From: an uncultured Methanosarcinaceae archaeon
GTDB taxonomy: Archaea > Halobacteriota > Methanosarcinia > Methanosarcinales > Methanosarcinaceae
Length of the DNA: 64,000 nt
Assembly (NCBI GenBank): GCA_963727895.1
Contig: CAVSHT010000005.1
Location: 432,601-496,600 of the forward strand
Reading direction: 5' to 3'
Every line of letters starts with the position of its first letter. Positions within the stretch are counted from its first letter, which is position 1. The notes under the pieces are model-generated. The model saw nothing but the letters and a program-made list of their open reading frames with translations. It was not told the DNA's origin and did no database searches. The translations under genes were made by a program, and so were the position numbers. This document shows positions 1 to 64,000 of the stretch, one piece after another.

Positions 1-311
1 TTTATGCGATATATTCAGCTTTATTTGTTCTTACACAGAAAATAACTTGTGATTGAAAGAGCAAAGGATATTCAAAGTCCGATTCTGATGAATACTATGA
101 AATTACCTATATTGCATGAAAATAAGTAGCAAAAAATCTTGTTTTAAGGAAAGTAACTCAGGCAGTAGCTTATTGACTTATTTGTGTCTGTTATGTAGTA
201 AAATTACTGATTTTTTGCAGGATGTTACATATTATGAAATTTTGTTGTAATCTATATTCCGGGTGTCGGCTGAAATAATAAACTAATGCCTGAGAAACTG
301 ATTTATGTCAA

Positions 312-443
312 TTACTTTTCTTTCTTACCGGGTTTGGATGCTTTTTCTTTCTTTGACGACTTATCAGCTGGAGCCTTTGTCTGCGGCTTTGCACAGGAAG
401 CACCGGCTTTTGGACTGTCGCCTATTGTAGATTTTTTTGCCAG
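312..443 (-). CDS. Small Lys-rich protein (43 aa, CTG start), not in the ORF track
   Basis: Manual translation MAKKSTIGDSPKAGASCAKPQTKAPADKSSKKEKASKPGKKEK*; GAGGTG SD 7 nt upstream; TATA-like TTATATAT further upstream. Confidence 0.5.
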   Translation of the reverse strand: MAKKSTIGDSPKAGASCAKPQTKAPADKSSKKEKASKPGKKEK

Positions 444-629
444 TTAAAAACACCTCTTATATATAATTTTAAGTAAGTACATAGGGATACTGTCTTAAAG
501 TTATATATAAGTTTCCTGCCCCAATTCTCTATCAAAAATTCCTATTGAATCTACATATCAATAATATATTTATATAATAGGTTTTATTTTGTGCCTTTGA
601 ATTTTTAAATTTTTAAAGAATCCGATATA

Positions 630-1001
630 TTATCGAGATCTTTTTCTTCTTGCTTCTTTTCCCGTTTTTTCTAGTCTTTTATTTATTATATACTCTCCAA
701 TCGGATTGACAAAACCAAGAAGGATTCCTAGCCCTGTAAAAATGTAGATCAACGGTAAAAATTTTTTCCAGATCAGTTTTAGGGGCAAAATCTCCATATC
801 CCACAGTTGCCAGGGTGATAACCGAAAAATAAAAGGAATCAAGCCATCTCCATCCTTCAATCCCTATGGTAAAAAACGGTGCCCACTGCGAGAGTTATCA
901 CAGTTAGATACACGAGTGATCTGAATTTCGGGTCTTTAAGCAGCGTTATTAGTGTTCTGAAAAAATGTCCAGAATGTATAAAGAAAAGGAATCATTATCA
1001 T
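630..1001 (-). pseudogene. Two-TM potassium channel (Ion_trans_2, KcsA/NaK-like), frameshifted
   Basis: Joined frames give WRWLDSFYFSVITLATVGYGDFAPKT with the TVGYGD selectivity filter; several single-base indels, possibly sequencing error. Confidence 0.8.
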
Positions 1002-1079
1002 TTCCCCTGGAAAGTTAAGTCACTCAATTCAAGTTTGTCTCAAAAAGTACTTGCCAAAATTTTGAGTAAGTTTCTCCCC

Positions 1080-2537
1080 CTAAAAATACGAGCTCTCAAT
1101 TAGATCCCACTTTCTAAAACTCTGTCCAAGAAGATAAATAGCAAAAGGTATCATCAGAAGATTTAGAAGCCCATAATAGGAGCTAAACATTGACAGGATA
1201 ATATTTACCAGCAGGAGAGGCATGATTGAGAGTGTATATATTGCAAATGTCTTGCCGTTATAGAGGTTTATGGAAGGAGAAAGCCCTGTCAGATAAATAA
1301 GTAATGCCAGCCCTATTGATTTTCCTCTCAATTTCGCTTTGAAACCATGTAAAGCGAAATTGAGAGGAAAAGCAGCAGGGCTGGCAGCAGAGATTCAGGA
1401 TCTTTTTTAAGGGTGAGCAGGATAAGAATTATAAGCGGAATCAGATTAAGGAAAAGGTAACTGTTTAGTTTGCTCTTTATCATATCCGAAACTTTCAGGG
1501 GAAGGAAAGCATACGAAGTAAAGATATCGTATTCTGTAAGCCAGTTATACATTGAAGATGAAAGTACTCCGAGAACAAGGGAAAACAGGATTAGAGTATT
1601 CAAAGTCGGGAGAACTCTTTCCAGAGCTGAAAGAAGCGTCCAGATCAGAGACGCAGGCAGCAGGAACGAAAAAATTAACTTTCCGAGTCCTCCTTCACTT
1701 CTTTTCAGGTCAAGGAAATCCTTTGAGACAAAAGCTGCATACCTGTATGAACCAAGCTTCTCCGCACAGCCTGGAAAATGAATTTGGAAAGCTTTTTTTC
1801 TCAGAAGGGAAGTCTACCTTCAGGAAAAGCAGGGATAAAGCCAAAGGGATGATTATAAGCACAGATGAAGAGCAGAAACTGGTTTTTTGATGGAAGCAGG
1901 AAAAAAGAAAGGCTTGGCAGGGTATAAAATATTTCTGAATCCAGATTTCCGGAAATAAAGAGCAGGAAGAATACAGCCAGCCAGCAAACCCGAAGTCAGC
2001 AGCTTTCCGGAATGTGCATAAATAGTAGATAAGAAAAATACCAGGGAAAGCCCGATCATAAAGGAAAGAGAAAGGGTCAGGAGGAGAAGGAGAAGGGTAA
2101 CAGGAAAATGGAAATTTTCTGTCGGGTATAAGGGCTACAGCAAGTGAAAAGCCTGCAATGAAAGGCAGCACGTAGAGAACAAAGTAGTATACGATATCTT
2201 TTACCAGGAAGTTTGCAAAGATCAATCTCTCGGAAACGGGAAGCGTCCTTGAAGAATATGCTATCAGGCTTGCCTGCCCAAAACGCCGGTTCATGAATTC
2301 CCTACCTAGAAGCCCGAAGGCTCCTACCATGCCTGCCAAGAAGTAAGAAACAGATAATGCATTCCCGAGCGCTATCTGGGCATATGTAAAGATTTCCCTG
2401 AAAACCGGCAGAACAAGGCTTACGAAAAAAGTGAACAGGAAGATAAAGAAAGGAAAGAGGGAAAAACCATTGTTCCCGAAGAGATTTGAATGCATTCTCC
2501 ATTCTTCTTTAAGCATGCTTTTGAATATATCAAACAT
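1080..2537 (-). pseudogene. Polytopic membrane protein (likely permease of the adjacent ABC ATPase), split by frameshifts
   Basis: Consecutive hydrophobic fragments 1710-2537, 1853-2059, 1328-1603 and 1080-1331 downstream of the ABC ATPase. Confidence 0.7.
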
Positions 2538-2730
2538 AAAATCCCTGCTAGTTTTCCTCTTTATATTGATTATATTTTTGTTATTTTCCTCTTACTATTG
2601 CTCTTACTTTTGTGCCTTTTTATTTCTTTATCATCTTCGTTCTTACGTATCTTATTTTTAATCCAGTTTTACTTTTTATTTAATATGTGTATACAAAATT
2701 ACTAGAGAATCTCACGTGCCAGACTTTTTG

Positions 2731-3480
2731 TTACGCGTACTGTGCATGTGTACTCGAAAAAGTCTCGAAATCCATTGGTCGGCTTACAAGTTCAAGGAAG
2801 AATTCTTCAAAATTTTTGCCCTGAAGGACAGGATCGTCCAGGCGACCTGTATAAACCAGTTTTCCTTTGTAAATAATTCCAATGCTGGTACAGATCTGTT
2901 TTGCAATCTCGAGGATATGTGTCGAAATAAAGATTGTTCCTCCGTTTTTCACATAACCTACGAGAAAATTCTTTACTTTTTTCTGCATTACAGGATCCAG
3001 GTTGATAAGAGGCTCATCGATAATAGCAAGCTCGGGCTCATGAAGGAAAGCCTGCGCAAACATTAATTTCTGCCGTGTGCCTCTTGAAAGGTCTTTGCAC
3101 AGCGAATTTTTCTGATCCTTGAAATCAAAGAATTCAAACCATTTTTCGCAAATATCTTCGTATTGCTTCATTTTCCTGATCTTTGCAACGAAATGGAGAT
3201 ATTCTTCTGCAGTCAAAAAACTTGGTGGCGTTTCCTGTTCAGGAATAACACCTACGAGTTCTCGGACTTTTATTGGGTTTTCAAGCACATCCACTCCATG
3301 TACTTTCAAGAAGCCTGCTGTTGGTTTTATTTGACCGGTCAGCATTTTGATCATGGTAGTTTTTCCAGAGCCATTCGGACCCAGAAGGCCAAAAAGTTCA
3401 CCTTTACCAATGGAAAGAGAAACTTCATTTACTGCTTTTGTACTTTCGTAGTATTTAGAAAGATTTCTTATTTCAATCAT
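2731..3480 (-). CDS. ABC transporter ATP-binding protein
   Basis: Walker A GPNGSGKT, LSRG signature, IIDEP Walker B, STH switch; likely start MIEIRN at 3480. Confidence 0.92.
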   Translation of the reverse strand: MIEIRNLSKYYESTKAVNEVSLSIGKGELFGLLGPNGSGKTTMIKMLTGQIKPTAGFLKVHGVDVLENPIKVRELVGVIPEQETPPSFLTAEEYLHFVAKIRKMKQYEDICEKWFEFFDFKDQKNSLCKDLSRGTRQKLMFAQAFLHEPELAIIDEPLINLDPVMQKKVKNFLVGYVKNGGTIFISTHILEIAKQICTSIGIIYKGKLVYTGRLDDPVLQGKNFEEFFLELVSRPMDFETFSSTHAQYA

Positions 3481-3912
3481 CTTTAAGGCTCCCGAAAAGT
3501 CATTATTTACAGACAAATAAGGTAAAATGCCAGTAGAATTCATTAGAGCAAATTATAGATCAGAAATCAATTAAATTCAGAGTCAATCAAGAGTCATAAT
3601 TTTTGGAAGAACCAGGATTAGAACAAGAATTAAGGTTGAACCTGTAATTCATTAATAAAATTTTTAGTGTTAAAATGTACATCTTAAAATATATAAAAGA
3701 GTTTCGTACACTACTTTCGAATCTATAATCCGGGCTAAAATCAGGATTTAAGATTCTGCCCTGATATCGTTTCCAGCAAAGCACAAAAACATTATAAGAA
3801 GCTTGTAAAAGGCCAGAAGAATTTAAAGGAGAATTATAAAATCTAAAAAGATACTAGGTTAAATAAGTTTTAAGTTACATCAAATTGACTTTTCTCTTTT
3901 CCAGCTTCTTTC

Positions 3913-4279
3913 TTAGACCCTTACTTTTAACTTGTGAATATTTCCCGAAGAAAATCCATCATTTACCGGGCTCAAAGCGTTAAGCTCACTTGCAGTCTCG
4001 TTTAGAGAAAGCATAAAATCCGTCCTTATCCTGAAAATGAGCTCTTCAGGCTCTACACAGCAAAAAAGAGTTGGTTCACCCTCAATTATCCGGACATATC
4101 CTTTTTTCTCCATTTCTCTGAGAGTTCTATAGATTTTGGGTCTTGGGACTCTGGCATCTTTCTGCAATTTCACTGGCTCGTGCCTGCTTAAGGCAGACAA
4201 GCACTGCGTAGATTTTGGCTTCGTTTTCAGTAAATCCCAGTTTTTGAAGATTTTCTACAATTTTAAGAGTCACTCTCAT
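3913..4279 (-). pseudogene. TrmB-family transcriptional regulator, one frameshift
   Basis: MRVTLKIVENLQKLGFTENEAKIYAVL...VPRPKIYRTLREMEKKGYV; frame break near 4160. Confidence 0.75.
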
Positions 4280-4309
4280 TTCCCTCCTTTCACCCAGTCT
4301 CTGTTAAAT

Positions 4310-4766
4310 TCATCTAGCTTGTTGACTAACAGCCTTTCTTAAAATCCTCACCATTGTCTCGAGACTCTGCACATAGTCTTCTATATCCTTCTCATCTACA
4401 AGCTTAAGCAACTCATCAATAATCTGATTGGAATAGTTATAACATTCTAATCCCTTCTCAGTCAGCGAAACGAGCACTTTTCTTCGGTCTTCAGGATCAG
4501 TTTTTCGAAATACCATTCCTTTTTTCTCCAGATCATCAACCATTCTTGTGAGGCTACTTTTTTCCATCCCCGTGTACTTCCCTATAGTTGAGGGCATGAT
4601 TTCACCTTCCATGCCTATGATCTTGATTACCATGGGTTGATTCTTGCTCAGATTTTTAAACTTGCTAATAATTTTCTTCTGAAAAGTTTGTTCAAAAATC
4701 AAACTATCAAGAGCATCTCTTTCCAGTCATCAGAAGAATTGTCTTTTTCAGCATTGCTTCATCCAT
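4310..4766 (-). CDS. MarR-family transcriptional regulator (N-terminal frameshift near 4720)
   Basis: KSSLTRMVDDLEKKGMVFRKTDPEDRRKVLVSLTEKG MarR wing motif; upstream ATG at 4766 is in another frame. Confidence 0.8.
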
Positions 4767-4858
4767 TTTTTTCTCACTGTATCCCTTAAACTCGATTCTG
4801 ACATTGTAACGTTTCAACGAAAATATTTTTTGACTGTATTAAATAATATAAAATAATA

Positions 4859-4916
4859 TTGATTTATCAACTATTGATTTGCAGATATTTGATTATTCAA
4901 TAGTTGATAAATCAAC
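4859..4916. promoter_or_regulatory. Perfect 19-bp inverted repeat, probable MarR operator pair
   Basis: TTGATTTATCAACTATTGA (4859-4877) / TCAATAGTTGATAAATCAA (4897-4915) upstream of marR. Confidence 0.6.
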
Positions 4917-5136
4917 AATGTTGTAACCATATTTAAGCTTCACGGTTTACCTGTACGCAAAAAACTCTGATTTTCAAAAATTATTATTTGGAAAGTTAGA
5001 TGGATTAAAAGGTTTAAAATAGAATAAAACTAAAGACTTAAAACTGGTTGCAAAATTTATTTCATTCTTTGACTATCAGCTTTTACCTGGGGACTCATCC
5101 CTGAAAGAAACACTTTTTGAACTCAAGTCCTCATTT

Positions 5137-5902
5137 ATGGATTATTTTAAAGAAAGAGAAGCCGAAATTAATGGTTCTCTTCTTGTTGTACTGGCTGGAG
5201 AAAATCTTCTCTTTCTCGGACTGCCTGGAACAGCAAAAACCCAGCTTGCAAAAAATATCTGTCAATCTATTGAAGGTGGAAATTTTTTTAATTATCTCCT
5301 TACAAGCTTTACCACTCCTAAAGAGCTATTTGGTCCTCTATCCTTAAAAGCTTTGGAAAAAGACGAATTTCGTCGAAAAATCGATGGCTGTATCCCTACT
5401 GCACATATTGCTTTGCTGGACGAAATTTTTAAAGCAAGCAGTGCGATTCTGAATAGTCTCCTTACAATTCTCAATGAGCACAAATATCACAACGGGCAAG
5501 AGATTGTAGATGTACCCCTGCTCTCGGTTTTCGGGGCATCCAATGAGTTCCCTGATGAAAACGAGAGTCTTGAAGCCCTTTATGACCGCTTTTTATTCAG
5601 ATACAGATTGGCTTATATTCAGAACGAAGAGAATTTCCGGAATCTTCTTTTCAGGAACCCTGAAGAGTTCAAACCTGTTTTAAGAATCACTGTTTCCTCA
5701 ATATACGAACTTCGAGAACGTGCAAAAGATTTTTCTGTTGACCCTGATGTTGAGATTATTATAACTGAACTTAGAAAAAGTCTTCAGCTTCAAGAAATTG
5801 AAATCTCAGACCGGCGCTGGAAAAAAGTTGTTCAGGTACTCAAGGTTGCAGCTTACAGTAGCGGGTGTAAAACCGTGGACAGAACAATGGTACTTCTGCT
5901 TC
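5137..5902 (+). pseudogene. MoxR/RavA-like AAA+ ATPase, 3'-truncated by IS6
   Basis: GLPGTAKT Walker A, LLDEIFKASSAILNSLL, EALYDRF, SDRRW RavA motifs; cut at the IS6 end. Confidence 0.85.
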
Positions 5903-6510
5903 GGTTTCGTTGCAAAAAATATCTGTTAAGGATATAATCAAATAAAAGGGAAGTAAAGGATAATGACATGCTATCTAATCCCTTTAAATGGAAGCATTTT
6001 GTGGGTGAAATTATTTTATTGAATGTTAGATTGTACTTAAAATATCCATTAAGTTATCGAAATTTAAAGGAAATGATGGCAGAAAGGGGAGTAATAGTCA
6101 ACCATACAACCATTATGAGATGGGTACATCAATACTCTCCTGAAATCGAAAAGAAGGTACGTAGATATTTAAGACCAACTAATAACTCTTGGAGAGTTGA
6201 TGAAACCTGTATAAAAGTGAGAGGTGAATGGAAATATTTTTACCGAGCAGTTGACTCAAATGGAGATACAATTGATTTCATGTTAAGTGCAAAACGAGAC
6301 CAAAAAGCAGCGAACAGATTCTTCAAAAAAGCTTTGAATTCTAATCATAATCAAATTCCAAGAGTAATCACAGTTGATAAAAATCCAGCTTATCCACCTG
6401 CTATAAATAAACTGAAAAATGATAAAATACTACCTATAAACGTAGGCATTCGACAAATCAAGTATTTGAATAACATTATAGAACAAGATCATAGATCCAT
6501 TAAACGAATA
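5903..6510 (+). mobile_element. IS6-family element, truncated by IS1
   Basis: IS6-type end GGTTTCGTTGCAAA at 5903; transposase 5968+ with WRVDET, YRAVD, TVDKNPAY, YLNNIIEQDHR. Confidence 0.9.
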
Positions 6511-7249
6511 GGTATTGCTAACTAAACATAGTTAACTCTTTATTTCTGTATTTCATCAATAGAATAACCGAGTACTTTAGCATTTCAAGACTTTTTTTAT
6601 AACACTTTGTCTTTCTTCTCAATCTTGCTAGAAAGTGCCTCAATATGCTGTTATATCCCTCAACTGTAAATGTTTCTGCTTTTGATTGAGTATGAATAGT
6701 TTCTGGAAGAAACTCTGCATATGCCCTCCAGTGATCTGTCATCACTTCTCCAATGTCTTTTTTCTTCAATTTTTCCCAGAGTAGTTTTCCAGTTTCCGTT
6801 CCTCTACTACCAAAAGAGCAGTTGATGAACTTTTTCCCAACTCTATCAACAGCAATCCAGATCCAGCAATATTTTTTTGTTACCGATGTAAGTGTGCATT
6901 TTATCCATTTCAACAATAGATATCTCATTTTCACTTTTTAGGTCTTCTAACTCCTGACCAAATTTCTTTATCCATCTTTGGACAGAAACATGACTCACCC
7001 CTAAAAATCTTCCTATTGAACGAAAGCCCAATCCTTCAAGATAGAGTTGTAAAGCCTGTCTTTTTACAGAAGCGGAAAAAGCAGTTGATTTTAGCTCTAC
7101 TGTATAGTTATAGCCACAATCATGACATTTGTAGCGTTGACGCCCGCCAACTATACCATTCTTTTTGTGACTGGAACTATTACATCTGGGGCAGTTCATG
7201 AAGAAATATACTTTCTAATAATATATAACTATGTTTAAGTATCAAAGCC
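6511..7249 (-). mobile_element. IS1-family element (InsA/InsB), defective
   Basis: CPRC..GRQRYKCHDC zinc ribbon, InsB VMTDHW; TIR ends GGTATTG/CAAAGCC; slippery run has 7 A instead of 8. Confidence 0.92.
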
Positions 7250-7289
7250 AAATAAAAAAATTAATTTCAATAAGAATACCTCTATAGGA

Positions 7290-7673
7290 ATAAATTCTAA
7301 AATAACCAAATTTATAGGGTTTGATCTCAAAGGAGCTGACCTTGAAGGAGCTAATTTTAAAGGAGCTACTCTTAAAGGAGCTACTCTTAAAGGAGCCAAT
7401 CTTGAAGGAGCTACTCTTAAAGGAACTAACTTTACAGGAGCTAACCTTGAAGGAACTAGCCTTATGAAGGCTGACCTTGATGGAGCTAACTTTAGATGGA
7501 CTAATATTAAAAGAGCTAAGTTTGATGGATCTAACCTTAATAGAACTAATCTTAGAGAAGCTTATTATTTGACATTTGATCAATTTTCTAAAATGGTAAT
7601 TATTCAACATACAGAAAATCAGTCTAACATTTTTGATTTTGACTTGTCATCTATAAGAAGCCTAATCTTATAG
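7290..7673 (+). pseudogene. Pentapeptide-repeat protein fragment, 5' end lost at the IS1
   Basis: LKGADLEGANFKGATLKGATLKGANLEG repeats with 15-bp periodicity. Confidence 0.8.
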
Positions 7674-7987
7674 ACAATTGATCTTTTGTTCTATTGCAAA
7701 AAAGTTAGTCATTTTACATTATAAGTGAAAAACCTTCACGATTAGGAAAGTTAATCACTCTTATCACCTAGAAAAATAGGTATATAAAGGTCCAATTATA
7801 GCCTTAAAGGTAGGAGAAAAAATTTTTTCAACACAACTAAGGAAAGGGTACAAAGCAAATTTTATAAAATTAAGGTTCATTACCTCTATTTTGCTTCTCA
7901 TGACATCTACACTGATATCGAACCATTAAGGGTTTAATGACATTTCGATATTTCAAAACACTAATCAAATAAAAATGAACGATTACA

Positions 7988-8971
7988 ATGTATGTCTGTA
8001 GAATAAATATATGTAATTATTTTCAAGCTGATATTAAAACGATTACTCGGTTTTTTTATCCTCTTATCCTTTTGGTGTTATTTGCAGGTATAGCTCAAGC
8101 TAGTTATATCACTGTCAGTCCTTCAGGCTCAAATGATCAAAATGTTATCAATCAGGCTCTTTCAAAAGTAAATCAATCTGGTAATGAAACTGTCTATCTA
8201 ACTTCTGGAGTCTATGACATTCAAGGGCAAATACTTATAGGATCAAACACTGTTCTAACAGGCTCATCAGGCGCTATTTTAAGAGTTCATCCTTACTCAA
8301 TAACTAATTATCCTGATGGAACCGGAGTTATAGGATTCAGAGGCAATTCTATTAATAACGTTGAAATTTCTAATTTTGAAATCGATGGAAATATTGAAAA
8401 TCAACCTAGTGGTTATTGGGGAACTGGTTATGAGAGAATAATCAATTTTTGGTGTGACTCTAGCAATCCAGGAAGCAATATTTCAATCCATAATATGTAC
8501 ATTCACGATAGTGCAGGAGATGGAGTACAGATTTGTTTTGCCAAAAATGTCTCTTGCTATAACAATAATATGAGTAATCTAGAACATGATGCTTTTTTCT
8601 TCCGTGATGTTATAGGCTCAGAAATCTATTCTAACAAAATTGCAGGAATAACGGACGATTGCGGGTGTTTAGATAATTGTCAGGATGCTAAGGTTAAAAA
8701 CAATCTCTTTTATTCTTACAATGGAACCAATAATAACAGTGCTATAGAATTTGGAGAAAACGGTTTTCAAATCGGTGATGAGAGCAACAAACCAGGTGCA
8801 ACCGAAAATATTGAAGTTTCTAATAATGTTTTTCAGAATATAGGATTAGCTGGAATTCAGTTGGATACACCAGGGTTAGCACAAACAGAGAAAGTTTCCA
8901 TACACCATAATATGTTCTATAACTGCGATTTTGAATCCAACGAACCATGGTGTGGTGAACTATTAGGGTGA
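7988..8971 (+). CDS. Secreted right-handed beta-helix protein, probably C-terminally truncated
   Basis: Hydrophobic signal-like N-terminus, INQAL..VYLTSGVY start motif, Asn/Ile-rich coil repeats. Confidence 0.7.
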   Translation: MYVCRINICNYFQADIKTITRFFYPLILLVLFAGIAQASYITVSPSGSNDQNVINQALSKVNQSGNETVYLTSGVYDIQGQILIGSNTVLTGSSGAILRVHPYSITNYPDGTGVIGFRGNSINNVEISNFEIDGNIENQPSGYWGTGYERIINFWCDSSNPGSNISIHNMYIHDSAGDGVQICFAKNVSCYNNNMSNLEHDAFFFRDVIGSEIYSNKIAGITDDCGCLDNCQDAKVKNNLFYSYNGTNNNSAIEFGENGFQIGDESNKPGATENIEVSNNVFQNIGLAGIQLDTPGLAQTEKVSIHHNMFYNCDFESNEPWCGELLG

Positions 8972-9196
8972 TGTTCTTACTTTTTTATATTTCCAGTAAC
9001 ACTGTGTAGTTGACGGAGTTTTGTCTTCAAATAGGATGGATTTAAGGGATTTCTACAGAGCCGATAAAATAGAACTTAATATAATCAAATAATCTAATGA
9101 TAATTCCTTGTTATCAATCATTAATTCGTCTATACTTAATATAAATACTATTTTACTACTAAATTATTTCTTATTTTGGATCTTTTAATAATATTT

Positions 9197-9332
9197 GACA
9201 GTGTAACACAAGTTCAGTAAAATCACAAATTTTTAAAAGTTATTGAGTAGAAAATTCCACATCAGAAGATCAATTTTTTTTACTATTTACAAAAATTTAA
9301 CTTAGAATTTACAGCAAATTCGCGACACTGCC
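9197..9332. mobile_element. MITE (136 bp) with 8-bp TSD
   Basis: Ends GACAGTGT...ACACTGCC; TSD TAATATTT at 9189-9196 and 9333-9340; same ends as 47783-47917. Confidence 0.8.
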
Positions 9333-9336
9333 TAAT

Positions 9337-9363
9337 ATTTAGTCCTGTACGTTAGACTCTGAA
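9337..9363 (+). repeat. 27-bp direct repeat, copy 1 (att-like)
   Basis: ATTTAGTCCTGTACGTTAGACTCTGAA, 26/27 identical to 17288-17314. Confidence 0.8.
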
Positions 9364-9699
9364 TAGTATATAAATAAAAAAGAAATGATTGTTTACTACT
9401 ATTCTTTAATAGATTTATCAATTGACAATTACCTTGTTAAGTGTTAAATTTTTTAGTTTTTAAATGTTATTCCATAAATTAAAACTTTGGTGTTTAACAA
9501 AAGCTTCAACTCCTTAATATTTTAAGTTCCTATAAAAGTTCTAATATGTCAAATATATCTTTTTGTAAAATTGTTTCAATGAATTATATTTTATTTTAAA
9601 AAAAGAAGGTTCCTTTGCAAAAAAATCAGAATAAGCATGTAAATCTATAGAAAATGAACAAAAATCAAAATATTCTAGAAGATGTACAAATATTATAAT

Positions 9700-10205
9700 T
9701 TAGATACAGAACCCCGAGGACTGAAGTAAAAAAATTCGTTACACTTAAATAAGGTTATCTGATTGCTGATGACACAGTACTTGATAAACTTTATTCTGAA
9801 AAGATAGGGTTTGTTCGACATCAGTGGAGTGGGAAACATCATTGTACTGTTAAGGGAATTGGTTTGATTACTTTAGTCTGAACAGATGGTACTGTCGTCT
9901 TACCTATCGATTTTCGCATTTATAATAGCGATGAAGACAATAAAACCAAGAATGATCATTTCCTTAATATGATTGATAAGGCTGAAGAACGTGGGTTTAG
10001 GCTTAGATATTTTATGTTTGATACATGGCATGCAAGCGTAAAGAACCTTAAAGCTATCAGGGAGAAACAATGGAATTTTATAACATGATTAAAATCAAAT
10101 CGTTTGGTGAATCCTGATAATACTAAGAATATCCCCCTTGAAACAGTGGAGATTCCTTATCAAAGAATTAGAGTTCATCGCAGAGAATACGGTTTTATTA
10201 CGGTA
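9700..10205 (+). pseudogene. IS701-family transposase remnant
   Basis: YLIADDTVLDKLYS..HQWSGKHH..PIDFRIY..KTKNDHF..FDTWHAS, with internal stops. Confidence 0.75.
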
Positions 10206-10216
10206 AGATTTTAAAA

Positions 10217-10609
10217 TTAAGTCTCTTATAAAGGCAAAGAATCTTGCTACAAAAAACAGTTCTGTAAAGTTATCGGGAGTCTATAACTTTCAACTATATT
10301 TTATAGTAATGAGATATATCTATATAAATGGCTATACTTATATATATTCAATATTCAGAAGACATATATAGTCCCTTAGTTAAAGAATTAGCATGAAGCA
10401 TCCGAAAAACGTGGCGCTTAAGTCTCTTATAAAGGCAAAGAATCTTGCTACAAAAAACAGTTCTGTAAAGTTATCGGGAGTCTATAACTTTCAACTATAT
10501 TTTATAGTAATGAGATATATCTATATAAATGGTTATACTTATATATATTCAATATTCAGAAGACATATTAGTTAAAGAATCAGCATGAAGCATCCGAAAA
10601 ACGTGGCGC
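10217..10609 (+). repeat. Tandem duplication (about 200 bp x2) of the SulP promoter and first codons
   Basis: 10217-10417 and 10418-10609 near-identical; both end in the MKHPKNVA codons. Confidence 0.9.
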
Positions 10610-12366
10610 ACTTATTTAATTTATCTCTTTTACAAGGATTATTGCCACTCAATCCAATGCAAATTCCTATGGAAATTGTTGCTGGTCTCAGTTTTGCAGC
10701 AATAGCAATTCCACAAGCTATGGGTTATACTAAAATTGCAGGTATGCCAGTAATTACCGGTGTATATACGCTGCTACTACCAATGGTGGCTTTTGCTATT
10801 TTTGGCTCGTCACGCCATCTTGTCGTAGGTGCAGATTCTGCAACCGCAGCTATTATTGCCAGTGGGTTGGCAACTCTGGCATTACCTAACTCTTCTGAAT
10901 ATGTTGCATATGCAAGCACTATTGCATTGATTGCGGCAATTCTCCTTATTCTTGCTGGTTTCTTGAAATTGGGTTTTCTTGCGGATTTTCTTTCACATAC
11001 TGCTTTAATTGGATTTCTTACCGGTGTTGGAATTCAAATTTCTATATCACAAATTAACGGAATGTTAGGAGTGCCTTCAGGTCAGTTTGGTACATTGACG
11101 AGCATTGTGTTATTGTTAAAAAATATACATTATTTTAGTGTCCCTACACTCATTGTATCAGTCGGTGTGCTCTTAATAGTTGTTCCGTGTAGGATAAAAT
11201 ACAGTAAAATTCCTTGTATGTTAATAGCAATCATTGCCGCAATTGCCGCGAGCTGGTTCTGGAATCTTTCTTCTTATGGAATTGCAACTCTTGGTGAATT
11301 ACCTTCAGGCTTGCCTACATTATCTATACCAACTATACCACTTTCTGACGTACCATCAATTGTAAGTACATCCGTTGCTTGTTTCATGGTAATCCTTGCT
11401 CAGAGTATTGTAACATCAAGAGCATATTCCATCAAATTCGCCGATACGTTCGATGAAAATAAAGAATTGATTGGTCTCGGACTTGCAAATATCACTGCAG
11501 GAATAACGGGAACTTTTGTAGTTAATGGAAGTCCAACAAAGACGGAGGAAGTAAGACGCTCAGGTGGACGTACACAATTTACTCAACTTGTTGCCGTGGC
11601 AGTTACAGCGGCATTCTTACTCTGTTTCACAAAACCATTTGCATACCTTCCAACAGCTGTACTCTCAAGCATAGTTTTCTTTATTGGATTGAACTTAATT
11701 GATATTCATGGAATGCTCGACCTCTATAAACATCGTCGTGTGGAATTTGTAGTCGCAGTTGCGACTGCGATAGCTGTTATTCTCTGTGGTGTGGAAGCCG
11801 GTATTGGTATTGCAATAATACTTTCGATAAGTGTTCACCTGAGACACAGCTATAAACCACTTAATCTATTAATTGTTCCTAAAAATGAGTGCTGTACGAA
11901 GACAGTTCCATTATCAACAAATCAACATGCAATAGAGGGACTGTTAATATATCGCTTTGGTGCAAATCTTTATTTTGCTAATGAAGGTTATTTTGAGGAA
12001 GAAATATTGTCGCTTGTAAAGAGCAGTTATCCAATAAGATGGTTCTGTATTTCTGCGACTAACATAGGTGACATTGATTATACATCCATAGAAACGATGA
12101 GAGTCATATATAACCAACTTAAAACGCGAAAAATAAAATTGGCCATGTGCGATGTTGTTTCTCCTGTCATGGATGAATTAATAAAGGATGGTCTTATCGA
12201 TTTAATTGGCAAAGAACATATTTTTGAGACGGTGTATGATTTAATGGAGGCTTATAATAACACTAGATTTTCTGATGTAAAAGCACACGATCAAGCTACC
12301 ATTCAATGCTCTTCTAAGATGCCTTATACATCAGCTCAACGAAGTGACTTGGAACATTCTGCTTAA
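10585..12366 (+). CDS. SulP/SLC26 anion transporter with C-terminal STAS domain
   Basis: AGLSFAAIAIPQAMGY, FGSSRHLVVG, LYFAN STAS motif. Confidence 0.92.
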   Translation: MKHPKNVAHLFNLSLLQGLLPLNPMQIPMEIVAGLSFAAIAIPQAMGYTKIAGMPVITGVYTLLLPMVAFAIFGSSRHLVVGADSATAAIIASGLATLALPNSSEYVAYASTIALIAAILLILAGFLKLGFLADFLSHTALIGFLTGVGIQISISQINGMLGVPSGQFGTLTSIVLLLKNIHYFSVPTLIVSVGVLLIVVPCRIKYSKIPCMLIAIIAAIAASWFWNLSSYGIATLGELPSGLPTLSIPTIPLSDVPSIVSTSVACFMVILAQSIVTSRAYSIKFADTFDENKELIGLGLANITAGITGTFVVNGSPTKTEEVRRSGGRTQFTQLVAVAVTAAFLLCFTKPFAYLPTAVLSSIVFFIGLNLIDIHGMLDLYKHRRVEFVVAVATAIAVILCGVEAGIGIAIILSISVHLRHSYKPLNLLIVPKNECCTKTVPLSTNQHAIEGLLIYRFGANLYFANEGYFEEEILSLVKSSYPIRWFCISATNIGDIDYTSIETMRVIYNQLKTRKIKLAMCDVVSPVMDELIKDGLIDLIGKEHIFETVYDLMEAYNNTRFSDVKAHDQATIQCSSKMPYTSAQRSDLEHSA

Positions 12367-12412
12367 CCTTACAAACATAGATACCGCTTTATAAATTATA
12401 GAACTTACGCAG

Positions 12413-12873
12413 TTGAACAAAAAAATCGATAAGACCGTGCTGATGAGGTCATCTGATTCTCCTGCAATCGAGGAAATATCAGTACTTATCCTTCGTTACT
12501 TCATAGGTATTCTAAAGCATGGGTATAACCAGAAAGGAGAATGGATTTCATTCAAAGAACTTAGGGGTGGACAAGCTATCCAACTTTTCAGAAAAATACA
12601 ATTAAATCGTTATTGAAAAGCCTTAGAGAAGATCCAGATAGTTTGATCCAGAATCTGATGGGTCGCTTTGGAGTCAAGCTTGTTGAAGGTGGTGATGTCT
12701 CGGTATAGCTGGTTACCTTTCCAAATGTTCGTGTCAAGTTCATTTTTTGGTTTGCAGATAAAGAGCTTCCACCTGAAGTGACTATACTGTTCGATAGGGA
12801 ATTGGCAGAGATTTTTACCACAGAGGAAATTGCAGCTTTAATGTTTTTCTTAGCTAATAGCATTGTTGCCTAA
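12413..12873 (+). pseudogene. DUF3786-like protein, frameshift plus internal TAG
   Basis: WISFKELRGG..GDVSV*LVTFPNVRVKFIFWFADKELPPEVTILFD. Confidence 0.65.
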
Positions 12874-12996
12874 TGGATTAGGCACCTTAGGTTAATAGCA
12901 ATTTTTAGCCGTGTTAATACTTTCACATAGCTTCCTCAAGCCTTTTAATATTTTTTCATCTAATATTGCCTTGATGCTCGCACACAATCAACCTAC

Positions 12997-14178
12997 ATGC
13001 AGCACTGAAAGGCAGATTGTTCTCCATGTAGATATGGATTCGTTTTTGCATCAGTTGAAGTTAGAGAGCATCCTGAACTTAAAGGTCTACCAGTTGTAGT
13101 GGGTTCAGACCCGAATGGAGGAAAAGGTAGGGGAGTCGTTAGCACTTGTTCATATGAGGCAAGGAAATACGGGATACACTCGTCAATGCCAGTTTCACAG
13201 GCTTTTAAACTTTGTCCAGATGCTGCCTTTGTGCCTGTGAACATGAAACTCTATGCACAGGTTTCAGCGAACGTAATGGAGATAATGAAAGGGTTTACTG
13301 AGAAATTCCAGCAGTTTAGTGTGGACGAAGCTTTTCTAGTGCCGGTTGCTGTCAGTAATTTTGAAGAAACTGCAATAATTGCTATAAGGATAGGACGAAA
13401 TCCTGAAGCAGGAAGGAATTACATGTTCAGTGGGGTCGGACCGAATAAACTAACTGCAAAGATCGCCTCAAAGTTTCAGAAACCGGATGGGTTGACCGTC
13501 ATAAGACCTGAAGATGTCCAAGAGTTTCTTTCTCCTCTAGATGTCTCAAAAATCCCTGGTATAGGTGAAAAAACAACCGAGGCTCTTAAACTGATAGGAA
13601 TAACCAAAGTCGAAGAGTTAGCAAACTGCGATATCCAGAGGCTTTCTGAAAGGTTCGGTAAAATGGGTCTATGGATGAAACAGATGGCGCATGGTCTGGA
13701 TTTCAGTGAAGTAAAGGAATGGGAGAAAGCGGTAAAGTCAACAAGTAGGAGTGGAACATTTGAGGAAGATACAAACGATCCAGTAAAAATTGCTGGCTTT
13801 CTGGAATTGATTGCTGAGAGCGTTCATAGAGCTCTTCTAAGAAATAGATTTCTTTTCAAAGTCGTGACCCTTTAAGTGCGCTTCGAGGATTTTTCTACAT
13901 ATACAAGGTCGAAGACTGTGTCTGTCTGGACTTCGGATATATTCGTCATTAAAAGGGTCGCCATATAACTACTTTCTGAGTTTATTGGAAAACAGAAAAT
14001 TAGACTAGTGTCATGAAAATTTAGTTATTAGTAATCTAATGAGCTCAAAATCGTTGTATGCTGACGAGAAGCTACCAATATTATGCTCAACAATTAAATT
14101 GTCAAGACACTAGTAGGTATAGGGGTCTCGAGACTAAGGGAAAGAGACACGAGGAAGACTCTGATTATGGATTTTTAA
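12997..14178 (+). pseudogene. dinB: DNA polymerase IV (DinB, Y-family), disrupted
   Basis: LHVDMDSF, CSYEARKYGI, SVDEAF, KPDG, PGIG motifs; frameshifts, TAA at 13873, MITE in the C-terminal IRLVGIGVS. Confidence 0.9.
14005..14113. mobile_element. MITE (105-bp insertion) in dinB at a CTAG site
   Basis: Imperfect 22-bp TIR CTAGTGTCATGAAAATTTAGTT vs CTAGTGTCTTGACAATTTAATT; removing it restores KIRLVGIGVSRL. Confidence 0.85.
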
Positions 14179-14605
14179 AATCAATTTTAGAACGGAAATT
14201 TCTTACATTACTCTTTTCGTTGCTTCTTTTGCTATTCCTACAGACTTTTTTCCTACTTGCAAGGTGGCTATAACAGAGTAGTTTGTGGCTGTGTCAATTA
14301 CAGAAATATTGTTGTCATGTTGGTTTGTTGTATACGCATATATCGTCGTGGTTAGAAAACTTGGTTTCTCTAAGGGTACTTTACTTTATATGAAGCAAGA
14401 AGCCGACTCAGGTAAATGGTTTACGAACAAAAGTCATTATATTTTTATACTGAATAAAGTTGATTGGTAACTTTCATTCAACTGGTTCTATGAATACAAA
14501 GAACGCATCTTAAATATAGTTCTGTTTTGAAAACAATAGATATAAGGAATATTAAGGTGTATTCAGTATTAACATTTTTTGAATTATTGGGGGCAAAGAG
14601 AATAA

Positions 14606-17143
14606 ATGAAAAATAAGCAAAAGTTGTATTCTGTAGCTTTAGCTTCAACAACCTTATTTTTTATGTTTTCAATTTTAATTTCATCTGTGGCATCAGCGTC
14701 ACAGGTAACGGCACAGGTGACGAGAATTGGTAATGGATCTGATCCTGCTATTTATGGTAACAAGGTAGTATGGACAAATGGGGGTATTATTCATCTTTAT
14801 GATTTGACCTCGAAAACAGACACTACAGTTAGCTCTTCTACAGCATCTCATCCAGCTATTTACGGTAATAAATTAGTTTGGCATGATAAAAGCAGTGGAG
14901 TGCCAAGACTTACAGTTTATGATATACCTTCAGGTGCTCGATCTTACATTACTGAGGATGTGGACAACAGCAGTATTCCTTCTATTTATGGCAATATAAT
15001 CGTTTGGAGTGCAAATTACAATGAATCGAATTATAACTACAACGTATATATGCGGGACATATCAACTTCTACACAGATTAAAATTGCAGAGGGCAATAGT
15101 CCTGATATATACGATACCAAGATAACATATGGTTACGAGGATGAAGATGGAAGAGCCATAGCTGTTTACGATATTAATACTACTGAGACTATAAAAGTAG
15201 ATTCCTCTAGCCAGATATTTAGTCCACACATATATGGTAATAACGTGATATGGCCAAATTTCTACTCTAGGGATGGATTTATCCAAATGTATGATCTTAT
15301 TACTAAAAAAACAATAGATGTTACCAATGATAACACAGGTAATACCTTACCTGAATACGCAGGAGTCATTACTGATGCTGGAGACAATACCGGTACACAC
15401 ATTGATATAAACGGGGACAAAATCGTATATTCAAAATCTGGCAATGACCAGTTCGGTTATGCAGGTGTATACGTTTATGATATCCCTTCAGCAAAAAGCA
15501 CTCCAGTCTATATTTATCCAAGAGAGACTTACACAACACCTGATATATACAATGATACTATTGTGTGGGGAATAGGTAGTAACTATGATTGGTATGGTGA
15601 GATTAATGATAATGGCATCTATATGAGTGATCTTTCTGCCACAAACACCTTGCCACCAGTAGCTGAATTTACTGCAAATTTAACTTCTGGAACTGTACCT
15701 TTAGTTGTGCAATTCACTGATCTCAGCACTGGTGGGGTACCCATTTCCTGGTATTGGGACACTGGAGACGGTATCAATTCAAAACACGCCACGAATGCAA
15801 CCCATACGTTTACAAAACCAGGGGTGTATAATGTTACTTTAACAGTGGCAAATGAAGCAGGGAATAGTACGGTTACGAAACCGAATTATATTACTGTAGC
15901 TCCCCCGCAACCACCAGTGGCGGATTTTTCTACTAATGTAACTTCTGGAACAGCACCTCTAACGGTGTTATTCGCTGCTACAAGTAAAGATGGAGCTACA
16001 AGTAAAGTCGAAGAACCTACATCCTGGTATTGGGATTTCGGTGATGATACCAATTCAAATGAGTCGCTAACGGTTCACACATTTACGAAACCAGGAAATT
16101 ATACAATCAGTCTGACTGTGGGAAATATCATCGGGAATAATACAACGATAAGGCCTGATTACATAGTTGTTACTGATCCAAACGCTCCGGTTGCAAACTT
16201 CAACAGCAATGTTACAGAGGGTTATGCTCCCCTGACAGTGCAGTTTAACGATCTTTCCCAGAAAGCAACTTCAAGGATATGGGACTTCAACGACGATGGA
16301 CAGCCTGACTCAAGTGATATAAATTCAGTTTATGTATATGCAAATGCTGGAACCTATACTGTCAATCTAACTGTAAGCAATGAATATGGAACTGTCTCAA
16401 AAACTGCTTTGATAAATGTACTTACACCAAGCAGCTCAAGCGGTGGAAGTAGTGGAGGAAGTAGTCATAGTAGTTCTAGTGGTGGCGGTGGAGGTGGTTC
16501 TCCTGAACCTCAGAGTAATGTCCAAGTAAAAGAACTTTCACAGGCTGTTATTACAAATGGGAAACCTGTAAAATTCGATTTTACAAAGAATGCAACCTGT
16601 GTTGTGTATGTGAGCTTTGATGCAAAAAAGACCTTTGGCAAGACTACAACCATTGCTGAACAGCTCAAAGGGAAATCTGCTCTAGTTTCCGGACTGCCCG
16701 AAGGTGAAGTCTACAAATCCTTTAATATCTGGGTTGGAACTGGTGGATTTGTAACTTCAAAGGACATCGAAAATCCTGTAGTGTGCTTCAAGGTTGAGAA
16801 GTCCTGGCTGCAGGATAAGAAGATTGACCAAGCTTCAATAACTCTCAACAGTTACAGTGACCAAACATGGTCATACCTACCAGTGAAATTATTATGCGAA
16901 GACAATAAATATCTATACTTCACGACAGAACCGCCCAAGTTCTCTTCATTTGCAATAACGGGTACAGCGAAATCATCTGAAGGAACTGTAACGAAAATAG
17001 AGAGTGATTACCCTGAAACAGATAACAATGCAACGAGCAAAGAACCACAAAACGAACGAAAAGGAATCCTGAAAACACCAGATTTTGAGGTATATTATGG
17101 AGTAGCTAGTCTTCTTGCAGTATTTTTATATAAAAGAAGGTAA
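14606..17143 (+). CDS. Cell-surface protein: beta-propeller repeats, 3 PKD domains, PGF-pre-PGF domain, C-terminal anchor
   Basis: PAIYGNKVVW repeats, WDFGD PKD motifs, Ser/Gly linker, FSSFAITG, TM plus KRR tail. Confidence 0.92.
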   Translation: MKNKQKLYSVALASTTLFFMFSILISSVASASQVTAQVTRIGNGSDPAIYGNKVVWTNGGIIHLYDLTSKTDTTVSSSTASHPAIYGNKLVWHDKSSGVPRLTVYDIPSGARSYITEDVDNSSIPSIYGNIIVWSANYNESNYNYNVYMRDISTSTQIKIAEGNSPDIYDTKITYGYEDEDGRAIAVYDINTTETIKVDSSSQIFSPHIYGNNVIWPNFYSRDGFIQMYDLITKKTIDVTNDNTGNTLPEYAGVITDAGDNTGTHIDINGDKIVYSKSGNDQFGYAGVYVYDIPSAKSTPVYIYPRETYTTPDIYNDTIVWGIGSNYDWYGEINDNGIYMSDLSATNTLPPVAEFTANLTSGTVPLVVQFTDLSTGGVPISWYWDTGDGINSKHATNATHTFTKPGVYNVTLTVANEAGNSTVTKPNYITVAPPQPPVADFSTNVTSGTAPLTVLFAATSKDGATSKVEEPTSWYWDFGDDTNSNESLTVHTFTKPGNYTISLTVGNIIGNNTTIRPDYIVVTDPNAPVANFNSNVTEGYAPLTVQFNDLSQKATSRIWDFNDDGQPDSSDINSVYVYANAGTYTVNLTVSNEYGTVSKTALINVLTPSSSSGGSSGGSSHSSSSGGGGGGSPEPQSNVQVKELSQAVITNGKPVKFDFTKNATCVVYVSFDAKKTFGKTTTIAEQLKGKSALVSGLPEGEVYKSFNIWVGTGGFVTSKDIENPVVCFKVEKSWLQDKKIDQASITLNSYSDQTWSYLPVKLLCEDNKYLYFTTEPPKFSSFAITGTAKSSEGTVTKIESDYPETDNNATSKEPQNERKGILKTPDFEVYYGVASLLAVFLYKRR

Positions 17144-17178
17144 AAACGGAAAAATCCAAAGTTTGATGTAAAAATTAG

Positions 17179-17263
17179 TTCGAGAGGTGCGATTCGAACG
17201 CACGAACTCCTACGAGAATAGGCTCTGAACCTATCGCCTTTGACCTGGCTGGGCAACTCTCGC
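17179..17263 (-). tRNA. tRNA-Leu (CAG)
   Basis: 85-nt cloverleaf GCGAGAG..., anticodon arm ATAGG-TTCAGAG-CCTAT, long variable arm, GTTCGAATC T-loop; G1-A72 mismatch. Confidence 0.92.
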
Positions 17264-17287
17264 ATATTGACAATTTCTCTACAAAAC

Positions 17288-17314
17288 ATTTAGTCCTGTA
17301 TGTTAGACTCTGAA
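17288..17314 (+). repeat. 27-bp direct repeat, copy 2 (att-like)
   Basis: ATTTAGTCCTGTATGTTAGACTCTGAA directly upstream of the tRNA gene. Confidence 0.8.
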
Positions 17315-17605
17315 CCTAGCCTGAAGAACTAAAATTTCAATATTCAGGATTATAGTTTTGGCAAGAGTCCCTAAAGCAGCCTGTTTCATAAGTGAGGGTA
17401 TAGCTCTCACACTCTTTTTTGTTTAAACATTTTACTGTCTTATGTTAGTGTTTTTAATGCGAAATAATGCATTCGAGGCTTTTTATACATTGTAATTTAT
17501 TTCAATATAAAGAGAAATAAAAAGAGAAGAAAACCATGCAAGGTTTAACTCATTTGGTTAGTGAGTTCTAAGCGCTATGTGTAGAGGTTCTAAGAGGCTT
17601 AAAAG

Positions 17606-18133
17606 ATGGCTACAGGAATATACCATAAGACAAACGTTCTGAAATTCAGAATTATGCATGCAGTATTTTTTGCCGGGAAGCCACTAACATGCAGAGAGAT
17701 TGCAGAAAAACTCAAAATGCCAGCAGGTCCGATATCAGAAGCGATGAGGCATTATAATAATCAGAAACCTCACAAGTACTTTAGCCGGCTAAAACCTAAA
17801 TCTGGTAAAGCATATCGGTACAAGCTCACGAAAACCGGGATGATGTATCTTGCTAGATACGCGAATCGATTTTACGAAGGCTTCAACCTGTCATTAGAAA
17901 GACCTTACAAAGTCATGAGTATGCCAAAACGTGATCGAGTAATGGCTAAGAGGCATGCTGAAGCTGTTGAACGACAGAGGATCCTCAATGAGACAGGCAA
18001 ACAATTACCACCTAAAGCAAAACCAACCATGAAAGAGATGTTGGCAATAAACCCTATAGATCTAATCGATTACATGGGTATTACAAAGCAAGGCGCTACA
18101 GAGTTTGGGATTATAGGATTCGAAGTTGAATAA
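17606..18133 (+). CDS. Basic winged-helix DNA-binding protein, possibly of plasmid/viral origin
   Basis: KPLTCREIAEKLKMPAGPISEAMRHY...YRYKLTKTG wHTH pattern. Confidence 0.65.
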   Translation: MATGIYHKTNVLKFRIMHAVFFAGKPLTCREIAEKLKMPAGPISEAMRHYNNQKPHKYFSRLKPKSGKAYRYKLTKTGMMYLARYANRFYEGFNLSLERPYKVMSMPKRDRVMAKRHAEAVERQRILNETGKQLPPKAKPTMKEMLAINPIDLIDYMGITKQGATEFGIIGFEVE

Positions 18134-18827
18134 TGCTATTTACTTGTTTCATATTTTCAGATATTCATAATATCTAAATTTTCGATATCATATTTCAGAT
18201 ACTTGTATCCACCGGCGCTTCATTTGGGCAACGGCCTACGTGTGCGTATCGCGCACGTATTATATATTCTTAAGCCGCCCCGAGCTGATCATTTGCTGGA
18301 CTCGGGAACCGATCTTGTTTATGAGGTTTTTGTCGAGATTTATTAGGCTAAACGTAATTAGCTGCTCTGTATTTGTAGACTTACTTCGGAATCACAGTAA
18401 TTATTAATGACACTCTAAACACTGGTTAACATTTTGTATATCTATCTCAGTAGCTTCACCTCTAAGCTTTCTATAGATCCCACAGTAACGCTTATCACAA
18501 GCTTTTGTACATGTATATGAATTATTTCGATATGCAGAACATCTTAAAGCGTATTCGCACTTGATATCAAACATATCCAGCTCCTTTTAAACTTCAGTTG
18601 TCCCCACTTCATTTTTGAGCCTATTCTAAAACTTAAAATTGCTTCTCTGATGCTCAAATATTTAAAAAGAAAACAGCACAACTGGCTAATGTAAACATTT
18701 AAACACCAGCCAGTTAAGATTTATTTTAGTTATATTTCTCAGCTATGGTTATACGTTTTTACGAGTACCAATAGTTAGGGTGCAAATACTTAAACATCAG
18801 CTACTTAAAATTATTTTTTCCTCTGCT

Positions 18828-19241
18828 TTAGTGGTAGTATTTATTATAATTGTTGTAAAAATTGTGATAACCGCTGTACCAGCTGTTATATTTTGAGTAC
18901 CAGCCGTTATATTTTACCAATCACGCCATATACATTTTGTACCAGTTATCATAATTTTTGTCGTGTTTCTTGTGGTTCCACTCATTCTTTTGTTTGTACC
19001 AACTGTTCTTTTGTCTGTCCCAACTGTTCTTTTGTCTGTCCCAATCGTTCTTTTGGTTGGTCCAATCGTTCTTTTGGCGATCCCAATTATTCTTTTGTTG
19101 GTTCCAATTATTTATATCCCCAGTATTCTTCCCACCATTATTATATGCATTATTTGGAGCTGCACTTACTGCTGCAACTGTCACTGACATTACAAAACAA
19201 AATGCCAGCAAAATTCCTAGTATCTTTCTCATTTTCAGCAT
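18828..19241 (-). pseudogene. Secreted Trp-heptad repeat protein with an in-frame TGA at 18921-18923
   Basis: Signal peptide MRKILGILLAFCFVMSVTVAAVSA; 21-bp repeats (WDRQKNS); frame continues after TGA to TAA at 18828. Confidence 0.75.
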
Positions 19242-19931
19242 TTTATTTACCCCATATATTTGCTGTTTAGATAGCCTTCCTTTATTTTCTTAACTATCTC
19301 GCTGATTATTCGCAGCTTGACAATCCTAAAATGAACAAGTTAAAATAGAAACATACTTATAAATATAAATTTATAAAAGATTGATTATTAATAAAATGGG
19401 AATTTTTAAAAATTTAATTAATAAATTAACTATTTGGTATTGTTACTTAAATATATCTAGTTCTTTATTTCTGTATTTCATCAATAGAATAACCGAGTAC
19501 TTTAGCATTTCAAGACTTTTTTATAACACTTTGTCTTTCTTCTCAATCTTGCTAGAAAGTGCCTCAATATGCTGTTATATCCCTCAACTGTAAATGTTTC
19601 TGCTTTGGATTGAGTATGAATCGTTTCTGGAAGAAACTCTGCATATGCCCTCCAGTGATCTGTCATCACTTCTCCAATGTCTTTTTTCTTCAATTTTTCC
19701 CAGAGTAGTTTTCCAGTTTCCGTTCCTCTACTACCAAAAGAACAGTTGATGAACTTTTTCCCAACTCTATCAACAGCAATCCAGATCCAGCAATATTTTT
19801 TTTGTTACCGATGTAAGTGTGCATTTCATCCATTTCAACAATAGATATTTCATTTTCACTTTTTAGAGCCTCTAACTCCTGACCAAATTTCTTTATCCAT
19901 TTTTGGACAGAAACGTGACTTACCCCTAAAA

Positions 19932-21458
19932 CGCACATGCTTTTCTTCGAATAACAAGCACAACTAATGAAAGTACTCTCCGCCCTTTTTTTGACTATTA
20001 AGCCCTCATTACCTTGGGCAGTAAGGTTGTCTCGATTTTGGTTTTTCAAAACCGTCCTAAAACTAATCAGTGAATTGCCATCGAAGGCTCAAGTGTGACT
20101 TTGATCACGGATGCTAAATTGGCCTTTTAGGCAATTCCACTGCCCAAATAAATTTGGTGATCTAATTTGATTGAAGTAATAACAAAGCTTGTGGTTTAGA
20201 CATTCACAAACTCTTTTTCATTGCTACAATTTTCAGTAGATCTGGTGAAAAACAACAGCAACGTTTCAACAGAGATGATGAAGGAATTTTAGCCCTTAAA
20301 AATTGGGTAATATCAGAAAAATGTGATGTTGTTGCATGTGAATCAACCAGCGACTTTTGGGTTCCGATTCATGATTCATTGGTAAAGCATCTAACTGTGA
20401 TAGTTGGAAATGCGCGAGATATGAAGGTATTTACCCATACAAAAACATATAAGATTGACTCAGAAGTCATTGCACAACTTGCACTTAATAATATGATTCA
20501 GCCATCAAGAGTTTTTCCAAAGGATCATATAGATTTTAGATCATATGTTCGACTTCGGTTAACACTTGTACAAAAAAGAACAGATTTAAAAAATAAAGCT
20601 CACTCAATTCTTGCATCTGAAATTCAATTCTTGCATCTGAAATGCTACACCTGAATAATGTGCTGACAGACGTTTTTGGCAAGAATGGCAGAATGATCTT
20701 ATTAGGAATCTCTTCAGGTAAGAGTGTTGGTCAGATTATTGCAAGCCTCTCTCCAAATGTTCGGAAAAAAGCTGCTCAGATAAGAGAAATTCTTGATCGA
20801 GAAATTTCTCAAAGTGCTGCATTCAGACTTCAGATCTGTCTGAAACTCATAAAAAGTCTTGATGATGAACTCGAAGCTTTAGAAACAGAAATTTTCAATT
20901 ATGCTTCTCGAAATCATAAGCGAGAAATGGAGATTTTAATGTCAGTTCCAGGTATAGGGGAACTTGGTGCGGCAATTTTACTTGCTGAAATAGGCAACTT
21001 TAAGGATTTTTCTTCTGGAAATAAGCTTGCTTCTTGGCTTGGTCTAGTTCCTAATGTGTATCAATCTGCAGATAAATACTATAACGGCAGAATCACAAAG
21101 AGGGGATCAAAAGTAGCAAGGTGGATTCTGACACAGATTGCTCAAGCAGCAGCAAGAAAGAAGAATAGCAGGTTAAAAGAGTTTTTTAACAGAAAAAAGA
21201 AGTCGATTGGACATGCAAAAGCAATTATTGTCTTAGCAAGGAAAATTGCAACGATACTATGGCATCTTATTACAAACGATGAGATGGACGAAGATGAAAC
21301 CGGATATCAAAAGGGAGAAATCCAAAAGAGAAAGATTATTGAGACTGAGATTTTTTCGGTTGATGAACGGATTAAAATAATTAGTGAAATATTTGCGATT
21401 ATGGGGAAAAAGGATCAAGAGAGCACGTGAGGATAATCTCCTCATGTACTTTCATGCT
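19932..21458 (+). mobile_element. IS110-family element copy 1 (transposase about 20167-21430, frameshifted)
   Basis: GLDIHK, CESTS, KT(Y)KIDS DEDD RuvC-like motifs; SVPGIG, WLGLVPNVYQS, ITKRGS C-terminal motifs; junctions defined against intact IS1. Confidence 0.93.
20014..20147 (+). ncRNA. Putative bridge RNA of IS110 copy 1
   Basis: Closing stem TTGGGCAGT/ACTGCCCAA; two internal-loop arms containing target-matching CCTAAAA and donor-matching ATGCTAAA. Confidence 0.65.
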
Positions 21459-21792
21459 AAAATCTTCCTATTGAGCGAAAGCCCAATCCTTCAAGATAGA
21501 GTTGTAAAGCCTGTCTTTTTACAGAAGCGGAAAAAGCAGTTGATTTTAGCTCTACTGTATAGTTATAGCCACAATCATGACATTTGTAGCGTTGACGCCC
21601 GCCAACTATACCGTTCTTTTTGTGACTGGAACTATTACATCTGGGGCAGTTCATGAAGAAATATAGGTTCTCAGAATAAATAACTATGTTTAAGTATCAA
21701 TGCCATAATTTCAAAATAGATATATCTTATATTCGTGCAATAACTACAGGTAGAATAATCTGTAGATAAAATTAGCGACGGGTGAACCTGGA

Positions 21793-22404
21793 ATGGAGTC
21801 AACAAAAAAAGATGAAACTTTAAAAGCGCTGGTCATTATAGATATGACTAACGATTTCGTGTATGAGACATACGAACATGAAGGTACGTTATATGAAGGA
21901 AAACTTGTAGCTCCTATGGGAAAGGAAATAGTCGACAAAATAGCCAGGTTAATAATTAAAGTAATACGTGAAGGAACTGTCAGCATTATCAGGCTTCCGA
22001 AGGATCATCTCAATGCCTTTATGAATCCCGAACTTGAACTGAAAGTTGCAGAACTGGGAATCAATGAAGTATTTATAACAGGCTTGGTTGAGGAAGTTTG
22101 CATATACATTAATAGTCTGAGTTTCCTTGAAAGAGGTTTTCGAACAAATATTGTGAAAGGTTGTACAGCACCTTTTGATGAAGAAAAAGGGAGAGAGGCT
22201 TTCAGGGAACTTACAAAATGCGGAGCAAAAATGGTTGAAGATATTCCTGAAGACATAAAGGTTATCCTGCTCCTCGAAGATCAACACGATGAAAATTCCG
22301 AAGAAATAAAGTCCGGAGACTGGCCACCCCATAATATGAAAGGAACCCCTGGAGCCATGACCGTAAAGATAATCCGGGATGTGCTTGAGGGAAGGAATAG
22401 TTAA
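21793..22404 (+). CDS. Isochorismatase/nicotinamidase-family cysteine hydrolase, rearranged motif order
   Basis: IIDMTNDF (D17), K70, GLVEEVC (C103); DQH..WPPH..GTPGA at the C-terminus. Confidence 0.85.
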   Translation: MESTKKDETLKALVIIDMTNDFVYETYEHEGTLYEGKLVAPMGKEIVDKIARLIIKVIREGTVSIIRLPKDHLNAFMNPELELKVAELGINEVFITGLVEEVCIYINSLSFLERGFRTNIVKGCTAPFDEEKGREAFRELTKCGAKMVEDIPEDIKVILLLEDQHDENSEEIKSGDWPPHNMKGTPGAMTVKIIRDVLEGRNS

Positions 22405-22865
22405 AATATATCAATTTTCTACAGGGAAAAATTTCTAGCTTTCTATAACCTATTTAGATATATTAAGGGAGCCACATTTGATTATTCTCTATTCAATAAA
22501 TAGCATAAGAATCAGTTCTAATTTGAACTTTTAGTGTCTTTATTTTCAAGAATGTTTTTTGATTCCGTTTTTGTGATTTCATATTTAAACTGAATGACTA
22601 AGCTACCTACATTACTTTCAGGTGGAGTTATTGTTGGGGTAAAGATTGCCATATTTACAAATACTCCCAGAGTTATTAAGAGAAAATCATAACAACAATA
22701 ATAAAGGCAATTTTTATAGTTCCTTTATTCATAACTACCACTGATAATAAATTATGATGTATCAAGTTATGATGTCAGCTTCTCAATATGTGGTAATCTT
22801 CTTTATGCATTACAAAACTGGAAGTTTACGCATTTATTTCTGAAATCTCATACTTCTGGATCTTC

Positions 22866-24362
22866 TTAGTGGTTTTGCCTATTATTTTCATCTTCAAGGT
22901 TTTCAAAATCCTCAAAGTCCTCATTTTTGTTTTGTTTTTTAAAGGTTTTATTTTTCAGACTAAGTGCCACTATAAAAACTGCAAGTAAAAGAACTATAGG
23001 GAATCTAAAGAAATGAAGCAATTCAGGAAGCTTTATTGAATTTTCTGTAGAATTTGATTCATCTGAAGTATGATTGATTTCACTTTTTGTATTGCCAGCC
23101 ACATTGCTTGAAGAGTTTGGAACAATCTCAACTATATTTTCAGCACTTCCAGTTGTTACCAAACCTCCTTTTAGCGGCAGGTCAGTTTTTGCTTCTTTAT
23201 CGAGATATAAGTTTTTGAGTCCTTCACTTGAAAGAAAACGTGCATCTCCAAAAAGCCGTGCAAAAACTGTAGAATTCCGCTCAAAAAGATATGCTGCTCC
23301 ATCTTTACTTCCCGCAGCAAGGATCGAACTATCGCTGGAAATTGCTATGCTGTTAATGTTTCCCCTACTACTATAGTTCCAGAACTCCTTTCCTTCCATA
23401 TCAAGGACGTAAAGACTGTCATCCCAGCTTCCAGCTGCAATAAACGATTCATCTGGAGAAATTGCAACACAATAGACATCATCTTTTGTCTGGTAATCCC
23501 AGAGTTTAGTGCCTGTATTGTTAAACAGATAGACTTTATCGTCAAAACTTCCGGCTGCAAGATATGATCCATTGCTTGTTAGCGAAACACTGCTGATCCA
23601 GTAAGCAGGATTGTGAATCCACGAAAATTCTCCTTTCTTAGTGAGGAGATAAACATTATAATTAGATCCTCCGGCAGCTACATAAGTGGCTTGCGGAGTC
23701 ATACAGACGCTATTGATTACACTGCCCGTCCTTTTTTCCCATAGTTTATTTCCTCTGATGTCAAAGAGATAAATACATTGATTGGAACTGCCAGCTGTAA
23801 TATAAGATCCATCTTTAGACATGGCTATGCTTCGGATGGAATCTTTTGAATCAAAACTCCATAAAAGCTTTCCTTCTCTATTGAAAAAGTAGATCTTACC
23901 GTCTTCGCTGCCTGCTGCTACATATGAACCATCAGAAGAGATTTTAACACCATTCAGACTGCCTCCTGTTTCATAACTCCATAGCAGGTTTCCTTTTCTG
24001 TCAAAGCAGTATACTTTCTTATCATTGCTCCCTGCGGCTATAAGTGTTCCATCAGGAGAAATCGATACACTGTAGACAACGTCTCCTGTAGTGTAATTCC
24101 AGAGTTTCGTCCCCTCTAAATTAAAAAGAGAAACATTATGATCAAAGTCTCCAATTGCAAGATAGTTTCCCCCTGAAGAAAGAGAAACCGTATTGATTAT
24201 ACATCCGGTTTCACATTTGCAAAGCAGGTCAAAAGCCCCGGATTCCGAATTGTTTGTATCCTCATGATTCAGAATTACGGGGTCTGCAGTTCCTAAATAT
24301 GCAAACAGACCGAAGAGCAAAACCAGTGCTAGAAATACCCATATTCGCGCTGACTGTCCCAT
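22866..24362 (-). CDS. WD40/PQQ-like beta-propeller, secreted and membrane-anchored
   Basis: About 8 repeats of SVSISxDGxYIAAGSxDxKVYLFxxxGxxLW; signal peptide and C-terminal TM. Confidence 0.9.
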   Translation of the reverse strand: MGQSARIWVFLALVLLFGLFAYLGTADPVILNHEDTNNSESGAFDLLCKCETGCIINTVSLSSGGNYLAIGDFDHNVSLFNLEGTKLWNYTTGDVVYSVSISPDGTLIAAGSNDKKVYCFDRKGNLLWSYETGGSLNGVKISSDGSYVAAGSEDGKIYFFNREGKLLWSFDSKDSIRSIAMSKDGSYITAGSSNQCIYLFDIRGNKLWEKRTGSVINSVCMTPQATYVAAGGSNYNVYLLTKKGEFSWIHNPAYWISSVSLTSNGSYLAAGSFDDKVYLFNNTGTKLWDYQTKDDVYCVAISPDESFIAAGSWDDSLYVLDMEGKEFWNYSSRGNINSIAISSDSSILAAGSKDGAAYLFERNSTVFARLFGDARFLSSEGLKNLYLDKEAKTDLPLKGGLVTTGSAENIVEIVPNSSSNVAGNTKSEINHTSDESNSTENSIKLPELLHFFRFPIVLLLAVFIVALSLKNKTFKKQNKNEDFEDFENLEDENNRQNH

Positions 24363-24580
24363 AATAAATACAATTTAGGACTTCATTGCAAATGAATTTT
24401 TTGTAGAAGTTTCCTTTTGGGTAAATAATAAGGCAGCTCTGTCAATAGGAAAAAAGAGTAATGACCTTAAATTCATGATAAAGTTAAAAAATTCCTAAAT
24501 AAATTATAATTTACTCCTTTTTGTAGGAACAAAATATAAGGAGAAAATTATTGTTAACTATGAAATCTATTAAATTTAGT

Positions 24581-25318
24581 GGCATTGGTAAACAAAAATA
24601 GATATATATGCTTATAACATATATTTCTTCATGAACTGCCCCAGATGTAATAGTTCCAGTCACAAAAATAATGGTATAGTTGGCGGGCGTCAACGCTACA
24701 AATGTCATGATTGTGGCTATAACTATACAGTAGAGCTAAAATCAACTGCTTTTTCCGCTTCTGTAAAAAGACAGGCTTTACAACTCTATCTTGAAGGATT
24801 AGGCTTTCGTTCAATAGGAAGATTTTTAGGGGTGAGTCATGTTTCTGTCCAAAGATGGATAAAGAAATTTGGTCAGGAGTTAGAGGCTCTAAAAAGTGAA
24901 AATGAAATATCTATTGTTGAAATGGATGAAATGCACACTTACATCGGTAACAAAAAAAATATTGCTGGATCTGGATTGCTGTTGATAGAGTTGGGAAAAA
25001 GTTCATCAACTGTTCTTTTGGTAGTAGAGGAACGGAAACTGGAAAACTACTCTGGGAAAAATTGAAGAAAAAAGACATTGGAGAAGTGATGACAGATCAC
25101 TGGAGGGCATATGCAGAGTTTCTTCCAGAAACTATTCATACTCAATCAAAAGCAGAAACATTTACAGTTGAGGGATATAACAGCATATTGAGGCACTTTC
25201 TAGCAAGATTGAGAAGAAAGACAAAGTGTTATAAAAAAGTCTTGAAATGCTAAAGTACTCGGTTATTCTATTGATAAATACAGAAATAAAAAACTAGATA
25301 TATTTAAGTAACAATGCC
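24581..25318 (+). mobile_element. IS1-family element, frameshift near the insB end
   Basis: GGCATTG...CAATGCC ends; A8 slippery site between insA and insB. Confidence 0.92.
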
Positions 25319-25320
25319 AC

Positions 25321-26112
25321 TTATAAATTTGATTTTATGATAATATGCTCTTTAGGATATGCTATCTTGCTCCGCTTGCAGATAAAAGACTCCGTCATGT
25401 CAATTACCATTTGCTGTGCCAGTACTGCAGGGATGCCCATAATCAGCAGGTCTGAAGGTAACCAAGCATTTCCGGTTGGGTCAACAGGTCCAACATATGC
25501 TGAACCTTTAGGAGCATTTTCTGCCATGCCTGCAGGGAAAGCAAGCATTGTAGCACAGATAGGTCCGCCAGGCATCACTGTCTTAAAGAAAATGTCAGAA
25601 CTGTTAAACTGTGCTAGACCGCATAAGTTCCTTATTTGTTCACTGCCGGCGAACAAGATAATCGATCTGATAATTTCCAGAGAAATATCTATAGTACAGG
25701 GTCCGATAACAATGAACTTTCCAAGAGGAGTGATTTTTCCTGCACTTTTTCGGCTCTCTTCGAATAACTCAGGTGAAGCCTTTAAATGTTCGGCAGCACC
25801 ACCATGGAAGTCAGGTGTACCCACAGTCACAAAGTACTTCAGCTTTGGATGAGGTTCCCCCAATCCAGTCCAGGCAATCCCGCCGCCGCAACACTTATCG
25901 TGAGCAGCCTCTATATAAAGTAGAGGAGTATTCTCAAAAAGGGCAGAAGTATAGACTGCCTTTGCTATACAGCGGTCTACTTTGTATGATGGAACTGCTC
26001 CTTTCGGAATTTCATCCGCACCGTAGACACACAAAGAACGTAGTTTCAACCTGCCAGCTTCTATGAGCTTATTTCCAAGTTCCTTAACGTTCAGTAAATC
26101 TGTTGATGCTAT
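25321..26112 (-). CDS. DUF169-like protein
   Basis: CGGG motif and conserved Cys pattern; frame open up to an ATA at 26112 preceded by a GGTGA SD. Confidence 0.65.
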   Translation of the reverse strand: MASTDLLNVKELGNKLIEAGRLKLRSLCVYGADEIPKGAVPSYKVDRCIAKAVYTSALFENTPLLYIEAAHDKCCGGGIAWTGLGEPHPKLKYFVTVGTPDFHGGAAEHLKASPELFEESRKSAGKITPLGKFIVIGPCTIDISLEIIRSIILFAGSEQIRNLCGLAQFNSSDIFFKTVMPGGPICATMLAFPAGMAENAPKGSAYVGPVDPTGNAWLPSDLLIMGIPAVLAQQMVIDMTESFICKRSKIAYPKEHIIIKSNL

Positions 26113-26132
26113 ATAATCACCTTCAAGAAAAG

Positions 26133-26804
26133 TTATTTTTGAATCCAGTCCTTTTCCATCCAGTAATCGCAGTTATGTGCCCAATGATCTTTATTGGCAA
26201 GGATGACATGCTTGAATCGTTCTTTCCAGGCTTTATGAGCAGCTTCCTGGTCAGGGTATTGCCTTTTCTCTTCTATCGCTTTAACAAGGTCTTTTCCCAT
26301 TTTCCGAGATTTTTCAATGGCTGCTTCCAATGCTGAAGGACCCTGTGACATTGCACAGCCAACTCCTCCAATGGTGTTGCCTCCGCAGGATTTTGTGTAG
26401 TTGTTCATAATATCAAGGACAAAATCAACTTCACCGCTGCCTGCTGTGGTCAACGAAAAACCGTATTTTCCTTCAAAGAGCTGTTCATGAACCATAAGTG
26501 GACTTCTATCGAACAGTGTTTTGAGCTGTGCTGTAACATTTGTTATATAATTAGGGCTGCTCAAGATGATTCCATCTACAGCTAGCATTTTGTCCATTAC
26601 GATATTGAAATTATCTTTTATTGAGCATACACCTTTCTCATGGCAAGAATCACATGCAGTGCAATATTTGATCTTCAACTTTGCAATGTCAATAGATTCA
26701 ACTTCTGCTCCTGCTTCTGCAGCTCCTTCTAAAGCTGCATCCATCAATTTTAAAGTATTACTCTTTTTGCCTCGCGGGCTTGACAGTACACCAACTATTT
26801 TCAT
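26133..26804 (-). CDS. Iron-sulfur flavoprotein (Isf/flavodoxin family)
   Basis: SSPRGKKSNT FMN loop, CTACDSCHEKGVC cluster motif, SPNY, KTLFDR. Confidence 0.9.
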   Translation of the reverse strand: MKIVGVLSSPRGKKSNTLKLMDAALEGAAEAGAEVESIDIAKLKIKYCTACDSCHEKGVCSIKDNFNIVMDKMLAVDGIILSSPNYITNVTAQLKTLFDRSPLMVHEQLFEGKYGFSLTTAGSGEVDFVLDIMNNYTKSCGGNTIGGVGCAMSQGPSALEAAIEKSRKMGKDLVKAIEEKRQYPDQEAAHKAWKERFKHVILANKDHWAHNCDYWMEKDWIQK

Positions 26805-27067
26805 GATTACCCTCAATTTCTCTTTAAACAATATTACTGCATTCAAAAAAATTAATTCGGACTTACACACTTGAAGTAATAATCAAGTATAATTATCTTT
26901 ATATCAAGTTCACTAAATAGTTGAAAGTTTAAACTATCAACTATTTTTAGTAACTGCGGAAGTTCTCTATATTAAATCTTCATAAATAATATTTAGAATT
27001 TGCTTAAAATTGAAAGTACACAGTTGAATTGAAAAACCTCCTGGTTTTGAAAGCGATGTTTAGAGGC

Positions 27068-27820
27068 TTATGCCTCCATTTTTGAAAAAAACATTGTTCC
27101 TACCAAACAGATGATAATTGACAATGAACCCATTACCACCAAATCGCTGGAGACGCTGAAAGTGCTTATACCTGCGATTGCTCCTCTCAGACCATCAACC
27201 CCATAAGTAAGCGGATCGATCCTGCTTATAAAATAAATTGCAGGAGGCAAGTTTTTTAGAGGAAATAAAGCTCCTGAAAGGAAAAATGTAGGCATAATTA
27301 GAAAGTTCAATATCATCTGAAACCCTTGCATATCTTTCATTTGTGAAGCCATAGTGAGACCAATTCCTGTAAAGAAAATGGCTATCAAAAACATAAAAAT
27401 TAACCCAATAACAAGGCTACTTATACTGGAAATTCTGAATCCAAGAATATACGTTAGGCTAAGTACAATCAAACCCTGAATTATAGCTATAGTTGCACCT
27501 CCAAACGTTTTTCCAATCATGATCTCTGTTCTTGAAATAGGAGCTACCAGAGTTTCCTTGAGAAAACCGAATTGCCTGTCCCATATTACCTCCAGACCAG
27601 AAAAGACAGCTGTAAATAGAATTCCCATTGTGACAATTCCTGGGGCAAGAAAATCAATGTAATTTGCTCCTCCACTGACCTGAGAATACATAGGACCGAA
27701 GCCAAATCCAAAAGCGATCAAAAAAAGCATTGGTTGCCCTAGAGTACCTATAAGTCTGGCCTTGGAACGCCAATAATGTTTGAGCTGCCTCAGAGAGAGA
27801 GCGTAGATAACCTCGATCAT
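27068..27820 (-). CDS. ABC-2 type exporter permease
   Basis: FLAPGI, DRQFGFLKETLVAP, FLSGALFP, PLTYGVDGLR. Confidence 0.92.
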   Translation of the reverse strand: MIEVIYALSLRQLKHYWRSKARLIGTLGQPMLFLIAFGFGFGPMYSQVSGGANYIDFLAPGIVTMGILFTAVFSGLEVIWDRQFGFLKETLVAPISRTEIMIGKTFGGATIAIIQGLIVLSLTYILGFRISSISSLVIGLIFMFLIAIFFTGIGLTMASQMKDMQGFQMILNFLIMPTFFLSGALFPLKNLPPAIYFISRIDPLTYGVDGLRGAIAGISTFSVSSDLVVMGSLSIIICLVGTMFFSKMEA

Positions 27821-28611
27821 TATTTAATCCTCCCCATACCTCGCATCATTATTTGTTTACTTGTCCCATTATCATCACGAATGTTTTTGCCTGTTAGTTT
27901 GAGAAAAGCTTCTTCTAAGGATTCGGTTTTTGTCTGGCTCTTAATCTCTTCAACTGTTCCCAATTTTATAATTTTTCCGTGATCAATAACGGCTATCTGG
28001 TCCGCAATTGCTTCAGCTTCTTCCATGTAATGTGTTGTCAGAAAAATTGTCATATTTCTTTCTTCGTTCAGCTTTTTTATATGGTCCCATATAGAATTTC
28101 GAGTCTGAGGATCAAGGCCTACTGTAGGTTCATCAAGGAAAAGAATCTTCGGATAGTGGACAAGCGCACGCGCAATCTCAAGCCTGCGTTTCATGCCACC
28201 TGAAAAATTCTTAACATAATCTTCACGCCGGTCCCAGAGCCCGACAATTTCCAGAGCTTTCTGAATTCTGTCTTCTCTTTCTTTTTTAGGTACTTTGTAG
28301 ACAACTGCATGATAGACGATATTTTCGTAAGCTGTAAGCTCGTCATCAAGACTGGAATCCTGAAAGACTATCCCAAAAGATGCACGTGCCTTGTCCTTTT
28401 CTGTAAGAACATTGAAGCCATTGATAATTATGTCTCCAGATGTTGGTTTTAGGACAGTTGTGAGCATTTTGATGGTCGTGGATTTGCCTGCCCCGTTTGG
28501 ACCTAAAAAAGCGAAGATTGAACCTGCTTCTACATTAAAACTAATGTTTTTTACGGCTGTAAAATCATCAAATTTTTTTATAAGGGATTGGACTGAAAGT
28601 ATGTTTTGCAT
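27820..28611 (-). CDS. ABC exporter ATP-binding protein (DrrA-like)
   Basis: GPNGAGKST, FSGGMKRR, LDEPTVGLD, TTHYMEEA. Confidence 0.93.
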   Translation of the reverse strand: MQNILSVQSLIKKFDDFTAVKNISFNVEAGSIFAFLGPNGAGKSTTIKMLTTVLKPTSGDIIINGFNVLTEKDKARASFGIVFQDSSLDDELTAYENIVYHAVVYKVPKKEREDRIQKALEIVGLWDRREDYVKNFSGGMKRRLEIARALVHYPKILFLDEPTVGLDPQTRNSIWDHIKKLNEERNMTIFLTTHYMEEAEAIADQIAVIDHGKIIKLGTVEEIKSQTKTESLEEAFLKLTGKNIRDDNGTSKQIMMRGMGRIK

Positions 28612-28816
28612 ATTTGATCCCTGAATTTTTTTGTCAAAATAAAAAACAAATTTTGGAAATTATCTAAAAAGTCTCTTGACTTAAGGTGTTTGATTCTTTT
28701 AGGACTTACATCAGTAGGATTGAAACAGAGCTTTTAAACATCAACTGCATAAGACGGATAGGAAGAAAGTTTCTACATAACCCAATCTTCATTTATAAAT
28801 GTGAATGCGTTCTTGT

Positions 28817-29272
28817 TTAGAGATTAGCTGCATTCAAAGCAATCTTTCGAATTATCTCAATAACAGATTGTAGTTCATCTGATTCAAAATCCTTGAGCAG
28901 AAGTGAGTTCAGCTCGGAGCCTATTTTTCGCATTTCAGGCTTCATTTTTTTACCTTTTTCAGTCAGGTAGAGCCTTTTGATTCTTTTGTCTTCCGGGTCT
29001 GTTATACGGTAGACAATGCCTTCTTTTTCCATTTTCAGTATCGATTTTGCAATCATCGTTTTATCAAATCCTCTCGATTGTGCAAGGCTGTCCTGGCTCC
29101 GACCTTCCTGACGATATAACGACATTAAGATAGAGAAATGGCCCCATCCTATATTGTATGAAGCCAGTTCATTCGCAAAATGCTTCTGGACAGAGCGATA
29201 TGTAAATGAGATAAGTGCAACAACTTTGTCAATATCTTCAATTCATTGGATAGGTGTTTCTTCTTCATTCAT
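28817..29272 (-). pseudogene. MarR-family regulator with an early in-frame TGA (29243-29245)
   Basis: DPEDKRIKRLYLTEKG motif; frame extends upstream to ATG 29272 through one TGA. Confidence 0.7.
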
Positions 29273-29320
29273 TATTTTCACTCATAGAAATTCAGCATAA
29301 TTTATGCCATTTGAGAATTA

Positions 29321-29378
29321 GTTGACTAGTCTATTATTTATACTATACGGCTCATATCAAATTTGTTGATTAGTCAAC
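29321..29378. promoter_or_regulatory. Putative MarR operator palindromes
   Basis: GTTGATTAGTCAAC (29365-29378) and GTTGACTAGTCTAT (29321-29334); same GTTGA-N4-TCAAC as 4903-4916. Confidence 0.55.
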
Positions 29379-29707
29379 AATAATGAAGGGAACTTTATGG
29401 AAAGAATTGTCTTGAAAAACCAGTTTTGTTGTTAGCGCACCTACTGATATTATATTTGAGAAGAAATTAATAAAGTTCGTCAACGAAGAAACCAAATATC
29501 TCTACCAAGATGAATCACGTTTCCAGCATGAAAAATAGATTTATCAGATAACAAAATTTAATAAAGAATACCTCACTTATAATTAGAGTGGTATTCTAAG
29601 GGAGATTTATACGATAGAGTTAGAGGGATGCTTGTTCGTACATCGATTATCTTAACAAGGATAGGAAAGCTGATCTGACTCTTTTTATTAGGTACAGAAA
29701 GAAAAAG

Positions 29708-30446
29708 GGCATTGATACTTAAACATAGTTATATATTATTAGAAAGTATATTTCTTCATGAACTGCCCAAAATGCAATAGTTCCAGTCACAAAAAGAATG
29801 GTATAGTTGGCGGGCGTCAACGGTACAAATGCTCTGATTGTGGCTATAACTATACAGTAGAGCTAAAATCAACTGCTTTTTCCGCTTCTGTAAAAAGACA
29901 GGCTTTACAACTCTATCTTGAAGGATTGGGCTTTCGTTCAATAGGAAGAGTTTTAGGGGTAAGTCATGTTTCTGTCCAAAGATGGATAAAGAAATTTGGT
30001 CAGGAGTTAGAGAACCTAAAAAGTGAAAGTGAGATATCTATTGTTGAAATGGATAAAATGCACACTTACATCGGTAACAAAAAAATATTGCTGGATCTGG
30101 ATTGCTGTTGATAGAGTTGGGAAAAAGTTCATCAACTGCTCTTTTGGTAGCAGAGAAATAGAAACTAGAAAACTACTCTGGGAAAAAGTGAAGAAAAAAG
30201 AGATTGGAGAAGTGATGACAGATCACTGGAGGGCATATGCAGAGTTTCTTCCTGAAACGATTCATACTCAATCAAAAGCAGAAACGTATACTGTTGAAGG
30301 ATATAACAGCATATTGAGGCACTTTCTAGCAAGATTGAGAAGAAAGACAAAGTGTGATACAAAAAGTCTTGAAATACTAAAGTACTCGGTTATTCTATTG
30401 ATGGAATAAAGAAATAAAGAACTAGATATATTTAAGTAACAATGCC
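29708..30446 (+). mobile_element. IS1-family element with 8-bp TSD, defective
   Basis: GGCATTG...CAATGCC; TSD AGAAAAAG on both sides; A7 slippery run, premature stop. Confidence 0.93.
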
Positions 30447-30491
30447 AGAAAAAGATCCAGCTCAGAAACGGATAACTCTTTAGGGGTATAT

Positions 30492-31418
30492 ATGAAACGT
30501 AGTGAACTAATCGATTCTTATAAAACAAGGTTGAGTCCCTCAAAATTTATAGAGTCACTCGAAAAAAAGGCTAGTTTCTATGATGAATCCAAGAGTAACT
30601 CAGAAGAAGATCATTCAGAGAAGAATCTCAAAAGTACTCTATACTACAATTCAGAAGAAGATTTTCCTAAAAATTCTAATGTGGCAAGGATTTCCAAAAA
30701 CAAAGATGAGCCTCTTATCAAACTGACCGATGTATGGAAAATTTACCAGATGGGAGAGGTTGAGTTTGCAGCTCTTAAAGGAATAAACCTGGAAATCTAC
30801 GAAGGGGAGTTTCTTGTTGTTCTTGGACCAAGCGGAAGTGGAAAAAGCACGCTCATGAATCTTCTAGGCTGCCTTGATTTGCCTTCAAGAGGTACTGTTT
30901 TCTTGAATTCAAAGGATATATCAGAACTTAATGAATCTGAGCTTGCTAACATAAGGGGACAGATGATAGGATTTATTTTCCAGAGTTTTAACCTAATTCC
31001 AACCTTAAACACCTATGAAAATGTGCTTTTACCTCTGGAATTTCAGGAAGAAAATTCACATAAAGCCCGTAAAAAAGCCTCATATCTACTTGAAATCGTT
31101 GGACTTTCAGAAAAAAAAGAGAACCTTCCTTCTCAACTCTCAGGGGGGCAGAGACAGAGAGTTGCAATAGCTCGTTCTCTTGCTGTGAATCCATCTATAA
31201 TTCTGGCAGATGAGCCTACAGGAAACCTTGACACAAAAACTGGGAACTATATTTTGGATTTTTTAAACGAGCTACATGAAAGAGAAGGAAAGACAATAAT
31301 TATTGTGACTCATGATCTGGACATCATAAAATACGCTACAAGAGTTGTGTACATAAGGGATGGTGAAATCGATAAAATAGAAAAACGAACGAAAATTGAA
31401 TCTGAGGAGTTAAAATGA
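30492..31418 (+). CDS. ABC ATP-binding protein (LolD/MacB type)
   Basis: [35 protein letters not shown]. Confidence 0.92.
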
Positions 31419-32890
31419 GAAAGTTATCTTTATTAACATTTTTGCTGTTATTTTCAATGTTCATATGCTTAGGAACTGGTACAGCACTCGGTGAATCAAA
31501 TAGTCTGAACTCTTCATCTATGCAGACAAATCTAACTAATCAAAACTTCAATTCTGCCGGAACTGGAACAACAATAAGTGCATCAAATGGGAATATAAAT
31601 TCTGCAGATGTGCAGGTGAGTGTGACTAATCAAAATCCTGATCCTGCTAGGCCTGGAGAACCTGTCGAACTTACTCTCAGCGTGCAGAATATAGGAAACA
31701 ATGATCTCCAAGATATTAGTGTTAAAGTCAACCCTGAATATCCATTCAGCCAAATTTCTGGAGAAGACCTTGAAAAGGATATCTCTTTTCTAAATGCACG
31801 TCAGGAGGATGATGAAGCTGGAGTTCTGAAATTCAGACTTATGACCGATGCAAATGCTTCCGAAGGCACTTATAATCTCGATATTGTCACCACTTATAAA
31901 AGCTCAGGGTCTTCAGAAACTACTTACACCACTACAAAAACAATCCAGGTTCAAGTTCAGGGTAAAGAATACGCTCAGGTTGTGACTGTTAGCAAATCTG
32001 ATATTGACATAGCAAAGGAAGAACCTCTAGAGTTTATTGTTACAAATACAGGAACTTCTCCCTTGAAAAATCTGGTTTTCTCCTGGAATGATCCAAAAGG
32101 CATTATTTTGCCTGTATATTCAGATAACACAAAATACATTAAGTATCTAGATGTCGGCCAATCTGTAAAAGTTGACTATACTGTAATGGCAGACGTAAGT
32201 GCTACTCCCGGACTTTATCCCTTGAATGTAAATCTTTCATATGAAGACAATGAATCCAACGCAAAAATCATTAAGACTACAGCAGGCATTTTTGTAGGAG
32301 GAGCAACGGATTTTGACGTTTCTTTCTCGGAAAGCAGTGCTGGAGAGACTTCTCTCTCAGTAGCAAACGTGGGTAATAACATAGCATATGCTGTAAAAGT
32401 TTCTATTCCCGATCAAGACGGATACCAAGTGTTAGGAAGTCCGTCAACAATTGTGGGAAATTTAGAGAAGGGAGATTATACAATTGCATCTTTTAATATC
32501 ACAAACACATGGGATGGAAATAGTAATTCAGGGACATCACTTGATACTGCAAATAAAAGGTATGCAGCAGGAGATAATGCAAGTTCATCTTCAATGAACT
32601 CAAATCCATTAAAAGTCCAGATTGAATATACAGATGCAAAAGGAGAAAGAATAACAGTTGACAAAGATGTAGTAATCCAGATGTCTGCATCTACGGGATT
32701 TGGCACTGGAGATAGGACAGGGACACGAGGTAACAGGAGCAGTGGTCTCAGTTCAAATCTGCTATATATTTTAGGAATAGTGATTGTAGGTGCAGGAGTT
32801 TTCCTGTATCGCAAACGAAAAAAAGGAGCTAAAAAAGCTGATGGTAAAACATCCTCAGATGACTCCAGTTTAGGAATGTCAAAGTATTGA
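31415..32890 (+). CDS. COG1361 S-layer-domain protein of the ABC operon
   Basis: Signal peptide, QNPDPARPGE Ig-like repeats, C-terminal TM plus basic tail. Confidence 0.85.
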   Translation: MRKLSLLTFLLLFSMFICLGTGTALGESNSLNSSSMQTNLTNQNFNSAGTGTTISASNGNINSADVQVSVTNQNPDPARPGEPVELTLSVQNIGNNDLQDISVKVNPEYPFSQISGEDLEKDISFLNARQEDDEAGVLKFRLMTDANASEGTYNLDIVTTYKSSGSSETTYTTTKTIQVQVQGKEYAQVVTVSKSDIDIAKEEPLEFIVTNTGTSPLKNLVFSWNDPKGIILPVYSDNTKYIKYLDVGQSVKVDYTVMADVSATPGLYPLNVNLSYEDNESNAKIIKTTAGIFVGGATDFDVSFSESSAGETSLSVANVGNNIAYAVKVSIPDQDGYQVLGSPSTIVGNLEKGDYTIASFNITNTWDGNSNSGTSLDTANKRYAAGDNASSSSMNSNPLKVQIEYTDAKGERITVDKDVVIQMSASTGFGTGDRTGTRGNRSSGLSSNLLYILGIVIVGAGVFLYRKRKKGAKKADGKTSSDDSSLGMSKY

Positions 32891-32918
32891 AAAGACAGAA
32901 AAACTGGAGGAATGCTCA

Positions 32919-34157
32919 ATTAGAAATGGAACTTACTCAAAATTGGCTTTGAATATGCTCGTGCACAGCAAACTTAGAAGCTGGCTTACTATCATTGGAA
33001 TCGTAATAGGAGTTGGCGCAGTAGTAGGGATAGTCTCTCTGGGGGATGCTATGCAGGCACAGGTGCAAAGCAGGCTTGCAACCTTAGATTTAGCGCACAT
33101 CACCATCTCACCAGGATATTCAAGAGCTCAAGCAGGAGGGTTTGGTGGATTTAGAAGAGGAACTACTACAAATGATGTTCAGTTGACAGATAAAGATATT
33201 GATGCGCTCCGTGGTATAGCAGATCTAAAATATATTACTGGTGAGATTTCTGGTAGAGTAAACATAAGCTACAACTCAGAAAGTGCTTCTCTTTCCGTTA
33301 CCGGAGTAGATCCACAGGTTTGGAAGTATATGAACACAATCACCCTGGATTCGGGAAGGTTACTTGAACCAGCAGATAATTATGTTGCAGTTATCGGAAG
33401 CGGAGTAGCTACCGGGATTTACAAAAAAAATATTGGAATTAACCAGATTATAAATGTAGATGGAAAGTCCGTAAGAGTTGTTGGAATTTTGGAAGAACAG
33501 GGTGGAGGAGAAGATAATCAGATATATATGCCTATAAATGCCGCGGTAAATTTGATTCCAGATGCAGAAAAAAATGTATATGATACTATTGAAGTAGAAG
33601 CTCAGAGTCCGGCTGTTGTAGATGCAGCAGACAGTGCAATTGTAAAAAAGCTCTTGATTTCCAGGCATGTTAATAAAGCAAGTGATCAGGATTTTACTGT
33701 AACAACCACAGCATCAATGGCCAGTACTGTTACCAGTATGATTGATTCAATGAGACTCTTTTTGGGAGCAATTGCTGCTGTATCGCTTATAGTAGGAGCT
33801 GTAGGAATTGCAAATACTATGTTTACTTCTGTCCTTGAAAAGACTAAAGAAATAGGAACAATGAAAGCTATAGGGGCGAAAAATAAAGATATTCTTATGA
33901 TTTTTTTGTTTAATTCCGCAATGGTAGGTTTTGTTGGAGGTGTTTTTGGAGTGATTTTAGGAGCTCTTCTTTCATCTGTATTTCCAATGATCGGTGTTAC
34001 AATGATGAGAGGAGGAGGCGGGACAAGTATATCACTTTCTCCTAGACTAATGGTTTATGGGCTAGCTCTTGCTGTCTTTATGGGTGTGATCTCTGGAGTA
34101 GTACCCGCATATAGAGCCTCGAAACTTAAGCCTGTGGACGCACTGAGATATGAATAA
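32919..34157 (+). CDS. ABC permease (MacB/FtsX type)
   Basis: RSWLTIIGIVIGVGAVV, GIANTMFTSVLEKTKEIG, PAYRASKLKPVDALRYE; start either ATT 32919 (after GGAGG) or TTG 32943. Confidence 0.92.
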   Translation: MRNGTYSKLALNMLVHSKLRSWLTIIGIVIGVGAVVGIVSLGDAMQAQVQSRLATLDLAHITISPGYSRAQAGGFGGFRRGTTTNDVQLTDKDIDALRGIADLKYITGEISGRVNISYNSESASLSVTGVDPQVWKYMNTITLDSGRLLEPADNYVAVIGSGVATGIYKKNIGINQIINVDGKSVRVVGILEEQGGGEDNQIYMPINAAVNLIPDAEKNVYDTIEVEAQSPAVVDAADSAIVKKLLISRHVNKASDQDFTVTTTASMASTVTSMIDSMRLFLGAIAAVSLIVGAVGIANTMFTSVLEKTKEIGTMKAIGAKNKDILMIFLFNSAMVGFVGGVFGVILGALLSSVFPMIGVTMMRGGGGTSISLSPRLMVYGLALAVFMGVISGVVPAYRASKLKPVDALRYE

Positions 34158-34558
34158 ATGAAATAGAAAAGGAACACTCACGTTCTTAATTTCTGGCTTT
34201 TAGAATATTGAAAGGGAAAAATCAAAACAATTTACCAGTTTGCCCAGGAAATGTCCATACCTGGTAAGAAAAGCTAATATCAAAAGAACAATCAGAAGAA
34301 CATAAGAGAAGGAATTTAACTCGTAGGTAATTTAACTCGTTAGCTTGTAAAGACTCTAAAAATGTAGTACAGATAGCAATAGCTTTGCTATTACTGGAAA
34401 AGAAAATCAAAAATAGAAATTAACACATATTATCGAAGAAAACGTCTATTTTTTGTTTGCCCTACGCATTGAATTATTAGATAAAAGGGCTCATATTTAC
34501 AGAGGCCCGTTTTTGTATCTAATATTTTTTACTTGTTAGCCGGGTTAACCATTACTTC

Positions 34559-34696
34559 TTACTCGGCCTTAATGCGTTTAATGGTTGTAGGACGCTCTTT
34601 GACCAGGATTCTATGTCCACAATACGGACACCTTATACCTGTGTACTCGTAGTCGATTTCCACTTTTTGTTTACATCGAGTGCATTTATAACCCAT
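34559..34696 (-). CDS. rpoP: DNA-directed RNA polymerase subunit P (Rpo12), 45 aa, not in the ORF track
   Basis: [45 protein letters not shown]; canonical position after rpl37ae. Confidence 0.95.
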
Positions 34697-34716
34697 ACAA
34701 CCACAACCTTAGATAT

Positions 34717-35013
<297 letters not shown>

Positions 35014-35170
35014 TTAAAATGTAAATGCTTAATCCAAAGTCTAAGAACTTGCTGGCTCACGAATAAAGTCCCCTGAGATATCAAATAATCCAGGTTCCGC
35101 TCACCATTTATTACACACGTACTTAGACCGTAATATGGCATTTAATATTTATATTTAATTAATCCCTGAT

Positions 35171-35971
35171 TCATTCTTGCTTTGACAATCCTTCCAGGTA
35201 GAGTTCCCTGATTTCGGTTGCCTTTTCACATGCCATATCGATTGCTTCCAGAACCTCAGTCTCGGTGAAAGGAGCGGAGCCCATTTTCTGCATGCCAGCG
35301 ATAGATCCATCAGAACGTGAGACCACAGTCAATTTTGTCTCACAAACAGCTTCTTCGTCCAGTGAAGGGTCTACCATCAACTTTGACCCAATCTTAATAA
35401 GAGTCACGCCAACAGGCATCTCTTTCATCGCAAGAGGCACATCCATACCAAGTCCTTGCTGCTCGTTCGGGACAACCGTAGTCATAAGGGCTGCAATAGC
35501 AGCGAGACAGGAAGCATCAATAACATTTCCATCGTCGTTAAGGACATGGATATCTATGTAGATAATCCAGACGGATTCTCCAACGGTTATGCAGAGCTTC
35601 TTTATATCAATTGCGCCCGATTCTCTGATACCTCTATCTACAACCCTTGCCATCTCGATTGCTTCTTCTCTGGGTGGGCCTGGTTCAAAATATGGGGAGG
35701 CAATAGCATTGAGTTCCAAATTGGTAATAATTACACCTTCATCCTGGGAATCCGGAAAAGGAGTACCTGGTTGAAGCTTAACCCCTACAAGAACCTGTGT
35801 GTTTCCTAGAGTCACTTTCGCTGAACCCTCAGCTTTAGGGATAATATTAGTTTCTAGCTTTATATCCCTGAAATCTTTAAATCCACGTCCATCCTGACGC
35901 TTTTCCTTAACCATAAGGCTGTAAATGTAGTCCTTCTTAAGCGTAGCAATAACTTCACTCATCGTTTTCAC
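35171..35971 (-). CDS. rrp42: Exosome subunit Rrp42
   Basis: RQDGR, AEGSA, FEPGPP, ARVVDRGIRES RNase PH-like fold. Confidence 0.96.
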   Translation of the reverse strand: MKTMSEVIATLKKDYIYSLMVKEKRQDGRGFKDFRDIKLETNIIPKAEGSAKVTLGNTQVLVGVKLQPGTPFPDSQDEGVIITNLELNAIASPYFEPGPPREEAIEMARVVDRGIRESGAIDIKKLCITVGESVWIIYIDIHVLNDDGNVIDASCLAAIAALMTTVVPNEQQGLGMDVPLAMKEMPVGVTLIKIGSKLMVDPSLDEEAVCETKLTVVSRSDGSIAGMQKMGSAPFTETEVLEAIDMACEKATEIRELYLEGLSKQE

Positions 35972-37457
35972 CTCTGCTTCCCGATTCAGAGGGGTCTTTT
36001 ACTACTTTCCATGGTCCTTCACATTTTTCTTCTTCAGCTTCCTCTTCAGCTTCCTCTTCAGCTTCTACTGTCTGTTCAGTAGGAGCCTCTTTCTTGGATT
36101 CAGTATCAGACTCAACCTCTGGCTCGGATTCTAAAGTCTCTTTTGGAGAAATTATTTCAATCTCTGCTTTTTCTTCTAATTGTACTGTCTCTTCAAGCTG
36201 AGATTCTTCAAGTTTTTCTTCCTGTTCAAAATGCGATTCTTCTTCAACTCCGGCCACTTCTTCAAGCTGAGTTTCTGCTTCAGGCTGAAATTCCTCTTCA
36301 TTACTCTTTTCTAGCTCAGCAAGCTCGATTTCTGCGTCTTCAGAAACGTTCTCTTCAAGTTCAGGTTCCGCATTAGGCTTGGAAACTTCTTCATAAGAAG
36401 CCCCAAGAGTAGCTTCAAATTCAGCTTCGTCTTCAAAAGCTTCTTCTTCAGTTTCGTTTTTAATCTCTGCTTCGACTACTTCTTCTATAGTTTCTTCATC
36501 TACCGCTTCGGCTTCGGCTTCTTTAACAATTTCGTTAAGCTTTTCGCATTCAGGAGCCTCTTCATTGGCGGCACAGGCTTCAACCGTTTCCTCAGAGATT
36601 GCTTCTTCAGACTCTTCAGCTTCTTCTATAACTTCATCTATAGCCGCTGCTTCGGAAGAATATTCAAGAGAAGTTTCGGTTTCTGCAACTTCATTTTCAA
36701 TTTCTGTAGTCTCTTCTTCAGTTTCTTTTTCAGGCTCTTCAACAGGTGTCTCAAACTTCTTTCTAAGGACAGATTGTTGAATTTCAAGAATTACTTTGCA
36801 ACCTTTCATTACAAGTTCGAGGCCTTTTTTAATTTCGTCCGGAGTTAGATGCCCGTCCATTTGAAGCAGGGTAATTTCTCCATCCTGAGTAATTGCAACA
36901 GGAAAATCAGCCTCACCATAATTGTCCTCGTCTTTATTGAGGTCAAGTACTATTTGCCCATCAACTTTTCCGAAAGCACAGGAAGTTACCAGACCTTTCA
37001 TTGGAATACCTGCATCGGCTAAAGCTATACTGGAGGCATTAATTGCTGCTGTCCTTGTTCCAGCGTCGGCCTGAAGCACTTCTACAAAAATATCGATTGC
37101 AGTCTTCGGGAAAAGCTCTGCCATAATTACCGGCTCAAAAGCTTCCCTGGAAACTTTTGAGATTTCAATGCTCCGTCTGCTGGGTCCGGGTCTTGCACGG
37201 TCTTCAGTGGAAAAAGAAGCCATATTATATTTGTAACGAATAACTGCAGTATCTGCGCGCTGTGAACGGCGGGGGTGAACTTCTCTAGGACCAAACACAC
37301 CTACAAGGATCTTATTCCGTCCCCATTCAAGATAACATGAACCGTCGGCTCGCGAAAGTACGCCGATTTCAATTTTCATGGGTCTAATCTCATCCACATG
37401 CCTCCCGTCAAGGCGCAACCCATCATCAGCGATTAATTTTTCGGGTTTATCACTCAT
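35955..37457 (-). CDS. rrp41: Exosome subunit Rrp41 with a long acidic C-terminal tail
   Basis: RLDGR, ADGSCYLE, GPREVHP, PGPSRRSIE, QADAGTR; Glu-rich second half. Confidence 0.96.
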   Translation of the reverse strand: MSDKPEKLIADDGLRLDGRHVDEIRPMKIEIGVLSRADGSCYLEWGRNKILVGVFGPREVHPRRSQRADTAVIRYKYNMASFSTEDRARPGPSRRSIEISKVSREAFEPVIMAELFPKTAIDIFVEVLQADAGTRTAAINASSIALADAGIPMKGLVTSCAFGKVDGQIVLDLNKDEDNYGEADFPVAITQDGEITLLQMDGHLTPDEIKKGLELVMKGCKVILEIQQSVLRKKFETPVEEPEKETEEETTEIENEVAETETSLEYSSEAAAIDEVIEEAEESEEAISEETVEACAANEEAPECEKLNEIVKEAEAEAVDEETIEEVVEAEIKNETEEEAFEDEAEFEATLGASYEEVSKPNAEPELEENVSEDAEIELAELEKSNEEEFQPEAETQLEEVAGVEEESHFEQEEKLEESQLEETVQLEEKAEIEIISPKETLESEPEVESDTESKKEAPTEQTVEAEEEAEEEAEEEKCEGPWKVVKDPSESGSRGENDE

Positions 37458-37529
37458 AATTAAATCTCCAAAACTCCTAAACAACTACTATAAAGAAGCT
37501 TCCCTAAAATTCCTTTAACTTTCCAGAAT

Positions 37530-38312
37530 TCAGTTCTTTGGGTCCAGCAACACATCGATCTTCCTGTATATTTCTTCAGAATGATCTTCTTTCGGCAACT
37601 TTACCTCTTTCTTTCCACTTTTAAAAAACTTAGCGGGCTTGGAATATTTCTGTTTGCTCCGCTCATTTTTCAAAAAGTTATATATTCTATCTGTCAATCC
37701 GGAACGCTGGGCTTCGGCTTCAATCTTCCGGAGAGCCTTACTCAAAAGCTCTATATCTTCATCCCTTCCATCGATCCATATTCTGCCGTTTTGGCCTACG
37801 AAAATGCTGCAGTTTGTCTCTTTTTTCAGCATTGAGATCATGGAACCACCGTGTCCGATCACACGTGGGACTTTTACAGGCTCAACTTCGACAATCTGAC
37901 CTGTTTTAAGTTTATGAAAACTTGAATCCCTTAGGGCAAGCTCTACTTTCATGGAACTGTCTACATCCTTTACTCTAAGGATTATAGAATCGCCCACGTC
38001 TAGAACTGCAGACATCTCCCGGGAATCTATTCTTTTAGGATACTCAGATACATGGAATAAACCATCGTAAGGAGAGGCAATATCCATTATCCAGTTGGAT
38101 GGCGTAACCACAATAACGATCCCAATTATCACATCGTTTACGGAAGGAACATAAACTCCCGCAAGAGGGATCACTCCAACTTTCTCCTCTTTAAGATTTT
38201 CAATACCACAAAATAAAGAATAGATCTTATCGTTCTTGACATAAGTCCCGTATCCGACTTTTTTCGAGTTTTCGGATAACAGGTCACCAGGGATCACTAC
38301 TTTTTTATCCAT
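37530..38312 (-). CDS. rrp4: Exosome RNA-binding cap subunit Rrp4
   Basis: VIPGD, S1 domain, KH motif VPRVIGHGGSMI, GQNGRIW. Confidence 0.96.
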   Translation of the reverse strand: MDKKVVIPGDLLSENSKKVGYGTYVKNDKIYSLFCGIENLKEEKVGVIPLAGVYVPSVNDVIIGIVIVVTPSNWIMDIASPYDGLFHVSEYPKRIDSREMSAVLDVGDSIILRVKDVDSSMKVELALRDSSFHKLKTGQIVEVEPVKVPRVIGHGGSMISMLKKETNCSIFVGQNGRIWIDGRDEDIELLSKALRKIEAEAQRSGLTDRIYNFLKNERSKQKYSKPAKFFKSGKKEVKLPKEDHSEEIYRKIDVLLDPKN

Positions 38313-38323
38313 CCAACGTCCTC

Positions 38324-39017
38324 TTATAAAAGTTTAGTTTGAGCCTCTCCCTTTGTAAGATGATTTATAAGAGCGTAAAAATCAGTCTGGACTCCTGCTG
38401 GAATTCTTATTACTGCAATCCAGGAGCCATCACGCTGCCATTCTTCTTTTGTAATGCTTCCTACTTTAGAAATATCTCCGTATGCTTTGGGAGCATATGT
38501 CGGGAGGAATTCTCACAGCAATATTGACTTCTTCAAAGCGTATAGGAATAAGCGGGCGAATGGCTTTCATAGTAATATTGACCAGCTGATCCACGCTTTT
38601 TAAGGGGTCTATGTGCACCTTTGCTTCTTCCATCGCTTTTTCGATCCGTGCGGGAGGATGCGGTGCTTTTGTCTGGGGATTTATTGCGTTTCTGGAAATG
38701 GTATAGATAACTTTTTTCTTTTTTTCCTCAAGCATACGTTTTCTCTGTTCAGCAGTGAGCTGAAGCTCCCCACTTTTCAGGATCACGGCAGCAATCTTGA
38801 AGGGATCCGTTGTTTCAAAAGCATTGAGAATATCGGACTCTGCTGCTCGGTCCCCTCGGTTTGCGTCTTCGAAGATAGTTTCAACCGCCAGAATATCTTC
38901 AAGGCTTACGTCTTCTCCTCGTTTATAGGCCAGAGCTCCTTCGGGCTCGACTAGGACTTCGAAGTGTTTACTGCCTCTTTTGAGCCGTGCAGTCACTGCC
39001 TCGTCCAGGGACACCAT
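38324..39017 (-). CDS. Ribosome assembly factor SBDS (one frameshift near 38503, probably sequencing error)
   Basis: [22 protein letters not shown]; second frame supplies [21 protein letters not shown] to TAA at 38324. Confidence 0.9.
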
Positions 39018-39051
39018 TTTCAAATACCTTCTCCAACATTATATTGAGAAT

Positions 39052-39144
39052 CCGAAGATTCTCTGATTACTCATTCTCAATATTATGTAGATTTTATTCG
39101 AAGATTCTCTGATTACTCATTCTCAAATATTATATAGATTTTAT
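39052..39144 (+). repeat. About 47-bp tandem duplication between psmA and SBDS
   Basis: CGAAGATTCTCTGATTACTCATTCTCAA(A)TATTAT.TAGATTTTATTC occurs twice. Confidence 0.8.
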
Positions 39145-39890
39145 TCTTTGTTCTCAGTTTCCTTGTGTTTCGCAAGGATCTGTTGAACATAATTCTCAAC
39201 TTCTTCAGGAACTAATTTCCTGAATTTCTTATCCTTAAGTGACACAACGCCCACTTCAAGGGTAGACGCATCGAACTTGCCTTCAGCAGCTCTATAAAGC
39301 GCATCCATACCAAGAAGAATAGCTGCATCAATATTCATATCTTCTCTATATTCCGCTTCAAAAACTTCAACGACAGCATTTCTGCCTGCTCCTATAGCTG
39401 TTGCTTTGTATTCAAGAAGAGCACCGCTAGGATCAGTCTCAAAAAGCCTTGGGAGATTGTCATCAACACCTGCGATCAGAAGTGCAGTACCATATGGGCG
39501 AACCCCACCATACTGAGTATAAGTTTGCTTGTGGTCGCAGATTTTCTTGGAGATAACCTCCACACCTATGGGCTCATCATAAGAAACCCTATTGACCTGC
39601 GCTTCTACACGAGCTCTGTCAACAAGGGAGCGGGCATCTGCGACAAGCCCTGAAGTTGCAGCTCCTATGTGGTCGTCAATTTGGAAAATTTTTTCGATTG
39701 ACTCGGCTTCCACAAGTCTGCTTGTTATTCTTTTGTCAACAAGCAGCACTACCCCATCAGCTGCCTTAATTCCCACAGCTGTTGTTCCCCTCTTTACCGC
39801 TTCGCGGGCATATTCTACTTGAAAAAGTCTACCATCAGGGCTAAAAACTGTAATTGCCCTGTCATAGCCCATTTGTGGTGCCATCTGCAT
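39141..39890 (-). CDS. psmA: 20S proteasome alpha subunit
   Basis: [25 protein letters not shown] signature. Confidence 0.98.
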
Positions 39891-40536
39891 ATTCCGTATC
39901 TCCCTTAATTTTTATTTTTTTATTTCTTTCATATCCCGGCAAAAAGCCGGTTCTTTTCTAAAGGATCTCTTGCAGGCTCATCAACTAAATTGCTGCCTTG
40001 CCCAAAAAGGCTTTGGTCATTGATCATGAGCTACTGCATGGATATCCCGAAAATTCAGGAGTTTAAAGTCCCCGACCCAGTATTTAGGTAAGGAAAATGA
40101 CTTTTGATTTCCTATAACGTATTTCTTCCTTATTAGAGTTTTTTGCCTTTTGTTCAGAACTTTTAATCCTGAGAAAATTATTCGGAAGAAACCAGCAGAA
40201 ATACCTAAATCACAAAGGATTCAAAGACACTTATACCCCGTAAAGCACGTTTTCCAAGCTGGATTCATGTGCATACGGAAATTCGTTTAATATTTTAAAA
40301 GACTAAGTTCCAATTTTAACTAAGTCCTTTAATAAAGTGTATTTACTTGGTTATAATGCTTGTGAGACCAAGACTTTTCCGGTGCTTAAAACCGGATTTT
40401 GAGATATTTACAGAAAGATCTTATCTACTGTTTTGTTCTATCAGGCTTTTGATATGTTTTTCTATTATTTGACAGGATCTTAACAGTTTATAAATGTTGC
40501 CTGAATCTACTAATTTAACTTTCCCGAACATCGCCA

Positions 40537-40920
40537 TTATTCTTCAGAAGTTTGAACTTTTATCTTGGTTTCAGGTTCAAAGACCTTATGATTCTGAAGA
40601 AATTTTTCGGTTGCTCTTTTAACTGTGCCTGAAGTCCCAAGTACGTGTAAAGTTGCTCTCTTTCCATTAATCCTTGTAAGAGTTGTCAATGAAGCTCTTG
40701 TTTCTTTTACTTTCGTATGAGAACACTGGATAATACCTTTCCAGCCTTCGAAACCTAAAACCCTAATATCACATTTACTGGTAGCAACATCTCCAAGCAA
40801 GGAGGAAGTAGAGAACATGATTTCTTTGATCAGATCACTTCTGCTGACTGATGACTCCGAAATCAACTCAAAGGCTAGATAGCGCTTTTTTGCACGAAGC
40901 GAAGGTAACAAGCGTTTCAA
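40537..40920 (-). CDS. rnp2: RNase P protein Pop5 (component 2)
   Basis: LPSLRAKKRYLAFE, LGTSGTVK. Confidence 0.92.
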   Translation of the reverse strand: MKRLLPSLRAKKRYLAFELISESSVSRSDLIKEIMFSTSSLLGDVATSKCDIRVLGFEGWKGIIQCSHTKVKETRASLTTLTRINGKRATLHVLGTSGTVKRATEKFLQNHKVFEPETKIKVQTSEE

Positions 40921-41636
40921 AGATAATCACCCTCTTCAAGCACCTCGATACCTTCCCTGATATATCCGGGACCATGATGGCTCCTTGAGATAATTCTTTC
41001 GGGTACAATAGTCATGGCTTCAAGGGCTTCGTTTTCTTCAAGTCCGCAAACTTCAGCCAGAGCCAGCGTTTCCATTGGAGACCGAAGATCAAAACATGAC
41101 ATTGCACCGCTTGAAAGAATAATGGAAACATCATACTTTCTGGCAAGATCCAGGTTTGCTTTAAGATCAGATAACAGGCGAACGCGCCTTGGACCTCTTG
41201 AATAAAGAATGGGTCTTAATGTCAAACCAATTGCAACGTCATTTTCAGCTGCGGCTTTTGCAAGCACCTGATTTAACCCACTGCTCTTATCAAAAGCTGG
41301 ATGATTCAGAATATCTACTCTCTGATTTTCCAATGCAGCCCTGTTGATGGTTTCTGAACCGCCGTGTACTATCAGGACATCCACTGATTTTCTGAATTTT
41401 CCAATAAGACCATGAAGTTTTGAAGGGTTTTCTTCCACAAGCTCGATTCCGTTAAAAACCTCAAATCCATTAGTTAGGGATGATACAGGTCGTGATTGAG
41501 GAAGTTTATCAGAATGGTTTGCAATTGCTATCCCGCTATATCCTAAATGCCTGGAAAGGGTAGTAAGTTGCTCAACCGAGTTTTCTCCATCAGGAATTGC
41601 ATGAACGCAAAAATCGTAAAACTTCGGTTTACCCAA
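40917..41636 (-). CDS. rnp3: RNase P protein Rpp30 (component 3)
   Basis: PHP-like fold, VDILNHP, SGAMSCFDLRSP; synteny. Confidence 0.92.
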   Translation of the reverse strand: MGKPKFYDFCVHAIPDGENSVEQLTTLSRHLGYSGIAIANHSDKLPQSRPVSSLTNGFEVFNGIELVEENPSKLHGLIGKFRKSVDVLIVHGGSETINRAALENQRVDILNHPAFDKSSGLNQVLAKAAAENDVAIGLTLRPILYSRGPRRVRLLSDLKANLDLARKYDVSIILSSGAMSCFDLRSPMETLALAEVCGLEENEALEAMTIVPERIISRSHHGPGYIREGIEVLEEGDYL

Positions 41637-42072
41637 ACAATTCCTCCACTATAGCGCCAGCTTTTTCCCGGTTCTTAGGATAGGTTTCGATCTTGACTTT
41701 TGCAGTGATCGCATCCGAGGAATTAGTCAGCTTCACCTGCTGCAGATATGCAGCCTGCTTGTCAAAACGAAGATGGAAAACCTGATCAGAGTCCAACCTT
41801 TCAGGCATTTCTTTTCTTAGCTTTGCTACGTCTTTTTCTGAAAATCTGTCCCTAACAAAGCGGGCAAAATTCAGGCAATCTGCCTTTCTTTTAAGCTGCA
41901 CGCTCAGGATAGTAATGGGATTTCCATGATGCCCTTCAGCCTGAAGCTCTTCAATTAACTTATTCTCTTCTCGAACACTGGCACCGGATAAAAAAAAATC
42001 CAGAGCCTCATGGACTCTGGATACGTCTTCGGTTGCGTGGGAGAGTACACGCAGCGTTATGTGATGAATCAC
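41629..42072 (-). CDS. DUF54 putative RNA-binding protein
   Basis: [21 protein letters not shown]. Confidence 0.9.
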
Positions 42073-42659
42073 TTGCCTCGACTCTTGTTTGCACGGATGC
42101 TCGGCCTGGTCTTTTCAGTACCTTTTCCGCGTGTAGTCATGCCTCTACCCTTCCTACCGACGCTTGTCTTGCCTCTTGCGGCTCTGTCCCTTACAGACGA
42201 GTCACAGACCCAGTTCAGGTTCTTATCACTCTTAATTACAGGGTGATGTGGGTCTACAAGTATAACTTCAAACCACTTGTTCTTTCCATCCTCACCTACC
42301 CAGTAGGAGTTTAGAACTTCAAGGTTCGGGTACTTGCGGTCCGCACGAGCTTCGGCAATTCTCTGAATACTCATGCCGCCTGTGATCTTATTCGTTCCCA
42401 TTCTCTGGGTTCTTCTTCCACGGTTGGGCCTTATTTTACCAAGCCCTCCACGGCGTACCTTTACCCTGGCGACAACAATTCCCTGCTTAGCTTTGTATCC
42501 AAGGGAGCGGGCTCTGTCTATTCTGGTAGGCCTTTCAACTCTGGTCACAGATCCCTGCTTTCTCCAGACCTGCATGCGCTCCCAGCGGAGTTCGTTCACG
42601 TAAGTTTTATCAGGGTTTTTCCATGCATCGCGTACGTATGTGTAATAAGATTTTACCAA
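42069..42659 (-). CDS. rpl15e: 50S ribosomal protein L15e
   Basis: [42 protein letters not shown]. Confidence 0.98.
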
Positions 42660-42683
42660 TTAAAACACCAAGTTTCACTTTTG

Positions 42684-42745
42684 TTTCACGGTTCAGCCCT
42701 GCCCGCAGGACCACATTCCAACGGGATCTAATCCCGAAAATGAAA
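42684..42745 (-). promoter_or_regulatory. Structured 5' leader of rpl15e (candidate eL15 ribosomal leader)
   Basis: Hairpins CGGGAT-TAG-ATCCCG and GGTCCTGC-GG-GCAGGGCT on the mRNA strand. Confidence 0.55.
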
Positions 42746-42950
42746 CATGCGATAAACTGAATCATCTGATTTAAAGCTTTGCCTGTGGACAAGCAAATTA
42801 AAAGAGAAAAATCAGTACATAACGGAAAATTAGAATACGTATAAAGGAGAAAACGAAAGATGAATAAATTTTTAAGGGAATTTAGGGGACGTAACGCTAA
42901 CCTAGAGCTATTCCTCAAACGTAGAAAATAAACTATTACTCATTAAACTA

Positions 42951-43550
42951 TTACTCATATATGTATTCAATATGTACAGAAAAAATATGCTCGTTCTTTT
43001 CAAGTTCATTCTTTACTCTGATTGCATTTTCTTCTGAAATCCAGTACCTGAATCCTTCCGGATTTTCAAAAATAATTGAGTACCAGATAAACTTTTTCAC
43101 CGGGATATCATATTTATCCAGTATCGTAAGAAAATTTTCATCATGGATAGCTTGTTCAGATATCGTTAGTATGTAATTATCCCCTTTTCTGATAACATTA
43201 ACAGGAGAAGATACAATCCAATCTTTTTTCTCCTCCTTCATCTTTTTACTCAATTCACTTCTTATATTCCAATTGTCTTTGTCTAAAATTATGTAGTATT
43301 TGTCTTCTACATAATCAGGACTGTACTCTATATTATAGTTCATAGTAAAGTTGTAGCTTTCAAGAATAGCTTTAACTTCTTGTTCTGAAATGCCATCTTC
43401 AAATTTTATAAGTAAGCCGGGTACCTTTAGTTCTTTAACTGCCGTTTTCGTATCAACTGATGTTTTCGTAAACGTCCCCACAAGTACTACGAGAAATAGA
43501 AAAATAATCAAAATAGTGAGTTTCTTATTGATTTTGCTCATACCATCCAC
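42951..43550 (-). CDS. UPF0228-like Methanosarcina protein
   Basis: N-terminal TM, GLLIKFEDGISEQEVKAILE, AIRVKNELEKNE. Confidence 0.7.
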   Translation of the reverse strand: MDGMSKINKKLTILIIFLFLVVLVGTFTKTSVDTKTAVKELKVPGLLIKFEDGISEQEVKAILESYNFTMNYNIEYSPDYVEDKYYIILDKDNWNIRSELSKKMKEEKKDWIVSSPVNVIRKGDNYILTISEQAIHDENFLTILDKYDIPVKKFIWYSIIFENPEGFRYWISEENAIRVKNELEKNEHIFSVHIEYIYE

Positions 43551-44102
43551 CGCAAAAAGATGATAATTTTAGCTTCCCATATACATCAAGTTTCAACATT
43601 AAAAATTGTTAGAGTTATATGATTTAACTAAACCTGGAGATTACATTTTTACTTTACAAACTATTTTTAATTGGCACTATATAAAATTTCTGTAGAAAGG
43701 AGGAAATTATGTCATTTTTATGCTAACGTCATTTTATGTTATTTATAAAAAATTTAGAAATGTAAATATAAGATATTAAACATGGAAAATTCTCTAATTA
43801 AAACCCAAGTTCTATATTTTATTACGTCCCTTATTGTGTGCATAATATTAGGCTACTTCTCTCATGATTTCGTGAACGGAATCGCACTGGCATTTTTAGT
43901 GGAATTGGAATAGTAATAGGGACGGAGCTAGGAAAAAGGCGAGAGAAAAGGAAACAAAGAGAAAAAGAAAATAATACTAAAAGTAATAAGGTAAAATAAT
44001 AAGATGCCTAAGCCATAAAAAGCCTAATAAGATTAAAAACACAAATCAACGGCTCATATGCGGTTCATATGCAAATGAATCAGTAAAATACATCAATTTG
44101 TT

Positions 44103-44600
44103 TCAGCCTGGCGTACCCAGAGAATCACCAGATGCTGGCACTTCATTTCCTTTGAATTTTACCTCTTTTCCTTTGATATTCTTTTTCTTCTTGTCTTCTA
44201 GTATCGGAAGAGCCGCCATTATTCCATCAAGTATAGCCTCGGGTCTTGGACAACATCCAGGAACATATATATCTACAGGAATAACTTGATCCACCCCACC
44301 GATTACATTATAGCAGCCATGGAAGATCCCGCCTGTAGATGCACATGCTCCAATTGCCACAACAACTTTTGGATCTGGAATTTGATTATATATGTTTTTA
44401 AGCACATTCACATTTTTGTAATTTACAGCTCCTGTAACTACCATTATATCAGCTTGCTTCGGAGTACCTATATTTATAACACCAAATCTTTCAGCATCAT
44501 AAAGAGGAGTAAGACAAGCTATTACTTCAATATCACAGCCATTACAACTGTTACAATTCACGTGTAGAATCCATGGAGATTTTGATAATGCCATAAACAT
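44103..44600 (-). CDS. echC: Ech hydrogenase small subunit (EchC/NuoB-like), orphan
   Basis: CNSCNGCDIE, TPKQADIMVVTG, GACASTGG, VPGCCPRPE. Confidence 0.85.
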   Translation of the reverse strand: MFMALSKSPWILHVNCNSCNGCDIEVIACLTPLYDAERFGVINIGTPKQADIMVVTGAVNYKNVNVLKNIYNQIPDPKVVVAIGACASTGGIFHGCYNVIGGVDQVIPVDIYVPGCCPRPEAILDGIMAALPILEDKKKKNIKGKEVKFKGNEVPASGDSLGTPG

Positions 44601-44968
44601 TTCTCATTAATGTTGTTTCCATCTGAGAGGCACATGAAATTATTACATTTACCTAATGAATGCCACGCTATCTTTTTTCAATAGCGCTTTTGTGAGATCT
44701 GTTCAAACGATCTAATATCTAAGGTAGAATCTAATATCTAATTGAGTTTAACAAAAATTAAATACCATTAGATATTATAGCAACTTAATTTAGATAAACT
44801 TTAATATAAAAATGACTTTGAAATACTTCTGACTAAGAGAAAAAATCTAAAGACGAAAAATGAGCTTAAACGATAGATAATAAGACTAAAACCTATCAAA
44901 AAAATAGAATAATATATTACGAGATAGTGAAACTAACAAAAAAGTAAATTGAAGGTATTATGAGCACT

Positions 44969-45316
44969 TTATTTCACTAACTTAAGAGCTTCTCGGCAAG
45001 CAGCAACAGCCGGGGCTCCTGAGGTAATGAAAATAACATCCATGACTTCCATTATTTCTTCCTTGGTAACTCCGTGATTAAGAGCGCTCTTCATCTGTGC
45101 TACTGTACAGGACTCACACTGCTTAGATGCCACAACTGCAAGGGCCATAAGGATTTTTGTTTTTGCAGGTAGGGCCCCATCAGAAAGTAATTTTCCATCA
45201 CAACGTCTGTACTTTGTAAGAAACTCAGGATCAAGATCTTCAAGAGTTTCTAAGATATGGGGCTTAAATCCCATTTTATTTTCAATGTTATCTGCTACTG
45301 TTTTATGGTCTGCCAA
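44969..45316 (-). CDS. mdrA: CMD/AhpD-family protein disulfide reductase (MdrA-like)
   Basis: Cys39, C67xxC70 and C-terminal Cys, as I recall for M. acetivorans MdrA; follows desulforedoxin and two Cys-rich genes. Confidence 0.8.
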
Positions 45317-45490
45317 ATTATGTCACCTACCTATTAAATAATATAAGTTATAATATAAATTAATATAAATTATTTTTTATATTTTAAAGTTAATCGTTAA
45401 GTTATGACAATAAGAATATAGAGTCACAGATGAACCTTTGATTGAGCTTGTTTCATAACAAGGATGTCAAAATTTCGAAATTGACTCATT

Positions 45491-45712
45491 TTAGACGCAG
45501 CCTAGGTCTCCAATTGTGGCATCAATACATTCACGACACATCATTCTTGGGAGATCTTTCTTTAATGTCAAATGGGGTAGTGGGTACCCTCCTTTCATAG
45601 GCAGCTCTACTTCTTTAATATGCTCCATACAGAGACTTTTTCCACAGACAATACACACTCCTACTGCCTCAGTTTCCTTGTTTTCTTCAGAACAATCATA
45701 ACATTTCAGCAT
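45491..45712 (-). CDS. DUF2180-like Cys-rich small protein
   Basis: KCYDC..AVGVCIVCGKSLCMEH..CREC. Confidence 0.8.
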   Translation of the reverse strand: MLKCYDCSEENKETEAVGVCIVCGKSLCMEHIKEVELPMKGGYPLPHLTLKKDLPRMMCRECIDATIGDLGCV

Positions 45713-45722
45713 TTTTGACACC

Positions 45723-45953
45723 TCAGCAAACCTCATTAAATAGGCAATTTTCCTTCAAGGCTTCATGGCATGGACGGCACATAATCCTTTTAATGTGTTC
45801 AAGGTCAGGCTTCAGTTCAATTGGATAACTTCCTTCCCATACAGGAGTTTCCTCACGAATAAGATGATCTTTGCAAACTCCTCTACCACATGCAATACAA
45901 ATCCCAACAGCGTCAGTATCTTTGCCTTCTCTGGCGCATTCATAGCATTTCAT
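45723..45953 (-). CDS. DUF2180-like Cys-rich small protein
   Basis: MKCYEC..AVGICIACGRGVCKDH..CRPC. Confidence 0.8.
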   Translation of the reverse strand: MKCYECAREGKDTDAVGICIACGRGVCKDHLIREETPVWEGSYPIELKPDLEHIKRIMCRPCHEALKENCLFNEVC

Positions 45954-46060
45954 AAGATTTCCTCCATATAAGAAAAAATGGTTTATTTATAGAAAATTTG
46001 GTTAAATATATGAACGTACTATTTATTAATTAAATTATAGGACTATTTTAGTCATTATTT

Positions 46061-46189
46061 TTAGTCATCATTAATGAGAGTCATTTCTTGGCCACAACAA
46101 ACAAGAGTCCCTCCACCTACTTCTTTTACTACAACTTCATTACCGCAGATCTCACAAAGATATCTTTCCCCTTTAGCAGAAACATCCAT
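46061..46189 (-). CDS. Desulforedoxin (42 aa), not in the ORF track
   Basis: MDVSAKGERYLCEICGNEVVVKEVGGGTLVCCGQEMTLINDD; CxxC...CC motif; GAGGTGA SD. Confidence 0.9.
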   Translation of the reverse strand: MDVSAKGERYLCEICGNEVVVKEVGGGTLVCCGQEMTLINDD

Positions 46190-46729
46190 GAATTTTTCAC
46201 CTCAATTACCTATTTGTCAATCTAATTTGTTATTTCAAATAATATTATTACATTGGTCATCGGTTAAGGAATTTTCTTGCCTGAAAGCTATCGATTTTAC
46301 ACTAGAAGCCTGTCTTAAATCTTGGCTTATCTACATGAAATCGATACCCTGTTCCAGCTCATAATCTATTAACATATTTAACAAATGTAAAAGAAATTGA
46401 CGCAATTTGTCACGATTCCTCACTTAACCGAAGACGCATGAATTCCTTTCATATTACAGTAAATAATATTCCTAGCAGTACAATAATATTATAATTATTT
46501 TAAATTATTTCTGTGAAAAATTGCTCATCAACAAAATACTGCCTTGAATAAAATATTTTAAAGCCAAAAAATAAAATAATAGAACTAAAGTATGTCGCGT
46601 TCTGTAAAAACCCGTTTTCCTCTATTATAACATTTTATTTTAAAACTTTAATTTATAATTCTAATGCTTTTTGACATTGAATATATTGAGTTTCCATTCA
46701 AAGAAATATCGTTTCTAAAAAAGATTTTG

Positions 46730-47383
46730 AAGAATGGTATAGTTGGCGGGCGTCAAAGGTACAAATGCCATGATTGTGGCTATAACTATACAGTAGAGAT
46801 AAAATCAACTGCTTTTTTCGCTTCTGTAAAAAGACAGGCTTTACAACTTTACCTTGAAGGATTGGGCTTTCGTTCAATAGGAAGAGTTTTAGGGGTGAGT
46901 CATGTTTCTGTCCAAAGATGGATCAAGAAATTTGGTCAGGAGTTAGAGGCTCTAAAAAGTGAAAGTGAGATATCTATTGTTGAAATGGATGAGATGCACA
47001 CTTACATCGGTAACAAAAAAAATATTGCTGGATCTGGATTGCTGTTGATAGAGTTGGGAAAAAGTTCATCAACTGCTCTTTTGATAGCAGAGGAACGGAA
47101 ACTGGAAAACTAATCTGGGAAAAAGTGAAGAAAAAAGAGATTGGAGAAGTGATGACAGATCACTGGAGAGCATATGCAGAGTTTCTTCCAGAAAAGATCC
47201 ATACTCAATCAAAAGCAGAAACGTATACTGTTGAAGGATATAACAGCATATTGAGGCACTTTCTAGCAAGGTTGAGAAGAAAGACAAAGTGTTATACAAA
47301 AAGTCTTGAAATGCTAAAGTACTCGGTTATTCTATTGATGAAATACAGAAATAAAGAGATAACTATATTTAGTTAACAATACC
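46730..47383 (+). mobile_element. IS1-family element, 5'-truncated
   Basis: Begins at KNGIVGGRQRYKC; right end CAATACC. Confidence 0.9.
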
Positions 47384-48050
47384 CCTGTTTTTATTCTTTG
47401 GATTTCAAATCTTAGAAATGCTCTCATCGCCACCATAATATGTGCTCTCTGAACATTGGTCCTTCTTGCCTGACAACACTTTACTCCACAAAACCGTTTT
47501 ATTCCTCTATGATACTCTTCAATTTTCCAGACTTTTTTTGCTAACTCTTTCCTTTTTCTTACTGCAAAAGGTTTCAAGATTAAAGCCATTTACAATCTGA
47601 TGATGTTTACCACTCCATTGCCTGTAAACAAGATCAATGTGTTTGAAATAAGATTTATCGAGAACAATATCCTCGATAATAATAAATCCAGTTTCAGGAG
47701 TGATTAGATATTTTATTTGTTCCCATAAAGCCTCCGTGTCCGGAGGCTGCCTTAGAAGTAAACGAGTAAAAGAGTCCTGAGCGGCAGTGTCTCAAATTTG
47801 CTGTAAATTCAAAGTCAATTTTTTGTTTACTAAGTATAATTCCGTTCTTTCAATATTGGATTTTCAAACTGTCAACTTCTTGAAATTTAGGATTTTACCG
47901 AAAATAGGCACACTGCCGTCATGAGCTGGAATATTTGAGTCAAAATAACTGCACTTAGAAGCTTCTGTACAGATAAATACTCGTGAAGAAGCAATAAGAA
48001 AGTTGATATAATCAAGTTCAGTACATTTAGGCGGATTTATTGCGTTCAAC
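47384..48050 (-). pseudogene. IS701-family transposase remnant
   Basis: NPPKCTELDYINFLIA, PAHDSFTRLLLRQPPDTEALW, WKIEEYHRGIK. Confidence 0.8.
47783..47917. mobile_element. MITE (135 bp) inside the IS701 remnant
   Basis: GGCAGTGT...ACACTGCC ends; 9-bp TSD GTCCTGAGC/GTCATGAGC. Confidence 0.85.
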
Positions 48051-48293
48051 TCAAAGATTTTTTGATCATACCTCTAATAATATAGTAATAATTATATTTT
48101 AATATAATTTGCAGAAAAAAGATTCAACCGTGTAAGTCCTATATAGTATTATATTGTCAATACGGTAAAGCATCCGCATCCAAATATTAAATATTTGTAT
48201 CTGTCTTTAACCTATTAAATTTGAAGATAACTATATAAACTGGCGGCGGTTATTGGAGCTGGAAAATCACTAAAGAGAATAGCCACCTCTGAG

Positions 48294-48584
48294 ATGATAT
48301 CAATGGATTCAATGGAAAAAATATTTGGAAAAACCGCACAAATGACAGTTCTTAAAAATCTGATAAAAAACAAGAATGAGCCAACATATCTTTCAGGAAT
48401 AGCTGAAGAAACCGGATTATCTCATTCAAGCGTATCAAGGGTTATCGAACCTCTGGTTGCATCAGGCATTGTTCAAGAAAAGCCACTTGGTAAACAGATC
48501 CGAACTTTCCAGCTGAACATGGAAGATGAAGCAACAAACGTTATAGTAGATTTTTACAATAAAATTAATGAATTAATAAAATAA
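48294..48584 (+). CDS. Winged-helix transcriptional regulator
   Basis: YLSGIAEETGLSHSSVSRVIEPLVASGIV HTH. Confidence 0.85.
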   Translation: MISMDSMEKIFGKTAQMTVLKNLIKNKNEPTYLSGIAEETGLSHSSVSRVIEPLVASGIVQEKPLGKQIRTFQLNMEDEATNVIVDFYNKINELIK

Positions 48585-49187
48585 GTAAAGTTATATAAAA
48601 TATTGAAAGTTACTATTTCCTAATTTATTTTTTTGGTTTTTACTCCCAGTATATAAAGAGTTTACATAACTCACTGAAATAATCTTTTTGCATACTTTGT
48701 CTTCAACTATATAAAATTTCAAGGAAAATGCCATTTTTCCATAACAAATAGAAGCTACTATAAATGTTATTTTTTATACTCAATAGTTAGTGCCTAAAAA
48801 TCCAGTTAATAATTTAGGTTTTTGTGTATATAGGAAAAGGTAATGTCAGTGTGATTAAGAAAACTATAAACATTTTGATTTTAATTTATATTCCTACTTT
48901 AATTCCTATTTTATTATCAAGCTAAATGGCATTCAAAACAAACTAAGACCCATAGAATTAAATAGCTTTTATCCTTATTTCCCATGAAATCAGTGCTGGT
49001 AAGGCAGGTTATAAACTATCCAGCGCTTAAATAAATAAAATACATCATTATAATTATTTAAGCACCTTGTGATTGTTTATATTGCAAATTAATGATTATT
49101 TATTCTCAAATATTATTAAATATCATATTCAGAGCCCCGTCAAGTGGGGAATATAGTTAATTTCAAAATTTAAATTGAGGCTTAAAA

Positions 49188-49439
49188 ATGCAGTACCAGG
49201 CAACAGTTAGAATTGAACAGAAAGCGGGTATGCTTGATCCAGAAGGCACCACCACAAAAAGGGCTCTCGGACAACTTGGCTACCATGTAAGTAGTGTAAA
49301 GACTGCAAAGCTGTACGAAATAGTACTCGAAGCCGAGTCTGCCGAAATTGCAGAGCAGAAAGTTGATGAGATGTGCCAGAAACTTATCGCAAACCCGATT
49401 GTCCACAATTATACAATCAACCTCAAGGAACTTAATTAA
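49188..49439 (+). CDS. purS: FGAM synthase subunit PurS
   Basis: LDPEG, KLIANPIVHNY. Confidence 0.95.
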   Translation: MQYQATVRIEQKAGMLDPEGTTTKRALGQLGYHVSSVKTAKLYEIVLEAESAEIAEQKVDEMCQKLIANPIVHNYTINLKELN

Positions 49440-49500
49440 GCTGTGTAGATGAATGATTGAGGTGTCAGAAAAGCCAAAGATTTGAAAATTGAGGGAAAAA

Positions 49501-50199
49501 ATGAAAATTGCCATTCTTCAGTTTGGAGGCACAAATTGCGATCTGGATGTCTTGCATGTCCTTAAAGACGTAGTAGGTGTCGATGCCGAAACTGTCTGGT
49601 ACAAACAGGAAGATCTGACAAGATTTGACGGAGTTGTTGTTCCAGGGGGATTTTCCTATGGGGATTATCTCAGAGCAGGAGCAATCGCAGCTCGTACTCC
49701 AATAATGAACTCGGTCAAAAAACTTGCAGCTGAAGGTAAGCCTGTTTTAGGGATCTGCAATGGTTTTCAGATTCTTACCGAAGCCAGAGTGCTTGAGGGA
49801 GCTCTAACAACTAACGAATATCCGAAATTCAGATGTCACTGGACCAATCTCAGAGTAGAGACCGTTGATACGCCTTTTACATCGAAATTCAGGAAAGGTG
49901 AAGTTATAAGAATGCCTGTTGCCCATATGGAAGGACAGTTCTATGCCGAAGAAAAAACTCTGGCAGAGCTTGATGAAAATGAACAAGTAGTCTTCCGTTA
50001 CGTAGATGATAATGGAAAAGTAACTGATGAAGCTAATCCGAATGGATCTCTTGAAAATATTGCAGGAATTGTAAACACTTCCAGAAACATATTCGGTCTT
50101 ATGCCCCATCCTGAGAGAGCCTCCGAGTCAGTCTTAGGCTCAGACGATGGTCTGAAAATTTTTGAATCTATGGTGGATTATATTACCGATAATTTCTGA
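49501..50199 (+). CDS. purQ: FGAM synthase glutaminase subunit PurQ
   Basis: GGFSYGDYLRAG, GICNGFQIL, MPHPER. Confidence 0.97.
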   Translation: MKIAILQFGGTNCDLDVLHVLKDVVGVDAETVWYKQEDLTRFDGVVVPGGFSYGDYLRAGAIAARTPIMNSVKKLAAEGKPVLGICNGFQILTEARVLEGALTTNEYPKFRCHWTNLRVETVDTPFTSKFRKGEVIRMPVAHMEGQFYAEEKTLAELDENEQVVFRYVDDNGKVTDEANPNGSLENIAGIVNTSRNIFGLMPHPERASESVLGSDDGLKIFESMVDYITDNF

Positions 50200-50806
50200 T
50201 TATTTTCGCCTTATTTTTAATTTATTTATTTTTTGATTCATTTGTTTTTTAATTCGTTTGTCAGTAGGTTGAAACCGGCAAATCTATCCAATACTATTAA
50301 AACTTTCTAAATTTTTGATAATTTATATTCTGGCCTGAATATTGAGGATTTCTACAGAGCCGAAAAAAGGACAATAATTTAGTTTCCATACCCTCCAAGT
50401 AGTTTTATATTGTACATTAGCTATAAATCACTAAAATTGATTAAAGTCTATTTGAAGGCAGATAGTTGAAAGTCTTATGACATATGAAGAAATTATAATA
50501 ACTAGGAGTACAACTATAATAGGTACAATTTTGGGTGCAATTCTAGGATATAAGTTTTCTGGCATTGGTAATTAAAAATAGATATATATGCTTATAACAT
50601 ATATTTCTGCATGAACTGCCCAAAATGTAATAGTTTCAGTCACAAAAAGAATGGTATAGTTGGCGGGCGTCAACGGTACAAATGCTCTGATTGTGGATAT
50701 AACTATACAGTAGAGCTAAAATCAACTGCTTTTTCCGCTTCTGTAAAAAGACAGGCTTTACAACTCTATCTTGAAGGATTGGGCTTTCGCTCAATAGGAA
50801 GAGTTT

Positions 50807-52302
50807 AGCATGAAAGTACATGAGGAGATTATCCTCACGTGCTCTCTTGATCCTTTTTCCCCATAATCGCAAATATTCCACTAATTATTTTAATCCGTTC
50901 ATCAACCTAAAAAATCTCAGTTTCAATAATCTTTCTCTTTTGGATTTCTCCCTTTTGATATCCGGTTTCATCTTCGTCCATCTCATCGTTTGTAATAAGA
51001 TGCCATAGTATCGTTGCAATTTTCCTTGCTAAGGCAATAATTGCTTTTGCATGTCCAATCGACTTCTTTTTTCTGTTAAAAAACTCTTTTAACCTGCTAT
51101 TCTTCTTTCTTGCTGCTGCTTGAGCAATCTGTGTCAGAATCCACCTTGCTACTTTTGATCCCCTCTTTGTGATTCTGCCGTTATAGTATTTATCTGTAGA
51201 TTGATACACATTAGGGACTAGACCAAGCCAAGAAGCAAGCTTATCAGCAAGTAAAATTGCCGCACCAAGTTCCCCTATACCTGGAACTGACATTAAAATC
51301 TCCATTTCTAGCTTATGATTTCGAGAAGCATAATTGAAAATTTCTGTTTCTAAAGCTTCGAGTTCATCATCAAGACTTTTTATGAGTTTCAGACAGATCT
51401 GAAGTCTGAATGCAGCACTTTGAGAAATTTCTCGATCAAGAATTTCTCTTATCTGAGCAGCTTTTTTCCGAACATTTGGAGAGAGGCTTGCAATAATCTG
51501 ACCAACACTCTTACCTGAAGAGATTCCTAATAAGATCATTCTGCCATTCTTGCCAAAAACGTCTGTCAGCACATTATTCAGGTGTAGCATTTCAGATGCA
51601 AGAATTGAATTTCAGATGCAAGAATTGAGTGAGCTTTATTTTTTAAATCTGTTCTTTTTTGTACAAGTGTTAACCGAAGTAGAACATATGATCTAAAATC
51701 TATATGATCCTTTGGAAAAACTCTTGATGGCTGAATCATATTATTAAGTGCAAGTTGTGCAATGACTTCTGAGTCAATCTTATCTGTTTTTGTATGGGTA
51801 AATACCTTCATATCTCGCGCATTTCCAACTATCACAGTTAGATGCTTTACCAATGAATCATGAATCGGAACCCAAAAGTCGCTGGTTGATTCACATGCAA
51901 CAACATCACATTTTTCTGATATTACCCAATTTTTAAGGGCTAAAATTCCTTCATCATCTCTGTTGAAACGTTGCTGTTGTTTTTCACCAGATCTACTGAG
52001 AATTGTAGCAATGAAAAAGAGTTTGTGAATGTCTAAACCACAAGCTTTGTTTATGACTTAAATCAAATTAGATCGCCAAATTTATTTGGGCAGTGGAATT
52101 GCCTAAAAGGCCAATTTAGCATCCGTGATCAAAGTCACACTTGAGCCTTCGATGGCAATTCACTGATTAGTTTTAGGACGGTTTTGATAAACCAAAATCG
52201 AGACAACCTTACTGCCCAAGGTAATGAGGACTTAATAGTCAAAAAAAAGAACGGAAAGTACTTTCATTAGTTGTGCTTGTTATTCGAAGAAAAGCATGTG
52301 CG
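50807..52302 (-). mobile_element. IS110-family element copy 2 (defective transposase)
   Basis: Near-identical to 19932-21458; same 20-bp duplication, an in-frame deletion, early TAA. Confidence 0.93.
52086..52219 (-). ncRNA. Putative bridge RNA of IS110 copy 2
   Basis: Same stems and guide segments as 20014-20147; the one difference I found is in a hairpin loop. Confidence 0.65.
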
Positions 52303-52871
52303 TTTTAGGGGTAAGTCATGTTTCTGTCCAAAAATGGATAAAGAAATTTGGTCAGGAGTTAGAGAACCTAAAAAGTGAAAGTGAGATATCTATTGTTGAA
52401 ATGGATGAAATGTACACTTACATCGGTAACAAAAAAAATATTGCTGGATCTGGATTGCTGTTGATAGAGTTGGGAAAAAGTTCATCAACTGCTCTTTTGG
52501 CAGCAGAGGAACAGAAACTGGAAAACTACTCTGGGAAAAATTGAAGAAAAAAGAGATTGGAGAAGTGATGACCAATCACTGGAAAGCATATGCAGAGTTT
52601 CTTCCAGAAAAGATCCATACTCAATCAAAAGCAGAAACGTATACTGTTGAAGGATATAACAGCATATTGAGGCACTTTTTGGCAAGGTTGAGAAGAAAGA
52701 CAAAGTGTTATACGAAGAGTCTTGAAATGCTAAAGTACTCGGTTATTCTATTGATGAAATACAGAAATAAAGAGTTAAATATGTTTAGTTAACAATACCA
52801 AATATTATTCTATTTGTTGTTACAATTAATAAGAAATGTATTAATATAAGTTTTACTTCAAGTAAAATGTC

Positions 52872-53050
52872 TACTGACAGACCAATTCCTCCTCTTAAAA
52901 CAACATCCAGAGTTTCCGTTTTTGTTTTACCAAAGGGTAATAGGTATCAAGGTTTCCTGGATATTGAAGTAAAGTCCCTTAAGGGGTTCGGGGCAGAAAT
53001 TTTTTAAGTCAATTTTTAATTTACTGTACCCTATTTGGATCTTGTCAGTA
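52872..53050. mobile_element. Possible MITE (179 bp)
   Basis: Imperfect terminal IR TACTGACAGACCAA / TTGGATCTTGTCAGTA. Confidence 0.4.
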
Positions 53051-53186
53051 TTTTTCCAATTTGATTAATTTTTCAAGTTTAATTTTTGATGGGTAAATCA
53101 TGTTTTTGAATCTTTTACCTATACATATTTCCTCGAAAAACAAATAAAAGTGCATAAATTAAAATAGTAACAGAAAGTAAGGATTT

Positions 53187-53600
53187 ATGATCCTTATGGA
53201 CTCAACAGTGCAGAAAGTAGCCCTCATAGCTATAGTTTTATCTCTGTTAATATTCATTTTTCTTTTGAATTTATATAAAAACAGGCTTATTTCATACTCT
53301 CTTAAGTTGTGTAGCTGGATCTGTGAGATGGCAATCAACTCTACCAGTCCGTGGGTAAAGATGCTTGTACTTCAGCTTGTGTTTTTCATTCGACTTTTCA
53401 TGTATCTTGGTATTGTCTCTCTAGAACAGGTAGATAAAATGACTGCCAGAGGGTTTTTGAATAATTATGTTTCAGGTACCAGGATTGTCTTTTCTGAGTA
53501 TATCTATTCCTTCTTTCAATCTTCAGAAGAAATTGAAAAACATATTCTTAGTCTTGATGCTAGTCCTGTAAATCAAAAAAACCAGTATTCAAAGAAATAA
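53187..53600 (+). CDS. Hypothetical membrane protein
   Basis: 137-aa ORF with two hydrophobic segments. Confidence 0.5.
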   Translation: MILMDSTVQKVALIAIVLSLLIFIFLLNLYKNRLISYSLKLCSWICEMAINSTSPWVKMLVLQLVFFIRLFMYLGIVSLEQVDKMTARGFLNNYVSGTRIVFSEYIYSFFQSSEEIEKHILSLDASPVNQKNQYSKK

Positions 53601-53931
53601 GTCCTTTAAAGAGAATCATTTCTTTAAGACCTTTTTTCTTCAAAAAATCATTTTTTAAAACAGACTCTTCAGACATGTTTCTTTCATTTTTAGGCTCTGT
53701 AATAGATATTTCACTCCAAAATAGACCCTGAATTAAATATTCTGGTTTTCTTCTGTAGTTTCAAACTACACATTACAATTATTAACTATTTCTATGTAAA
53801 CGGTGAGGTTATACATTTTATATATCGGGAGGATATATTTTGTCCCATGTGATTTTACGGCACAACAACCCTTACTCCGGAGAATTTCACTAACAGATTC
53901 CTTTATTTATAGATTTTAGAAGAGTGCGGCA

Positions 53932-54441
53932 ATGAACATAACATTAATTGGCATGGCAGGAGCAGGAAAAAGTACTATCGGAAAAGCACTTGCAAAGCGC
54001 CTTGGATATACTTTTATTGATGTAGATCGCTTGATCACGGGAAATACTGGAATGCTCCTACAGACCCTTATTGATAAACAGGGGGATTTGGCTCTTATAA
54101 GGTTTGAAGAAGAAGCTGTTCTCAGCCTCAGACAAGCGAATACATGCGTGATTTCCCCTGGTGGAAGTGTAGTTTATTCCAAAAAAGCCATGATGCATTT
54201 ACAAAAAATTTCAAAAATTGTATTTCTGGATGCTCCTTTCAAAAGCATTGTAAAAAGACTTCCAAATGCACAAAATAGAGGCATAGTAGGATTCAGGAAT
54301 CGGAGTTTGAAAGAGCTTTTTGACGAAAGAATAAGCCTTTATCAAAAATATGCCAACTTTTCAATAAAACTTAATGGAAAAGAACCTATTCAGGAAGTAG
54401 TTGAAAAAATTATTGAACTTTGTTATCAAGAAAATGCCTGA
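53932..54441 (+). CDS. aroK: Shikimate kinase (AroK type)
   Basis: LIGMAGAGKSTIGKALAKRLG, DVD, SPGGSVV, ERISLY. Confidence 0.85.
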   Translation: MNITLIGMAGAGKSTIGKALAKRLGYTFIDVDRLITGNTGMLLQTLIDKQGDLALIRFEEEAVLSLRQANTCVISPGGSVVYSKKAMMHLQKISKIVFLDAPFKSIVKRLPNAQNRGIVGFRNRSLKELFDERISLYQKYANFSIKLNGKEPIQEVVEKIIELCYQENA

Positions 54442-54620
54442 GATTTTAAATATACCTGAGATTTTAATATATCTTATATTTTAAATTAAATTTGTTTACT
54501 TAAGGCTGTCAACATGTTATAACAAACTTTTCTTTTATTGGTTTGATCTTTTTTATTTCTCTTGAAGTACATTTTCTTTTAGACGCTTAGTTTCTCTTAA
54601 GTAATATTCCTTTAATAAAT

Positions 54621-54666
54621 GACCAGTTTCAAGACCAGTTTCAAGACCAGTTTCAAGACCAGTTTT
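54621..54666 (+). repeat. 12-bp tandem repeat GACCAGTTTCAA, about 4 copies
   Basis: Direct inspection. Confidence 0.85.
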
Positions 54667-54882
54667 TAAGAACAATTTACCTATGAATAAATGACTTTAA
54701 GAACGGTTTACTAAACATAGTTTCCCTTGAATTAGTTTCATATGCATATTCCTGTTATAATTTTACTCTACCGTAGTTTAATTTATTATCTATTAGGTAT
54801 TCAATTGAGCAAAAATCTTTCAATATATAATGTTTAAGCATCGGCCTGCAGTAAAAAAGGTCCGAGCAGCAGGAGACATAAT

Positions 54883-55161
54883 ATGGCATCAAGTCGTTTC
54901 ATCATTACGGTTATAGGCAGCGACCGGGTAGGAATTGTTGCCAGGATCACTACTGTGATGGCAAATTTCAATGTAAATATTGTTGATATCACTCAGACTA
55001 TCATGCAGGATATCTTTACCATGATTATGCTTGCAGAAGCTCCACAGGAGAATTTTGACCTTTCAGCTTTTCAGAAGGCTATGGGTGCCGAAGGGAAAAG
55101 CCTCGGAGTCGAGGTCAAGGTACAGCATGAAGATGCATTCCGGTTTATGCACAGGATATGA
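54883..55161 (+). CDS. ACT-domain protein (UPF0237)
   Basis: ITVIGSDRVGIVA, NIVDITQT, QHEDAFRFMHRI. Confidence 0.92.
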   Translation: MASSRFIITVIGSDRVGIVARITTVMANFNVNIVDITQTIMQDIFTMIMLAEAPQENFDLSAFQKAMGAEGKSLGVEVKVQHEDAFRFMHRI

Positions 55162-55212
55162 TCCAGAAATGATCCGGAAAATAAATCTACCTGAAATGAG
55201 AGGTAATTTTTC

Positions 55213-56574
55213 ATGCATATAAACCCGAACGAAATCCTGGAAACAATCAAGATGGTCAGGATGGAACATCTCGACATAAGAACCGTAACTATGGGTCTCA
55301 GCCTGAGGGATTGCAGCCATCCTGATATTGAGGTTTTCAATGAGAATATTTATGAAAAGATCACCACTCGTGCAAAAGAGCTTGTGAGTACAACAAACGA
55401 AATTCAGAACCTCTATGGAATTCCAATAATCAATAAGCGGATTTCAGTAACTCCAATAGCGGTAGCAGCCGAAAGTTGTAAATCTCCTGATTTTGTTTCA
55501 ATTGCAAAAACGATGGATGAAGCTGCAAAAGATACCGGAGTTGATTTTATAGGAGGCTTCAGTGCACTTGTCCACAAAGGTGCAACTGTTGGAGATCTGA
55601 AACTTATAAATTCTATCCCTGAAGCCCTTAAATGTACGGAAAAGATCTGTTCATCAGTGAACGTCGCCACCACAAAAGCCGGAATTAATATGAATGCAGT
55701 TGACATGATGGGCGGCATCATAAAAAAGACTGCAGATTTGACTGCGAATAGGGATGGAATAGGCTGCGCCAAACTTGTGGTCTTTGCAAACGCCCCTGAA
55801 GATAATCCTTTTATGGCAGGAGCTTTTCATGGGATAGGTGAGCCAGAATGTGTTATCAATGTTGGTGTCAGCGGTCCAGGAGTCGTGAACGCTGCAATCC
55901 GCGAGCTTGAAAATCCTAATCTTACGGATATTTCGGAAACTATCAAAAAAACGGCCTTTAAAATAACTCGTATGGGCGAAATGGTGGGTAGGGAAGTTTC
56001 CTATAGGCTTGGAGTTGAATTTGGGATTCTTGACCTTTCTCTTGCTCCGACGCCTGAAATAGGAGACAGCGTTGCTGCAATTTTAGAGGCAATGGGGCTT
56101 GAGCGTTGTGGGGCTCATGGAACAACTGCAGCCCTTGCTCTTCTGAACGATGCTGTAAAAAAAGGTGGATCAATGGCTTCCTCCTCAGTAGGCGGTTTGA
56201 GTGGAGCTTTTATACCTGTCAGTGAAGACGCAGGCATGATTGAAGCTGTTAGAGCCGGGGCCCTTAGCCTAGAAAAGCTTGAAGCTATGACCAGCGTTTG
56301 CTCTGTAGGTCTTGATATGATTGCAGTTCCTGGTGATACTCCTGCTTCCACTCTTTCGGCGATAATCGCTGACGAGATAGCCATAGGAGTTATAAATAAA
56401 AAAACTACGGCAGTAAGAGTTATTCCTGCCCCTGGAAAAGGGGTTGGAGATTCCGTAGAATTCGGCGGTCTGCTTGGAAATGCCCCTATTATGCCGGTAA
56501 GCAATTTCAGTTCCGAAGTATTCATAAAAAGGGGAGGGAGAATTCCGGCTCCTATTCAGTCACTTACAAACTGA
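55213..56574 (+). CDS. DUF711/UPF0210 (PFL-like fold) protein
   Basis: [48 protein letters not shown]. Confidence 0.93.
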
Positions 56575-56947
56575 AGTAGCAAACTGAAGTATTATTCCAA
56601 AAAATAATTTTCTTGTATATTATAGTTATCAAGAATATCGATACCTTTTCGAAGATTATTGATGGGCCGGTGAATCCGGCAACTTATTTTTTGTAACTTA
56701 TTTTTTGTTTTTCAGAAAGATTCAACCTGTTCTCAGATGTTTTTATGGAGTTACAGGGTTTGTGATAAAATAAGCTCTTATGGGATAAAGTTGCCAATAA
56801 TTATCCAGCGTATAATTTTTTATTCGGCAAAAATATTTGTTTGGAACCAATTTTTGATATAATTAATTTAAAATAATTTCGGCTACTCGTATATTTTGGA
56901 GTAAGGAACAAATTGGAGTCTATTGAATAAAAGAATTTCCTGAAGGT

Positions 56948-57036
56948 CGCTGATCCCGCTATTCAAATAAACATGCTTGGGGGAGCATGATATTTTGGAA
57001 ACACTGTATTGGGGGATGCAGTAAACGGGTTCAGCG
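56948..57036 (+). ncRNA. Candidate sRNA with twin UGGGGG-loop hairpins
   Basis: Outer stem CGCTGATCCCG/CGGGTTCAGCG enclosing CATGCT-TGGGGG-AGCATG and ACTGTAT-TGGGGG-ATGCAGT. Confidence 0.6.
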
Positions 57037-57096
57037 CCTCTGAACTTCTTTGCACTGCATTATTCTTTATTTTTGGTTTTGTAGAAATACTCTCTA

Positions 57097-57356
57097 AATC
57101 AGCGTCAAAAAGCTGAAATTTTTGTTATTTTGATTTGTTCCAGAGTTTTGTTATTTTGAATTGGTCCAGAGTGTTCTCATCGTTTCCCTTATTGCTTCTA
57201 TCTTTTTTAAATTAGCTTCATCATTTAATCAGCGTCAAAAAGCTGAAATTTTTGTTATTTTGATTTGTTCCAGAGTTTTGTTATTTTGAATTGGTCCAGA
57301 GTGTTCTCATCGTTTCCCTTATTGCTTCTATCTTTTTTAAATTAGCTTCATCATTT
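57097..57356 (+). repeat. 130-bp tandem duplication of a gene 3' end
   Basis: 57097-57226 equals 57227-57356. Confidence 0.9.
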
Positions 57357-58283
57357 ATTAGGTCAAGTTCATTAAAGGATTCAAGGGCTACCTTAGCTGC
57401 AATTGATGCGTCGTTTAGATACCTATTTCCTGCGTTGCTCACAATTGTCTGGAGTGTTGAAGCTGCCTGAATAACCGCATTTTCCATATTTTCTTCCTCA
57501 GCATTTTTCCCAATTTCTTCAATTGAGTTTGTGATATTTGATACAATATCCTGAAGGTTTTCCTGCATGGCTACAGCAGCCATTTCCTGGAGCATAATCT
57601 CTACTCCCACTGCAGCCTCTTCGAGTTTCTTCTGAGCCAGAAGTTTTCCAACGTCTCCCAGACACGAGATACATACTGCAGTATTTTCTTAAATATCTGG
57701 AAATTTCATCCTAGTAACCGCTTTTCCAATTTCTCCTAGTCCTACTACAACTGCCATAGCTTCTCGTTCCTTACTCAAAAGGGCTGCCGTATTGCCACTT
57801 TTACCAAGAACTGAAGCTGCGAATTTGGCTACTAGTTTCATTTGCTGTTCAGCAGCCGTCTTTCCGATAGTTCCAAAGGAAATTAATATCCTTACAGTTG
57901 TATCCTGCATGTTTTGATCCCCAGAATACTGCAACAGCTTTTCAAGAGCACTAATAGCGCTGATTGTAGCATTCTCCATTCTCTGAATAGCAGCAGCCTC
58001 TCCGATTTCGAGACTTTTTATTATTTTCTGGTCTTGTATTGATTGCATCCAATTGCTAGTGAAATTAATGGTAAATTTTGGAAATCCCAGAATATATTAA
58101 AAAGTCTCCCGATTTCCTTTATAGAAACCACCGTTTTTTAGCCTCTAGCTCTTTTTTCTCTTTTATATAGTCCCTGCCAATTTAGGTCAGGGAATCAAGG
58201 GCCTTGCTTACTCCTTCATCAAATCCCTTACTAATAGAATTAAAACCCAAATTTACTATATTATCTTCTTGTTTTGAAAACAT
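57281..58283 (-). pseudogene. Alpha-helical (HEAT-like) repeat protein, fragmented
   Basis: Fragments 57689-58048 and 57281-57610 with LGEIGKAA-type repeats; several frameshifts. Confidence 0.65.
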
Positions 58284-58734
58284 GGCACAAGACTCCTTTT
58301 CAACGGCGACTTCTCTTTATCACAAAAACTCTTGAAAAAGCTTCAATACATCTTTTTTCAAAAATTCTTCAATTTTTTACCAATCCATATTTTTCTTATT
58401 TGTCTTACTAATTTTCCATATGTTCTTAATTTATGTTTTTCTTGATTCAAATATTTTCAGATAACTGGTGAGCTTTCAGACGGATTAATAAGTCATTAAA
58501 CCGATAAATTCGTTTAATTGATTTGATAAATCTCTAGATTTAGCTGACTTTAGCTGACAGTCTCTTTAACATAAATTTAATTTAATTAAATTATTAAATT
58601 GAATTATTAAGTTAATTAGATTCAATCGAAAAATTCCCAAGAAGAGGATGTTATTTTCTCTTTAAAATATCCATCAGTTAGTGTACTAGTGTACTGATGG
58701 ATATTCAAGAGGCAGGTAGAAGGCGATTTATCTG

Positions 58735-59445
58735 ATGCAGATACGAAAAAGTCAGTCTCAAAAATCTCGTTGCCAGATAGAAAAGGGATCATTCAGGTGT
58801 GAGTTTATAAGCTTTAATGAGGTCTTACATCTTTCCAGAACTCTTGCCCGAAAAATCAAAGCTTCTGGTTATACTCCTGACCTGATTATTGCCATAGGAA
58901 GAGGAGGCTATGTGCCTGGAAGGTTAGTTTCTGATTTTTTGTTCTTCAATGACTTGACTTCAATGAAGATTGAGCATTACAAAAGAGCTGCAGACATGCG
59001 AGAAGAGACAAGGTTGAAGTTCCCTATTCCTGTTGACATCACAGGAAAAAGGGTTTTGATTGTCGACGACGTGACTGATACTGGTGAAACGCTTAAGCTT
59101 GCAGTGGATTACACCCTGAGCCTTAATCCGTCAAGTGTTAGGACTGCAGTACTTCAGCACAAGATCTGCTCGGCTTTTACACCTGATTTTTATGCCCGAA
59201 AAGTTCTCATATGGCGCTGGATTATTTACCCATGGGCCAGGTATGAAGATTTAGCGGGGTTTACAGAAAAAATTCTCATGAACAGGTTCCTTGATATTTC
59301 TCAGATTTTATTTGAGTTTGAGCACAGGTATTATCTAAATCCCAGAGAAACCGAAATACTGGAAATTCTGGAAGATCTGACTGAAAGATGTGAGCTTGAA
59401 AGCATAGAAAAGGATAATAGAAAATTATGGGGTATTAAACAATAA
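58735..59445 (+). CDS. Type I phosphoribosyltransferase
   Basis: IAIGRGGYVP, VLIVDDVTDTGET PRPP loop, WIIYPW. Confidence 0.92.
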   Translation: MQIRKSQSQKSRCQIEKGSFRCEFISFNEVLHLSRTLARKIKASGYTPDLIIAIGRGGYVPGRLVSDFLFFNDLTSMKIEHYKRAADMREETRLKFPIPVDITGKRVLIVDDVTDTGETLKLAVDYTLSLNPSSVRTAVLQHKICSAFTPDFYARKVLIWRWIIYPWARYEDLAGFTEKILMNRFLDISQILFEFEHRYYLNPRETEILEILEDLTERCELESIEKDNRKLWGIKQ

Positions 59446-59645
59446 ACACTTATCAGAAAACGAATTTTAATCAAAAAGACTCTAATCAAAAAGATAATTC
59501 AGATAAGTCTAATGATAACTGAAATTCATTGATTATTTGGAATTACGGATTTAGAAAAGTAGGTTTATATTATGGGATTAAATTAACATAAAAATATCGG
59601 TTGTAAAAATAAGAAACAGTAAGTAAATTTTTAATTTTTTTAAAT

Positions 59646-60071
59646 TTATTTGATAACAACATTCTTATGAACCCACAATTTATTAACACTACCACTACAT
59701 TTGATAGTCATACAACTAATATAATAACCAGTCTTTGAATACTTGTGTACTGGATTTTTTAGTGATGAAGTAATTTTTGTTCCTTCGAGATGAGTTCCGT
59801 CTCCAAAGTCCCATCTGATATACGTCTCTGTACCTTTTGATATATCCTTAAATTGTACTATTCGTGGGTCTTTTGAAACGGCTACTGCTGTATAATCAAT
59901 ACAATTTTTCCCGCAGGATATACAAGCTGTCGCTGGAGGAGTTCCTGCACCAAGAGGAGTCATGCATACAGAACATGTTGCAGAGGCTCCTGCAGACAAT
60001 AAAATCAACATCATTAATATAGTGAACATAAATAATGTTGTTTTCCATATAAACTTGCTATTATTTTTCAT
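59646..60071 (-). CDS. Small secreted Cys-rich PKD-domain protein
   Basis: Signal peptide, CSVC/CISC, WDFGDG..NPVHKY. Confidence 0.8.
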   Translation of the reverse strand: MKNNSKFIWKTTLFMFTILMMLILLSAGASATCSVCMTPLGAGTPPATACISCGKNCIDYTAVAVSKDPRIVQFKDISKGTETYIRWDFGDGTHLEGTKITSSLKNPVHKYSKTGYYISCMTIKCSGSVNKLWVHKNVVIK

Positions 60072-60465
60072 CCTTTCATCCTGTTATTTTTTATTTTTAT
60101 TTGGGAACACCCGTAATAAAAAATCACAGGAGAACTTATCATATAAGCATACTTATTTTCAGGAAATTAAATAAAAAACGCGATGCGAATTTAAAGCTTG
60201 ATAAAACTTTGTCTTCTTTTCTAAAAGATGATAACACTATGTATTTATCTAATACTGTCCCCAATTGTTTCAAGTTTAAAACTAAGAATTATATCAAGGT
60301 TATAGTACAATAGATCCTAAAAAAGTTCTTTATTTCCAGCAATAATCGACGAAAACGCCACAATTTGCAAGAAATCCGCCTATTTCAAATATAGCATTAT
60401 GACCTATTACAAAGTACTATTGTCTCTTGAAATGGTTCCGCAGATTCAAAACCAGTTGAAATTTC

Positions 60466-61204
60466 GGCTTTGATAATTAACTATAGTTATTTATTATGAG
60501 AACCTCTATTTCTTCATGAACTGCCCCAGATGCAATAGTTCTAATTACAAAAAGAATGGTATAGTTGGTGGTCGTCAACGCTACAAATGCTATGATTGTG
60601 GATATAACTATACAGTAGAGTTAAAATCAACTGCTTTTTCCACTTATGTCAAAAACAGGCTTTACAACTCTATCTTGAAGGATTGGGCTTTCGCTCAATA
60701 GGGCGGTTTTTAGGGGTGAGTCATGTTTCTGTCCAAAAATGGATCAAGAAATTTGGTAAGGAGTTGGAGGCTCTAAAAAGCGAAAATGAGATATCTATTG
60801 TTGAAATGGATGAGATGCACACTTACATCGGTAACAAAAAAAATATTTCTGGATCTGGATTGCTGTTGATAGAGTTGGGAAAAAGTTCATCAACTGCTCT
60901 TTTGGTAGCAGAAGAACAGAAACTGGAAAACTACTCTGGGAAAAATTGAAGAAAAAAGAGATTGGAGAAGTAATGACAGATCACTGGAGGGCATATGCAG
61001 AGTTTCTTCCTGAAACGATTCATACTCAATCAAAAGCAGAAACATTTACAGTTGAGGGATATAACAGCATATTGAGGCATTTTCTGGCAAGATTAAGAAG
61101 AAAGACAAAGTGTTATACGAAGAGTATTGAAATGCTAAAGTACTCGGTTATTCTATTGATGAAATACAGAAATAAAGAACTAGATATATTTAGTTAACAA
61201 TGCC
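60466..61204 (+). mobile_element. IS1-family element with 8-bp TSD, insA frameshifted
   Basis: GGCTTTG...CAATGCC; TSD GAAATTTC on both sides. Confidence 0.93.
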
Positions 61205-61324
61205 GAAATTTCAATTCATGATAATTTTAAAACAAAACATTAATTAATCAATTTTTTTTGTTTAAAAATAAGTATGTTCATATTATGAGATAAATATTTA
61301 CAAAATGTTCACAGATTTCCCAAC

Positions 61325-61953
61325 ATGAATTTTGGATTTTTAATTTTCTCTGGTCTCGAGGAGCTCGATCTTGTCGGACCCTGGGAAATAATATATCTCT
61401 GGAGCAAATTTGCCCAGGGACCGGAAAAATGTCTCATGGTTGCCGAAAACTCCAGACCTGTAATATGCAGCAAGGGAATGTCCATAAATCCTCATGTTAC
61501 CTTTGCAGATTGCCCCCCACTTGATTTTCTCCTTGTGCCGGGCGGCGAAGGCACACAGAGAGAGGTGGATAACCCAGCCCTGATTCAATTCGTTGCCGAA
61601 CAGGCCAAACATTGTAAATCTGTGCTTTCTGTCTGCACCGGCACATTTATTCTTCACCGCGCAGGTCTACTATCGAACAGGCGGGCTACTACTCACTGAG
61701 CTTCTCTCCAGAAGCTGCGGAAATTGGTCGATCTTGAAGTGGTAGAGGAACGAATCGTAAGGGATAAAAATATCTGGACTTCGGCAGGCATTTCTGCTGG
61801 CATTGATATGGCGCTTGCATTTGTTGAATACATAACAGATGAAAAACGGCGGGCAAAATTCAGCTAGGTGCCGAGTACTATCCTTCCGGCAGGTCGTATG
61901 GCATGATGCACAATATTTCGCAGGCACCTGAGTATTTGAGGAAAAGGGACTGA
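61325..61953 (+). pseudogene. DJ-1/PfpI-family protein, nonsense (ATTH*) plus frameshift
   Basis: EELDLVGP, LVPGG, SVCTG; continues after TGA as TSAGISAGIDMAL. Confidence 0.85.
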
Positions 61954-62006
61954 AAAAAGAGACTGGAAATAGGGACTATGAAGCCCCTTTTAATTTTTTA
62001 AAAATT

Positions 62007-62825
62007 TTACTTCCATGTTACTTCAAGGGGTTTTCTGCGAGGGATTCCATACACTTTGTACTGCGGGTTGCCAAACATCATTGCATAGGCAGATTTTCGT
62101 CCGGCGGGAAGGTTGAGTTCCTTCTGGAGAGGTTCATAGGACATAGCGGCAGCTGCAACAAAGCCAGCCCAGCATGTCCCTATCCCAAACTCCGGGGCAG
62201 CGATATCAAAATGCGTGAGGGCGATAGTAGCGTCAATAGGCGCAATCTGGTTGTTATCGGGTATGTGAGCGAAAAGCAGATGAGGGGCACCCCGGCATAT
62301 GACATCGATTCCCTGCTCCCATGCAGAAATAAGCATCGGTACATAGCCGCTCATTGGATGGTCGGTGTTAATCAGGTTTTTCATCCATTCAATTGTGAGC
62401 TCGGCGATTTTCTTTACTTCTTCCGGATCATAAATTACCAGCCACTCTACCGGCTGACCATTGCCTCCTGACGCTGCATAACGAGCGATATCGAGGACTT
62501 CAAGGATTTTTTCCTTTGGCACTGGTTCTTTGGTAAAATGTCTTACAGACCTGCGTTTTTTGAGGTAGAAAGCCACATCCTCAGGAGAGATGCTGCCTGC
62601 ATCTGAAGGCAGGGTAATTTTTTCATCCGTAAGGAAGTTCAGGATAAGCGCCTGTGACGGGCAAAAAGCTTCACAATGCCCGCAGTATAAGCAGTGAGAA
62701 ACGTTTTCTTCCTGCACATGAGGGAGATTAGACTCATCATCCATAGCGATAATGCATGAAGAGCACATTTTTACACAAAGGCCGCATCCTGTGCAGCGAT
62801 CCTGATCAACGATAATGTGAACCAT
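62007..62825 (-). CDS. Nitroreductase with N-terminal 2x[4Fe-4S] ferredoxin domain
   Basis: CTGCGLC, CLYCGHCEAFCP, RRSVRHF, ASGGNGQP, GIGTCWAG. Confidence 0.92.
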   Translation of the reverse strand: MVHIIVDQDRCTGCGLCVKMCSSCIIAMDDESNLPHVQEENVSHCLYCGHCEAFCPSQALILNFLTDEKITLPSDAGSISPEDVAFYLKKRRSVRHFTKEPVPKEKILEVLDIARYAASGGNGQPVEWLVIYDPEEVKKIAELTIEWMKNLINTDHPMSGYVPMLISAWEQGIDVICRGAPHLLFAHIPDNNQIAPIDATIALTHFDIAAPEFGIGTCWAGFVAAAAMSYEPLQKELNLPAGRKSAYAMMFGNPQYKVYGIPRRKPLEVTWK

Positions 62826-63079
62826 CGTGTTAAATCCTATTAGCAAATCCTGTTAATGGCTGATATATTGATAAGCCAACATTTATTACTTTTCGTTATT
62901 TCTCTATCTGTAGAACTTTATTAATTCGATAACTATGGAATTTCATTCGTTTGATATCTATATAACTTCATTATTTCTATAATATAAATTATATAGGTTA
63001 TAAATAAACAACGGGGCTAATAAAGCAATAAACAATTTTAGGTAACTCGACTTTTTTATATAATGTATATCTTTTCTCT

Positions 63080-63226
63080 TCATCTAACATAATAAATATA
63101 AAAAAACAATATAAATAATAGGACAATTACGATGTAAACAACCGGTATCCCATATAATGTTACAGCATGGCTGTAAACTACTTTTACCCCCGCACTAGAG
63201 CCAACGATTGCAGTTTCATTTTCCAC
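63080..63226 (-). CDS. Possible 48-aa single-TM peptide or gene fragment
   Basis: GTG start; YGIPVVYIVIVLLFILFFYIYYVR hydrophobic end. Confidence 0.3.
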   Translation of the reverse strand: MENETAIVGSSAGVKVVYSHAVTLYGIPVVYIVIVLLFILFFYIYYVR

Positions 63227-63727
63227 CTTTTATTTAATGTTACAAAAAGTTAAATAGTTATTTACGTCATTTTGTGGAACTAAACCTCTCGAAAAGTATT
63301 GAATCCACGATGTCGTCGCATGATGAAAACTAACAGTTTATTTTAAAAAGTTCGTATATTACAGTACCCAACAAAATTAGATTTTTAGATTATTTGCTGC
63401 ATAACAGAGTTTACTTCTCCCATATAATTTTTGTACAAAATCTTCTTATTGCCATCAAGTTATAAATATAATTTTGATAAAAATGAGGATTCTACATAAG
63501 CTTAAAAAAAGAAACCTTAGAACTATTGAATTTTTAAAATATTAGGTAATGGGCGTGAGTTATTGAAAACCATAAGGATCTCTATATTTTACTCAAATAT
63601 CTAGATTACTTTTGGAATTGATCAATTACTCACGGGCACAACCAAAATAGTAACACAGGTCAACTATCTTATATTGGTAGTGATCTGTGTTATAGTAAAT
63701 TTTTATGAAATTTTAATATTTTTTATT

Positions 63728-64000
63728 TTAACATACATCAGATTCGTTTGTAGATTCGTTTGTAGATTCGTTTCCTGTGATTGCAAAGGAAGAATAGTTT
63801 GAAACATTACCTACAAAGTGCAACTTTTGACAGTCATTTCCAGTGAGATTTACAGGTAGCTGTTCCCATTCTTTTGATGTATTGTTATATTCATTCAGAA
63901 CAATAGATGACTGATTTATGTTGTTCTCCTGGATCCAGGAATTGTTAACACTAAAATTAATTGATGCATTTCTAATACATCCTATGTCACCATTTCCAAT
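63728..64000 (-). pseudogene. 3' end of a PGF-pre-PGF surface protein gene (runs off the window), frameshifted
   Basis: FSVNNSWIQENNINQSSIVL..WEQLPV..YSSFAITG; NEST x3 (12-bp repeat). Confidence 0.7.

Follow-up and report, generated by a model that had tools for sequence, protein, structure and literature searches.

How did two copies of an IS110-family element come to lie at the same nucleotide of two different IS1-family copies within 64,000 nt of archaeal DNA (the window)? The arrangement could reflect repeated insertion at a chosen site, copying of one interrupted element, or recombination between repeats. The first-pass annotation had favored a transposon that targets another transposon, and we examined the junctions, the remaining copies in the assembly, and related elements in other Methanosarcina genomes.

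Two IS1 copies in the window are split at the same nucleotide

The features of the two composites and of the uninterrupted IS1 copies are as follows (window positions).

19436..19931 (-): IS1 copy A, 3' part (insA beyond the HTH and the insB/DDE part)
19932..21458 (+, recombinase sense): IS110-family element copy A, 1527 nt, AAA on both sides (+ strand)
19932..20167 (+): non-coding left end of IS110 copy A, with the predicted bridge RNA
near 20016-20021 and 20140-20145: predicted closing stem strands, copy A
20031-20039: predicted target loop, 5' side, CTCGATTTT, copy A
20040-20053: hairpin of the target module, copy A
20054-20063: predicted target loop, 3' side, GTCCTAAAAC, copy A
20109-20122: predicted donor loop, 3' side, copy A
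20379..21430 (+): broken recombinase gene of copy A, ORFs 20379-20654 (91 aa) and 20642-21430 (262 aa)
21459..21708 (-): IS1 copy A, 5' part (element end, insA start with zinc ribbon, first HTH half)
50557..50806 (+): IS1 copy B, 5' part
50807..52302 (-, recombinase sense): IS110-family element copy B, 1496 nt
52194-52202 and 52170-52179: target-loop guides of copy B
52303..52800 (+): IS1 copy B, 3' part
6503..7250 (-): uninterrupted IS1, empty site 6998-7017 (-)
24565..25319 (+): uninterrupted IS1, empty site 24813-24832
29708..30447 (+): uninterrupted IS1, empty site 29940-29959
46730..47383 (+): IS1 without its 5' ~140 nt, empty site 46876-46895
60456..61232 (+): uninterrupted IS1, more diverged, empty site 60697-60716

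On contig C5, the two passengers correspond to C5:452532-454058 (copy A) and C5:483407-484902 (copy B). Both split insA at the same nucleotide and in the same orientation, with the boundaries that the first-pass annotation had given and a TTT repeat, and all five further IS1 copies that it had listed with an empty site were located, one of them lacking its 5' end. The two hosts are indeed different variants, as had also been claimed: their InsA proteins start MNCPRCNSSSHKK..KCHDCGYNY and MNCPKCNSFSHKK..KCSDCGYNY, the CHDC form going with GATTTT and the CSDC form with GAGTTT. Over gap-free columns the hosts are 92.7% identical and the passengers 98.8%. The nearest relative of copy A's host is the uninterrupted IS1 at 24565..25319 (97%), whose segment 24824-25319 is 98.4% identical to the 3' part of IS1 copy A over 497 nt.

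Read on the IS1 sense strand, both composites run ...AATAGGAAGA(T/G)TTT, then the passenger from AGCATGAAAGTAC to AAAGCATGTGCG, then TTTTAGGGGTAAGTC..., with the recombinase gene antisense to insA. The five empty sites in the window share the consensus AATAGGnnGnkTTTTAGGGG, a motif with a mean of 0.01 matches in shuffled sequence, where five matches were reached in 0 of 100 shuffles. Empty sites contain 4 or 5 T and occupied sites 3+4 or 4+4, so that a 3-nt repeat, TTT (AAA in the recombinase sense), borders the element on either side. A public contig agrees with this, jumping exactly 1530 bases (1527+3). The insertion point falls inside the HTH_23 match of InsA (..SIGRF-LGVS.., the hyphen marking the junction here and below).

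Family assignment and state of the recombinase gene

The passenger belongs to the IS110 family and the host to the IS1 family. The 390-aa ORF of another copy of the passenger (C4:393025) matches DEDD_Tnp_IS110 (PF01548; E 2.5e-17, residues 9-150) and Transposase_20 (PF02371; E 3.6e-26, residues 249-334), and this protein is also encoded, though disrupted, by both window copies. For the host, DDE_Tnp_IS1 is matched by a 63-aa ORF (E 4.2e-8) and HTH_23 by residues 45-87 of a 144-aa ORF (E 2e-7), while the zinc-ribbon match is weak (E 0.0085). The ORF at 19502-19693 in IS1 copy A is the counterpart of the DDE-matching piece, the equivalent ORF of an intact copy being the one tested. An A8 run lies between the two IS1 frames and is presumably a frameshift site, judging from general knowledge of IS1.

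The recombinase gene is broken in both window copies, and no full-length gene was found among the copies in the assembly, the best being 390 aa as against 414-421 aa in relatives. A 20-nt duplication common to 19 of 21 full-length copies divides the recombinase gene in two, one ORF with the RuvC domain and another with the Tnp domain, the latter restarting at the original Met. In copy A, which is 98-99% identical to most of the 20 other full-length copies, it is a tandem duplication (20604-20643) separating the two ORFs, and the N-terminal part is also disrupted; copy B carries the same duplication plus a ~33 nt internal deletion. The shared duplication may mean either that non-autonomous copies carrying the RNA are efficiently mobilized in trans or that the recombinase works in two pieces.

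The element uses one site and one orientation across the genome

The 3.67-Mb assembly holds 23 IS110 elements of this lineage and 221 empty IS1 sites, the ~750-nt host IS1 being present in >220 copies that make up 4.9% of the assembly. Most IS110 copies do not lie outside IS1: 20 of 23 have IS1 on at least one side (both sides in ten, one side in ten), and three have none. In two of the ten one-sided elements, the second or only IS1 sequence is a 13- or 19-nt remnant. All IS1-type left flanks (16/16) are the IS1 5' part ending ..GA(T/G)TTT(T), and all IS1-type right flanks (13/13) are the IS1 3' part starting TT(T/G)TAGGGG, 12 of them as TTTTAGGGG and one as TTGTAGGGG. The junctions are the same in all IS110 copies, and the ends, AGCATG.. 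and ..GTGCG, form no inverted repeats. The sequence ATGAAAGTAC occurs as a 10-nt subterminal repeat, at distances of 3 nt and 35 nt from the two termini. The lineage thus uses one site and one orientation genome-wide.

The three copies wholly outside IS1 occupy sites of the form ..(A/G)TTT-TTTTAG(G).., and the motif GA[GT]TTTTAGG has 202 occurrences within IS1 and 50 outside it. Relative to the number of motifs available, insertions are only modestly enriched in IS1. The view of a transposon targeting IS1 therefore stands in that most copies are in IS1; what is recognized is a sequence of ~10-14 nt and not IS1 as such, as the guide match described below and the three look-alike sites indicate. 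Occupied sites are GAT-type rather than GAG-type in a ratio of 13:3, compared with 68:142 for empty sites (odds ratio 9, p=1.6e-4), a preference that fits a GAUUUU guide.

The insertions into IS1 are independent

The proposal of independent insertions, as opposed to one composite being copied, was borne out by the comparison of hosts and passengers. On a tree of 204 rows, the nine occupied IS1 copies require nine state changes and are never sisters. A single clade of occupied copies was rejected by the AU test (lnL difference 102.6, p=0.013; nine occupied and 45 randomly drawn of 195 empty IS1 copies). Pairwise identity is 91.0-95.3% between hosts and 93.9-99.4%, mostly 98.5-99.4%, between passengers; in 34 of 36 pairs the passengers are closer to each other than their hosts are, and host and passenger identities show no correlation (rho 0.09). 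The bases adjacent to the junction keep host-specific variants that are also present among the 221 empty sites. Over the 60 nt left of the junction, occupied IS1 copies are 96.1% alike, compared with 93.7% in random empty sets (1% of draws as high), which could reflect some co-conversion rather than site preference.

A predicted bridge RNA carries guides that match the IS1 site

The left end of the element extends 236 nt before the start codon, compared with <60 nt at the other end, and this upstream region folds into two modules of stem, loop, hairpin, and loop. RNAalifold on 12 left ends gave a closing stem, GGGCAG/CUGCCC, with 4 compensatory rows, and the conserved fold has 4 compensatory pairs among 54. 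In the target module, a basal stem (GGUUG/CUAAC) leads into a loop whose 5' and 3' sides flank a hairpin that shows a compensatory change, and the second module is built likewise. The loop sides of the first module, CUCGAUUUU and GUCCUAAAAC, correspond to CGATTTT and TTTTAGG in the IS1 target; the outermost guide bases (CU.. and ..AC) have no counterpart there. The flank of the 5' target guide (..CGATTT) adjoins the recombinase 3' end and not the RNA-encoding left end. In the second module, the 3' side of the donor loop, GGAUGC(U/C)AAAUU, changes with the element end TTT-(A/G)GCATG, its AUGC(U/C)AAA matching TTT(A/G)GCAT with one covarying position. For the 5' side of that loop, the best match is an interrupted one of 5+3, and covariation is absent, leaving a single recognizable donor guide.

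Rfam gave no match for the left end, and the single-sequence fold was no more stable than its shuffles (z = -0.59). The end-to-end joint of a circle was absent among the assembled contigs of public runs, contigs being a form in which rare molecules are dropped. Contigs of an RNA run hold a 94%-identical variant, which is no proof of transcription.

Guides and flanks covary among Methanosarcina relatives

Relatives in other Methanosarcina genomes (~80-89% identical) differ at the guide positions and track their own non-IS1, mostly T-rich flanks, as listed here.

This genome: 5' guide CUCGAUUUU, 3' guide GUCCUAAAAC; flanks (C/A/T)GATTT(T) and TTTTAGG
L007: 5' guide GCAGAUUUU, 3' guide GUCAGAAAAC; flanks CCGATTTT and TTTTCTG
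L009: 5' guide CUUUUCUUU, 3' guide GUCAAAAAAC; flanks TTTTCTTT and TTTTTTC
L013 and L016: 3' guide GUAGAAAAAC; flank TTTTTCT
M. spelaei L053-L067 and L078-L086: 5' guide CCUUAUUUU, 3' guide GUCAGAAAAC; flanks mostly ..AGAAAA and AAATAAG.. (recombinase sense)

Matches of guides to their own flanks numbered 124 on the right (shuffle mean 98.9; 0 of 20000 shuffles as high) and 66 on the left (shuffle mean 57.1; 223 of 20000 as high), counts that overstate independence because the shuffled rows are related elements. At non-T guide positions only half match (25/50 right, 10/22 left), and one relative, L008, fits its own flanks poorly (4/8 on each side). Within the present genome, a diverged copy (C4:52543) has the 3' guide UUACUAAAAC and the right flank TTTTAGTA. 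No IS1 was found in the flanks of 28 loci from outside genome G000 among L006-L035, nor in those of a set of 54 loci. Two further genomes (G014 and G045) contain IS1 with the same site, and the IS110 relatives in G014 have other guides and are located outside IS1. Guides and flanks are thus complementary, and this complementarity covaries among relatives.

Alternative explanations for the shared site

A single insertion followed by copying of the 2.3-kb IS1::IS110 composite by IS1 transposase in trans has in its favor that the IS1 ends of the composites are intact, that >200 IS1 copies could supply transposase, and that a left-flank variant, GGATGATTT, is common to three occupied copies and absent from the 221 empty sites. 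It is contradicted by the greater divergence of the hosts (91-95% identical) than of most passengers, by the tree, and by the AU test; moreover, two of the three hosts with the GGATGATTT variant are only 91.9% identical, and the copies at non-IS1 sites have the same short motif. We consider this account extremely improbable. Homologous recombination or gene conversion, in which an IS1::IS110 allele converts empty IS1 copies through ~250 and ~500 nt of homology, would yield the same position and orientation without site-specific insertion. More than 220 homologous partners are available, the slightly higher likeness left of the junction agrees with it, and the elements with one-sided IS1 indicate that copies recombine or rearrange. 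However, the bases 1-10 nt from the junction vary among occupied copies and match empty-site variants, near-junction identity (96%) is far below that of the passengers, three copies and about seven single flanks are surrounded by unique DNA outside IS1 and still read ..TTT-TTTTAG.., and relatives elsewhere sit at guide-matched sites without repeat homology, all of which makes conversion a very unlikely explanation.

A third account keeps site-specific insertion and lets the recombinase protein read the target, the left-end complementarity being coincidental or serving donor-end recognition only. At a T-rich site short chance matches come easily, and the partial agreement at non-T positions speaks in the same direction. 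However, recombinases that are ~80% identical use different sites, and these sites track two short loop segments within a conserved, covarying fold; in addition, RNA guidance is the published behavior of the IS110 family (PMC11208160, PMC11187229). Recognition by protein is thus very unlikely.

Proposed mechanism

The passenger, with its DEDD/RuvC-like and Tnp-domain recombinase, probably picks its site through a bridge RNA encoded at its long left end, which is the most likely mechanism of site choice. The 5' loop side, (C)UCGAUUUU, has the sense of the left target half and would pair with its bottom strand, and the two target-loop guides overlap on TTT, the presumed place of strand exchange. 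Together they would specify CGATTT-T(T)AGG, within the HTH-coding part of insA, and IS1 supplies most matching sites because it has multiplied to >220 copies. The element entered many already-diverged IS1 copies separately, in one orientation, with TTT on both sides and the IS1 transposase gene split; look-alike sites elsewhere are also hit, such insertions surviving in non-coding DNA. The left-end RNA is presumably made and bound, the donor is probably a circle with the junction GTGCG-TTT-AGCATG, and most copies, their recombinase gene being broken, appear to have moved in trans. The "safe harbor" view of the first-pass annotation, in which insertion inactivates IS1, is reasonable given where the site falls, within the HTH_23 match of InsA; IS1 copies would be tolerated harbors, hits on which presumably cost the host nothing.

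A more tentative reading, possible rather than probable, is that the bridge RNA has been naturally reprogrammed onto the conserved HTH-coding segment of a proliferating IS1, giving a hyperparasitic IS whose niche is another IS. A few guide substitutions may separate it from relatives that target T-rich intergenic DNA (for example, 3' guide CAGAAAAC to CCUAAAAC), and the IS110 copy number (23) may have risen together with that of the host IS1.

Relation to known systems and significance

IS621 and other IS110-group elements use bridge RNAs (Durrant et al. 2024, PMC11208160; Hiraizumi et al. 2024, PMC11208158). Compared with IS621 as described in these papers, the present element has the same two recombinase Pfam domains, a long non-coding left end upstream of the gene, and a predicted RNA of two modules, each of stem, guide, stem-loop, and guide. 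Likewise, the 5' guide is the sense of one target half and the 3' guide complementary to the other, both guides extend over the crossover core, which recurs at each end of the inserted element, and insertion has a single orientation. However, the element here is archaeal (Methanosarcina-type genomes), its repeated core is TTT, of 3 nt, where IS621 has the dinucleotide CT, and only one donor guide is recognizable. By the IS621 convention, the flank of the 5' target guide joins the RNA-encoding end, whereas here it joins the recombinase 3' end; read in that way, the cargo has the inverse orientation with respect to the crossover site.

The transposon-targeting elements of the IS1111 group (IS4321/IS5075-like) are also DEDD-recombinase ISs that aim inside another mobile element and accumulate copies in one orientation. 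They are bacterial, have their RNA downstream of the gene (a long right end), and target terminal repeats, whereas here the predicted RNA is upstream, the target lies inside the HTH-coding sequence of the IS1 transposase, and the host element itself numbers >220 copies. IS1111 elements have 7-17-nt subterminal inverted repeats at both ends; the 10-nt repeat found here is asymmetric and falls outside that pattern. The Methanosarcina relatives (L007-L035 and L042-L068, with many copies in M. spelaei MC-15) share the ends ..CATGC(T/C) and CG/CA-CACATG.., the fold, and the T-run core, and their recombinase is 414-421 aa. They differ in that their guides specify mostly T-rich sites, such as TTTTCTTT-TTTTTTG and, in M. 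spelaei, CTTATTT-TTTTCT, and in that their inspected flanks are never IS1.

RNA-guided target choice and transposon-targeting IS1111-type elements in bacteria are already described; the present element is a new archaeal member, and the picture of the family is unchanged. The lineage illustrates cleanly, and in nature, how substituting a few nucleotides in a predicted bridge-RNA guide would redirect an IS: within a single archaeal genus, close relatives target different sequences, and one of these lineages hit the site of a runaway IS1. It also offers a probable bridge-recombinase system from an archaeon that is open to testing, its core being 3 nt of T and its cargo orientation opposite to that of IS621. 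Finally, one transposon apparently disabling the copies of another bears on how IS expansions are checked in genomes.

Two IS110 copies occupy the same position in different IS1 copies

The two IS110 copies of the window each split the insA gene of one IS1.

19932-21458, recombinase sense +: IS110 copy A, 1527 nt, antisense to insA
50807-52302, recombinase sense -: IS110 copy B, 1496 nt, antisense to insA

As the first-pass annotation had described, both copies lie at the same IS1 position and in the same orientation. On the IS1 sense strand, the two composites share a layout of IS1 5' part, insert, and remaining IS1: the 5' part terminates in ..AATAGGAAGA(T/G)TTT, the insert begins with AGCATGAAAGTAC and ends with AAAGCATGTGCG, and IS1 resumes with TTTTAGGGGTAAGTC.. 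thereafter. The insertion point corresponds to insA codons ~64-67 (..SIGRF / LGVS..), within the HTH match (residues 45-87); the host IS1 ORFs match HTH_23 and DDE_Tnp_IS1. The IS1 site carries 4 or 5 T when empty and 3+4 or 4+4 T when filled, which places TTT at both insert ends, and a public contig omits exactly 1530 nt, consistent with the insert plus a TTT repeat. The two hosts are different variants (CPRC..CHDC versus CPKC..CSDC) with 92.7% identity, whereas the inserts they carry show 98.8% identity across shared columns. Another five IS1 copies of the window retain an uninterrupted site, as had been claimed, and none of 100 shuffles reached five matches. In all, the window has 7 IS1 copies in 64 kb. 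Just outside the IS1 of copy A, a 106-aa ORF (18921-19241, - strand) has a signal-peptide-like start and tandem ..NQKNDWDRQKNSW.. repeats.

Genome-wide distribution of IS110 and IS1

The assembly (G000; 3.67 Mb, 19 contigs, ~36% G+C, 84% complete) contains 21 full-length IS110 copies, 2 that are internally deleted or split (on contigs C7 and C6), and 2 old fragments, along with 221 IS1 copies whose site is empty; IS1 accounts for 4.93% of the sequence. Because the assembly is incomplete, the IS110 and IS1 counts are lower bounds. The IS1 expansion is very large, comprising these 221 copies and the interrupted ones at a mutual identity of 85-97%, and a first look gave 323 IS1 candidates in this genome versus at most 90 in the other genus genomes searched. 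IS1 lies on at least one side of 20 of 23 IS110 elements, which supports genome-wide the earlier reading that IS110 repeatedly inserts into IS1.

IS1 at the flanks of the 23 IS110 elements
IS1 on both sides: 10/23
IS1 on the left only: 6/23; one is missing its right end, and in another 13 nt of IS1 remain on the right side
IS1 on the right only: 4/23; in one, the IS1 sequence is just a 19-nt remnant
No IS1 flank: 3/23

IS1-type left flanks are the IS1 5' part in 16/16 cases and IS1-type right flanks the IS1 3' part in 13/13. The non-IS1 flanks, mostly single-copy DNA, nonetheless read ..(A/G)TTT up to the element and TTTTAG(G).. beyond it. These sites look non-coding: the longest open frames touching the junctions span 14-70 codons, so ORF continuity could not be used to pair flanks. 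No missing IS1 half of a one-sided copy was found correctly placed within 8 kb.

Two IS110 copies 35 kb apart form an inverted pair, G000:C11:229057-230585 (-) and G000:C11:264735-266262 (+), one adjoining the IS1 5' part alone and the other the IS1 3' part alone. This is the pattern that would be expected if a copy within IS1 had recombined with one outside IS1 (AAATTAGATTTT / TTTTAGGGAAATTC) and inverted the DNA between them. Across 24 genus genomes, the nearest 0.7-0.8 kb of the pair's non-IS1 flanks is not conserved, and the outer conserved parts are non-adjacent. Elsewhere, a ~30-nt sequence resembling the terminus of a different repeated element is present in the right flank of the old copy C4:52543 (G000:C4:54048 onward) and, in the opposite orientation, at the truncation point of C8:141073 (G000:C8:142572 onward). 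C3:101625 has its left flank (G000:C3:103146 onward) inside a repeat with 68 genome hits; other repeats may also harbour this IS110 lineage.

Independence of the insertions

Comparing hosts with passengers, pairs of host IS1 copies are 91.0-95.3% identical and the inserted IS110 copies 93.9-99.4% (98.5-99.4% without one older copy); the passenger is more alike than the host in 34/36 pairs, with no correlation between host and passenger identity (rho 0.09). In a FastTree phylogeny in which 195 IS1 copies are empty and 9 occupied, occupation takes 9 changes, so that no two occupied copies are sisters. An AU test on the 9 occupied copies plus a random draw of 45 empty ones rejects the tree that groups the occupied ones (lnL difference 102.6, p=0.013). 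The closest relative of copy A's host (97%) is an empty IS1 3 kb away, at 24565-25319. The host and passenger identities, the nine changes, and the AU result together rule against a copied IS1::IS110 composite and support independent entry of IS110 into IS1 copies, the reading that the first-pass annotation had favoured. Spread by gene conversion between IS1 copies would predict near-identity around the junction. The 60 nt to its left are indeed slightly more alike among occupied copies (96.1%) than in random sets of nine empty copies (93.7±1.0%), but this falls well short of that prediction; the slight excess may come from one site variant being favoured or from a degree of co-conversion.

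A predicted bridge RNA in the left end

Between the left end and the start codon lie 236 nt that show conservation across 12 left ends from different genomes. Copy A and its flanks had no Rfam match on either strand with E up to 1, and the single-sequence fold of the left end was no more stable than shuffles, so a comparative fold was used in its place. RNAalifold on the 12 left ends predicts a closing stem GGGCAG/CUGCCC, with compensatory GC to AU changes in 4/12 rows. The first module consists of a basal stem GGUUG/CUAAC, a 9-nt 5' loop side, the hairpin GGUUUUUCAAAACC, with one compensatory change, and a 3' loop side of 9-10 nt; the second has stems GAAUUGCC/GGCAAUUC and GAAGGC/GCCUUU, a hairpin, and the 3' loop side GGAUGCUAAAUUG. 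The predicted fold has the same stem, guide, stem-loop, guide build as the IS621 bridge RNA, as described in sections of PMC11208158 and PMC11208160.

The first loop of this genome's element reads CUCGAUUUU on its 5' side, which has the sense of the left target half CGATTTT, and GUCCUAAAAC on its 3' side, which is complementary to (G)TTTTAGG(AC). These sides overlap on the T run; in the scheme outlined in parts of PMC11208158 and PMC11208160, guides must overlap on the core. On the donor side, the one recognisable guide, AUGC(U/C)AAA, covaries with the element end TTT(A/G)GCAT.

The element would excise as a putative circle with the junction ..CATGTGCG-TTT-AGCATGAAAG..; this joint is not among the Logan contigs of public runs, which are unable to show absence. 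Contigs of the RNA run X15 cover stretches of the left end (~94% identity) and are uninformative on transcription, and those of runs X1 and X2 hold IS110 and IS1 and are uninformative on copy number. Run X3 contains a ~95% IS110 variant without the 20-nt duplication present in most copies of this genome, plus a contig of the empty site. At L027, a locus in another Methanosarcina genome, a related IS110 left-end fragment (match at 558-718) is joined via TTT straight to AGCATGAAAGT.., the start of the other end, an arrangement that resembles a circle junction or head-to-tail fixed in the chromosome; its 3' target guide (CGCUAAAC) matches the neighbouring element end.

Guides covary with the flanks of each element

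In relatives ~80-89% identical, both guide segments differ, tracking each element's own flanks.

Guides and own flanks of IS110 relatives in other Methanosarcina genomes
L007: 5' guide GCAGAUUUU, 3' guide GUCAGAAAAC; flanks CCGATTTT and TTTTCTG
L009: 5' guide CUUUUCUUU, 3' guide GUCAAAAAAC; flanks TTTTCTTT and TTTTTTC
L034: 3' guide GUACAAAAAC; flank TTTTTGA
L013, L016: 3' guide GUAGAAAAAC; flank TTTTTCT
L018: 3' guide GUCAGAAAAC; flank TTTTCTG
M. spelaei, 24 loci: guides CCUUAUUUU / GUCAGAAAAC; flanks mostly ..AGAAAA and AAATAAG.. (recombinase sense)

Across 19 elements, right guides agree with their own flanks at 124 positions versus 98.9 when shuffled (0/20000 shuffles as high), and across 11 elements left guides agree with theirs at 66 positions versus 57.1 (223/20000 as high), counts that are not probabilities because the rows are related elements. 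Non-T guide positions match in 25/50 cases on the right and 10/22 on the left. The fit is poor at L008 (4/8 on each side). Within this genome, the older copy C4:52543 has the 3' guide UUACUAAAAC and the right flank TTTTAGTA. GAT-type and GAG-type sites stand at 13:3 among filled IS1 sites versus 68:142 among empty ones (odds ratio 9, p=1.6e-4), the direction predicted by the GAUUUU guide. We propose, with this comparative support, that the insertion site is chosen by bridge RNA guides.

IS1 and the target motif

IS1 of this type (85-89% identity) occurs in 17/40 other genus genomes searched, and the IS1 of two of them, G014 and G045, has the identical insertion site. The IS110 relatives of G014 carry different guides and lie outside IS1, and IS1 is absent from the flanks of 28 loci in other genomes (among L006-L035) and from those of a 54-locus set of relatives. 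In the genomes searched, the IS1 link is thus limited to this genome's lineage and accompanies the guide sequence. In M. spelaei MC-15 (L053-L067, L078-L086), at least 15 right and 9 left ends of a relative with 88-94% protein identity lie at contig ends, so the element fragments that assembly; its target is mostly ..AGAAAA / AAATAAG.. (recombinase sense), outside IS1.

The view of IS1 as the target holds in that most copies are flanked by it, but the motif is not exclusive to IS1 and 3/23 elements have no IS1 flank. Of the GA[GT]TTTTAGG occurrences in the assembly, 202 are inside IS1 and 50 elsewhere; for GATTTT(T)AGG the split is 63 inside IS1 versus 90 beyond it. About 7/23 original sites may have been outside IS1, if one-sided elements descend from non-IS1 insertions that later recombined.

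State of the recombinase gene and relation to known systems

At 390 aa, the ORF of copy C4:393025 is the genome's longest for this recombinase; it matches DEDD_Tnp_IS110 and Transposase_20 and lacks the final 24 residues of its 414-421-aa relatives; the named records among the closest relatives are nearly all Methanosarcina. In 19/21 full-length copies the gene is cut in two by a shared 20-nt tandem duplication (20604-20643 in copy A, at the equivalent position in copy B). The RuvC domain then falls in a 162-aa ORF and the Tnp domain in a 262-aa ORF, which overlaps the first by 13 nt and begins again at an internal Met of the original gene (..SEMLHL..). Additional lesions are present in many copies, and both window copies are broken (ORFs of 91+262 aa and 91+227 aa). 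Since duplication-bearing copies occupy many different sites, non-IS1 sites among them, movement continued after the duplication arose; we infer that they moved in trans or through a working two-piece enzyme.

In contrast to IS621, the core repeated here consists of 3 T, and a 10-nt subterminal repeat, ATGAAAGTAC, lies 3 nt from one end and 35 nt from the other. The flank paired with the 5' target guide adjoins the recombinase 3' end here, whereas by the IS621 definitions in sections of PMC11208160 and PMC11208158 it adjoins the RNA-encoding end; the cargo is thus inverted relative to the crossover site. Target choice by an RNA guide is established for IS110/IS1111 elements, according to portions of PMC11208160 and PMC11187229, and IS1111-group elements aim at the terminal repeats of Tn21-family transposons (cited in a section of PMC11187229). 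A literature search, with the supplementary target tables of the 2024 papers (PMC11187229, PMC11208160) outside its scope, returned no IS110 element aimed at IS1 and no bridge RNAs for Methanosarcina. The predominance of IS1 is, from the motif counts, largely explained by IS1 supplying most good sites together with the presumed harmlessness of hitting an IS, and the element is an archaeal addition to an already described kind of IS.

Follow-up and report, generated by a model that had tools for sequence, protein, structure and literature searches.

The question raised by this locus is whether the non-coding left end of a methanogen insertion sequence is the gene of a guide RNA that spells both the site where the element inserts and one of the element's own ends. 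In bacteria, the available portions of three reports describe such systems: the bridge RNA of the IS110-group element IS621 (Durrant et al. 2024, PMC11208160), its handshake guides (Hiraizumi et al. 2024, PMC11208158) and the seekRNAs of IS1111 elements, in which the guide order is reversed (Siddiquee et al. 2024, PMC11187229). The locus was analysed within a window of 64,000 nucleotides from an uncultured Methanosarcinaceae archaeon, and the features below lie on the + strand unless otherwise mentioned. Positions 20014-20147 very probably encode a bridge (seek-type) guide RNA belonging to an IS110-family element of methanogens. The mechanism known from bacteria would then operate in methanogens with its guides in reversed order.

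The first copy of the element occupies 19929..21461, both copies of the AAA core being counted in, and is non-autonomous. A second copy (50804..52305, - strand) lies inside another IS1-like copy and has CTCTTCC as right flank. The genome holds 21 near-full copies with common junctions, CTAAAA followed by CGCACATG on the left and CATGCTAAA followed by any base (N) on the right. From the junction table of these 21 copies and from uninterrupted IS1 sites, the left target half CCCCTA of the IS1-like host and the left core AAA (19929-31) were assigned to 19923..19931, within the left junction CCCCTAAAA joined to CGCACATG (19923-39). The right junction, CATGCTAAA joined to ATCTTCC (21453..21469), comprises the left-donor CATGCT, the core AAA (21459-61) and the right target half ATCTTCC. 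A 2-base core and a 3-base core are not separable from the window alone, and family L112/L113 fits a 2-base AA.

Copy 1 has 238 nt of non-coding sequence before its start codon and 31 nt after its stop. The left end begins with a degenerate terminal hairpin or palindrome (19936..19959), which takes the form CATG, stem, CATG in relatives; judged by eye only, its two arms change together across families (GAGGC/GCCTC, GATCC/GGATC and GAGCA/TGCTC). Further inside, a 10-bp sub-terminal inverted repeat is formed by ATGAAAGTAC (19967..19976), 35 nt inside the left end, and its reverse complement GTACTTTCAT (21446..21455), 6 nt inside the right end. The repeat is kept in relatives, where the pair covaries (CATGAAAAAC/GTTTTTCATG and ATGGAAAACCA/TGGTTTTCCAT).

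The recombinase gene of copy 1 (20167..21430, TTG start) is a pseudogene. A 1-base deletion introduces a stop at codon 11, and 20 bp are duplicated in tandem at about 20603-42. The gene of copy 2 (- strand, within 50804..52305) is likewise broken: it stops at codon 3, shares the 20-bp duplication and has lost 32 bp by deletion. Judged by length, the duplication is present in 17 of the 21 copies, and no fully intact gene was found in this assembly, which is 84% complete. The best copy encodes 390 aa, stops about 26 residues short of the end of its relatives and matches Pfam PF01548 DEDD_Tnp_IS110 (2.5e-17) and PF02371 Transposase_20 (3.6e-26). In the PDB it matched IS621 (3.6e-9) and ISCro4 (6.6e-8). 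Assignment to a subgroup by the GL-P----S motif was tried and left undecided by it, the motif being common to IS621 and this protein.

The candidate RNA is 134 nt long (20014..20147) and was delineated as six helices by a covariance model, R1, and by pair counts. The closing stem P1, TTGGGCAGT/ACTGCCCAA (20014-22/20139-47), encloses two arms. Arm 1 consists of a basal stem P2 (GGTTG/TAATC, 20025-29/20064-68, from RNAalifold) and the hairpin P3 (GGTTT-TTC-AAACC, 20040-53, paired 20040-44/20049-53), and arm 2 of P4 (GAATTGCC/GGCAATTC, 20072-79/20130-37), P5 (20084-88/20122-26) and P6 (20094-98/20105-09). The closing stem, hairpin, loop segments, second arm and junctions named in the original prediction are all present where it had placed them. 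As had also been stated there, copy 2 keeps these features (guide RNA at 52086..52219, - strand); a single base in the hairpin loop differs.

Folding of 20010-20150 was more stable than that of shuffled sequences (z = -3.0; 0/200 shuffles equal), and that of a longer stretch of 247 nt was not notably different from shuffles (z -0.89). It is the comparative data, and not the folding of a single sequence, that constitute the decisive evidence beyond chance. R1 gave 103 matches in 100 loci. At the level of the class it matched in 57 genomes out of 151, and at that of the phylum in 12 out of 151, both counts taking in G000. Among 66 distinct sequences, 34 of the 37 base pairs displayed compensatory change on both sides, and 85.8% of cells were paired versus 69.5% in shuffles, none of 500 reaching the observed value; controls in which the partner was slid gave 34-46%. 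The two-arm fold within a closing stem is thus supported by compensatory changes. G-U pairs are frequent in the helices (GU in 53/66 sequences at one pair, UG in 58/66 at another), as expected of an RNA read from the + strand. A scan of 19000-23000 against Rfam, with E up to 1, gave no match. On the two bacterial plasmid loci that carry the closest recombinases (33% and 27% identity), R1 matched at E 0.17 or worse, in coding sequence in all cases.

The internal loop of arm 1 corresponds to the target. Its 3' side, GTCCTAAAAC (20054..20063), is a sense guide for the left target half and the core, and its 5' side, TCTCGATTTT (20030..20039), is an antisense guide for the core and the right target half that pairs with the top strand AAAATCGA. 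The segments first recognised in copy 1, GATTTT (20034-39) and CCTAAAACT (20056-64), hold, with their extents amended: the 5' guide is longer, TCGATTTT (20032-39) being the complement of AAAATCGA and fitting the IS1 variant CCCCTAAAAATCGTCC, and the last T of CCTAAAACT sits in a stem since P2 takes in 20064. The 3'-side guide ends in C or AC, identical to the one or two bases with which the element begins.

The homologues had been proposed as the test of this correspondence, and those with different insertion sites were found to carry different loop sequences that match their own flanks. Both loop segments covary with the target. At 92 junctions representing 33 guides, the left flank matched its own guide at a mean of 7.16 of 8 positions, versus 5.69 for the guides of other families (0/10,000 permutations); the match was 8/8 at 43 junctions and 7/8 at 27. 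In many families the guides are short and A-rich, and unrelated guides average about 5.7 of 8 in this test. For the right flank (60 junctions, 28 guides), the own guide matched 6.8 of 10 versus 5.44 for others (0/10,000), and the matches include guides that are not A-rich, such as AATGTGGGT, AAACGG and GTCACAGA. In loop 1 the 3' side follows the left flank and the 5' side, in antisense, the right flank.

The loop of arm 2 corresponds to the donor. Its 3' side, GATGCTAAATTG (20110..20121), is a sense guide for ATGCT, at the element's right end, and for the core AAA, and contains ATGCTAAA at 20111-18, the segment in which the circle junction had been recognised. Where comparison between copies had fixed the ends of a cluster independently, the right end terminates in exactly the 8-mer of the guide (ATGCTAAA, ATGCCAAA, ATGGGAAA and ATGTGAAG). 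Across families the donor guide covaries with the right end, at 7.48 versus 5.57 (0/10,000 permutations). This comparison is partly circular because the right-end anchor was picked in part for resembling the donor guide, a choice that biases the test towards the observed value. The base that follows this guide, T, is the first base of most right flanks.

The 5' side of the donor loop, TCAAG (20089..20093), is too short for a guide and shows no covariation with the donor; TCAAA is common to five families with different right-donor triplets. The original prediction saw no convincing second donor guide, and a formal search, antisense and sense, from the left end to 45 nt beyond the RNA agreed with it (7.75 versus 7.70, with 1807 of 5000 permutations as high). 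The donor loop reads only one donor half, the right end of the element. Beside the covariation of the fold, three guides covary with DNA and the fourth is absent.

The comparison with IS621, as described in the available portions of the reports above, reveals a common plan. In both, a DEDD/Tnp recombinase is preceded by the RNA, which is encoded in the non-coding left end and has two internal loops, for target and donor; the two target guides each pair with a different strand and share a short core, and next to the 3'-side guides stand bases that match the non-cognate partner in a handshake-like manner. An IS621-like bispecific RNA had been predicted, and this stands for the two loops but not for the order of the guides, which is reversed in both, the segments resembling the top strand being 3' of the hairpins. 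The methanogen RNA moreover has one donor guide, whereas IS621 has a left and a right one, and a single closing stem encloses both its arms. Instead of CT the core is A-rich, AA or AAA; the element has 10-bp sub-terminal inverted repeats and resides in an archaeal host, and the recombinases are alike at the sequence level only in the C-terminal domain. In the parts available of surveys of bacterial and archaeal genomes, many bridge RNA structures depart from IS621 and yet covary with target and donor (10.64898/2026.10.21.760802; Durrant 2024, Fig. 6). The family has probably already been met in these large surveys. In the available text of another study, 662 archaeal IS110 recombinases are listed without characterisation of their RNAs (10.1101/2024.06.21.599552), and a literature search found no paper on IS110 bridge RNAs in Methanosarcina.

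The reversed order is also that of seekRNAs, the complement of the top strand standing 5' of the match to the bottom strand (TCGATTTT at 20032-39 before CCTAAAA at 20056-62). This makes it possible, though not likely, that the element is an ordinary IS1111-group member whose RNA has moved upstream, a type already described. Both have sub-terminal inverted repeats, of 7-17 bp in IS1111 and 10 bp here, and in both the targets differ between family members and are matched by the RNA. IS1111 members with an upstream non-coding region, for example ISMtsp17, also appear in the portion of the seekRNA report available (PMC11187229), where the long non-coding region of IS1111 is otherwise placed downstream of the gene, in contrast with the upstream RNA of the methanogens. 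Features of the protein may count against it. IS4321-family genes, of the IS1111 group, match the protein along residues 251-320 only, some 70 residues, while matches to unnamed IS110-family genes cover 93% of its length, and its 390-416 aa exceed the 330-350 aa that the same report states for IS1111 transposases.

A quite different explanation is that the region is only a 5' leader controlling translation or stability of the recombinase mRNA, the matches to the flanks being due to chance in A-rich sequence. The RNA does adjoin the recombinase start codon (20167), which it precedes by 20 nt with no terminator between; the guides are short and A-rich, and the fold of the 247-nt stretch is unremarkable. 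Yet a leader cannot account for the covariation, in 33 left-guide and 28 right-guide families (0/10,000 permutations each), between letters in the loops and sequence beyond the element, some of the guides being G/C-rich. A leader function by itself is therefore very improbable, and the region may serve as leader and guide at once. Also very improbable is that the guides act as single-stranded DNA in the manner of IS200/IS605, the folded left end pairing with target and end: the evidence does all come from DNA sequence, but relatives of the recombinase family use RNA in the available portions of PMC11208160 and PMC11187229, the many G-U pairs would become weaker G-T pairs in DNA and A-C mismatches on the other strand, and the recombinase carries DEDD/Tnp domains, as bridge recombinases do, and no HUH fold.

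Returning to the guide RNA, we infer that the molecule is an RNA, that it is expressed and that it binds the recombinase. The region is covered by contigs from RNA libraries of related organisms (4 runs), contigs of a kind that cannot show the transcript, its ends or its strand, and a search for RNA runs returned small shares only (0.07-0.09). A T-rich box is located at about 19983-96. In Methanosarcina-type copies it precedes the closing stem by 25-30 nt; its spacing differs in other families, so no promoter is claimed.

Within such an RNA, the closing stem would hold two arms with one internal loop each. Loop 1 would read the insertion site, its two guides overlapping on the A-run where strands may be exchanged, and the one or two bases after each 3'-side guide, by matching the non-cognate partner, could act as the handshake guides do in IS621. 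Read on the opposite strand, the RNA gives the IS621 plan, with a left target guide 5' and a right target guide and handshake 3' in the target loop, and a right donor guide and handshake 3' in the donor loop. As the plan appears only on that strand, the system mirrors IS621 relative to the recombinase gene. The end of the element beside the RNA gene has no RNA guide, and its recognition probably relies on the AAAC, which is invariant, and the fixed CATG, together with the terminal hairpin and the sub-terminal inverted repeats.

It can be tentatively proposed that the methanogen clade represents a three-guide, mirror-image system, intermediate between IS110 and IS1111 and with one programmable donor half fewer. 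If so, the first strand exchange would occur on the strand opposite to that in IS621 relative to the genes, an order that we likewise infer, and the end on the side of the RNA gene would be recognised by the covarying terminal hairpin and sub-terminal repeats. Defective copies with RNA and ends would be moved in trans, and the system would be aimed at the helix-turn-helix coding region of IS1-like elements, so that one transposon inactivates another. In this layout guide order and RNA position are separable and one donor guide can be lacking, which bears on the evolution of IS110 and IS1111 and on the minimal guide set. The roughly 30 naturally reprogrammed guide sets across methanogens amount to a natural specificity table, and a native programmable recombinase would be of use in organisms with few genome-engineering tools.

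That the RNA is programmed against IS1 was part of the original prediction, and the genome, which holds more than 200 IS1-like copies, largely bears this out. The perfect 11-mer target occurs 48 times, 45-46 of them within IS1-like copies, but 3 of the 21 element copies, at CTAAAA sites, have IS1 on neither side. The predicted offset between a target with four A and a donor with three fits the uninterrupted IS1 sites, of which 143 have four A then CTC, 58 have five A then TC(G/T)T and none has three A. In eight element copies only one of the two flanks is IS1, indicating that copies have recombined with each other. Occupied sites represent 11 of the 74 IS1 sites matching the right guide versus 3 of 146 (Fisher p = 5e-4), and owing to this recombination they are not all independent events. 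Targeting of a transposon by a transposon would consist here of one insertion sequence aimed at another. The insA/insB frameshift site was considered as the IS1 target and ruled out, the change of frame lying further on, at an A-run. The target site encodes GRFLGV, in the N-terminal DNA-binding part.

The predicted RNA gene at 20014-20147 genuinely belongs among the bridge/seek RNAs, an assignment that comparison with relatives supports well. It is found within the non-coding left end of an IS110-family element of 1.53 kb (19929-21461, plus strand) whose host is an IS1-like element on the minus strand (19502-20049 and 21457-21654), assigned to IS1 on the basis of a PF03400 match. The left junction (19923-39) reads CCCCTAAAA/CGCACATG on the plus strand and the right junction (21453-69) CATGCTAAA/ATCTTCC. 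Two lesions disrupt the recombinase frame, which starts at TTG 20167 on the plus strand: the loss of 1 base, giving a stop at codon 11, and a tandem duplication of 20 bp. In the second copy (50804-52305, minus strand; guide RNA 52086-52219), the gene carries the same duplication, stops at codon 3 and has lost 32 bp. The frame-breaking duplication, of a ATTCTTGCATCTGAAATTCA-type unit, occupies 20603-20642 and 51598-51637. On re-check of the window sequence, every string and coordinate named in the original prediction was correct.

The 141 nt at 20010-20150 fold better than 200 of 200 shuffles (z -3.0), while a longer stretch of 247 nt was not exceptional (z -0.89) and an Rfam scan around the guide RNA gave no match. 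RNAalifold gave arm 1 an additional basal stem, GGTTG/TAATC, for which two sequences have GCCG/TGGC instead. A covariance model of the guide RNA, R1 (140 positions, 37 pairs), had 103 matches forming 66 distinct rows, in which 85.8% of cells were paired compared with 69.5% after shuffling (reached by 0/500 shuffles), in an alignment fitted to R1 itself that favours the structure. Partners slid out of register paired in 34-46% of cells, and changes on both sides occurred in 34 of the 37 pairs (66 distinct rows). Even allowing for the model-fitted alignment, structure is favoured by these slid controls and by how many pair types occur, and the six predicted helices are supported. G-U pairs are frequent, which indicates that the folding strand is that of the recombinase. 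RNA-library contigs of related organisms span the region, one of 179 nt reaching from 20006 to 20161, but contigs of this sort prove neither a transcript nor its ends. In one relative (L101:1404-1633), about 90 extra nt are found within the target-loop hairpin.

In every family inspected by eye, the loop segments follow the flanks. For instance, loop CAGAAAAC accompanies the left flank AGAAAAC, and GATAAAAC, ATTGAAAC, CACAAAGA and TACGAAAC are each read identically in loop and left flank. For formal tests, the best ungapped guide match in a fixed region was taken at each junction, a locus's own guide being compared with those of all other families; matches with less than 135 nt upstream, exact duplicate flanks and, on the right side, loci without a locatable right end were dropped before counting. 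At the left flank (92 junctions, 33 distinct guides), own guides matched 7.16 of 8 positions vs 5.69 for others, with 8/8 at 43 junctions and 7/8 at 27, and the own guide was best or joint best in 55 of 92. At the right flank (60 junctions, 28 distinct guides), the values were 6.8 of 10 vs 5.44. The right end (33 ends, 15 distinct guides) gave 7.48 of 8 vs 5.57, a figure biased upward because ends were located partly by their likeness to the donor guide. Covariation between loops and sites in homologues thus bore out the claim that the two loops spell target and donor DNA (0/10,000 permutations in each of the three tests). Free of that bias, the donor 8-mer is identical to the final 8 bases at the right end in four clusters where copy comparison had established the ends (ATGCTAAA, ATGCCAAA, ATGGGAAA and ATGTGAAG); in the ATGTGAAG cluster, 3 of 7 copies with a readable right end match and the other four read GTGGAG. 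Donor guide and right end also agree in the window family and in Methanospirillum.

No convincing second donor guide had been seen originally, and a search for an RNA segment tracking the other donor half, the left-end start, was likewise negative, both antisense (7.75 vs 7.70; 1807/5000 permutations as high) and sense (7.75 vs 7.88). The 5' side of loop 2 has 4-5 nt, and its TCAAA is unchanged across families with the right-donor triplets GCA, ACA, GTA, GAA and GGA. The left end itself keeps an invariant AAAC and a CATG or TATG at fixed distance. Its first 25-30 nt, at the donor half without RNA guide, form a hairpin or palindrome, CATGA-stem-loop-stem-TCATG, with arms that, by eye, vary in concert from one family to the next (window 19936-19959; also the left ends of L063, L136, L143 and L150). 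The left end also holds a sub-terminal inverted repeat, with its partner 6 nt from the right end.

The IS1-like element exceeds 200 copies in the 3.67-Mb genome (19 contigs, 84% complete). Its sites read CCCCT-AAAA-CTC (143 uninterrupted, 3 occupied), CCCCT-AAAAA-TC[GT]T (58 and 6) or CCCCT-AAAA-TC[GT]T (5 and 5), and none of the uninterrupted ones has three A. The alignment proposed originally, target CCCCTA-AAA-N with donor CATGCT-AAA-CGCAC, is the sole one fitting both uninterrupted sites and right junctions. Sites of the two types fitting the right guide were occupied in 11/74 cases vs 3/146 for the first type (Fisher p = 5e-4), a preference that is no more than suggestive, since some copies do not represent separate events. 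Of the 48 occurrences of the perfect 11-mer CCTAAAAATCG in the genome, 45-46 are within IS1. The insertion site encodes GRFLGV, which belongs to the DNA-binding N-terminal portion of the IS1 protein; the site was considered as the IS1 frameshift site and rejected, the frame change lying further on, at the A-run GGTAACAAAAAAAATATTGC.

Besides fragments, the genome holds 21 near-full copies of the IS110 element. CTAAAAC precedes GCACATG in 18 of them and CTACAAC in two, the left side of the last being cut off. Flanks are IS1 on both sides in nine copies, non-IS1 on both sides in three and mixed in eight, one copy being left-truncated; the mixed flanks imply recombination between copies. By their length, 17/21 copies carry the 20-bp duplication, including some at non-IS1 sites, which suggests that a defective element has spread, presumably moved in trans. 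The best open recombinase frame, of 390 aa and matching both PF01548 and PF02371, ends about 26 residues before the relatives' end, and therefore no fully intact gene was found among the 21 near-full copies of this 84% complete assembly. Two diverged copies on contig C4, 93-95% identical, have different guides: TACTAAAAC with TCTTTATTTT at C4:52540-54049, and CATAAAAC with TCCTGATTTT at C4:31680-33196. The former has the non-IS1 left flank ATACTAAAAC matching its guide TACTAAAAC, an IS1 right flank and a right end that does not match, and is therefore a recombinant between copies.

According to PMC11187229, IS1111 seekRNAs carry the top-strand complement first and the IS110 type is reversed; IS1111 elements have sub-terminal repeats and a non-coding region that is usually downstream, with few exceptions. 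By these rules, the window element shares guide order and repeats with IS1111 and the position of the RNA relative to the recombinase gene with the IS110 type. Its guide order is the reverse of that in IS621 (PMC11208160). The recombinase matches IS4321, of the IS1111 group, only over residues 251-320, vs up to 93-97% of its length for unnamed IS110-family genes. In IS621, handshake guides located 3' of the right guides pair with non-cognate DNA after strand exchange (PMC11208158). In the window RNA, both sense guides are followed on their 3' side by bases matching the non-cognate partner, by inspection of positions that vary too little for a test. Loop 1 reads CCTA-AA-AC (left target, core, first element bases) and loop 2 ATGCT-AA-AT (right end, core, first right-flank bases); in the L112/L113 family, GCGG-AA-AC and ATAGG-AA-T give a 2-base core. 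Mapped by inspection onto the opposite strand, this would reproduce the IS621 arrangement exactly except for one missing donor guide, and such a mirrored, three-guide layout is worth a bench test.

Bridge RNAs have been predicted for 85.7% of IS110 and 93.0% of IS1111 entries of ISfinder (PMC11208160). A 2026 preprint clusters RNAs adjoining bridge recombinases in bacterial and archaeal genomes, many with structures unlike IS621 (10.64898/2026.10.21.760802), and the methanogen family may already be among them. A literature search turned up no publication on bridge RNAs of methanogens. Scanning genome contigs at the protein level yielded 54 loci, with recombinase identities of about 80% in Methanosarcina, 54% in Methanospirillum and Methanoculleus and 41% in Methanoperedens, and the relatives' left ends align with that of the window. 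R1 matched in 57/151 genomes of a class sample, in two families (18/67 and 37/74), and in 12/151 of a phylum sample, in several further families, both totals including the genome studied here. At four loci (L040, L061, L062 and L068), a methanogen-type element and RNA lie on short contigs binned as bacterial MAGs (Oricola, Deltaproteobacteria, Cloacimonadota), which may be mis-binned or a sign of transfer. Finally, window 18893-19293 is a repetitive stretch with overlapping open frames on both strands, the minus-strand frame starting like a signal peptide and continuing with WD(R/T)QKN repeats.
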